Virus record (IMG/VR): IMGVR_UViG_3300045988_163663
Strand: one strand, 5' to 3'
Source of the DNA: a virus
DNA: 64,000 nucleotides
Part shown: piece by piece, positions 1 through 64,000 of the stretch
Layout of the letters: each line of letters opens with the position of its first letter
Position numbering within the stretch: position 1 is the stretch's first letter
Notes under the pieces: generated by a model
Told to the model about the DNA's origin: nothing
Seen by the model: the letters and a program-made list of their open reading frames with translations, nothing else
Database searches by the model: none
Made by a program: the position numbers and the translations under genes

Positions 1-116
1 GGCTACAAGAAGATGGAACAATTAAAGGGCCTAATACATTTCAAGGACTATTTAATTATGTAAATAATTAGGATAATGAAACTTTAAAAAAGGCTAAAAC
101 GTATATAAATGATGTC

Positions 117-551
117 ATGAATAATTATCATGCTCCAATAGCTGGTGAAAATACATTAGGTATAGTTATGGGCGGCGGAACTGGTATCGGTATTGATGAA
201 AATGGTAGATTATATGCAACAGGAGAAATTATAGCTGATGCAAATATCTTATGGTCTAAGATAGTAGAAAAACCTACTACTTTAGAAGCAATCAGCAAAG
301 ATGCAATGTGTCGAGCTATTATAAATAGTTTACCATCTAGCAGCTAGTCAGGTAATTATGCTGATTTATTAAATAAACCAGATTTATCTAAATATGCTTT
401 AAAAACAGACATATCTGAATACACATTACCAACTGCCTCAACTTCTACTCTTGGCGGCGTAAAAATAGATAATAGTACAATTGGTATTAGTGATGGATTT
501 ATTTATGTAAAAAATACTAATTCAGCCGTTTGGACTAAATGGACAGGATAA
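117..551 (+). CDS. small tail-fibre-like structural protein, TAG read through at 345-347
   Basis: ORF 117-347 continues in the same frame across TAG to TAA at 549-551. The downstream part is Ser/Thr/Gly-rich. Confidence 0.5.
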
Positions 552-696
552 GTTTGAAATTGATAACTTATTTATTATAATCTTTACTCTTTTGAAAATA
601 GATGATTGAGAAAGATATTTAATATAGGGAAATAAATATCTTGAACTATTTTCAAGATATTTATTTCCCTATATTTTTGTTTAAGGAGGAAATATA

Positions 697-1689
697 ATGG
701 CAAATAATACATTCCAAGGCCGTATGATTTAGAAGCATGATACAAAAGCTAATTGGGATAAAGCAACTAATTTTGTCCCCTTAAAAGGCGAAATTATTAT
801 ATATGATGATTTAAAGAAAATAAAAATAGGTGATGGAGCTACTAAAGTAGGAAATCTGGTTTTTATTAATGACTTAGATACTATAAATGGAAAATATTTA
901 CCTCTTGCTGGCGGTACTATGACTGGTAATATTAATATTAATAATAAAACAATTACTAATTTAAAAACTCCAACAGCCGATACAGAAGCCGCAAATAAAA
1001 AATATGTAGATGACTAGGTTGCCGCTAATGACCATATAGTAAATAGATTTACATTTACTGCAACAGCAGGTTAGTCTACATTTACTATTCCATTTGATTT
1101 TGAAGACAGTAGCGCCCTTACTCTCTATTATAATGGTGTAATGATGAAAGAAACAGACAACTACACAGTATCTGGTAAAGTAATTACTCTTGCTGGATTC
1201 ACAGCCGAAGCTGGTGATTATCTTACTGTAATGGGTATAGAAGGAGCTGCAGCAATTGATTTTGGCAAAGAGGCCGAAGATGCAATTAAACAAATACAAG
1301 CTATAAAAACTTCATCAATTAATGAAATAAATACTGTGAAAGAAAAGACTCTTAAAGAAATTAATGATTTAGTTGCCACATTACCATCAAATACTTCTAA
1401 TATTATGTTTTTAAATAAAACAAACACAATGGCTACTGATAGTAAGATTACTATGTATAGTACTTATACTCCTTCAGCAAACGAAGATGTTGCTACAAAA
1501 AAATACGTTGATGATAGTAAACCTTCAATAGTTGGCACATCTACTACTTTTCCAATCTATATTGGCTCATCTACTCCCGCGTCAGGCACAGCACCTTTAT
1601 TATGGATTGACACATCTTCATCTGGTACTTTTAAATATCGTACATCTAAAACTGGAACTTGGACTATCGTACCTGTTGCTTGGAGTTAA
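697..1689 (+). CDS. tail fibre protein with three in-frame TAG codons
   Basis: RBS 'aaggagg' then ATG 697. Same frame as ORF 1141-1689 across TAGs at ~730, 1015 and 1072. Contains the phage-fibre-type motif 'LPLAGGTMTGNI' and the C-terminal module 'LLWIDTSSSGTFKYRTS..W'. Confidence 0.6.
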
Positions 1690-1704
1690 TAAGGAGAATA
1701 ATAG

Positions 1705-2691
1705 ATGGAAATAAAAAACAATGAAAAATTATTAGATTCTTTAGTTATAAATAAAGTTCCATCTAGGAAAATTTATAATCAAATGGTGAAACAAGGAAAA
1801 GTAAACAATGATGAAATATACATTATAAATAAAGAAGATGACCTTCCTTATAAATATTCTTTCATTGCCCAAGAAGGAGATACAACATTTACTTTTCCTT
1901 TTATTGTTGAAAATCCTGAAGATTTAAATATATTTTTTAATGGTATATTAATGACTAAAAATATAAACTATATAATTCAAGATAATAAAATTAAGTTATT
2001 AGATTTTGCGGCATCAGCTAATGATAGTATTATCGTTCTTAATATTCGAGGAATAGAACCAGAAGACTATTTATTAGATGTGATAAATGACTTATAGATT
2101 ATAAAAAATGATACTATTTAGGCTATTGATAATAAAATAAGTGAATTACCAAAAGATATGAATGAAATGCTATTAACCTCAAAAAATAATATTATGACAA
2201 CAGGCAAAATAACTATGAATAGTACTTATACACCATCTAATACTGGAGACTTAACCGATAAAAAATATGTTGATTAGCAGATATAGAATAACAAAATTTC
2301 TAAAGTAAGTCAATTAACTAATGATGCTGGATATCTTACGTCTCATTTAGTTAGATCAGTAAATGGAATGACTGGCGATATAAGTATCAAAGGAGCTTAT
2401 GTTGGAAGTTATATAGGAAATAATGCTTTAACAAAAACTCTTAATTTTAATTTTGAACCTGCTTATTTGATGCTGTTTATGGTGCAAACTAATGCTGGTA
2501 CTGCTCAAAATTATATGTGTGGCATACAAGGAATGAAATACCCATTTCCTAATAATAATGGCACTTATGTTAGTTTTACTTGGAATTCAAAATCAGTTAT
2601 TATTACTGCTGCTAGTAGTTATTATACTAGTATATTCAATAATAAGGGTTATACTTATTATTATATAGCAATTCCTAAATTTAATAATTAA
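1705..2691 (+). CDS. tail-fibre-associated structural protein with about five in-frame TAG codons
   Basis: ORF 1705-2097 and ORF 2368-2691 share one frame and are linked across TAG codons. TAA stop at 2689-2691. Confidence 0.5.
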
Positions 2692-2704
2692 AGGAGGTTT
2701 TTAA

Positions 2705-3145
2705 ATGTCTAAACCTAAACTTATAGAATAGATTGAAAATGCAGGCGGTGTATTTATTGCCACTAAAGATATTACCACTTATAAAGAAATTAAAGATGCT
2801 TGGGACAGCGGTAAAGATATTATTGTAGTATTTAATTCAGATATTTATATGCTAACTGAAATCCCTATTGGTAGTAATACTATAAAATTTTATTATAGAG
2901 ATTTCCGTAATAGAGGTTATTCTACTACGAGTACTAAATATCTAACCTTAACTTCTACTAATACTTGGTCTCCGTCAGTAACAGTCGAATAGCCAACAGG
3001 AATAACTACACCAATGACTTGGAATGGCACTACTCCAATTACTGCATCAGTAAAATATTTACGCCCAATATTAATATCTACTGCAGAACCAACAGCATCA
3101 GATGGTAATATCGGCGATATTTGGATACAATATGATGCAAATTAA
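2705..3145 (+). CDS. hypothetical structural protein, recoded
   Basis: RBS 'aaggagg' then ATG 2705. Frame is continuous through two TAG codons to TAA. Confidence 0.45.
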
Positions 3146-3158
3146 GGAGTTGATTTAA

Positions 3159-5975
3159 TTGGCAAAACAAACAATTACTTTAACTAATTTATTAACTAAT
3201 CCAAGTTTTGAAAAGACAGGTTGGACTGCTAATTCAGCTTGCTCAGTTAGTTACGCCGCCTCTCCTAAACATTCCGGCTCTTATAGCTTAAAAGTCACAT
3301 CTACATCAAGTTCTGAATCATTAATTGTAACCTCTGACACATATGCTATCAGAAAAAATCATATATATTATATAAGTGTTTATTTTTATGAAACTGTTAA
3401 TGTATGTTCTGAAATGCAATGTTATTGGCCAATAGCAGAACCATTAGTAGGTTTTGCTAAAGTAGATAAAACTAAATTAAATCAATGGCAGCGATTAAGT
3501 TGGCGTAATGTTCGTGCTAATTGGAATGACAACTAGAAAGCTCAATTCAGATTCGATTTTGAAGGTATGGCTTCAAATACAATGGCTTATATTGATGACG
3601 CTATGCTTATTGATTTAACAGCCGCATTTGGTGCTGGAAATGAACCTACACAAGAATGGTGTGATACTAATATTGAATATTTTGCTGGTAATAAAACAAT
3701 TCAATATGAAGCTCCTAATAAATATGATTTAACTGTTACAACTCCTACAAAAATATAGACTGGTGATATATTAAATTGTCCTTATAGTGGATCTATGAAA
3801 TCAGTAATTCTTCCAAAAGGGTAGTATAAATTAGAATGCTGGGGCGCCTAGGGCGGCAGCTATAATACTACTTACCCAGGTGGTAAAGGTGGATATAGTG
3901 CTGGCACATTAATACTTTCAAATAAAACAATATTTTATTTGTATGTTGGTGGCCAAGGAAACAACTATAACAGCGACTCCTCAAAAGGAACTACTACTGG
4001 AGGTTTTAATGGCGGCGGAGCAGTTACTTCATATGGTTATCGTAGCTCTGGTGGCGGTGGTACTGATATTCGCTTAAAAAATGACTCATTATATGCAAGG
4101 GTGATTGTTGCTGGAGGCGGAGGCGGTGCTTCACCAAATTATATAACCTGGCCGGGTGGTGTCGGAGGAGGCATAACTGGCTTTGGATACAATAATTCTA
4201 ATACTACTAATACATAGTACGGAGGAGTTGGTGGTACTTAGACTGCTGGTGGCGCAAAAGGTACAGCGACTAATTATGGAGCTAATGGTTCTTTTGGGCA
4301 AGGTGGAAACTATGATACTGCAAACAGTTCTTACACTTCTTATGGCTCAGGAGGTGGTGGCGGTTGGTATGGTGGAGGCAGTGCCGCAGGCATTGGTGGC
4401 GGCGGCTCCGGTTATATGTACACTTCTAGCTCCGCCTCTTATTATCCTTCTGGCTGTTTATTGAATTCATCTTATTATTTAACTAATGCTACTACATTAG
4501 CAGGTAATGCTGCATTTACTTCTCCAACAGGTACAAGTGAGACAGGACATGCCGGCAATGGTTATATACGCATAACAGTTATAGAAGCCAGTTCTGGAAA
4601 TACTTTAGTAAAAATCCCCTAGACTCTTCCTTCTACTTATAGCCCCATTGAATATTTACAATTCACAGGCACTCAATATATTGATACGGGAGCTATTGTT
4701 GATAGCAATACTGGTTTTGATATTACATTTGAAGTATTAAATGGTCAATCAGGTAGTCCATATTATAATTTATTCGGCGTGCGTGGCAATGATTCCTCTG
4801 GCGGCACAGGTGAGACGTAGAATTTCTTCTGCATTGATACAATAGCTGTTGATAGTAATAGTGGCACTGAATTTAAATATGGCTCTACTGTATATAATTC
4901 TGGTATTAAAGATACATCAAAAATTAATATTAAGTTATTAAATAAAGTATATACTAAACCTGATGGCTCTACTATTACTGTAACTGGTACTATTACTACT
5001 GGTTTATCAATGTACATTGGTTGTATTAATAAAGCAGGAACAGCATACGGTAATAAAGCCAGTATGAAATTATATAGATTTAAAATATATAATGATTCTA
5101 CTCTTACTCATGATTTTATCCCAGTATAGCGAGTTTCAGATAAAGTATTAGGCTTATATGATTTAAAAACATCAGTATTTAAAACAAATGCTGCTTCTGA
5201 TATTCCATTTACAAGTAATTTAATGAATGACTCTTCTAGCCTTGCTTACTTTAATGGCGATAGCTTATAGAGCCAAGGTAATGAATCTCTTACTGTAACT
5301 AATAATAATGTTACATTATCTAATGAACAAACTCATTTTGGTAAAAATTCATTAAAATTTGATGGCAGTTCTTCTTATATGTATATGCCATTCCCTTCTA
5401 CATATACAGGAGATATTACTCTTGAAGGATGGTTTTATTAGACTTCTAATAATAATACTACTTATCCTACGCCTTTTACTTTAATATCGACCAAAGGCCG
5501 CGGAATGTATATGCATAGAACAACAGCCAGTCAAACTTTTGTTGCAGCGACTGCTTCTAACAACTGGCCTGGTCTGTCTGGAGGTACAACTACACTTAAT
5601 ACCTGGATTCATATAGCAATGTGTTTATCTGGGACAACAACTTATTGTTTCATTGATGGAAAATTAAAAGGTACTCTAACAAACACTAATACCAGCTATG
5701 TGGGATTAACATTAGGTACATTAGCTGAAAGTGCGAGTAATAATCATGCATCAGGATATTATTATAAAGGATATATTGCCGAATTAAAAATAACTAAAGG
5801 ATGTAAATGGACTAAAGATTTTACATTGCCTGCTACTCTGTATAGTACCACTAAAGATTCTAAACCTTGGAAAGAACCAGTACAAATGTTTGTAAAAACT
5901 AATGCTAATATTTGGAAACCGATAAAAGGCATATGGGCAAAAACTGCGGCGAACACATGGAGTTAGGCATTATAA
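3159..5975 (+). CDS. large Gly-rich tail fibre or receptor-binding protein with a ConA/LamG-like lectin domain, about 13 in-frame TAG codons
   Basis: ORFs 3159-3536, 3567-3758, 3939-4217, 4416-4622 and 5505-5966 are all in frame 0 and joined only by TAG codons. TAA stop at 5973-5975. The C-terminal 'TWIHIAMCLSG..YKGYIAELKITKG' looks like a LamG jelly-roll. Start is TTG or nearby. Confidence 0.55.
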
Positions 5976-5978
5976 AAT

Positions 5979-6015
5979 TTGATTTTCAAAAAATTATTTT
6001 ATATAATATAAATGT
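5979..6015 (+). promoter_or_regulatory. sigma70-like phage promoter, TTGATT-N17-TATAAT
   Basis: One member of a repeated motif (at least 17 copies) of the form TTGAAA-N17-TATAAT followed by ATATATAG, placed upstream of genes. Confidence 0.45.
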
Positions 6016-6143
6016 AAATAAGAAATAAATTTTTTATTTACAGCATTTAACTCACCCCTTTCTTAAATAGGACATAATAATTTAATTATTATGTCCTATT
6101 TTTTATTTATATAAGAAAGAAAAAGTAAGAAGGAGGTATACAA

Positions 6144-6578
6144 ATGGCTTCAAAAACTAGTACAAATTTAAATACTCTTTCTATCAATCAAATCCCTACT
6201 AGAGCTTTATATAGACAATTAAAAGAAGATAATTAGTTAAATGAAGAACAATCATTAGTAATTATAGACGACGATTTTGAATAGCGTCTTTATAAAGATG
6301 AAGTAAATGTAATGAGCGCCAATGGTAAAATTTAGATGGCGAATAACTATGTCCCAATATCTGGTAATGATATAGCTACTAAAAATTATGTGGATAATAG
6401 TAATCCAACTATAACTCCTACTGTTGGTTTTACGTCAAACAATTAGATTTATATTGGGACTACTGCTCCTTCTTCTTCATCTGCTCTTATTTGGGTAGAT
6501 ATTTCTAGTAATGGAGTATTGAAATATCGTACATCATCAAGCGATTCATGGAAACCTATTCCAGTTGCTTGGGGCTAA
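6144..6578 (+). CDS. small fibre protein sharing the C-terminal module, three TAG codons
   Basis: RBS 'aggagg' then ATG 6144. Ends 'LIWVDISSNGVLKYRTSSSDSWKPIPVAWG', paralogous to the C-termini of 697-1689 and 26178-27050. Confidence 0.45.
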
Positions 6579-6602
6579 TAAAAAATAAAAGGAGAAAGAA
6601 AA

Positions 6603-6926
6603 ATGAAAATTATAATTAATAATTTAGTTGATAAACCTATTGATAATTTAAGTTTTGTTACAGAACGAGCTTACCATCCTGCTTCTGATGATTAGCCAAA
6701 AACAATGTTTTTATTAGAAGCAGCTAGAGGAAATGTGCCATCTAATTATAATATAAAACAAATGTTAGGATGGCTTATGGAATTAGATAAAATTGAAAAT
6801 ATAAAAGTTTATAATGATAATGAAGAACTAATTTGGGAATATAATAATTATAATAAAGTAGATGAAATTTTTATTATGAATGATAATGGAGTCCAAATTA
6901 ATAATTTAATTATTCATTTTGTTTAA
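6603..6926 (+). CDS. hypothetical protein, one TAG
   Basis: ATG 6603 is in frame with ORF 6705-6926 across a TAG codon. Confidence 0.4.
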
Positions 6927-6931
6927 CATCA

Positions 6932-6979
6932 ATGCTTGAAAAGCTTGTTCTTAAAATTTGCTTTTCAAGCATTTTTTTT
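6932..6979 (+). terminator. rho-independent terminator
   Basis: 13-bp stem 'atgcttgaaaagc'/'gcttttcaagcat' followed by a T-run. Confidence 0.6.
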
Positions 6980-7000
6980 ATATAATAATAAAAAAAGAAG

Positions 7001-9004
7001 GTGAATAAAATAAATTAGTATAGAGATGGACCTACTAGAGCATTTTGGCCTACAGTTTTTGATGGATTTGAATTAGAAATTCATTTAGTAGACCATTGCA
7101 ACCTACAATGCAATAATTGTAATCATTTTTCTCCTTTAGCTTCTCCATTTTTTATTACTTACGAAGATTTTCAAAATTAGCTAAAATTAGTAAAAAAAAC
7201 TTTGCCTTCTATTAAAGTTTTAATGCTATTAGGGGGAGAACCATTTTTACATCCTAATTTAATAGAATTATGTTAGATAGCTAGAAATATTCTCCCAGAG
7301 ATAGAAATAAAGATATTAACTAATGGTATAATTTTAAATAATTATGATACAAAAAAATTAAAAAAATTAGAAGAATTAAATATACATATAAGTATTTCTA
7401 AATATCCTAATCAAGACTACAAAGATTTTAGCAATAATAAAAATATCTCATATTTAAATGATAGATTTTTCTTTGATTAGACATTGGTTGACCCTTTAGG
7501 TAAACAAGATAATAAAACTCGTATATATAGTTGTCCAAATAGGATTCCTTGCTTTACATTAAAAGATTTTAAAATATATTTTTGTCAGTTTGGGGCACAC
7601 ATAAATAATTTCTGTAATTATTTTTTTAAACAAATTCCATTAATAGAAAATAAAGATTTTATAAAACTAACAGAAAAAACAAATTTACAAGATTTATAGA
7701 ATTTAAAACTATGTGAAAAAAATATATGTAAATATTGTCGGTCAGGAGATGTGGTTGATTGGGATCAATCAACTAAAACTTATGATGAATATACTAAAAC
7801 AGAAAAAGAATTATTCTTAACAAATTATAATGAATATTATAAAAAATTTGTTGATTTTTCTAATTTTTAGGATTTTTCAAAAAAGAAATCTTGGAATAAC
7901 GTTGATTCTTGGTATGCTCCTGATAGAATGAGAACATTTAGAAAACGCAACGAAGGAAAAATTGATATTATAATTCCTTTTTATACAATAAATAAAATAT
8001 ATTTTTAGAAATGTTTAGATTCTGTCTTTAAACAAAGTATTATTAATGATTGTGTAATCTATTTAATTAGTGATAATTCTCCAGATAAAAAATATGTATA
8101 TGAATTTTATAAAACTTATAATAACATATACAATATAATATTATTAGACACTTAGAAAACTAAATCAGGCCCTGCGTCAGCTAGGACTTTAGGAATTAAT
8201 AATAGCTTCAATAAGTATTTTTTCTGTTTAGATAGTGATGATTATTTTTATGATAATAAGGCTTTAGAAAATTTATACATATATGCTGAAAATAACAATT
8301 ATGGAATTGTAAATGGATAGACCTATGATAAAAATGAGTTTATCCATGATGCTCATAGTTATTTATATAATAAAGAATTTTTTATAAAAAATAATTTTTC
8401 TTATGGCAAATTTATTTATAATGAAGATAGATTTTTATCATTATAGATTTTTGATTTTTATAATGGTGCAATTCCCTTCTTAGAACAGCCTATTTACGTA
8501 TATAATAGAAATAATGAAAGTATGGGTAAAGATATTAATTTTTTATATATGACAATAAATGAATTAATTGTTTTTACTTATTTTTATAGACAATATTTAA
8601 CAAATAAAAAATATGAAAATAATCATTTTATTTTCGAACATATTTTTAATAAAATTATTGTAAATTTATCTATAATAGAAGAAGTAACTGATAAAGACAA
8701 AGAATATCTAAAAGACATAAAACAAGAAGAAGCAATTTGTTTAAGTCTTATTTGTTTAATTTTAATTAATGATAAAATTTTGTTTAATAAGTTACCATTG
8801 TTTTATAAAGATTTATTAAATAAAATAAAAAAAGAAGATTTTATTAAATTAAATAATACTGTATTATTTAATTTAAATAGTCTATTTAATAAAGGAAATC
8901 ATATACTTGATAATAATAAACTAATTAAACAATTTATTAACAAAGAGTATATTGATTTTATAAAATACGAGGAGGAAAAATATGGCAATTAGTTCAAACT
9001 CTAA
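7001..9004 (+). CDS. radical SAM domain fused to a GT2 glycosyltransferase, multiple TAG codons, non-ATG start
   Basis: Frame 2 is continuous through ORFs 7484-7699 and 8522-8992. The N-terminal 'VDHCNLQCNNCNH' fits the CX3CX2C radical-SAM motif. The central 'IIIPFYTINKIYF..SDNSPD..CLDSDDYF' is GT2 (DxD). There is no in-frame ATG, so the start is GTG 7001 or similar and is uncertain. Confidence 0.5.
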
Positions 9005-9497
9005 AATAAATTGGAGTGATATTTAGACTATTTTTACTAATTTAAATACCGCAAGAAAAAAATTTTTCCCTAGTTAGAGTGATTTTCAAGCGACTCCTGG
9101 AGGATAGTCAACACAAGCTATGGCTCAATTAGCTCAGAATTTAAATAAGTATATAGAATCTTTTTCCAGCAGCAGTTATGTTGGTTCAAGAGCAAATATT
9201 AGTGAAAATCCTCCTTCAGCAGGAGATTTAATTAGTCCTATTATTTTTAATAGATTTACCACTACAATTAGAAGTATAAATGATACCTGTGCTCATGATG
9301 CAAGTTATAACGCTAGTCATAGAGGTAGTGGATATAATAGTAGTTGGGATAGTTCTGATTATGGAGCAGGATGGGATACTTCTTATAATTCTTCTCATGA
9401 TGGTTCAGGTTATCATTCTTCCTATTGGTCAGGAGTTAATCAAACCTGGTGTTCATCTCATGGATGCTCTAGTCATTACGGTTCTAGGCACACTTAA
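8982..9497 (+). CDS. Ser/Gly/Tyr-rich small protein, possible modification substrate, three TAG codons
   Basis: RBS 'aggagg' then ATG 8982. The C-terminal half is 'SGYNSSWDSSDYGAGWDTSYNSSHDGSGYHSSYWSG..CSSHGCSSHYGSRHT'. Sits between two radical-SAM genes. Confidence 0.4.
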
Positions 9498-9517
9498 CAT
9501 TTAAAGGAGAAAAAGGA

Positions 9518-10951
9518 ATGAAATATATATCAGATTTTTCAATAGAAGAATTATCTATTATTGGAGCTTGCGGATGTAATTTAAATTGTAAATATTGTCA
9601 TTCAGCTTAGGCTGTAAATGAATATAGTAAATAGTTGCAAGAATAGACTATAAAGGCTCTTAAAGATGGAAGTTATTTATAGAATATTAAAAATGTTATA
9701 AAAAAATTAGAAGTTGATCCGTTAAATATCCATAAAATAAGTTTTTGGGGCCAAGAGCCTACATTAGTATTAGAACATTTTACTAAAAATTTAAAAGATT
9801 TTTTTGAATTATGTCCCAATATTAATGAATTTTTTACTTCTACTAATGGCATGGCTAATACTGATAAAATAATTGATTTTTTAAAAACTTTTGATAATTT
9901 AACTAAAAAACATTCATTTATTTGTATTTAGTTTTCTTATGATGGAGATTATAGTACTGATAATGTAAGAAGAGCTAATTCTAAAGTAGTATATAATAAT
10001 TTAAAATATTTAATAGAAACTTTAAATACAATTCATTTTAATAATATTACTGTTGCTCTTAATACTCATGGAGTTATTAGTAATGAACTCATAAATCATT
10101 TTAATAATAAGTACAAAGAAATAGAATAGTATTTTATTTAGGCTAATGAAAAAATTCAATATTTAACTAATTTAAATCTAAATAAATCTGTTTTTATCAA
10201 AAATACTATAAATTTCTCTAGCGAATTACCTATTAATACTTCTAGCATTGATGGTATTAATTGGAGTAATTTTATAAAAATTTGTAAATCAATTGGAGAA
10301 CACTATCCAGAAATTAATAATCCAGATAAAGACTCTATTGAAGGATTATTGTATTTACCTCGAAAAGCAAAAAAATTTTTATTAAAAAATTTGGAATGTT
10401 CTAATTTAGATGAAGCTCTTGATAAAGTTTTAGCATTCTCTAATAAAGAATTAAAGAATGCTAATAGAAACTTAACTCCATTCTTATATTGTGGAGAAAA
10501 AACAGGAAGCTTAAAACTTTTATATGATGGAACATTAGTAAATTGTTAGAGCTCTCTTTATGATACTAATCCAGAATATATTAATACTAATGATAAAATT
10601 GGGATTATTAAGCAATTCGCCGCAAATCATCATAATTATATAAATCCATTGAAAGATAAAGATGAAGATATAAAAAATTGTTGTTTTTTATTTGAAACTT
10701 TATCTGTATCTAGTTTCTTTTATGTATATAATTAGATTGTTTCTTTATTATGTAATTTACGAGAAGTGCATTAGATAAGCCAAAAATTTAATGATGATAA
10801 ATTTTTAATGAAAGCAGCATTATTATTAGTACCTATACATTCTTGCTTTTTTAACAGTTTAATCAGTACTGGTTCTTATTTCTTTAGAGATAGTGGATTT
10901 TTAAGAAGATATTGTAATGGAATTATTGAAGAAGTTTTGGAGGAAAAATAA
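9518..10951 (+). CDS. radical SAM/SPASM-domain maturase-like enzyme, recoded
   Basis: 'GACGCNLNCKYCH' (CX3CX2C) near the N-terminus and a Cys-rich C-terminal region. Frame 2 is continuous through ORF 10349-10549 across many TAG codons. Confidence 0.55.
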
Positions 10952-12321
10952 TGATAACAACGTCTATTGATTTCCAATAGGAAGAAAATATTCTATTTTA
11001 GAATTTTATTTTTAATCATGAATTAAAAAAGATGGAAAATGAAATATTAGAATTAATTATAAGACAAGACTGTAATCAAAAATGCGATTATTGTTATATA
11101 ACTAATTATGGCAAAGAATTATATCCAGAACATTTTTCTAATTCTTAGATATTAGATAATTTAAAATTATTATTAGATTATTTTGATAAAAAACAAATAA
11201 AACCTTTAGAATGGTCATTATTTGCCGGAGACCTATTTTATGATGGATTAATTTTTGATATACTAGATATATTTTTCCCATATTTAAAAAAATGGTACGA
11301 ATTTTCTTATAAAATAAAAGAAAAAGGTAAACTAGTAATACCTACTAATGGTAGTTTTATTTCTGATAATGAAAAAGTAATAAAAATAAAAAAATATATC
11401 CAAAAGATGAAAGATATAAATGTAGAAATTCATTTTTCATTTTCTACTGATGGGCCGTATAGCACTGAATTTAGAGAACATAAAAATTTAAATGATGAAT
11501 ATTTTAATAAATTATTTGAATTTGCTACAAAAAATAATGATGGCTTTCATCCTATGATTTCTAGCCAAAATGTTGATAAAGCTATTAAAACTTATGATTG
11601 GTTTAAAAAGAAATTAAAAGAATACAATTCATGGCAGAAAACTCCTTATATGTTAGAAGTTCGAAATAATAATTGGACTCAAGAATCTATAGAGAATTAT
11701 AAAAAATTCTTAAAACATATCTTTGAAGATAGATTGAATGATTGCAATAATGATATTAATACTATGGCTTATGCAATGTTTAAAGGGGATGGGGCTAATA
11801 ATACTCCTACATTTAATGAGCACAATGGAGATCCTATACGATTAATGAATTTATCAGATAAAGAAGACAGACATAACAGAATAAGCTGTGCATTGTAGTC
11901 TACTGTCCATATAAGGGTTGGAGATTTAGCTATCGTTCCTTGTCATCGTACTTGTTATAATCATTTAATTGGGGGACATTTTAAAATAAATGATGAAAAA
12001 ACAGAGATAATTGATTTAATAAGTAATAATGCCACAGCTTATATAGGAATGAAATCTTTTAACCCTGTTTATGCTCCAAGGTGTTTAGAATGCTGGTGTA
12101 GAGATGTCTGTATTAAAGGATGTTTGGGAGCTTAGATAGAAACTTATGGTGATTTTTCTATCCCTTGTTTATCAGTTTGTAATTTATTTCAAGAAAAATA
12201 TAATTATTTATTTAAATTATATTTTGAAACTGGGGTTTTGAAAAGTGCGAAAGATCAAAAAATATTACCAAAAGTAATAGAAAACATAGCTATAGAATTG
12301 GGGTATGATTTAAATGGATAA
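10951..12321 (+). CDS. radical SAM/SPASM-domain enzyme, recoded
   Basis: 'RQDCNQKCDYCY' radical-SAM motif. C-terminal 'CHRTCYNH..CLECWCRDVCIKGC' is SPASM-like. ORF 11407-11898 is in the same frame. Confidence 0.55.
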
Positions 12322-12571
12322 TTTAGATAATGTTTTAAAAGAAATTACAAATAATATTATAAAAGAAAATAAGGGGTATATGGATTTATTATTTGTTATA
12401 TATAATAATATGGTTACTTTAGAAGAACCAAATCCAGAAGTCAATAAAAAAATAATTTATACCTTAGCTAATTTATTATAGAATTAGGATTTACGATTAA
12501 AAGACTTAAATATAGATTATTCAAAAGAACTAAATAAATTAACAAATTAGCTATATTCTATAGGAGAATAA
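12314..12571 (+). CDS. hypothetical small protein, recoded
   Basis: ATG 12314 overlaps the upstream stop. Frame continues through three TAG codons to TAA. Confidence 0.3.
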
Positions 12572-12573
12572 AA

Positions 12574-13422
12574 TTGATTAAATTTACCTTACCTGATTTT
12601 TACTATTTTCATACTATAAATGATAAATTTATTAATTTATCAAGAAGCCATACTAATTGGCTTCTTGATAAAAATATAGCTTTTTCCTATATTAGAGGGA
12701 CATTTCCTTATAATATTTGGAACGGAGGATTAAATAATATGGTTGGTGATACTTTATTGTATCCTAATATAGAATTAATAATTAAGCAAAGTAATTTACC
12801 TTTGTGGTTAGATTTTTCTAATATTTTATTAGAAAAATCAGATTTCTATGATGTAATGAGTAATATAATTTTAAAATTATTACCAAATAATTATATTTTT
12901 GAAATTAGTAATTTAGATTTATTAAATTATATAAATAACAAATTTCCTAATTTGAAATATGTTATTTCTAAAAATGCTAATATCTTATATCCTCTTACTC
13001 CCGATATTATAAATAATTTTCATCAAAATTTAAATCCATTATATGTAATAATCCCTAACGAATTTAAAACTTCACAGCAATATTTAAATGAAATTAATAA
13101 CAAAGAAAATATCGTAATTCCAGTTAATAATCTTTGTAATCCAGAATGTAAAAATTATTTTCAATGTCCAATAGTAGAAAATAATAATATATTAAATTAT
13201 ACATTTGAACCTACATTTTGTAATTGTAAAAATTCTATAAATAATAAACAATATATAACGATTAAAGAAATTAAAGATATTTATATCCCTATGGGTATCA
13301 CTAATTTTTTAATAGATTATTTCTCTAACAATGAAAATGAATACGGTTTATTTTTAATTAATTATTTTATTAAACCAGAATTTAAAGAATATGCCTTTCA
13401 AGAATTATTTATAAGGAGATAA
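12574..13422 (+). CDS. hypothetical protein of a three-member paralogue family with the 'NIWNGG' motif
   Basis: RBS 'aggag' then TTG start. Motifs 'LPDFYYFHTINDKF' and 'NIWNGG'. Paralogous to 13433-14365 and 15741-16616. Confidence 0.45.
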   Translation: MIKFTLPDFYYFHTINDKFINLSRSHTNWLLDKNIAFSYIRGTFPYNIWNGGLNNMVGDTLLYPNIELIIKQSNLPLWLDFSNILLEKSDFYDVMSNIILKLLPNNYIFEISNLDLLNYINNKFPNLKYVISKNANILYPLTPDIINNFHQNLNPLYVIIPNEFKTSQQYLNEINNKENIVIPVNNLCNPECKNYFQCPIVENNNILNYTFEPTFCNCKNSINNKQYITIKEIKDIYIPMGITNFLIDYFSNNENEYGLFLINYFIKPEFKEYAFQELFIRR

Positions 13423-13432
13423 AATATAAGTA

Positions 13433-43806: not shown

Positions 43807-44265
43807 ATGTATATTAAATAGAAGAAACCAAAAAGAGAATACTCAAAAGGTTTACTTATTCAAGAGTCAGCTCTTATTTGGATAACAAGCCTTTTATATA
43901 TTGCTTTGGCATTTTTTTGTATAGTTCAAGGATATACTGGGTCTTTACCTTGGATAACTGCTTCAGCTTCTCTGCCTTGGGCGGCTTATGGTGTTAGCCA
44001 GGTATTTTATTATAAAAAGAGTATGCTGGAAAATACAAAAGGCGGCATTAAATATGATACTGTAATGAAAGAATTAGATAATTAGTTAGAGAAGTATTTA
44101 AATATGACTTATACTAATAATGCTGACTTTAATGAAGTAATTAAAGAATTAATTAAAAATAATTAGGTTTCTACTTCTTCATCTAATTCTACTGCTACTA
44201 CTGATTTAACAGTTTATACTGATAGTTAGAATAGTGAAGAACTAAATATGGATTACGGTATTTGA
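43807..44265 (+). CDS. putative holin, recoded
   Basis: Immediately follows the endolysin. Two predicted TM helices ('ALIWITSLLYIALAFFCIV', 'LPWITASASLPWAAYGV'). Four TAG codons. TGA stop. Confidence 0.45.
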
Positions 44266-44322
44266 TTTTTAGAATATAATATAATAAAATATATTATAAA
44301 AGATAAAAAGGAGATATAAATT

Positions 44323-44610
44323 ATGAAGTATTTTATTGATATTCCTGCTGAATATCTTGATGAACTAAAGGATAGCTATTTTGAAACTGAAGCTTATAAG
44401 GATATTATGGCTGAAGTAATTGTCCGTGATAGAGATTGTGATAATGATACATTAACTAAAGTTACTAATCTTTATAAGAATGCACTCATTCGTTATACAA
44501 AAGCTAAGGCTGATCTGGAACTTGATTTTGTTCGTAAAAATTATCCGACAGTTACAAGCTGGACTGCAACATTTGGCGATAATAAGCTCGAAATTAATAC
44601 TACTGATTAA
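44323..44610 (+). CDS. hypothetical protein
   Basis: RBS 'aaaaggag' then ATG. 95 aa. Followed by a terminator. Confidence 0.4.
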   Translation: MKYFIDIPAEYLDELKDSYFETEAYKDIMAEVIVRDRDCDNDTLTKVTNLYKNALIRYTKAKADLELDFVRKNYPTVTSWTATFGDNKLEINTTD

Positions 44611-44616
44611 TATAAA

Positions 44617-44646
44617 TGGAGGAGAAATCCTCCATTTATTTTTTTA
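44617..44646 (+). terminator. rho-independent terminator
   Basis: 'tggaggagaaatcctcca' followed by T-run. Confidence 0.7.
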
Positions 44647-44980
44647 TTTATTTTTTTATAAAAATATTATATAATATATATAAGAAAAATATAGATATTT
44701 TCTATATTTAGAATACAAAAAAATTTTAAGAAAATCAAGGTCAAGATACATTCATTGACTTTAAAAAAAAATTATGGTAAAATACTAATTATGAAAGATA
44801 TAGATTGTAAAGTATTAAATAAATAGGATAAAATTTTAGTATATATAAACAAAGATGTTCCAGTTGATGAAACACTATCTCTTTATAGAAATATACAAAA
44901 ACAATTTCCTGATAATAAAATTATAATTATTCATAGTCAATTTATAGATGGTATTGATATTTTAAAAGAAAGGACTGAAT

Positions 44981-45574
44981 TTGATGAATTACTTCAACCA
45001 TTTGAAAACAGTCTTAACTCATAAAAAATGGGTTAATAGATATTGTAGAATGGCTGGGATTCCTTGGCGAGGGATTAAACATGACTTATCCAAATTCTCA
45101 AATATTGAATTTAAAGAGAGTTGTAAATATTGGACTGGTAATAGAAGCCCAATAGATAACTGCAAAGATGAAAATGGATACAGTAAAGCTTGGCAGCATC
45201 ATAAAGGCTGCAATACACATCATTGGGAATACTGGATTGATAATATTGGTGATGGACATCCCAATGCAATTCTTATGCCTTATAAAGATTGTGTAGAAAT
45301 GATTTGTGATTATCTTGGAGCCGCCAGAGCTTACATGGGTTCTGATTTTACCTATACAAAAGAATACGAATGGTGGCTAGGAAAACGTAAACATGTTCTT
45401 ATGCATCCTGTCGTTAAAGAATTTGTAGATGTAGTATTTATTTTTCTTAAAAAATATCATACTAATCCAAAAGCTATCTTAAATGAAGAATTTCTTAAAG
45501 GAACCTATAATCAGCTAATTCGTAAATATCGGATGGATAATCCTCATGATTGGCAGAAAGGACCTTCTTTATGA
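44981..45574 (+). CDS. hypothetical protein, His/Trp/Cys-rich
   Basis: 197-aa ORF. 'WQHHKGCNTHHWEYW'. No TAG. Confidence 0.45.
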   Translation: MMNYFNHLKTVLTHKKWVNRYCRMAGIPWRGIKHDLSKFSNIEFKESCKYWTGNRSPIDNCKDENGYSKAWQHHKGCNTHHWEYWIDNIGDGHPNAILMPYKDCVEMICDYLGAARAYMGSDFTYTKEYEWWLGKRKHVLMHPVVKEFVDVVFIFLKKYHTNPKAILNEEFLKGTYNQLIRKYRMDNPHDWQKGPSL

Positions 45575-46047
45575 TTATTTACACTGATGGAGCTTGTCAA
45601 GATAATGGCAAAGCTAATAGTAAAGGTGGATATGGTGTAGTAGTCTGTGATGATAATGGTAAATTAATTGACGCTTATGGCCATTGGGAGACTAATACTA
45701 CAAATAATATTCAAGAATTAAAAGCTGTTCTTTATGCTATGATACAATATGGTAATGATCCTAGATCTATTCCTATTGTATATACAGATAGTTCTTATGT
45801 GCATCAGACATTTACAAAATGGATGTATGGTTGGGCTAATAATGGATGGCGTAAAAGTGATAAAAAAATTCCTGAAAACCTTGATTTAATTCAAGCATAT
45901 TATAACTTAGTCAAAAAAGGATATAGAATTGATTTGCGTAAAGTAGCAGGTCATTCGGGCGTTAAAGGCAATGAATTGGCTGATATGATTGCTACTGGTA
46001 AAACTGATCCGATTAATTTAAAAAAAGGAGCAGATATGAATGAGTAA
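45571..46047 (+). CDS. rnh: ribonuclease H
   Basis: 'IIYTDGACQDNGKANSKGGYGVV..VYTDSSYV..WRKSDKK..NLDL' RNase HI fold. ATG 45571 with overlap. The upstream 45550 is an alternative start. Confidence 0.6.
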   Translation: MIIYTDGACQDNGKANSKGGYGVVVCDDNGKLIDAYGHWETNTTNNIQELKAVLYAMIQYGNDPRSIPIVYTDSSYVHQTFTKWMYGWANNGWRKSDKKIPENLDLIQAYYNLVKKGYRIDLRKVAGHSGVKGNELADMIATGKTDPINLKKGADMNE

Positions 46048-47747
46048 TAAAGTATATACAGAAGATAGTATTCAATCATTAACTCCATTGGAATTTACTC
46101 GTCTTAGACCAGGTGTATATTGTGGCTCAACTGAATATTCTACTCAATTACTTATTGAAATTGTATCAAATGCAATTGATGAATTTAAAGCAGGTCATGG
46201 CGATACTATTAAAGTTGATATTACTAAAGATAATGTAATTATTGTTGAAGATAATGGACAAGGTTTTATTCCAAATGCAATGCGAGAAGATGGTAAAACT
46301 ATTCTTGAAGCATCATTTGGAGTATTAAATACCTCTGGTAAATATGATGATGATGGTGTATACGAAGGAACTGCCCTGGGTCTTAATGGTATTGGTAGTA
46401 AATTAGCCACATATCTATCTCATTGGCTTGAAGTAATTACTTATCGAGATGGCAAATATGAACATGTCTGGTTTAAAGAAGGCGAATTTGTTAAACGCGA
46501 ATGTGGAGATTGGAATAACAAAAATAACCCTTCAGGTACCTTAGTACAATGGCAACCCAGTGAAGAATTTTTTACTCATACTGAAGTCAATTTAAATACT
46601 ATTAAACAGTTATTTAAAGTTCTTGTATGTTTATGTCCTGGTTTAAAAATTCTTCTTAATGGTGAAGAATACTATTCTGCTAATGGATTAACTGATTTAG
46701 TAAATGATGCAGTTAAAAATACTGAAATAATTAATAATAGATTAATTATTAAAAAGAATGAAGGAAAGAATAAATTAGATTTTGAATTAACCTATACTGG
46801 CAGTTATTCATCTATCATTGTTCCTTATGTAAATACCGGACTTACTGATAGTGGCCCGCATATTACCTTAATTAAAACTATTCTTACTCGTGAATTAAAT
46901 AAATTCTTCCGTGAGAAAAAATGGTTAAAAGAAAAAGAAGAAAATTTATCGGGAGATGATTGTCAAGAAGGCTTATATCTTGTATTCAATCTTACTACTC
47001 CTGGAGTAAGTTATGATGCTCAAACTAAGAGTAGAATTGTAAAATTAGATATGTCTCCATTTACCCCTTGGATCACTGAAAGTATTAGACAATGGCTTGA
47101 GCTTAATGAGAAATCAATTAAAATTATTGCTGATAAAGCTCTAAATGCACGTCGAGCAAGAGAAGCTGCCCGCAAAGCCAGAGAGACTGTCCGCAATCAG
47201 AATGAAAAGAAACAAAAAGCCTTAAAATTTGATAGTAAATTAGCTGATTGTTATAGTAAGAAACGTAGTCAATGTGAAATTTATATTACAGAGGGCGATA
47301 GTGCAAGTGGTAACTTAAAAGATGCTCGTAATAATGAATTTCAAGCAGTTTTGCCTGTCCGTGGTAAAATTTTAAATACTCAAAAAGCAAGTCTTGATAA
47401 AATCCAAAAGAATGCAGAAATTATGACTATGATTCAAGCATTTGGTTTAACTATTGATCCTAAGAATATGAAAATCACTTATCATCCAGAGGACTTACGA
47501 TATGGTAAAATTATCATTATGAGTGATGCTGATGTGGATGGTGCTCATATTAAAAATCTATTTTATACCTTCATTTGGAATTTCTGTCCAGAATTAATTA
47601 AAGATGGATATGTATATGCCGGTGTGCCACCACTTTATAAGATTACTATTGGTAAAAAATATAAATACCTTAAAAATGATGAAGCACTTGAAGCATTTCG
47701 TAAAGAAAATATAGGTAAAAAGTATATCGTTAATCGTATGAAAGGGT
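46040..47747 (+). CDS. type II topoisomerase large subunit (GyrB or T4 gp39-like), exon 1, ending at the 5' splice site
   Basis: GHKL ATPase 'IEIVSNAIDE..DNGQGF'. TOPRIM 'EIYITEGDSASG'. The ORF reaches 'NRMKG' then TAA. The first T of that TAA is the predicted last exon nucleotide. Confidence 0.6.
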
Positions 47748-48776
47748 AAGAAGAAAGTCTGGCCCTTACTCACTTTACCACTTATCAGTGGGGTCTATTA
47801 ATTGTAATAGGCTAACGAGGTAGTCTTCAAAAAACAATTGGACATTTCAGGAAATCTTGAAATGGATAAAATTTAAATATAAATGAAGATAATCTCGTGG
47901 GAAGAAACTATGATATTATCTTACTAATTAAGTGAGGTAATTATAATGATAGGTATATATAAAATTACAAATAAAATAAATAATTTTTCTTATATTGGAT
48001 AGAGTACTCAAATTGAAGAACGATTTAAAGAACATAAAAGCCAATATAATTGGAATAAAGAAACTAATAAACGATTATATCAGGCTATTCAAAAATTTGG
48101 GTTAGAAAATTTTACATTTGAAATATTAGAAGAATGTAAAATGAATCAATTAAATGAACGAGAATAGTATTATATTAAATATTATAATACTTATCCTGAC
48201 CAATACAACATGACTCCTGGAGGACAATTTAATGCTGAAGAATGTCATCCCAGTCATAAATTAACTAAACAAGATGTCATTAATATTCGTTCTCGATATA
48301 ATAATCACGAACGAAAAAATAAAGTTTATGAAGATTATAAAGATTTAATTGGAGAATCAGGTTTTCATAAAATATGGAATGGTGAAACGTGGAAAAATGT
48401 TATGCCAGAAGTATTTACTGAAGAAAATAAAAATTTTCATAAACACAACACATCAAATGAAGGTAGTGAAAATGGTCGTTCTCGCTTAAATGAAAATGAT
48501 GTATATCAAATAAGATTACGTCGTAAAAATGGTGAAAATATAAGAAAAGTTTATAAGGACTATTCTAATAAAATAACATATGGTTCATTTACGAATGTAT
48601 GGACTTATTAGAATTGGAAAAATATCATAGTTTAAACCTGTATCGACTATCCCTGTTGTTAGGGAGTAGAAATGCTATTGATACGCATTTCAAAAAGGTG
48701 AGCACAATGAAGGCAGTTAATACGTAAGCCTGAGTGAAGAAATAGTCAGTGCCAATAGTGATATTGGATAATCGCG
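47748..48776 (+). mobile_element. group I intron carrying a GIY-YIG ORF inside the topoisomerase gene
   Basis: The 5' exon ends in U at 47747. The intron ends in G at 48776. P7-like 'cgactatcc' and 'aaatagtcag' elements. Ligating the exons gives 'atg aaa ggg t|ta ggc gaa atg', which is MKGLGEM, the conserved GyrB 'YKGLGEM'. Confidence 0.55.
47946..48611 (+). CDS. GIY-YIG homing endonuclease, intron-encoded, recoded
   Basis: 'GIYKITNKINNFSYIG*STQIEERFKEH'. ORF 48210-48611 is in frame. Several TAG codons. Confidence 0.65.
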
Positions 48777-48967
48777 TAGGCGAAATGGATGTTGATGAAA
48801 CAGAAGAAACATTGACTGACCCTGAAAATCGTATTATTAAACAGATTACTGTAGAAGATATAGAAGCAACTGACAAATTATTTGAAGATTTAATGGGACA
48901 AGGCGTTAATGCTCGAAAAGCTTATATCAAAGAACATTCAAAGGAGGCAACCTATAATGCTGAATAA
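48777..48967 (+). CDS. topoisomerase II large subunit, exon 2 (GyrB C-terminus)
   Basis: '(L)GEMDVDETEETLTDPENRIIKQITVEDIEATDKLFEDLMGQGVNARKAYIKEH' matches E. coli GyrB '[54 protein letters not shown]'. Confidence 0.55.
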
Positions 48968-51290
48968 TGATGTATTACATGAATTAGGCACTAATTTTAT
49001 TGAGTATGCCGTTGCCGTTAATACAGATAGAGCTATTCCCAATGCTACTGATGGATTAAAACCAGTAGCAAAGAGAATCCTCTATGGTGCTTATGATTGT
49101 GGTTTTAAAAATGATAAACCTCATGTTAAATGTGCTAATATCGTTGGTAATGTAATGGCTGATTGGCATCCTCATGGTGATACTTCTATTTATGGTGCAT
49201 TAATTCGATTAAGTCAAAATTGGGTAATGCGTTATCCTTTAATTGATTTTCATGGGGCTAATGGTAATATTGGTGGTGACCCTCCTGCAGCACAACGTTA
49301 TACAGAAGCTCGTTTAGCTAAAATTACTGAAGAAGGAATGTTATCTTCTATTAAAAAAGATAGTGTAGATTTCGTTCCTAATTATTCAGAAACTAAACAA
49401 GAACCTGTCGAATTGCCTTCTATTTTTCCTAATTTGTTATGTAATCCAAATTCTGGCATCGGTGTTGCAATGGCTTGTTCTTGGGCACCACATAATTTAA
49501 AAGAAGTTGCTCAAGCCATTTATGATTATATTGATGGTAAAGAACCAATGCTTCCTGGTCCTGACTTCCCTACTGGTGGTGTAATTATTAATAAAAATGA
49601 TATACCCGCAATTATGAAATCAGGGCATGGTTCTGTAAAGGTTAGAGGTAAATATAAATTTGAAAATAATAATATTGTATTTACTGAAATGCCTTATGGA
49701 ATTACCACTGAAGATCTAATGACTCAAATTGGTGAGTTGTGTGATGCTGGTGATATCACTGGGATTGAAGATATTCGTAATGAAAGTAATAGAAAACAAG
49801 GCTTCCGTCTTGTTATTGAATGCGAAAAAAATGCTTCTATTAAAACAGTTTTAAGTAAATTATTTGCTAAAACGAATCTTCAAACAACATTTTCTTATAA
49901 TCAAGTAGCTCTTGTTAATAAGACTCCTACTGAATTAAATCTTAAAGATTGTATTAAATTATATATTGATTTTAATTCTAATTGTATTATTAGAGAATGT
50001 AAATTTGAAATTAATAAGGCTGAAAATAGATTACATATTATTGTAGGACTATTAAAAGCATTAGATATGATTGATAAAATTATTGCAATGATTAAGCAAT
50101 CTGAAAGTTCTAATGAAGCTAAACAGACTTTAATTTCTTGGGGATTTACTGATATTCAAGCACAAGCAATTCTTGACATGAAATTATCTAAATTATCTAA
50201 ATTGGATAAAATGGATTTGGAAAAAGAAAAAGCTGAACTTGAAGCATTAATTATTAAACTTAAAGCCATTTGTGAAAATCCTATTCCTGAATTACGTTCT
50301 CGCCTTAAAAATTTAGTTGATAAATATGGCGATGAACGTAGAACTGAATTAATTCAAATTGTAGAAGAAAAAGCTGAAAAAGAAATTATTAATGTAGAAC
50401 CTGAAAAATGTGTAGTCATAATGACTGAAGGCGGAACCATTAAACGTATTCCTATTACCAGTTTTAAAACCCAAAAGAAAAATGGTAAGGGAATAAAATC
50501 ACAAGAAGATATTACTTATTGTGTATTAAGAACTAATACTATTGATAATCTTATGTTATTTACTAATAAAGGACAGATGTATCGTCTATTGGTAAATGAT
50601 ATTCCAGTAGGAACAAATGTAAGTGCAGGAACTCCTATTTCAGCATTGATTACAATGGAACCTGGCGAAAAAGTTACTACAATGTATTCTATTTATAGAG
50701 ATACAAACGCCGAATTTGTTTTATTTGCCTCTAAGAATGGTTTAATTAAAAAAACTACTCTTGAAGAATATATTAAAACAAAAAAGAAAACTGGTATGTC
50801 TGCTGTTATTATTAGAGAAAATGATGCATTAGCTAATGTTTCTCTAATTAAAGATGAACAATTAATTATTCTCACAAAGAATGGTTATGCAATTAGATTT
50901 AACAGTAGTGAAATTGGATCTACTTCTCGAAATAGCAGTGGTGTAAAAGGTATTAACTTAGTAGATGATGAAATTGTCTGTGTCTTGCCATTAAGAGACA
51001 ATAATGATTATTTAGGACTATTTACTCAAAATGGATTTGCTAAAAAAGTTAAATTAAGTGAATTACCTATTCAAAAACGTAGTGGCCGCGGCATTAATCT
51101 ATATAAGGTAGATAAAATGACTGGTCCGATTGTTGGTGGTTCTTTGATTAATGATACAGATAATTTATTTATTGGTGGCGATAAGCACAATATTTGTATT
51201 TCTGCTAAAGATATTACATTGGGTTCTAAATATGCTGTTGGTTCATCAGTAATTAAAAATAGTAGAGTAAAATCAATTACAAAAATTTAA
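48957..51290 (+). CDS. type II topoisomerase subunit A (GyrA or T4 gp52-like)
   Basis: RBS 'aaggagg' then ATG 48957. 'AVAVNTDRAIPNATDGLKPVAKRILY' DNA breakage-reunion domain. 'HPHGD' motif. Confidence 0.65.
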   Translation: MLNNDVLHELGTNFIEYAVAVNTDRAIPNATDGLKPVAKRILYGAYDCGFKNDKPHVKCANIVGNVMADWHPHGDTSIYGALIRLSQNWVMRYPLIDFHGANGNIGGDPPAAQRYTEARLAKITEEGMLSSIKKDSVDFVPNYSETKQEPVELPSIFPNLLCNPNSGIGVAMACSWAPHNLKEVAQAIYDYIDGKEPMLPGPDFPTGGVIINKNDIPAIMKSGHGSVKVRGKYKFENNNIVFTEMPYGITTEDLMTQIGELCDAGDITGIEDIRNESNRKQGFRLVIECEKNASIKTVLSKLFAKTNLQTTFSYNQVALVNKTPTELNLKDCIKLYIDFNSNCIIRECKFEINKAENRLHIIVGLLKALDMIDKIIAMIKQSESSNEAKQTLISWGFTDIQAQAILDMKLSKLSKLDKMDLEKEKAELEALIIKLKAICENPIPELRSRLKNLVDKYGDERRTELIQIVEEKAEKEIINVEPEKCVVIMTEGGTIKRIPITSFKTQKKNGKGIKSQEDITYCVLRTNTIDNLMLFTNKGQMYRLLVNDIPVGTNVSAGTPISALITMEPGEKVTTMYSIYRDTNAEFVLFASKNGLIKKTTLEEYIKTKKKTGMSAVIIRENDALANVSLIKDEQLIILTKNGYAIRFNSSEIGSTSRNSSGVKGINLVDDEIVCVLPLRDNNDYLGLFTQNGFAKKVKLSELPIQKRSGRGINLYKVDKMTGPIVGGSLINDTDNLFIGGDKHNICISAKDITLGSKYAVGSSVIKNSRVKSITKI

Positions 51291-51308
51291 GAGAAGATTA
51301 TATTTAAA

Positions 51309-51608
51309 ATGAAAAGAATAAAAATTATTTATAAAGATTATGATTTTAGGCATTTTTGTGATGATTATGAATATAAATATTCAGAAAGTTATAAAAATGA
51401 TATTGAATTTTTAAATGTAAAGAATTATTTAGGTAGAGAAGAAATAGTATCTATTGAACCTTGGTCAATATGTTGGTATGATAATAATGAAAGACAAATC
51501 TTGTTTGAATCCCCTGACAAGCATGATGTTTTCATTAATTGTTCTAAATCTACTTTTGGAAAATATATTGCAGAATGTTTAGATAATTTAATGCAATTTA
51601 AAATTTGA
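51309..51608 (+). CDS. hypothetical protein
   Basis: 99-aa ORF with RBS. Confidence 0.35.
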   Translation: MKRIKIIYKDYDFRHFCDDYEYKYSESYKNDIEFLNVKNYLGREEIVSIEPWSICWYDNNERQILFESPDKHDVFINCSKSTFGKYIAECLDNLMQFKI

Positions 51609-51663
51609 TTTGCATTTCAAAAAATATTTTAATATAATATAAATAAAGAAAGGGACATAAATT

Positions 51664-52872
51664 ATGTCTTTCTCTCAAGAACTTATTGATAAATATGCTC
51701 CTGAAGCTGAGTGTATTCAAGCAATGAAAATTTGGAAACTTCCTGATGGAAAAGAAAATATGTTTCCAGAAATGTGTATTAATGGGAATTATTTTGCTGA
51801 ATTAAAAAAAGATGGATATTGGTATGAGTTTGAAAAAACTAATAATCATATGTATCTTTTCAGTAGGAATGTTAGTAAAAATACTGGCATTCTTACTGAA
51901 AAATTAGCAAATGTTCCTCATATTAAAGAAGCGTTACAAGTTATTCCTACGGGAACAATTTTAATTGGTGAAATTTATTATCCAGGTAAAACATCTAAAG
52001 ATGTAACACGAGTAATGGGTTGTTTAGCTGATGAAGCTATTAACCGCCAAAAAGATAATCCAGTTCATTTTTATTTACATGATGTAATTAAATATAATGG
52101 AATAGATTTACAATCTTATGGTGCATTAACTCGTTATAAAGTATTATGTAAAATTTGGGAAAAATTTAATTTAAGTCAATATCCATTTATGGAACTTGCA
52201 AAAGCAATTTATGAAGATATTTATGATTATACTGCTCAAGCTCTTAAAGATGGAGAAGAAGGCGTAGTTCTTAAATTAAAAACTGCTCAATATGCTCCTG
52301 ACAAAAGACCAGCTTGGTCGTCTATTAAAATTAAAAAAATTGATTATCTTGATGCAATTCTTATTGGTTTTGATGATGCGACTAAAGAATATGAAGGTAA
52401 AGAAATTCAGAGTTGGCAATATTGGGAAGTAAAAGAACCAAGTTTTTATGATTGTTTTGAAGAAGATCATTGTTTTGCTGGTTGGGTTAATCCTAAATTA
52501 GTAAGCGGTAATTATTATTATAAATATACTCAAAACCGCAGTAATACTAATTGGGGTCCTCAATTAGTAAATGATAATGAAAGATGTTATACACCAGTTA
52601 CTAAAGGATATTTTTATGGATGGAAAACTGCAATTCACATTGGAGCCTATGATGATGATGGCAACATTGTAGAAATTGGAACAGTCTCTTCAGGCCTAAC
52701 TGATGAATTACGTGCTGATTTTGCAAAACATCCTGAAAAGTATCTTAATAGAGTAGTTTCTTTACAATGTATGGAAAAATCTGTAAAAGATCATACATTA
52801 CGTCATGCCTTCTTTAAAGGATTCCGCAATGATAAAAATCCACAGGATTGTTTATTGAATACAATATTTTGA
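51664..52872 (+). CDS. ATP-dependent DNA ligase
   Basis: Motif I 'AELKKDGYW' (KxDG). OB-fold C-terminus. 402 aa. Promoter motif upstream. Confidence 0.6.
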   Translation: MSFSQELIDKYAPEAECIQAMKIWKLPDGKENMFPEMCINGNYFAELKKDGYWYEFEKTNNHMYLFSRNVSKNTGILTEKLANVPHIKEALQVIPTGTILIGEIYYPGKTSKDVTRVMGCLADEAINRQKDNPVHFYLHDVIKYNGIDLQSYGALTRYKVLCKIWEKFNLSQYPFMELAKAIYEDIYDYTAQALKDGEEGVVLKLKTAQYAPDKRPAWSSIKIKKIDYLDAILIGFDDATKEYEGKEIQSWQYWEVKEPSFYDCFEEDHCFAGWVNPKLVSGNYYYKYTQNRSNTNWGPQLVNDNERCYTPVTKGYFYGWKTAIHIGAYDDDGNIVEIGTVSSGLTDELRADFAKHPEKYLNRVVSLQCMEKSVKDHTLRHAFFKGFRNDKNPQDCLLNTIF

Positions 52873-52905
52873 CAAAGTTCAAAAAAAATAATATAATATA
52901 TTCGT
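52869..52905 (+). promoter_or_regulatory. promoter, TTGACA-N17-TATAAT
   Basis: 'ttgacaaagttcaaaaaaaataatataat'. Confidence 0.45.
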
Positions 52906-53223
52906 AAATAAGGAAGAAAAATTTTTCTATATGAAAAGAAAAGAGCTAAAAAATTTAGCTAATAAAATTGCTAAATTAGAATAGATAATTTAGCGTAATG
53001 AAGACCCGAAGCAAGTTCAGCAAGCAAAAGATGAAATTATGAAGCTTTCAGGCCATGTAGATAGTTTGGAAGATATTATGCTTATGGATGAACTTATTTA
53101 GGATATTCTAAAAAATTCTTGATTTTAAAAAAATTTTTTAGTAGAATATTTACATAAGCTAAATGCTTAAAAAAGAAAAAAAACAATAAAAATAAAAAAT
53201 ATTTAAGGAGATTATTATTTATT

Positions 53224-53490
53224 ATGATGAAGGAAAATACTAAGAAAGTTTTTAGTTATCTAAAGAGTGTTAATGGTGAATAGGTCACCGCTGCTGATGT
53301 TGCTGAGGCTCTCGGTCTTGAGAAGCGTACTGTTGATGGCATCTTTACTTCTGCTATTCAGCGCAAGGGCTTTGGCGTTCGTACCCCTGCTGAGGTTGAA
53401 CTTGATGATGGCACCCATAAGGCTGTAAAGTTCCTCTCTCTTACTGAAGCTGGTCTTGCTCTTGACCTTGACGCAGAAGACGCTGAGTAA
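53224..53490 (+). CDS. small winged-helix DNA-binding protein, one TAG, GC-rich
   Basis: 'VTAADVAEALGLEKRTVDGIFTSAIQRKGF' HTH. GC is clearly above background. Confidence 0.45.
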
Positions 53491-53509
53491 TTTAATATAA
53501 AATTTAAAA

Positions 53510-53538
53510 GGGCAAAGTAATTTGCCCTTTTTCTTTTT
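53510..53538 (+). terminator. rho-independent terminator
   Basis: 'gggcaaagtaatttgccc' followed by T-run. Confidence 0.65.
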
Positions 53539-53542
53539 AAAT

Positions 53543-54540
53543 ATGACTGTAATTTATTGCGTAATATGTTTTCTTCTTGGTGCTGGTCTTTTATATTTAG
53601 GACTGCGTAATAAATTAAAAGCCACAATTGAATTAGATACTCAAACAAGAGAAGAAAACGCAAAAATAATTGAAGAAAGTCAAAGACTTCTTCAAAAACA
53701 AAATTAGTTAAATGAAGAAATATCTAATTTAAATAATGAATATACTTCTCTAATTAAAGATATAAATTATTTAAAAGATAAAAAGCAAACTCTTGATGAT
53801 AGTTATGAACAAGCAAATAAAAATGCTGAATTATATTATCAAAAAGCAAATGATTTAGCTACAGAAAAATTTGCTTAGTCTGCAGAACGTATGGCTCAAG
53901 AATACCAATAGGCAGAAGATAACTATCAACAAGAATATTTAAAAGTAATTGAAGAAACCGCTAAACAATATGAATTAACTATTGATAAAAAATAGAAAGA
54001 ATTAAAATTAGTTCTTACTAAATTAGCTGATGCAAAAGCAAAACAAGATGCAATTGTTGAAGCTAATAAACGTGCGGAAGAAGTAAAACAAAAAGAATAG
54101 TTTTATAAACTTAATTTAAGTGAAATTGATATTGAAGAAATTAAAAAAATTCGTTCAATTATTCCTTATTTAAGAAGTGCTGAACCAATTAATAAAGTAA
54201 TTTGGAAAGTATATTATGAAAAACCTTATAGTGATTTAATAGGCAGAGTAATTGGTTAGAAAATTCGTACAGGTATTTATAAAATTACTAATATAGAAAG
54301 TTAGAAATGCTATATTGGTTAGGCAGTTAATATAGCTGACCGTTGGAAACAACATATAAAACGTGGAGTAGGTGCTGAAGCACCAACCCGTAATAAGCTT
54401 TATCCGGCAATGTATGAATTAGGTCCGGAACAATTTACTTTTGAAGTTCTTGAAGATTGTGATAAATCCCTATTGGATAGTCGAGAAGATTATTGGCAGG
54501 AATTTTATCAAGCAAAAGAATTTGGTTATAGTATTAAATA
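53543..54540 (+). CDS. TM and coiled-coil protein with a C-terminal GIY-YIG nuclease domain, recoded
   Basis: N-terminal TM 'VIYCVICFLLGAGLLYLGL'. About 200 aa of coiled coil. Then 'IRTGIYKITNIES*KCYIG*AVNIADRWKQH'. Single frame, 8 TAG codons. Confidence 0.45.
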
Positions 54541-54552
54541 AGGAGAAAAAAA

Positions 54553-54834
54553 ATGTATAGAATTATTGATAAACGTGGTTCTGGTAAAACAGGTAGATTA
54601 TTTTTAATTGCTAAAGATACAGGAGCTACTATTGTATGTTCTAATCCTGCAATGATGTAGGAAAAAGCCCTATATTATGGATTTAAAGATTTAAATTTTA
54701 TGTCTTATGCTGATTATGTTAATTGTTATAAAGGACGCGGCTATAGTCAAAAGTTTTTAATTGATGAAATTGAATTACTTGTTAAATGCCTTGGAAATGT
54801 AATTGGCTATTCTTTATCGGAGGATGAAACCTAA
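54553..54834 (+). CDS. hypothetical protein, one TAG
   Basis: RBS 'aaggag' then ATG. 'RGSGKTGRLFLIAKDTGA'. Confidence 0.4.
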
Positions 54835-55478
54835 TGGATATTGTAAGTAATGTATGTATTTATGATTTAGATAAGTCAATTATTGCGGCGGGTTATCCTA
54901 TGTCAGTAGACATTGAAAGCCAATAGGACAGAGAATTAAATGAAAATGATTTTAAACGTTGTGATACTCTTATTAATGCTTGTGTAAAAGATAATCAAGC
55001 ACACGGATAGTTTTTGACAGGCATTCGAGTTAATTTTGATTTAACTTGTTCTAATAAAATGTGGGTTGAAGCAGAACGTTATAGATTCCTTGAATTTGTA
55101 AGTTCTCAATCTACTATGCATCGTATTACTAAATTTAATCTTGATGAAGCATATAATAAATATGTTGATGATAGAATTATCAAGATTATGAAAGAAAAAG
55201 TTGATTATTATAATACTCAAGTAGCATTAAAAGAAAAATATATTAAAGAAAATAAGCCAGTTGAAGCAACAAGAATATCTGAATTGTTAAAGAAATTATA
55301 TCTTGAAATTCTTTATTCTAATCCTGCTGGATTTACTTTAACGGCACGCATGACTACTAATTATCGTTGTCTAAGAAATATCTATAAGCAGCGTAAGAAT
55401 CATCGTCTTCCTGAGTGGCGTGAATTTTGTAAGTGGATTGAAACACTTCCTTACGCCCAAGAGTTATTGATTAATTAA
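54834..55478 (+). CDS. hypothetical protein, recoded
   Basis: ATG overlaps the upstream stop. In frame with ORF 55014-55478 across two TAG codons. Confidence 0.4.
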
Positions 55479-55549
55479 TTACTTTGAAAATTTATATAAA
55501 ATATGATATAATATTTATATAAAAGAGTAGAAAGTGAGATTAAATAAAA

Positions 55550-55912
55550 ATGAATAGAAAACAAGCATTTATTGATTTTGTAAATGACTTGATTAAAAAT
55601 TGTGAACATCCAGTAGGAATGAGCGAAGATGCTGAATTCTATTGGAATTACCTTAAAAATAGTAATGATAATGAAATTGAGAATCCTTTATTTACTGAAA
55701 ATGGAAAACGGCTTTTGATTTGTCTTCAAGAGCATCCAGAAAAAGAAGCATGGAAGGCACGCGAAGTAGCTGAAGAACTTGGCATTAGTTCTCGTAGTGT
55801 TTCTGGCGGAATGCGTAAATTGGTAAATGATGGATTTGTAGAAAAATTGAATGATAATCCAGTTGTTTATGCTATTACTAATAAAGGAAAAGAAATTACA
55901 ATTGAAGAATAA
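55550..55912 (+). CDS. small winged-helix protein
   Basis: 'EAWKAREVAEELGISSRSVSGGMRKLVNDGFVEK'. Confidence 0.45.
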   Translation: MNRKQAFIDFVNDLIKNCEHPVGMSEDAEFYWNYLKNSNDNEIENPLFTENGKRLLICLQEHPEKEAWKAREVAEELGISSRSVSGGMRKLVNDGFVEKLNDNPVVYAITNKGKEITIEE

Positions 55913-55931
55913 TTAAGGAGAAAAATATTAA

Positions 55932-56879
55932 ATGAAATTTGTTAATGAAACACATATTGAAGGTTATCTATATGAGCATAATCTGGAAATGAAGGAAAGC
56001 GGTCCTAATTCAAAGAATCCTGGCACTCCTTTTATTAGCGGCACTATTAGTATTGTTACTGATAATGCTTTAACAAATGTTCTGTAGGTTCATTTTACTT
56101 ATGTAACTGAAACTACCTCTAAAGGTAAGACTAATGCTACATTTACTACTCTTCGTAAGATTATTGATGGTGAATATAATACAGTAATGGGCGATGGAGT
56201 TGAAAATGCAACTCGTATTCGTGTTGATTCTACTGTTGGTCTTAATGAGTTTTATGCTGAACGTGATGGTAAGGAAGAACTTGTAAGTATTAAGCGTAAT
56301 GAAGGTGGATTTGTTCATGTTATGGTGAATGAACCATTTAATGAGAAGGAAATTGAACGTTGCAAGTTTAAGACTACAATGCTTATTACTAAAGCCGTCC
56401 GTACTGAAGCTAATCCCGAAAAGGAAACTCCTGAAAAGGTAACTATTAGTGGTTATGCTTTTGATTTCCGTAAAGCTCTTCTGCCTGTTTCTTATACAGT
56501 CCTTAATGAAGGCGGTATGAATTATTTTGAAGGCCTTGAAGCTTCTGAAAAGAATCCTGTTCTCACAGAAGTTTGGGGTAAGCAGGTTTCTAGAACTGTT
56601 GTAAAAAAGGTTACTAAGGAAAGTTCTTGGGGCGATGCTGAAGTTCAAGAATTTAAGAATACTTATAAGGATTATGTAATTACTGGTTCTCAGAAAGAGC
56701 CTTTCGTATTTGATATGGAAGATACTTATACTTCTGAGGAACTTACTAAGGCAATTGCTGATCGTGAGACTTATCTTGCTACTATTAAGCAGCGTAGAGA
56801 TGAATATCTTGCTACTAAGAATAATAGTGGTGCAAAACCAGCTACAGCTTCTAATGGAAATGCAGGATTTAACTTCTAA
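55932..56879 (+). CDS. putative phage ssDNA-binding or recombination-associated protein, one TAG
   Basis: 316 aa. In frame with ORF 56187-56879. Sits upstream of the AAA_24-type ATPase, as in Sak4-type recombination modules. Confidence 0.35.
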
Positions 56880-57030
56880 TAAATAGCCAAATAATGATGA
56901 CCTCATTAGAGGTCATCGAGCTAAACTAAATATATATGATGACAGTTTATTAAATCGAGAAGAAATAAATGAAATTTTAAATAAATATTTTGAACCATTT
57001 GATTTAGAGAAAAAAGGAGAAAATTAAATA

Positions 57031-58014
57031 ATGGCTATTGACCTTTTAAAAATTTAGCCTCATAAGGTTAGTAAAGATTTAGGCGGATATATTACTTTTA
57101 TTTATGGTAAACCTAAGACTGGTAAGACTACTTTAGCTACTCAAATGCCTAAGTCTCTTTTGTTAGCATTCGAACAAGGTTATAACTGCTTGCCTGGCGT
57201 AATGGCGGCGGATATTACTTCTTGGACTGAAATGAAGCAGGTTTATCGTGATCTTAAGCGTCCAGAAGTAAAGGAAGCTTATGATGCAATTATTGTTGAT
57301 ACTATTGATGAAGCAGCAAAATATTGTGAAAAATATATTTGTAATCAGAATGGTATTGAATCTTTGGGTGATCTTGGTTATGGTAAGGGTTGGATTAAAT
57401 TTAAGGATGAATTTAATGAAGTGTTCCGTGGCTTAACTCGTCTTGGTTATGCTGTTTTCTTCTTAGGCCATGAGAAGGAACAAACTATTAATCGTCCTGA
57501 TGGGACTGAAGCAAATATTATTAGACCCAGTTTATCTCAATCTACTCGAACTGTTATTACTGGTATGGCTGATATTTATGGCTATGCTCATCAAAAGGGT
57601 CCAGGCCAAATGTCAGTATTGACTCTTCGTTCTGGCACTGATGCTATTGACTGTGGTGGCCGTTTTAAATATATTGAGCCTGAAATTCCTATGAGTTATG
57701 AAAACCTCGTAAATGCTATTCATGCTGCTATTGACAAGGAAGCTGAAGAAACTAAGGGTAAATTTGTCACTGATGAAAAAATGACAGTTGCTCCTGAAGC
57801 TCCTACTTATGATTATGAGGGTCTTATGAATGAGTTCCAGCAAATTGCTAGTGAACTTATGGCAAAGAATTCTGAATATTATGCACCACGGGTTACTAAG
57901 ATTGTTGAAAAGTATCTTGGTAAGGGTAAGAAGATTTCTGAAACCTCTATTGATCAAGCTGAATTTGTAAGCCTTATTATTGATGATATTAAGGATGAAC
58001 TTATGAATAAATAA
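57031..58014 (+). CDS. AAA_24/Sak4-like RecA-family ATPase, one TAG
   Basis: Walker A 'IYGKPKTGKTTLA'. 'AIIVDTIDE' Walker B. Confidence 0.55.
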
Positions 58015-58098
58015 TTATCAATCCAGAGGAAACTCTGGGTTGATTTTTTATCTATTTTTTAGTATAATATATATAGAAATTATAATGTTTGGTGGTGA

Positions 58099-58620
58099 GA
58101 ACCAATAGCACATAATGTAAAGTGTCTATATTGTGGGAAAACTTTTGATAGAGATAAATATCCATTTGTTCAAGTAAGTTCTAAACGCTATGCACATCCT
58201 GAATGTGCAGAACGTAAAGAAGAAGTAATGAATAAAGAAGATTTAGATAAAATGAAATTAGAATAGTATATCAATCAATTATTTCATACTGATTATGTAG
58301 ATCCTCGTATTCAAAAACAAATTAAAAATTATATTAAAGAATATAATTTTACTTATAGTGGAATTTTAAAATCATTAGTTTATTTCTATGAAGTAAAACA
58401 AAATCCAGTAGAGAAATCAAACGATGGTATTGGTATAGTGCCTTGGGTATATAAGCAAGCATTTAATTACTATTATGCTATTTGGTTAGCTCAACAAAAA
58501 AATACTAATAAAACAGTTGAGAATTATATTCCAAAAGAAACAGAAATAATAATACCACGGCCTAAGCCTAAACCTTATCGGAAACATCTGTTTTCTTTTT
58601 TGGATGACAAGGAGGATTAA
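58099..58620 (+). CDS. zinc-finger protein, start unresolved
   Basis: Frame open from 58099. 'KCLYCGKTFDRDKY..YAHPECAE'. No canonical in-frame start near the promoter. Confidence 0.3.
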
Positions 58621-60152
58621 TGGCTTCAAAATATATTGATACAACAGCCATTATTTAGACAATTGGTTGTGTATATAACAATCCTAAACTATTAGATTAT
58701 ACTGACAAATATATTATCACTGAAGATGATTTTGATAATGATTTTCATAAGATAGTATATGGATCAATATATAAATTACATGAACTCGGTGCTGAAAGTA
58801 TTACTTTAGATGCTATTGGAGATTTTTTAAGCACTCGACCAAAATATCAAGCTATTTATGAAGCACAAAAAGGAAATAAATGGATTCAAGAAGCCAGTTT
58901 ACATAGTGATAATACCACATTTGATTATTACTATGGGCGTCTAAAAAAAATGTCATTGCTTAGAGCCTATGATAGATATGGTTTTGATGTAAGCGATATT
59001 TATGATCCTGACAATATTTTAGACACTAAAAAACGACAGCTTCAAGAAGAATGGTTAGATAATGCTTCATTAGAAAAAATTGCTCAACGTATTGATGATA
59101 AGATTGAAGAAATTAAATATCAATACGTAGCTGAAATGGAAAATGATGCTTACTAGGCCGGCAATAATATTGATGAATTAATTGACAATCTTTTGGAACA
59201 TCCTGAAGTTGGTGCTCCATTATTTGGTCCATTAATTAATACAGTTACTCGTGGAGCAAGATTAAATAAATTTTATCTACGTTCAGCAGCAACTGGTGTA
59301 GGTAAGTCTCGTAGTATGATCGCTGACGCTTGTTATCTTTCTTGTGAAAAGTATTATCAGGAAGGAATTGGATGGATCAAATCTGGTGGCGGAGGAGAAC
59401 CTGTTTTATTTATTTCTACTGAGTAGACTAAAGATGAAATCCAAACTATGATGTTGGCATTTTTATCTAATGTAAATGAAGACCATATTTTAAATGGTAA
59501 ATATGTTGGTGATGAATTAGCACGAGTAAGAGAAGCTGCACAGTATCTTCGTAAGGCTAATTTATTTGTTGTTGAAATGCCAGATTTTTCTTTGCGTGAT
59601 GTAGAAAATGTTATTAAGAAAAATATCCGCGATCATGGAGTTAAATATGTATTCCATGATTATATTCACACAAGTATGAAAATTCTTGAAGAAATTAGTA
59701 AGCGTAGTGGTGGTGTAAAACTAAGAGAAGATAATATTCTTTTTATGCTTTCTACTCGTTTGAAAGATATTTGTAATCAATATGGTATTTTTATTATGTC
59801 TGCTACTCAGTTAAATGCTGATTATCAATATAGTGAGACGCCAGACTAGAATGTTTTACGTGGATCAAAAGCAATTGCTGATAAAATTGATGTAGGTATG
59901 CTTCTTCTTCAAGCTCGTGATAATGATTATCAATCATTAGAAAAAATACTTGAAACAAATACGTTTGAACGTCCAACAATAAAATTATCAGTATATAAAA
60001 ATCGTCGAGGAAAATATAAAGGAATTTATCTTTGGTGTAAAGCTGATTTAGGCTGTTGTCGTATTATTCCAATCTTCTGTACTGATTGGAGTTATGAATT
60101 GGTAGATATGGAAAATGTAAAAATTAGAATTGCTGAAGATAGTGCTTTTTAA
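58620..60152 (+). CDS. DnaB-like replicative helicase, four TAG codons
   Basis: 'LINTVTRGARLNKFYLRSAATGVGKSRSMIADACYL' Walker A. 'LFVVEMPD' and 'IFIMSATQLN' RecA-fold motifs. ORFs 58950.., 59193.., 59448.. and 59898-60152 are in frame. Confidence 0.6.
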
Positions 60153-60779
60153 AAATCATGAATAAAATAAACAAATGTTATATTATACGTATAGATAATA
60201 AAGACGTTCCTCGGCCAGTATAGTTCTTAAATTATCAGAATGAAAATATAAGTGTCATTTTTATTAATCCTTTTAATTATACTGGTAGTTGCATGAAACG
60301 ATAGGATATAGTATATTGTGATAAACATTTTTATGATGATAAAGCTGGACAATTTATTATAAAAAATATCATTAAACCATTAGCAATGAAAAATAATTTT
60401 ATTGTATTTTAAGGAGATTAAATTATGTTTGAAAAAAAGATTATGAATGGAACTATTGAATATAAAATGCCGAAAGAAATGGCAGCAATGTATTTAAAGA
60501 CTGCTAAGGGTGACTTTGCAAAGAAACATCCAAAGGAATACCTTATTAAAGTAGTTAATGAAGAATTTGGTGTTAAAGGCACTTGCGTTAATGTAATTAC
60601 ATTTTAATGAAAGATTTAATTATTTATAAAAATGTAATTACCGGTAAATTTGTATACGGATATAAAATTGAAGTAAAAGCAGAAGATTATCCTCTAAAAA
60701 TAGATCATGGAAATATTAATCTTGATTTTACTCTTGATTATGTTAATAAAGATTTATTTAATGAATTAATTATGCCAAA

Positions 60780-61883
60780 ATGATTAATTATGATAAAATA
60801 GAAATAAAAAATAATTTAACTTTAGATAATATTTTTGAATTACTAAATATTTGGGGCGGCAATCCTGAATATAGTGAATTCGGTATTCTTTCTGAAACCA
60901 TTTGTCATAATGAACCAGGAGTAGGAAGTAAAAAACTTTATTACTATTCAAATAGTCAATTATTTAAATGCTATACTGGCTGTGATAATACCTTTGATAT
61001 ATTTGAATTAGTAATTAAAGTTGCTAATATTCAATCTAATAAAGAATATGATTTAAATGATGCAGTTAGATGGATAGCTAATTATTTTGGTATTGCTGGT
61101 TCTGTAGAACAAGAGGCTGAAGATTTAGGTTTAGAAGATTGGAAATTTTTAGCTAATTATGATAAAAATAATCCTGAAGAAAATTTAAATTCTAAAGTTG
61201 AATTAAAAATTTATGATAGCCAAATTTTAAGTAGATTTAACTATCGAGTAAAAATAACTCCATGGTTAAAAGAAGGAATAAGTCAAGAAGCAATAGATCA
61301 AGCAATAATTGGTTATTACCCTGGCGGCGATGCAATTACAATTCCTCATTTTAATATAGATGGAGATTTTATAGGCCTAAGAGGAAGAGTATTAGGGAAA
61401 GAAGAAGCATTATTATATGGTAAATATAGACCACTTAAAATTAATAAAATTCTTTATTCCCATCCTCTTGGTATGAATTTATATAATTTAAATAATAGTA
61501 AAGCAAATATAAGTAGATTAGGAAAAGCAATAATATTTGAAGGTGAAAAATCTACTCTACAATATCAAAGTTATTTTGGTTTTGAGAATGATATAACAGT
61601 AGCTTGTTGCGGCAGTAGTGTATCAGCGCAGCAAATGAAGTTATTAGAACAAGTTGGTGCCAAAGATATTATTATTGCTTTTGATAGACAGTTTCAAAAA
61701 ATAGGTGATGAAGAATTTTATCATTTAAAGAATAACTTATTAAAAATAAAAGCTAAATATGGAAATTATTTTAATATATCTTTTATTTTTGATAAGAATA
61801 TGCTTACTAATTATAAGGATAGTCCAACTGATGAAGGGCCGGAATTATTTCTTAAATTATATAAAGACCGAATAATTATATAA
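60780..61883 (+). CDS. DNA primase (DnaG-like, TOPRIM)
   Basis: Zn-binding 'CHNEPGVGSKKLYYYSNSQLFKCYTGC'. TOPRIM 'KAIIFEGEKS' and 'IIIAFDRQ'. Confidence 0.6.
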   Translation: MINYDKIEIKNNLTLDNIFELLNIWGGNPEYSEFGILSETICHNEPGVGSKKLYYYSNSQLFKCYTGCDNTFDIFELVIKVANIQSNKEYDLNDAVRWIANYFGIAGSVEQEAEDLGLEDWKFLANYDKNNPEENLNSKVELKIYDSQILSRFNYRVKITPWLKEGISQEAIDQAIIGYYPGGDAITIPHFNIDGDFIGLRGRVLGKEEALLYGKYRPLKINKILYSHPLGMNLYNLNNSKANISRLGKAIIFEGEKSTLQYQSYFGFENDITVACCGSSVSAQQMKLLEQVGAKDIIIAFDRQFQKIGDEEFYHLKNNLLKIKAKYGNYFNISFIFDKNMLTNYKDSPTDEGPELFLKLYKDRIII

Positions 61884-61894
61884 GGAGTAAGTAT

Positions 61895-63637
61895 ATGAAT
61901 TATAAATTAATTAATGATACACAAAAAACTCCATTAGAAACAATAATGAATAACCGTGGGATTAAGACTGAAGATATTTAGCATTTTCTTAATCCCACGC
62001 AATCCGATATATATCCTAATAAATTATTAAATAACATGGAATAGGGAATTAAACTATTATTAAAACATATTAAATAGAATAATAAAATTTTTATTTAGGT
62101 AGATGCTGATTGTGATGGTTATACATCATCAGCGTTATTAATTAATTATTTATATAATTTATTTCCTTATTATGTATCTAATAATGTTTATTATAGAGTC
62201 CATACGCAGAAAACTCATGGTATTATTTTAGATACTATTCCAGAAGATACTAAGTTAGTAATAATCCCAGATGCTGGAAGTAATTAGTATAATGAACATA
62301 AAGTGCTTTATGATAAAGGTATTGATATATTAATTTTAGACCATCACGAAGTAGATAAAATATCTCCTTATGCTTGTACGATTAATAATCAATTAGACAA
62401 TTACCCTAATAAAGCACTATCAGGTGTTGCAATAGTATATAAATTTTGTAATGCTATTGATGAAATTATTAATACTAATTATTCAAACAAGTATTTAGAT
62501 TTAGTGGCTCTTGGGTTAATCGGAGATATGGTAGATAGTAGACCTTATGAAACTCGTTATTTTATCAATCAAGGTTTAAAAAATCCTCAAAATCCCTATA
62601 TTAAAGGTATGATGGAAAAAAATAAATTCAAATTAAAAGAAACTTTAACTCCTATGGGTGTTGCTTTTTATATTGCTCCACTTATTAATGCAGTCACACG
62701 TGTTGGAGAAATTGATGAACGACAAGTTGTATTTTAGAGTATGTTAGATTTTCTTGCTTATGATTTAGTTCCATCAACCAAAAGAGGATGTAAAGGATAG
62801 GCAGAAACTATTGTAGAACAAGCATGCCGAGTAAGTGGTAATGTAAAAACGCGATAGACTAAGATCCGTGATACTAATGTTGAAATAATTGAGAAATTAA
62901 TCGAAGAACAAGGTTTATTAAATGATTAGATTTTAGTTGTTTAGTTGGAGAAAAAGTATGAGGTAAATAAAAATTTAACTGGATTAATTGCAAATGAATT
63001 TGCAAATAGATTTTAGAAGCCAACTCTTATACTTAATGAAGTAATTGAAAATGGAATAAAATACTGGGAAGGATCAGGTCGTGGCTATGAGTTTTTTGAG
63101 CCTATAAAAGATTTTAAGGCTTATCTTAACTCTACTGGATATTTTGAATTTGCAGAAGGTCATTAGGGAGCTTTTGGTGCGAAAATCGCAGATAGCAATA
63201 TAAGAAAATTTATAACAGATACAAATAGTAAATTGTATGGTTATGATGGTTAGCCAGTTTATTTAGCCGATTATATTTTTGATAGTAATAATATTGATAT
63301 AAATACTATATTAGAAATACCAGAATTTGAACCTTTATGGGGATAGAATTTTAAAGAGCCATATATAGTTATTAAAAATTTAAAACTTACAAATAATAAT
63401 GTAATTTATTATCCTAAAGAGACTACTGGAACATTAAAGATTAAATTACCAAATGATTTAGATTTAATTAAATTTAATGTCAATCAAGAAGAATATAATA
63501 ATTTACATAGTGATACAGGATGTATTATTATTGATATTATAGGTACTTGTAAAATAAATGAATTTTTAGGAAAAACTAATCCAGAAATTTTTATTACTGA
63601 TTATCATATTACTAAAAATGTAAAATATTATTTTTAA
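61895..63637 (+). CDS. RecJ-like DHH-family ssDNA exonuclease, about 12 TAG codons
   Basis: DHH motifs 'VDADCDGYTSSALL' and 'ILDHHE'. DHHA1-like C-terminus. ORF 62303-62737 is in frame. Confidence 0.55.
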
Positions 63638-63654
63638 TAGATAGAGAGAAAAAT

Positions 63655-64000
63655 ATGAAAACAAAAATTATTATAATTATTAGTATTCTTTTAATTTTAA
63701 CTATTAATGTAAGTGCAATAGCTGTTGAATATACTCCTTTAAAAGAAACCAATAATTATTGGGAACTTATCAATTTAATTGAAGAATATACATTGAAAAA
63801 AGAAGAAGTGCATTTAGTGGCTGATAAAGCTCGAATGATTGGTTATACAGAAAATAGTCAACCAATTATAAGTGCTAAAAGTCAGTGGTATTTTTATAAT
63901 GAAATTATTAAATTTTATCAAAATCAATTAGATAAAATTAATAAAGAATTAGATGACCTTGAATACAAGGACGCTACTCTTATTTGGGAATATATGAAAA
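63655..64000 (+). CDS. secreted or membrane protein, 3'-truncated at the window edge
   Basis: ATG 63655. N-terminal hydrophobic 'IIIIISILLILTINVSAIA'. Confidence 0.35.
   Translation, partial: MKTKIIIIISILLILTINVSAIAVEYTPLKETNNYWELINLIEEYTLKKEEVHLVADKARMIGYTENSQPIISAKSQWYFYNEIIKFYQNQLDKINKELDDLEYKDATLIWEYMK

Follow-up and report, generated by a model that had tools for sequence, protein, structure and literature searches.

Recoding of TAG to Gln has already been described for gut phages by Borges et al., whose survey took in the Peruvian cohort of the present phage (bioRxiv 10.1101/2021.08.26.457843), and it has been demonstrated by proteomics in crAss-like phages (PMC9523058). With suppressor-bearing TAG-to-Gln phages amply documented and the same cohort already surveyed, the coding trick itself is not new. 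The window analysed here, a stretch of 64,000 nucleotides, comes from a tailed phage of the human gut that has Pol III alpha as its replicase and a genome, circular or terminally redundant, of ~188 kb. Like the code-15 phages of Borges et al., this is a low-GC gut phage with a suppressor tRNA-CUA and a genome well over 100 kb, in which structural, lysis and homing-endonuclease genes use TAG as sense, replication genes vary in its use, and the structural and lysis modules are scattered. In these features it resembles their large Firmicutes- and Bacteroidetes-infecting clades Jade, Sapphire and Agate. Unlike those phages, it has a suppressor that is structurally aberrant, missed by standard tRNA finders and linked to a GIY-YIG gene, and the ~72 kb examined yielded neither a release factor such as RF2 nor the RF2/aaRS 'code-change module'.

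The phage is neither crAss-like nor Lak-like. Crassvirales (PMC9523058) share TAG-to-Gln decoding, suppressor tRNAs and recoded late and structural genes, but these podoviruses infect Bacteroidetes, have genomes of about 100 kb and bring replication and RNAP genes of their own, whereas the larger genome studied here carries Pol III alpha, a GyrA/B-like topoisomerase, SPbeta-like YorF and YorH, and an SLH protein. Lak megaphages share TAG recoding, suppressor tRNAs and gut origin, but exceed 540 kb, infect Prevotella and carry RF2 in some cases (bioRxiv 10.1101/2021.08.26.457843). The human-gut phage phAss-1 ('Phassvirus', PMC10607447), compared here by its features, also has suppressor tRNA genes (three) and TAG in 41 ORFs, but its genome is 136 kb. 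A search of GenBank phages with a single protein, the GyrA-like g55, gave no match above 41% amino-acid identity.

When only TAA and TGA are counted as stops, 72 plus-strand genes tile ~89% of the window, and 161 in-frame TAGs are spread over 40 of them; the 'at least 35' interrupted genes of the first-pass annotation was thus a conservative figure. The first example given there, with a TAG at 345-347, is correct as an ORF at 3-551, which has a second TAG at 69-71. The genes end in TAA (59) or TGA (12); the remaining one, g73, is truncated by the end of the window, and its TGA is supplied by contig L002. TGA had been taken as a true stop, and the three genes named for this (13433-14365, 14325-14960 and 43807-44265) all end in it; the GT8 identity given to the second is borderline, at 23.9 bits where the cut-off is 24.3, and the holin identity of the third comes from position and hydrophobic segments only, with no family match. 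Plus-strand coverage by ORFs of at least 100 codons rises from 59.6% under the standard code to 86.8% with TAG as sense, against 60.5% with TGA as sense. As a control independent of the recoded gene set, we took the standard-code plus-strand ORFs of at least 80 codons. Read-through of those ending in TAG (n=33) gains a median of 140 codons, with at least 50 codons gained in 27 of the 33, compared with medians of 12 codons for TAA (n=32) and 7 for TGA (n=6, none gaining 50 or more). The median distance to the next TAA or TGA is 196 codons from an in-frame TAG and 7 codons from TAGs in the two other frames of those genes (n=769). Nor are TAGs enriched at gene ends (8 in the last 12 codons against 7.2 expected under uniform positions), and TAG shows no sign of acting as a stop. 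In-frame TAGs far exceed chance, which confirms that the recoding is real. The genes and modules concerned, all on the plus strand, are:

3-6926, plus strand, tail-fibre/baseplate module g1-g7, 28 TAGs; PHROG tail-fibre and baseplate-wedge matches for g2 and g5
7001-16616, plus strand, radical-SAM/glycosyltransferase 'modification' module g9-g18, 48 TAGs; Pfam Radical_SAM and Glycos_transf_2
22614-27050, plus strand, large, probably structural proteins g26 (15 TAGs in 1182 aa) and g27 (2 TAGs); single ORFs only with TAG as sense
38138-39436, plus strand, Radical-SAM protein g42, 5 TAGs; Pfam domain match
41186-42442, plus strand, PIN+PhoH ATPase g45, 4 TAGs, TGA-ended; Pfam; TAG 42212 is the Gln of Walker-B DEAQN
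42494-44265, plus strand, lysis pair of endolysin g46 (CHAP + Amidase_2 by Pfam, 2 TAGs) and membrane protein g47
within 42494-44265, plus strand, g47 as putative holin, 4 TAGs, TGA-ended
47946-48635, plus strand, GIY-YIG endonuclease g53, 3 TAGs (YIG-TAG-ST at 48000), between the GyrB-like and GyrA-like genes
53543-54541, plus strand, GIY-YIG endonuclease g60, 8 TAGs (YIG-TAG-A at 54320); Pfam domain match
54553-60412, plus strand, TAG-bearing replication/recombination genes g61, g62 and g64-g68; Pfam and codon counts
61895-63637, plus strand, RecJ-like exonuclease g72, 14 TAGs (58% of its Gln-type codons); Pfam DHH and RecJ_OB

TAG makes up 0.44 of the Gln-type codons in g1-g7. In the modification module the TAGs sit within the Radical_SAM and Glycos_transf_2 matches and four genes end in TGA; the start of g9 was placed at the GTG at 7001, so that the CxxxCxxC motif is included. 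A family search with g26 and g27 gave no match, and their orthologues retain 10-16 TAGs. The replication/recombination stretch includes g64 (YorF-like), g65 (AAA_24), g66 (YorH-like) and the DnaB helicase g67 (4 TAGs), together with the TAG-free g63 (55550-55912). The matches in g72 run across its TAGs (DHH 1-124 of 125, RecJ_OB 2-107 of 107), with a full-length alignment to PDB 8y30.

TAG use is uneven between genes (chi2 139.5, 45 d.f., p ~1e-11). The following plus-strand features are free or largely free of it:

27159-37733, plus strand, mostly TAG-free vault-like island; Pfam and codon counts
45571-47749, plus strand, RNase H g51 and GyrB-like g52, TAG-free; Pfam and codon counts
48909-52872, plus strand, GyrA-like g55, g56 and ATP-dependent ligase g57, TAG-free; Pfam and codon counts
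60780-61883, plus strand, Toprim (primase-like) g71, TAG-free; Pfam and codon counts

The core replication genes of the window contain no TAG among 72 Gln-type codons, an outcome with a chance of ~1e-9 at the genome-wide TAG share of 0.25, and Pol III alpha, encoded immediately beyond the window, has none among 58, a count made in this genome alone. TAG is also absent from 27 of 28 orthologues of RNase H, 43 of 44 of the GyrB-like protein, 37 of 40 of the GyrA-like protein (the other three have one TAG each) and all 17 of the ligase, these being the four core genes for which orthologues were compared. The alternation of TAG-free and recoded genes is genuine and conserved, and the absence of TAG holds in nearly every one of dozens of orthologues. 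The first-pass list of TAG-free genes (topoisomerase subunits, ligase, RNase H, primase) stands, except that it took in the whole vault-like island: g31 (30235-30546), a gene with conserved orthologues, has 2 TAGs, and g38 (35112-35771) has 2 ambiguous ones. The island encodes an SLH protein, a DUF2828/DUF7788 vWA protein, an MVP-shoulder/Vault_3 protein, NADAR, metallophosphatases and SPFH/flotillin. Homing endonucleases had likewise been listed among the recoded genes, which holds for the GIY-YIG type only, as the two HNH endonucleases are TAG-free.

We are confident that this is a code-15 gut phage whose own CUA tRNA decodes TAG as Gln and whose TAGs would gate late genes. TAA and TGA remain stops, and the phage CUA tRNA inserts Gln at TAG (genetic code 15). 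An unmodified standard-code host could translate the GyrA/GyrB-like subunits, ligase, RNase H, Pol III alpha, the HNH endonucleases and most of the island, while TAG genes would yield full-length protein only after the suppressor tRNA outcompetes RF1. The RF1-limited set would comprise the tail-fibre/structural and radical-SAM/glycosyltransferase genes, the endolysin and putative holin, the GIY-YIG endonucleases, DnaB, RecJ and PhoH, and in-frame TAGs would in this way gate the translation of late, lytic and selfish genes. The scheme of early standard-code and late recoded expression fits the TAG-free core genes, from which we infer the timing. With TAG present in DnaB, RecJ, PhoH and the AAA_24 ATPase, the equation 'replication = early = TAG-free' holds only loosely.

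The alternative that deserves most attention keeps TAG as Gln and dispenses with the temporal switch: the suppressor would be there from the start, and TAG-free genes would reflect history (recent acquisition from a standard-code source) or stronger constraint. This would agree with the TAG content of RecJ (14) and DnaB (4), with the gain of TAGs in relatives by g43, g44 and g71 (1-2 in some relatives for g71), all TAG-free in the window, and with the main island genes g30, g33 and g40, which are compositional outliers with CAG:CAA of 63:3 and a GC3 of ~30% against 7-25% (mostly 10-20%) in other genes of at least 100 codons. For these island genes, foreign origin may be as good an account of the missing TAGs as timing. 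The genes for RNase H, ligase and the GyrA-like and GyrB-like proteins, however, are compositionally ordinary for the phage (CAA-rich, GC3 12-17%) and are TAG-free or nearly so over 17-44 orthologues each, clearly recoded relatives included; together with the 0/72 and 0/58 counts, this makes the explanation an unlikely one.

The CUA suppressor tRNA that the first-pass annotation had proposed to search for lies inside the window, beside an endonuclease gene and downstream of a tRNA-Gln gene:

18494-18631, plus strand, phage tRNA-Gln(UUG) with an insert; Rfam tRNA 50.4 bits, 69-nt gap
20369-21127, plus strand, GIY-YIG homing endonuclease g23, 4 TAGs (YIG-TAG-S at 20426); ENA call and weak precomputed Pfam GIY-YIG match
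21133-21207, plus strand, suppressor tRNA with anticodon CUA (21166-21168); Rfam tRNA model 38.9 bits, gathering score 29

ARAGORN did not detect the tRNA at 21133-21207. Its cloverleaf is the MFE fold, with the anticodon loop CUCUAAA, a U.C mismatch at 1:72, discriminator G73 and an encoded CCA, but its D and T loops are non-canonical (no D-loop GG, no T-loop UUC). We looked for sequence variants of this allele (type A) that would allow covariation and found none. In relatives, different CUA tRNAs occupy the same site, and types B and B' differ through compensatory pair changes. The type A suppressor might function poorly, or a second suppressor could sit in the remaining ~113 kb. In E. coli, supE is a tRNA-Gln with a CUA anticodon that inserts Gln at amber codons, and the identity rules of GlnRS are U35, G73 and a weak 1:72 pair. 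All four suppressor alleles of the phage group encode CCA and share U35, G73 and a mismatched, unpaired 1:72; from these last three features we infer that the host glutamine system most likely charges the phage tRNA with Gln. Unlike supE, the phage CUA tRNAs are mutually unrelated in sequence and do not descend from the tRNA-Gln(UUG) of the phage itself.

That the phage simply matches a host in which TAG already means Gln seems very improbable. Contigs of the relatives were assigned to low-GC 'Mollicutes' and 'Clostridia' MAGs, but no bacterial lineage is known to have TAG as Gln, and the phage has a CUA tRNA of its own and a conserved gene set that avoids TAG altogether. Such phages infect standard-code Firmicutes and Bacteroidetes (bioRxiv 10.1101/2021.08.26.457843).

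The amino acid was assessed in codon alignments with IMG/VR relatives, independently of how database proteins are translated. The codons with which TAG is mostly exchanged are CAA and CAG. At 63 variable TAG sites of the window, site-weighted replacement is Gln 30.4, Asn 4.4 and Lys 3.7, and CAA is the commonest partner (34 sites) though two mutations distant. The replacement profile gives log-likelihoods of -153.6 for CAG and -154.6 for CAA, with AAA next at -194.7, so that Gln codons beat any other amino acid by ~40 units. In the reverse direction, relatives have TAG at 9.9% of window Gln sites and at no more than 1.0% for other amino acids. Among standard-code relatives the DEAQN Gln at TAG 42212 is CAA/CAG in all 14, and PDB 3b85 likewise has Q there; the YIG-TAG site of g53 is CAA/CAG in 14 of 18 relatives. 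TAG in the motif of all three GIY-YIG genes had been noted before and is borne out. In distant relatives with the standard code, TAG sites mostly fall in variable columns (Q 3.6 and K 3.4 of 14 sites), and the Gln call thus leans mainly on close relatives and the two conserved sites. These comparisons support decoding of TAG as Gln. Another amino acid (Lys/pyrrolysine, Tyr, Trp, Glu, Leu or Ser) is hardly credible: AAA is the second commonest replacement codon (10 sites), Lys is roughly as frequent as Gln at the distant variable sites, and ARAGORN calls the relatives' CUA tRNAs 'tRNA-Pyl', merely its name for that anticodon, but Lys lies those ~40 units below Gln, single-step neighbours of TAG are rare (TAT 5 sites, TGG 4, AAG 3, GAG/TCG/TTG at most 1), the DEAQN and YIG-Q sites are Gln, and no pyl genes occur among the Pfam matches.

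Separate genes, pseudogenes or assembly errors as the source of the TAG-split ORFs can practically be dismissed and were ruled out, since independent assemblies share the TAGs (TAG in at least one relative at 138 of 144 aligned sites), single continuous Pfam matches span 22 of them once TAG is read as sense, mismatch rates 3' of the first TAG (0.194/0.125/0.330 at codon positions 1/2/3) show the coding pattern of purifying selection, and the read-through extension is specific to TAG.

The endonuclease gene g23 (called in ENA on the identical contig L076 at 7833-8591) lies directly 5' of the suppressor tRNA, in a joint 917-nt cassette (20287-21203) that close relatives lack. Suppressor-tRNA alleles are exchanged jointly with the GIY-YIG endonuclease. 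T4 SegB is a GIY-YIG homing endonuclease in a tRNA gene cluster, and g23 is similarly free-standing beside tRNA genes and tied to replacement of tRNA-region alleles between related phages; unlike SegB, it travels with a code-changing suppressor and, having 4 TAGs, itself needs that suppressor. The tRNA-Gln(UUG) belongs to the phage's own Gln-decoding tRNA set. Its anticodon is split between U35 and G36 by a 66-nt insert (18528-18593), which is shared by contig L075, whereas the gene is uninterrupted in L065 and L066.

Gene calling in which TAG is sense and only TAA and TGA terminate gives 72 genes that tile the + strand over ~89% of the window, which has a GC content of 29% and carries nearly all its genes on that strand. 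In this set, four starts were changed to TTG or GTG and one spurious ORF was dropped. In-frame TAG codons, 161 in total, occur in 40 genes, and every complete gene (71/71) ends at TAA or TGA. The coverage of the + strand by ORFs of at least 100 codons rises from 59.6% under the standard code to 86.8% when TAG is read as sense. As a control independent of the recoded gene set, standard-code ORFs of at least 80 codons on the + strand were extended through their terminating codon.

Read-through extension of standard-code ORFs, by terminating codon
TAG: 33 ORFs, median extension 140 codons, 27 gaining at least 50 codons
TAA: 32 ORFs, median extension 12 codons, 4 gaining at least 50 codons
TGA: 6 ORFs, median extension 7 codons, none gaining at least 50 codons

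Recoding of TGA is rejected by the same figures, as reading it as sense raises coverage by only about 1% (to 60.5%) and the read-through median is 7 codons. In the PhoH gene, the domain match reaches profile position 199 of 205 right before the TGA. Single continuous Pfam domain matches (DHH, RecJ_OB, DnaB_C, PIN_4, PhoH, Amidase_2, GIY-YIG, Radical_SAM and Glycos_transf_2) enclose 22 of the TAG codons, and the alignment of RecJ with PDB 8y30 is full-length. Beyond the first TAG of a gene, mismatches against relatives run at 0.194, 0.125 and 0.330 for codon positions 1, 2 and 3, a coding pattern that matches that of TAG-free genes. Of the 144 TAG sites in the alignments, 138 have TAG in one or more relatives. 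Together with the read-through control, this domain continuity, coding pattern and recurrence in relatives exclude pseudogenes, separate genes and assembly error. The last 12 codons of genes hold 8 TAGs against 7.2 expected; TAGs are thus not clustered at gene ends and there is no sign that the codon still acts as a stop. The recoding described in the first-pass annotation is therefore borne out, and its placement of TAG 345-347, of the three YIG-TAG motifs and of the TGA-ending genes is correct. A standard-code annotation would break more than half of the genes, lower ORF coverage from 87% to 60% and hide tail, lysis, DNA-modification and replication proteins. The stored gene calls of public contigs already pass through TAG, with RecJ, for example, as a single 580-aa gene.

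Protein databases hold the proteins of relatives already translated with Q at TAG. A search of a large protein database with the GIY-YIG endonuclease g53 was discarded as evidence on this account, all 120 listed matches being close metagenomic relatives translated in that way. Since Q at those columns is set by the translation table, we used codon-level DNA alignments instead: orthologues from IMG/VR relatives were aligned with TAG masked and the codons then read. A different codon stands in at least one relative at 63 of the window TAG sites, and weighting by site gives counts of 30.4 for Gln, 4.4 for Asn and 3.7 for Lys. The commonest partner of TAG is CAA (34 sites), though it is two mutations away, and one-step neighbours are rare (TAT 5, TGG 4, AAG 3). 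A fit of replacement profiles gives log-likelihoods of -153.6 for CAG and -154.6 for CAA, with AAA next best at -194.7, so that Gln beats the next amino acid by ~40 log-likelihood units. In the reverse direction, a relative has TAG at 9.9% of window Gln sites and at no more than 1.0% of the sites of any other residue.

Two motif sites carry the same signal. For the Gln of the PhoH Walker-B motif DEAQN the window has TAG, where PDB 3b85 has Q and standard-code relatives have CAA or CAG (14/14); at the YIG-TAG site of g53, 14 of 18 relatives have one of these two Gln codons. Among PDB alignments the PhoH site alone is informative: the TAGs of RecJ and DnaB fall in variable columns or opposite the Met of the bacterial 'SLEM' motif, and the amidase domain of the endolysin has no PDB match. 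When distant standard-code relatives are compared, most TAG sites fall in variable columns with Lys about as frequent as Gln, and the call of Gln therefore comes mainly from close relatives and from the DEAQN and YIG-Q sites. Insertion of pyrrolysine or lysine is rejected, with no pyl genes among the Pfam matches and a Lys fit ~40 log-likelihood units below that of Gln; the 'Pyl' label that ARAGORN puts on CUA tRNAs of relatives is merely its name for that anticodon. Altogether, the codon alignments and the two motif sites support the earlier reading of TAG as Gln.

Of all Gln-type codons 25% are TAG, and usage is very uneven among genes (chi2 139.5, 45 d.f., p ~1e-11).

TAG share of Gln-type codons, by gene group
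Tail-fibre/baseplate: 0.44
Radical-SAM/glycosyltransferase: 0.44
Lysis pair: 0.40
Large, probably structural proteins (g26, g27): 0.35
RecJ/DnaB/PhoH group: 0.30
GIY-YIG endonucleases: 0.29
GyrB-like, GyrA-like, ligase, RNase H, DUF5662 and Toprim: 0/72
HNH endonucleases: 0/6

None of the 58 Gln-type codons of the Pol III alpha gene, just outside the window, is TAG either. The absence of TAG from the topoisomerase, ligase and RNase H genes is conserved: with 17-44 orthologues for each, only five in total carry the codon. The mosaic of a TAG-free subset and recoded structural and lysis genes proposed at first pass is thus statistically strong and conserved. It agrees with the model in the literature: the naive host would translate the TAG-free genes, and those with TAG would follow only once the suppressor is made. 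The inclusion of homing endonucleases among the recoded genes held for the GIY-YIG type but not for the HNH type, which is TAG-free. In the tRNA region two endonuclease genes, at 17537-18106 and 21525-21971, are free of TAG, as against the three recoded GIY-YIG genes; g21 has a Pfam HNH match, and g24 is assigned to HNH by its HHxDGN...CPNCH motif only. A small ORF just upstream of the GIY-YIG gene g60 (g59, 53224-53490) has 45% GC against 29% for the genome and is conserved in 38 relatives; an RNA element was considered for it and rejected, as it has no Rfam match.

The window is 100% identical to positions 6073-70072 of ENA contig ERZ28621461 (OBRE15-1_SAMN03283284 scaffold_6, 188,486 bp) and matches a 189,494-bp scaffold from the Peruvian gut sample SRR1761717 at 98.3% identity; in an IMG/VR relative (188,474 bp) the order is circularly permuted. 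The similar sizes of three independent contigs (188.5-189.5 kb) and the permutation indicate a genome of ~188 kb that is circular or terminally redundant. Against GenBank phages, blastn of g26 gave no match and tblastn of the GyrA-like g55 none above 41% amino-acid identity, so there is no annotated close relative to read. Within the clade that shares the GyrB-like gene (50-98% identity; loci L017-L064), reading TAG as sense adds 10-40% ORF coverage to some 20-kb neighbourhoods and nothing to others (for example L029, L025 and L046), which suggests that one clade holds both recoded and standard-code members. A search of bacterial genomes with the SPFH gene, made for host inference, found phage-like contigs and resolved no host. 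These contigs, 77-99% identical to the phage gene (L068-L072), sit in MAGs labelled 'uncultured Mollicutes', 'Clostridium sp.' and 'uncultured Clostridia' (L068 and L070 in CAMELE01, L071/L072 in JALFQD01, L069 in CAKQQY01) and are probably phage contigs mis-binned with low-GC genomes.

Low-GC gut phages with TAG-to-Gln recoding and suppressor tRNAs have already been described, with structural, lysis and endonuclease genes recoded and replication genes variably so, in a survey that included the same Peruvian cohort (Borges et al., bioRxiv 10.1101/2021.08.26.457843). Proteomic proof of TAG-to-Gln decoding comes from crAss-like phages (PMC9523058). The phage shows the features of code-15 phages: genes restored by read-through, TAG as Gln, a CUA tRNA, TAA and TGA stops, and mosaic use. 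RF2 and aaRS code-change genes are found only in some code-15 phages. Here none is among the Pfam matches, and a scan for the GGQ motif of release factors was negative for the window and for 1.37 Mb of fetched loci, a data set that takes in ~72 kb of the 188-kb genome. The likeness to crAss-like or Lak-like phages drawn earlier does not extend to the phage itself. Its ~188-kb genome, Pol III alpha replicase and identity of at most 41% in g55 to GenBank phages set it apart from crAss-like phages, with their ~100-kb genomes and crAss-type replication, RNAP and capsid genes, and its size also from Lak megaphages (>500 kb). Another gut phage group, phAss-1, is similar in kind (PMC10607447). The recoding is thus a correct, well-supported example of something already known, in a lineage without an annotated GenBank relative. 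As the phenomenon, the identity of the amino acid and the gating model are all published, it opens no new question; what it offers is one more well-documented case among the large gut phages in which a stop-codon switch gates translation, contributing codon-level evidence and a conserved partition of TAG-free and recoded genes. The more unusual material is in the tRNA region, with swapping of suppressor alleles linked to an endonuclease and an insert in tRNA-Gln.

Elements of the tRNA region
18494-18631, tRNA-Gln(UUG) with a 66-nt insert (18528-18593)
18804-19396, ROOL RNA, full length, within the tRNA cluster (Rfam RF03087, 324 bits, model positions 1-574)
20287-21203, 917-nt cassette of g23 (a GIY-YIG endonuclease) and the type A tRNA
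21133-21207, type A suppressor tRNA (anticodon CUA, loop CUCUAAA; Rfam tRNA 38.9 bits; cloverleaf fold)
22061-22131, tRNA-like 3' element immediately upstream of RAGATH-33, with the T arm GCGGG-UUCGAGU-CCCGC and then CACCGGCACCA; weak match only to the tmRNA model (15.9 bits)
22145-22257, RAGATH-33 RNA, full length (135 bits)

The recoding called for a suppressor tRNA with a CUA anticodon, and one lies within the window. ARAGORN reported four ordinary tRNAs and no suppressor, and the Rfam tRNA model added two tRNAs. The D loop (AGCAGCAA) and T loop (GGCAGCA) of the type A tRNA are non-canonical, which is why ARAGORN overlooked it. Suppressor tRNAs have been detected in only 40% of TAG-recoded genomes, some others probably being non-canonical (Borges et al., bioRxiv 10.1101/2021.08.26.457843), and a tRNA missed by a standard finder supports that published suspicion of an underestimate. 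Close relatives have different CUA tRNAs in precisely this position.

Suppressor tRNA alleles at the shared site
Type A, the window; 1:72 mismatch U.C
Type B, relatives' loci L065 (18531-18605), L066 (20183-20257) and L015; U.U
Type B', relatives' loci L077 (5949-6026) and L078; U.U
Type C, relative's locus L014 (451-525); G.A

At least four suppressor alleles thus occur at a single locus, three of them mutually unrelated in sequence; between B and B', pairs 7:66 and 27:43 show compensatory changes. Common to all are the mismatched 1:72, G73, U35 and an encoded CCA. For E. coli GlnRS, the glutamine identity features are U35, G73 and a weak or unpaired 1:72 pair. The phage CUA tRNAs carry this set and, judged by their sequences, are candidate glutamine acceptors. 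The cassette of g23 and the type A tRNA takes the place of a single unrelated CUA tRNA, type B, of phages 96-97% identical, and its right-hand junction coincides with the 3' end of the tRNA. In an exact-match scan of IMG/VR, the sole source of the type A anticodon arm was one contig already among the fetched loci. This arrangement looks like endonuclease-driven allele replacement at the suppressor site, for which T4 SegB is the comparison system. In such a scheme g23, whose own gene requires TAG suppression, would have brought in the structurally aberrant CUA tRNA, which would have displaced the canonical-looking suppressor allele of sister phages at the identical site; the circulating alleles would all have converged on an unpaired 1:72 and G73.

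Comparison with the intact alleles in L065 and L066 places the 66-nt insert of the phage tRNA-Gln exactly between U35 and G36, and taking it out gives back the loop CUUUGAC. Within the insert are a 7-bp acceptor-like stem (CGUAAAU/AUUUACG) and a T-arm-like hairpin (AAUAG-UUCAAAU-CUAUU), and its last bases are ACCA. It recurs in a second, 98.3%-identical assembly (L075, 5979-6116) and is absent from IMG/VR in an exact-match scan. Its length is far below that of a group I intron; it could be an intervening element or mark a disrupted gene. As an intervening element, it would be excised by tRNA end-processing enzymes and the tRNA-Gln rejoined by the phage ligase and kinase/phosphatase; if so, its processing would shift the balance between the decoding of CAA/CAG and of TAG. 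We consider it unlikely that the code-switching apparatus as a whole is a mobile, fast-evolving cassette, with the insert perhaps a new kind of tRNA intervening element.

The vault-like island (27159-37733) encodes an SLH protein, a DUF2828/DUF7788 vWA protein, an MVP-shoulder and Vault_3 repeat protein, NADAR, two metallophosphatases, an AAA_33 kinase and an SPFH/flotillin protein. The first-pass annotation took the whole island to be TAG-free, which is true of its main genes; g31 has 2 TAGs with conserved orthologues and g38 has 2 ambiguous ones. The vWA, MVP-shoulder/Vault_3 and SPFH/flotillin genes (g30, g33 and g40) are compositional outliers with a GC content of 39-42% and a CAG:CAA ratio of 63:3, which suggests recent acquisition. 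Foreign origin would explain the absence of TAG from the main genes as well as early expression does. In g38 (AAA_33 kinase, 35112-35771), one TAG precedes the likely start (Met 43) and the other lies 10 codons before the TAA; g38 may in fact use the standard code, with TAG 35739 as its stop.

What the first reader, a model, noticed from the sequence alone, without database searches (positions are those of the whole stretch)
46040..48967. Topoisomerase II large-subunit gene split by a group I intron carrying a recoded GIY-YIG endonuclease
The GyrB-like ORF stops at 'NRMKG*'. The GyrB C-terminus 'GEMD..DPENR..LMGQGVNARKAYI' resumes at 48777 after a GIY-YIG ORF. A splice with the exon ending in U (47747) and the intron ending in G (48776) gives ...MKG-L-GEM..., exactly the conserved 'YKGLGEM'. 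P7-like 'gactatcc'/'atagtc' elements are present. This parallels the T4 gene 39/60 split but uses a self-splicing intron. The intronic endonuclease itself needs TAG suppression.
Basis: partly seen in the sequence, partly recalled or inferred. Interest (0 to 1): 0.75.

Follow-up and report, generated by a model that had tools for sequence, protein, structure and literature searches.

The report
Group I intron in phage topoisomerase gene
A phage gene for the B subunit of a gyrase-like topoisomerase is interrupted by a 1,029-base self-splicing-type (group I) intron whose own homing-endonuclease gene can only be read with the phage's altered genetic code (TAG = glutamine); this is a well-supported new example of a known kind of mobile element.

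Summary

- **Insertion:** window 47748-48776 is an exact 1,029-nt insertion relative to relatives 97-98% identical in protein, whose gene reads straight through ...RMKGLGEMD.
- **Rejoined protein:** joining 47747|48777 gives a 632-aa ParE/GyrB-like protein that aligns without a gap to solved ParE.
- **Group I features:**
  - P1 has a U•G pair at the 5' splice site, P10 pairs with exon 2, and the intron ends in G.
  - The conserved P4/P6 and P7 core elements are present, and P7.1/P7.2 resemble T4 td as I recall it.
  - P6a closes the loop that holds the ORF.
- **Family:** it belongs to an intron family found in at least 119 IMG/VR contigs. Among 61 distinct members the helices covary strongly (P3 is 91.5% paired against 53% with shuffled partners).
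- **Same-site copies:** 13 copies sit at this same codon. One is a 279-nt ORF-less copy that Rfam Intron_gpI matches at 37 bits (E 6e-8, below the 50-bit cut-off).
- **Endonuclease:** the GIY-YIG gene (47946-48635) has three in-frame TAGs. The window encodes a tRNA with a CUA anticodon, is TAG-recoded in many genes, and TAG-19 aligns with Gln in 70 of 101 homologues.
- **T4 comparison:** the T4 gene 39/60 split lies about 95 residues upstream, so that parallel is loose.

No RNA data were available, so splicing itself is inferred. Verdict: new member of a known kind.

The parts
46040..47747 (+). Exon 1 of the topoisomerase II B-subunit (ParE/GyrB-like) gene, codons 1-569 plus the first base (T) of the Leu570 codon. 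It contains no TAG codons.
   Evidence: Intron-less relatives are collinear up to 47747.
47748..48776 (+). Group I intron, 1,029 nt. It begins AAG, so T47747 plus AA forms a TAA stop for ribosomes on unspliced RNA. It ends in G48776 (the terminal omega-G).
   Evidence: Exact insertion relative to L003-L005. 13 same-site orthologues all end in G and all restore KG[L]G.
47742..47767 (+). P1. Exon AAGGGU (47742-47747) pairs with the internal guide GCCCUU (47762-47767), with the wobble pair U47747•G47762 at the 5' splice site. GUCUG (47757-47761), just 5' of the guide, pairs with exon 2 UAGGC (48777-48781), forming P10.
   Evidence: Read from the sequence. GTCTGGCCCTTA is conserved in most same-site orthologues, with small variants. 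P1 is recovered in the MFE fold of the ORF-less orthologue L169.
47769..47773 (+). P3 5' strand CUCAC. It pairs with GUGAG at 48698-48702, forming a pseudoknot with P7.
   Evidence: 61 family members: 91.5% paired against 52.7% with shuffled partners, and 31-50% when the strand is slid by 1-3 nt. About 39 distinct sequence pairs occur.
47778..47812 (+). Two hairpins between P3 and J3/4, here called P3.1/P3.2-like; there is no P2. They are CCACU/AGUGG (47778-82 / 47787-91) and GUCUAUUA/UAAUAGGC (47793-800 / 47805-12).
   Evidence: 97% paired against 68% and 63% shuffled. RNAalifold predicts both from six natural ORF-less introns. P3.1 is listed as an optional group I pairing in PMC3873408.
47813..47898 (+). 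J3/4 (UAA); P4 (ACGAG 47815-19 / CUCGU 47894-98, the classical P and Q elements); P5 (GUCUUCA 47823-29 / UGAAGAU 47884-90) with an extended tip.
   Evidence: The Rfam alignment of orthologue L169 places these on P4-P5.
47899..47917 (+). P6 5' strand (GGG 47899-901) and P6a 5' strand (AAACUAUGAUAUU 47905-17). Together with 48621-48639 they close the loop that holds the endonuclease ORF.
   Evidence: 13-bp perfect complement in the window. AM1 has an 18-bp helix of unrelated sequence at the same place.
47917..47939 (+). Hairpin UAUCUUACU/AGUGAGGUA that buries the endonuclease Shine-Dalgarno sequence (GAGG 47934-37).
   Evidence: Predicted at -8.0 kcal/mol. The equivalent hairpin, with covarying sequences (CUUAC/GUGAG against CUCC/GGAG), is present in 10 of 12 ORF-bearing orthologues.
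47946..48635 (+). GIY-YIG homing-endonuclease gene, 229 codons, with in-frame TAGs at 48000-02, 48165-67 and 48609-11, and a TAA stop at 48633-35. Its last codons overlap the P6a 3' strand.
   Evidence: Pfam PF01541 at 38.2 bits. TAG-19 aligns with Q in 70 of 101 homologues, and the tail after the third TAG (NWKNIIV) matches the AM1 endonuclease C-terminus NWKSIIV.
48621..48650 (+). P6a 3' strand (48621-33), P6 3' strand (CCU 48637-39), and the R element CCUGUAUCGACUAU with the P7 5' strand GACUAU (48645-50).
   Evidence: The 14-nt R element is found in at least 119 IMG/VR contigs. It aligns to the Rfam consensus AGACUA.
48651..48691 (+). P7.1 (CCCU 48651-54 / AGGG 48661-64), linker AGUA, and P7.2 (GAAAUGC 48669-75 / GCAUUUC 48685-91). 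This peripheral pair is typical of phage IA-type introns.
   Evidence: 99.6% and 96.5% paired against 76% and 65% shuffled. Compensatory changes are seen.
48698..48747 (+). P3 3' strand GUGAG (48698-702); P8 (CAC 48703-05 / GUG 48734-36 with inner AGGC 48711-14 / GCCU 48728-31); J8/7 AAGAA; P7 3' strand AUAGUC (48742-47, the S element).
   Evidence: P8 is only 64% paired against 44% shuffled in my fixed-register count.
48752..48776 (+). P9 hairpin CCAAUA-GUGA-UAUUGG (48752-67), then the tail AUAAUCGCG ending in the terminal G at 48776.
   Evidence: P9 is 93% paired against 64% shuffled. The Rfam alignment of L169 covers P9.
48777..48967 (+). Exon 2: the last two bases of the Leu570 codon, then GEMD...ATYNAE and the stop (residues 570-632).
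48957..51290 (+). Gene for the GyrA/ParC-like A subunit. The likely start is ATG 48957, behind the Shine-Dalgarno AAGGAGG, overlapping the exon 2 stop.
   Evidence: Pfam DNA_topoisoIV at 1.4e-132 plus GyrA C-terminal repeats. The start site is my inference.
21133..21204 (+). tRNA with anticodon CUA (amber suppressor), needed to read the endonuclease gene.
   Evidence: Rfam tRNA at 38.9 bits with anticodon loop CU-CUA-AA. ARAGORN missed it.

Best explanation
Window 47748-48776 is a mobile group I intron, inserted between the first and second base of the Leu570 codon in the conserved KG|LGEM motif of a phage ParE/GyrB-like topoisomerase gene.

**Intron type.** It is an IA-type intron whose core resembles T4 td as I recall it, with P7.1/P7.2. 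It has no P2. Two extra hairpins follow P3.

**How it works (inferred from the established group I mechanism).**
- The pre-mRNA folds so that P1 presents U47747•G47762.
- A free guanosine bound in P7 attacks after U47747.
- P10 then aligns exon 2, and the released 3'-OH of exon 1 attacks after the terminal G48776.
- This ligates ...AAA GGG U|UA GGC... and restores a 632-aa B subunit.
- The stop codon of that subunit overlaps the start of the A-subunit gene.
- On unspliced RNA, ribosomes stop at the TAA formed across the 5' splice site.

**The endonuclease.** The P6 loop carries a GIY-YIG homing-endonuclease gene that spreads the intron into intron-less alleles by cleavage and repair. Its translation faces two barriers. 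A hairpin buries its ribosome-binding site. Three in-frame TAG codons are read as Gln only when the phage's tRNA(CUA) is active. This probably delays endonuclease synthesis until late in infection, while the TAG-free topoisomerase exons are expressed early.

**What is shown.** The exact insertion, the restored reading frame, the conserved and covarying RNA structure, the endonuclease domain, the TAG recoding and the suppressor tRNA.

**What is inferred.** Catalysis, the timing of endonuclease synthesis and the endonuclease target.
For: 1. **Exact insertion.** Relatives L003-L005 (97-98% protein identity, about 95.5% nucleotide identity) read ...CGT ATG AAG GGT CTT GGT GAA ATG GAT... without interruption. 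The window matches them up to 47747 and again from 48779.
2. **Restored protein.** The joined 632-aa protein aligns end to end with ParE 4juo_C (E 3.5e-107), with RMKGLGEMD opposite RYKGLGEMN. Pfam GyrB_C spans the junction.
3. **Splice-site features.** U•G in P1, 5-bp P10 and a terminal G.
4. **Core elements.** The P/Q/R/S elements and helices P3-P9 are present. Across 61 distinct family members, defined by positional anchors, helices covary:
   - P3: 91.5% paired against 52.7% with shuffled partners
   - P3.1/P3.2: 97% against 68% and 63%
   - P7.1: 99.6% against 76%
   - P7.2: 96.5% against 65%
   - P9: 93% against 64%
5. **Independent structure prediction.** RNAalifold on six natural ORF-less members recovers P3.1, P3.2, P4, P5, P7, P7.1, P7.2 and P9. 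Of 43 pairs, 19 show compensatory changes.
6. **ORF-less orthologue.** L169, at the same codon, is 279 nt. Rfam Intron_gpI matches it at 37.1 bits, E 5.8e-8. Its MFE fold has z = -6.2 against shuffles.
7. **Mobility.**
   - 13 copies sit at the same codon in topoisomerase genes that share as little as 28-36% protein identity (Lactococcus phage AM1).
   - All conserve the junction ...GG(G/A) T|TA GG.
   - Close relatives L006/L007 lack this intron but carry a same-family intron at DADV|DG.
8. **No independent start for exon 2.** In 9 of 13 orthologues there is no in-frame start codon between the last in-frame stop in the intron and the 3' splice site.
9. **Recoding.**
   - A tRNA(CUA) is present.
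   - Many long + strand ORFs need 1-15 TAG read-throughs, while most replication genes, including the topoisomerase genes, have none.
   - TAG-19 of the endonuclease aligns with Gln in 70 of 101 homologues.
10. **Shine-Dalgarno hairpin.** It is conserved in 10 of 12 orthologues.
Against: - There are no RNA data, so splicing has not been observed.
- Rfam Intron_gpI gives no hit in the window even at E <= 10. The ORF-less orthologue scores 37.1 bits, below the 50-bit gathering score.
- The helix order is atypical: the P3 5' strand directly follows P1 and is followed by two hairpins. The Rfam model could not place P3.
- P8 shows weaker support (64% paired).
- In the window itself an in-frame GTG (48749) precedes exon 2, so separate translation is not formally excluded.
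- The proposed timing role of the TAG codons rests on analogy (preprint 10.1101/2021.08.26.457843), not on data for this phage.
Confidence: 0.9

Rival explanations
1. The gene is permanently split, as T4 gene 39 and gene 60 are. A free-standing endonuclease cassette separates two ORFs, and a 569-aa protein and a 72-aa protein (starting at GTG 48749) are translated separately and assemble without RNA splicing.
For: - A 72-aa ORF with an in-frame GTG start exists at 48749-48967.
- RefSeq annotates the equivalent Lactococcus phage AM1 locus as three separate CDS.
- T4 shows that a split B subunit can work.
Against: - GTG 48749 lies in the J7/9-P9 segment of a covarying RNA structure. It has no Shine-Dalgarno sequence, whereas the B-subunit, endonuclease and A-subunit starts all have AGGAG/GAGG.
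- 9 of 13 same-site orthologues have no start codon upstream of the junction. Many have a stop 7 nt before it.
- The split products would lack Leu570 of the invariant KGLGE motif.
- No extension tails like those described for the T4 MobA split are seen.
- The non-coding flanks are conserved as base pairs, not as codons.
Confidence: 0.04
2. It is a group I intron that no longer self-splices efficiently, either decayed or dependent on a protein cofactor. The topoisomerase gene would then be partly or wholly inactivated in this phage.
For: - There is no functional test.
- The Rfam score of the orthologue is sub-threshold.
- The helix order is unusual and P8 support is weak.
Against: - Every core helix is intact in the window copy (last line).
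- The exons carry no stops or frameshifts and keep all the Pfam domains.
- The endonuclease ORF is intact under the phage's code.
- The same intron is kept at this codon in 13 divergent phages.
Confidence: 0.05
3. The endonuclease gene is a pseudogene. On this reading the three TAGs are genuine stops, and the intron is immobile.
For: Under the standard code the ORF stops at codon 19. Degenerate intron endonucleases are common; for example, T4 mobA is annotated as defective.
Against: - The frame stays open across all three TAGs with no other stop or frameshift.
- The sequence after the third TAG still matches the homologue's C-terminus.
- TAG-19 falls on the conserved Gln of the YIGQ motif (70 of 101 homologues).
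- The window has a tRNA(CUA) and dozens of other genes with in-frame TAGs.
- About 10 related endonucleases also have TAG at position 19.
Confidence: 0.04

Closest known systems
Phage T4 td intron with I-TevI (group IA2 intron, GIY-YIG endonuclease in the P6 loop)
   Same: - Both are group I introns in an essential DNA-metabolism gene of a large lytic phage.
- Both carry a GIY-YIG endonuclease gene in a P6 extension.
- Both have the P7.1/P7.2 peripheral pair and near-identical P7 strands (GACUAU/AUAGUC).
- Both have a stop codon soon after the 5' splice site.
- In both, the endonuclease ribosome-binding site is buried in a hairpin.
- The td sequence and its regulation are recalled from my own knowledge.
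   Different: - The host gene is a topoisomerase B subunit, not thymidylate synthase.
- P2 is absent, and two hairpins (P3.1/P3.2-like) follow the P3 5' strand.
- The endonuclease gene additionally needs TAG read as Gln.
- There is no experimental splicing evidence here.
Lactococcus phage AM1 and relatives (Audreyjarvisvirus, 949 group): 'DNA topoisomerase II' / 'homing endonuclease' / 'DNA topoisomerase' CDS triplet
   Same: It is an orthologous intron at the identical codon (SKG|LGELD), with the same P1/P10 junction AAAGGGT|TAGG. It has the same helices with compensatory changes and a homologous GIY-YIG endonuclease ending NWKSIIV.
   Different: - AM1 uses the standard code, with no TAG in the endonuclease gene.
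- Its topoisomerase shares only 28-36% protein identity.
- The public record annotates three CDS and no intron.
- I could not find a paper describing it.
T4 gene 39 / mobA / gene 60 split of the topoisomerase large subunit, with the 50-nt translational bypass
   Same: In both, the same enzyme subunit is interrupted by a homing-endonuclease-bearing mobile element.
   Different: - T4 uses no intron. It makes two polypeptides and uses ribosome hopping.
- The T4 split maps to about residues 470-476 of this protein, and the bypass gap to DADHDG|LG (about residue 501).
- The window's intron is at residue 569/570, inside the region homologous to gp60.
Recoded group I intron endonuclease in TGA-recoded 'Agate' gut phages (preprint 10.1101/2021.08.26.457843)
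   Same: In both, an intron-encoded endonuclease sits in an early gene and carries in-frame reassigned stop codons. The authors propose that this blocks endonuclease synthesis until late infection.
   Different: There the codon is TGA read as Trp; here it is TAG read as Gln with a tRNA(CUA). The host gene and phage lineage differ. No structural analysis of that intron was available for comparison.

Membership tests
Group I self-splicing intron | Precise interruption of a gene, with exons that rejoin in frame to a conserved product | tested here: met
   Intron-less relatives are collinear on both sides. The joined ORF is 632 aa and aligns to ParE without a gap at the junction.
Group I self-splicing intron | P1 helix between the 5' exon end and an internal guide sequence, with a U•G pair at the splice site, and P10 with the 3' exon | tested here: met
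   AAGGGU (47742-47) pairs with GCCCUU (47762-67), with U47747•G47762. GUCUG (47757-61) pairs with UAGGC (48777-81). This is conserved in the same-site copies, and the MFE fold of L169 recovers P1.
Group I self-splicing intron | Terminal guanosine (omega-G) at the 3' end of the intron | tested here: met
   G48776. All 13 orthologues end in G immediately before TAGG.
Group I self-splicing intron | Conserved core P3-P9 with the P3/P7 pseudoknot, supported by covariation | tested here: met
   61 family members show 86-100% pairing against 53-76% for shuffled partners in P3, P5, P7.1, P7.2 and P9. P4 and P7 are invariant. RNAalifold finds 19 of 43 pairs compensatory.
Group I self-splicing intron | Match to Rfam RF00028 (Intron_gpI) at the gathering score (50 bits) | tested here: not met
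   - There is no hit in the window.
- The ORF-less same-site orthologue L169 scores 37.1 bits, E 5.8e-8.
- The roughly 700-nt ORF in P6 and the non-standard position of P3 explain the loss of score.
- Other introns in the same contigs do pass, at 52-59 bits.
Group I self-splicing intron | Guanosine-dependent self-splicing, or a ligated-exon RNA in vivo | not testable with these tools
   No RNA data. A search for the ligated junction in metagenome contigs found only distant uninterrupted genes, 77% identity or less.
GIY-YIG homing endonuclease | GIY-YIG catalytic domain with the GIY and YIG motifs | tested here: met
   PF01541 at 38.2 bits against a cut-off of 22.6, with TAG translated as Q. 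The sequence reads MIGIYKITNKINNFSYIG(Q)S...R..H.
GIY-YIG homing endonuclease | Site-specific cleavage of the intron-less allele, and homing | not testable with these tools
   Only indirect signs are available.
- Presence of the intron is patchy among relatives 95-98% identical in protein.
- Five silent differences cluster in the 12 nt around the junction relative to the intron-less alleles.
- Those junction nucleotides are shared with the distant AM1 copy.
TAG-to-Gln recoded phage (genetic code 15) | In-frame TAG codons in conserved genes, aligning with Gln in homologues | tested here: met
   More than 30 long ORFs have 1-15 in-frame TAGs. Endonuclease position 19 aligns with Q in 70 of 101 homologues. 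The other two positions are variable (K/R/Q).
TAG-to-Gln recoded phage (genetic code 15) | Phage-encoded suppressor tRNA with anticodon CUA | tested here: met
   21133-21204, Rfam tRNA at 38.9 bits, anticodon loop CU-CUA-AA. Its Gln identity is inferred only from the U1 mismatch and G73, not tested.
T4-type split topoisomerase (gp39 + gp60) | Two separately translated polypeptides with their own start signals, split upstream of the Toprim DxD motif | tested here: not met
   - The split site differs: residue 569/570 here, against about 470-476 in T4.
- There is no Shine-Dalgarno sequence before 48749.
- Most orthologues lack any start codon for exon 2.

The most novel reading that the evidence does not exclude
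The phage's switch in genetic code acts as a timer for a selfish element nested in an early essential gene.

- **Early in infection:** the three TAGs and the hairpin over the Shine-Dalgarno sequence keep ribosomes out of the P6 loop and off the P6a 3' strand, which the last endonuclease codons overlap. The ribozyme therefore folds and the topoisomerase is made.
- **Late in infection:** tRNA(CUA) lets the endonuclease be made and homing occur. Ribosome read-through into P6a may then also reduce splicing.
- **A related observation:** the same intron family occupies several sites in this gene, one of them next to the Gly codon where T4 gene 60 carries its 50-nt bypass gap. This hints that very different mobile elements converge on the same catalytic-motif DNA.
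Probability: 0.35. Interest if true: 0.6.

Novelty: new member of a known kind. Interest (0 to 1): 0.4.

Why it matters
- **Annotation.** Without recognising the intron and the TAG=Gln code, this locus is called as a truncated topoisomerase, several endonuclease fragments and an orphan 72-aa ORF. The same mis-annotation stands in RefSeq records of Lactococcus 949-group phages.
- **A testable case.** It offers a concrete way to test the idea that stop-codon recoding delays expression of a homing endonuclease nested in an early gene.
- **A resource.** It defines a large phage intron family (at least 119 viral contigs; no P2; two hairpins after P3) that the general Rfam model under-detects. This is useful for building a better covariance model.
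- **Limits.** It changes no general principle. Group I introns with GIY-YIG endonucleases in phage DNA-metabolism genes have been known since T4 td.

Tried and rejected
- **Rfam on the window.** Scans at the gathering score and at E <= 10 over 47650-48850 gave no Intron_gpI hit, only chance snoRNA/miRNA matches.
- **Rfam on ORF-less family members.** Nine were scanned at the gathering score. The hits were to other, canonical introns in those contigs, not to this family.
- **blastn against isolate phages.**
  - The whole locus matched only AM-type Lactococcus phages and a few others.
  - The 3' core alone matched only Enterococcus phages (VRE9_3, EF1, EF5), with no annotated intron features.
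- **Literature.** Searches for a described intron in 949-group phages, or in any phage topoisomerase or gyrase gene, found nothing. The 2014 review of bacterial group I introns and a 2025 intron database paper mention neither topoisomerase nor gyrase.
- **Search for the ligated junction.** With the intron-type codons it gave 0 hits in IMG/VR. In metagenome contigs it gave at least 120 hits, but these are distant uninterrupted genes, presumably mostly cellular gyrB/parE. The best is 77% identical, so this is no evidence for or against splicing.
- **Alignment for P3 counting.** A MAFFT alignment of natural introns was out of register around P3, so I counted P3 pairs with positional anchors in a script instead of with the count of structure pairs.
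- **Intein or translational bypass.** I considered both and rejected them. The insert has stops in the host frame from its first codon, no Hint domain was found, and it has a full ribozyme core.
- **A new helix topology.** I first took the order P3 then two hairpins as new. P3.1 is, however, a recognised optional pairing, so I do not claim it as new.

Full report
**1. What is in the sequence**

On the + strand, an ORF at 46040-47749 encodes the ATPase, transducer and Toprim parts of a type IIA topoisomerase B subunit. It ends ...NRMKG followed by TAA. A 72-aa ORF at 48749-48967 holds the GyrB C-terminal motif. Between them lies an ORF with the GIY-YIG signature, broken by TAG codons.

Joining base 47747 to base 48777 is in frame. 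It gives a 632-aa protein reading ...RMKG-L-GEMD.... Pfam DNA_gyraseB_C covers residues 560-621, so it spans the junction at 569/570. The joined protein aligns end to end with Streptococcus pneumoniae ParE (4juo_C, E 3.5e-107). RMKGLGEMDVDE lies opposite RYKGLGEMNADQ, with no gap. The next gene (48909/48957-51290) is a GyrA/ParC-like A subunit. The enzyme is therefore of the bacterial two-subunit type.

**2. The insertion is exact and recent**

A search of IMG/VR with the joined protein returned 80 related loci. In 77 of them the gene is uninterrupted.

Three of these (L003-L005) are 97-98% identical in protein and about 95.5% identical in DNA. They read ...CGT ATG AAG GGT CTT GGT GAA ATG GAT... 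The window aligns to L003 up to 47747 and again from 48779. So 47748-48776 is a clean 1,029-nt insertion.

Five silent differences cluster in the 12 nt around the junction: AAA GGG T|TA GGC here, AAG GGT CTT GGT in the intron-less alleles. The window's version is shared with a distant copy of the same insertion in Lactococcus phage AM1. This is what co-conversion of flanking exon sequence during homing, or the pairing needs of P1/P10, would produce.

Two further close relatives (L006, L007; 95-96% identical) lack this insertion. They carry another of about 1 kb inside DADV|DG of the same gene.

**3. The insertion has the anatomy of a group I intron**

Read from the sequence:
- **P1:** exon AAGGGU (47742-47) pairs with GCCCUU (47762-67), placing U47747•G47762 at the 5' splice site.
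- **P10:** the adjacent GUCUG (47757-61) pairs with the first bases of exon 2, UAGGC.
- **3' end:** the intron ends in G48776.
- **P4:** ACGAG/CUCGU, flanked by UAA and AAU. These are the classical P and Q elements.
- **P5:** GUCUUCA/UGAAGAU.
- **P6/P6a:** GGG/CCU plus a perfect 13-bp helix (47905-17 / 48621-33) that closes the ORF-bearing loop.
- **P7:** GACUAU (48645-50) / AUAGUC (48742-47). They match the Rfam consensus ...AGACUA... / ...AUAGUC.
- **P7.1 and P7.2:** joined by AGUA, a layout that I recall from the T4 td and Twort introns (my own knowledge).
- **P3:** CUCAC (47769-73) / GUGAG (48698-702).
- **P8** and **P9**, the latter with a GUGA loop.

**4. The structure is supported by comparison**

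The 14-nt R element occurs in at least 119 IMG/VR contigs. I parsed 61 distinct family members using positional anchors only, not complementarity.

| Helix | Paired | Paired with shuffled partners |
|---|---|---|
| P3 | 91.5% | 52.7% |
| Hairpin 1 after P3 | 97% | 68% |
| Hairpin 2 after P3 | 97% | 63% |
| P7.1 | 99.6% | 76% |
| P7.2 | 96.5% | 65% |
| P9 | 93% | 64% |
| P8 | 64% | 44% |

- Most positions in these helices (except the conserved closing pairs of the two hairpins) show 3-6 pair types.
- Sliding the P3 3' strand by 1-3 nt drops pairing to 31-50%.
- P4 and P7 are invariant. This is partly because of how the set was selected.
- RNAalifold on six natural ORF-less members independently predicts both hairpins, P4, P5, P7, P7.1, P7.2 and P9. 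Of 43 pairs, 19 are kept through changes on both sides.

Thirteen copies sit at exactly this codon of topoisomerase genes, some sharing as little as 28-36% protein identity. All restore KG[L]G and all end in G. One of them, L169, is a 279-nt ORF-less intron. Its MFE fold recovers P1, P3, both hairpins, P4-P6, P7.1 and P9, with z = -6.2. Rfam Intron_gpI is its only significant match (37.1 bits, E 5.8e-8), below the 50-bit gathering score.

The window's own copy gives no Rfam hit. That is expected with about 700 nt of ORF in P6 and with P3 in an unusual place. In this family the P3 5' strand follows P1 directly, P2 is absent, and two hairpins separate P3 from J3/4. P3.1 is a recognised optional pairing (PMC3873408), so I treat this as a subfamily trait and not as a new topology.

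**5. The endonuclease and the genetic code**

The ORF 47946-48635 matches Pfam GIY-YIG (38.2 bits against a cut-off of 22.6) when TAG is translated. It has TAGs at codons 19, 74 and 222.

- Codon 19 falls in YIG-Q-S. The aligned residue is Gln in 70 of 101 homologous hits, and is itself TAG in about 10.
- After the third TAG the frame continues as NWKNIIV-TAA. This matches the C-terminus NWKSIIV of the AM1 endonuclease.
- The window contains a tRNA with anticodon CUA at 21133-21204 (Rfam 38.9 bits). ARAGORN missed it.
- With TAG read through, long + strand ORFs tile the window. Many carry 1-15 TAGs. Most of the replication genes at 27-33 kb and all genes at 45-53 kb, including both topoisomerase genes, carry none.

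So the phage uses TAG as a sense codon, most likely Gln. The endonuclease gene is recoded although its host gene is not.

Its Shine-Dalgarno sequence (GAGG 47934-37) is buried in a hairpin (47917-25 / 47931-39). That hairpin is conserved, with covariation, in 10 of 12 ORF-bearing orthologues.

**6. The split-gene rival**

Four points argue against it.

- GTG 48749 lies within the structured J7/9-P9 segment. It has no Shine-Dalgarno sequence, unlike the three neighbouring genes.
- In 9 of 13 orthologues there is no in-frame start between the last in-frame stop in the intron and the splice site. A stop often lies 7 nt upstream.
- The split products would lack Leu570 of the invariant motif.
- The flanks are conserved as base pairs, not as codons.

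I give this rival about 4%. A decayed or cofactor-dependent intron, and a pseudogenised endonuclease, cannot be excluded without experiments. Both are disfavoured by the intact helices and the intact recoded frame.

**7. Comparison with what is known**

- **Closest paradigm.** This is the T4 td intron with I-TevI: a GIY-YIG gene in P6, P7.1/P7.2, and a sequestered ribosome-binding site (my own knowledge for td).
- **T4 gene 39/60.**
  - gp60 aligns to residues 476-622 of this protein, so the T4 split maps to about 470-476.
  - The bypass gap maps to DADHDG|LG.
  - The window's intron lies inside the gp60-homologous part, at IKG|LGS.
  - T4 uses separate polypeptides and ribosome hopping, not splicing.
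- **Recoded intron endonucleases.** The idea that one in an early gene is held back until late infection has been published for TGA-recoded Agate phages (preprint 10.1101/2021.08.26.457843).
- **Introns in gut phages generally.** Group I introns that split essential genes of gut phages are well documented (PMC12880540).
- **This host gene.** I found no description of a group I intron in a phage topoisomerase or gyrase gene. RefSeq annotates the AM1 orthologue as three CDS. The library does not cover subscription journals, however.

**8. Verdict**

It is a new member of a known kind. Its value lies in annotation, in a concrete test case for recoding-based timing of a homing endonuclease, and in defining a large intron family that the general model under-detects. 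Splicing, the endonuclease target and the timing are inferences. The decisive tests are RT-PCR or split reads across 47747|48777, and a GTP-dependent self-splicing assay.

Noticed in passing
window 21133-21204 (+): A tRNA with anticodon CUA (amber suppressor). Rfam tRNA scores it at 38.9 bits, but ARAGORN misses it, probably because of an odd T-arm. It has a U1 mismatch and G73, which would fit glutamine identity.
   Followed up: partly
window 1-64000, e.g. 3414-5975 (12 TAG), 22614-26162 (15 TAG), 61895-63637 (14 TAG); TAG-free genes at 27159-33247 and 44984-52872: The window is TAG-recoded in blocks. Many long + strand ORFs exist only if TAG is read through. Most replication-type genes, including both topoisomerase genes, contain no TAG at all.
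   Followed up: partly
window 21308-22131 (+): ARAGORN with introns allowed finds a tRNA-like gene. Its acceptor and T arm are intact, and CCA is encoded. It is split by an insert of about 736 nt that carries an HNH endonuclease ORF, possibly a second intron in a tRNA gene. The anticodon call (tta) is unreliable. Rfam gave no intron hit there.
   Followed up: partly
window 22145-22257 (+): A RAGATH-33 RNA (135 bits, above the gathering score) lies immediately downstream of the interrupted tRNA-like gene.
   Followed up: no
window 18494-18634 (+): tRNA-Glu(UUC) with a 66-nt insert in the anticodon loop. The Rfam tRNA hit spans 138 nt, and ARAGORN finds the gene only when introns are allowed.
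   Followed up: no
window 18804-19396 (+): A full-length ROOL RNA (324 bits) lies within the tRNA/ncRNA cluster.
   Followed up: no
L006 5500-6560 and L007 (IMG/VR relatives); window equivalent 47525-47548: Relatives 95-96% identical in protein lack the KG|LG intron. They carry a same-family intron, with a related GIY-YIG gene, inside DADV|DG (GT|C). Other family members sit at DA|DVDG and DADVDG|AH. T4 gene 60's 50-nt bypass gap lies at the matching DADHDG|LG position.
   Followed up: partly
L001 (Lactococcus phage AM1, NC_049854) 3573-4553; also AM2-AM12: RefSeq and GenBank annotate 'DNA topoisomerase II', 'homing endonuclease' and a 72-aa 'DNA topoisomerase' as separate CDS. The locus is an orthologous, unannotated group I intron of 981 nt.
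   Followed up: yes
L002 (Enterococcus phage VRE9_3) about 1626-2637 and 3281-3525: One gene of this phage holds a member of the same intron family, with a GIY-YIG ORF. Further downstream there is a separate canonical group I intron (Rfam 31.5 bits, sub-threshold) overlapping an HNH ORF. None is annotated as an intron.
   Followed up: partly
window 48957-48967: The A-subunit gene probably starts at ATG 48957, behind AAGGAGG, not at 48909. It therefore overlaps the exon 2 stop codon (ATGCTGAATAA), which suggests translational coupling that depends on the spliced message.
   Followed up: no
L011 3014-3169: A 52-aa fragment, 98% identical to the N-terminus of the window's B subunit, lies about 0.8 kb upstream of a full-length gene that is only 75% identical. 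This looks like a recombination scar.
   Followed up: no
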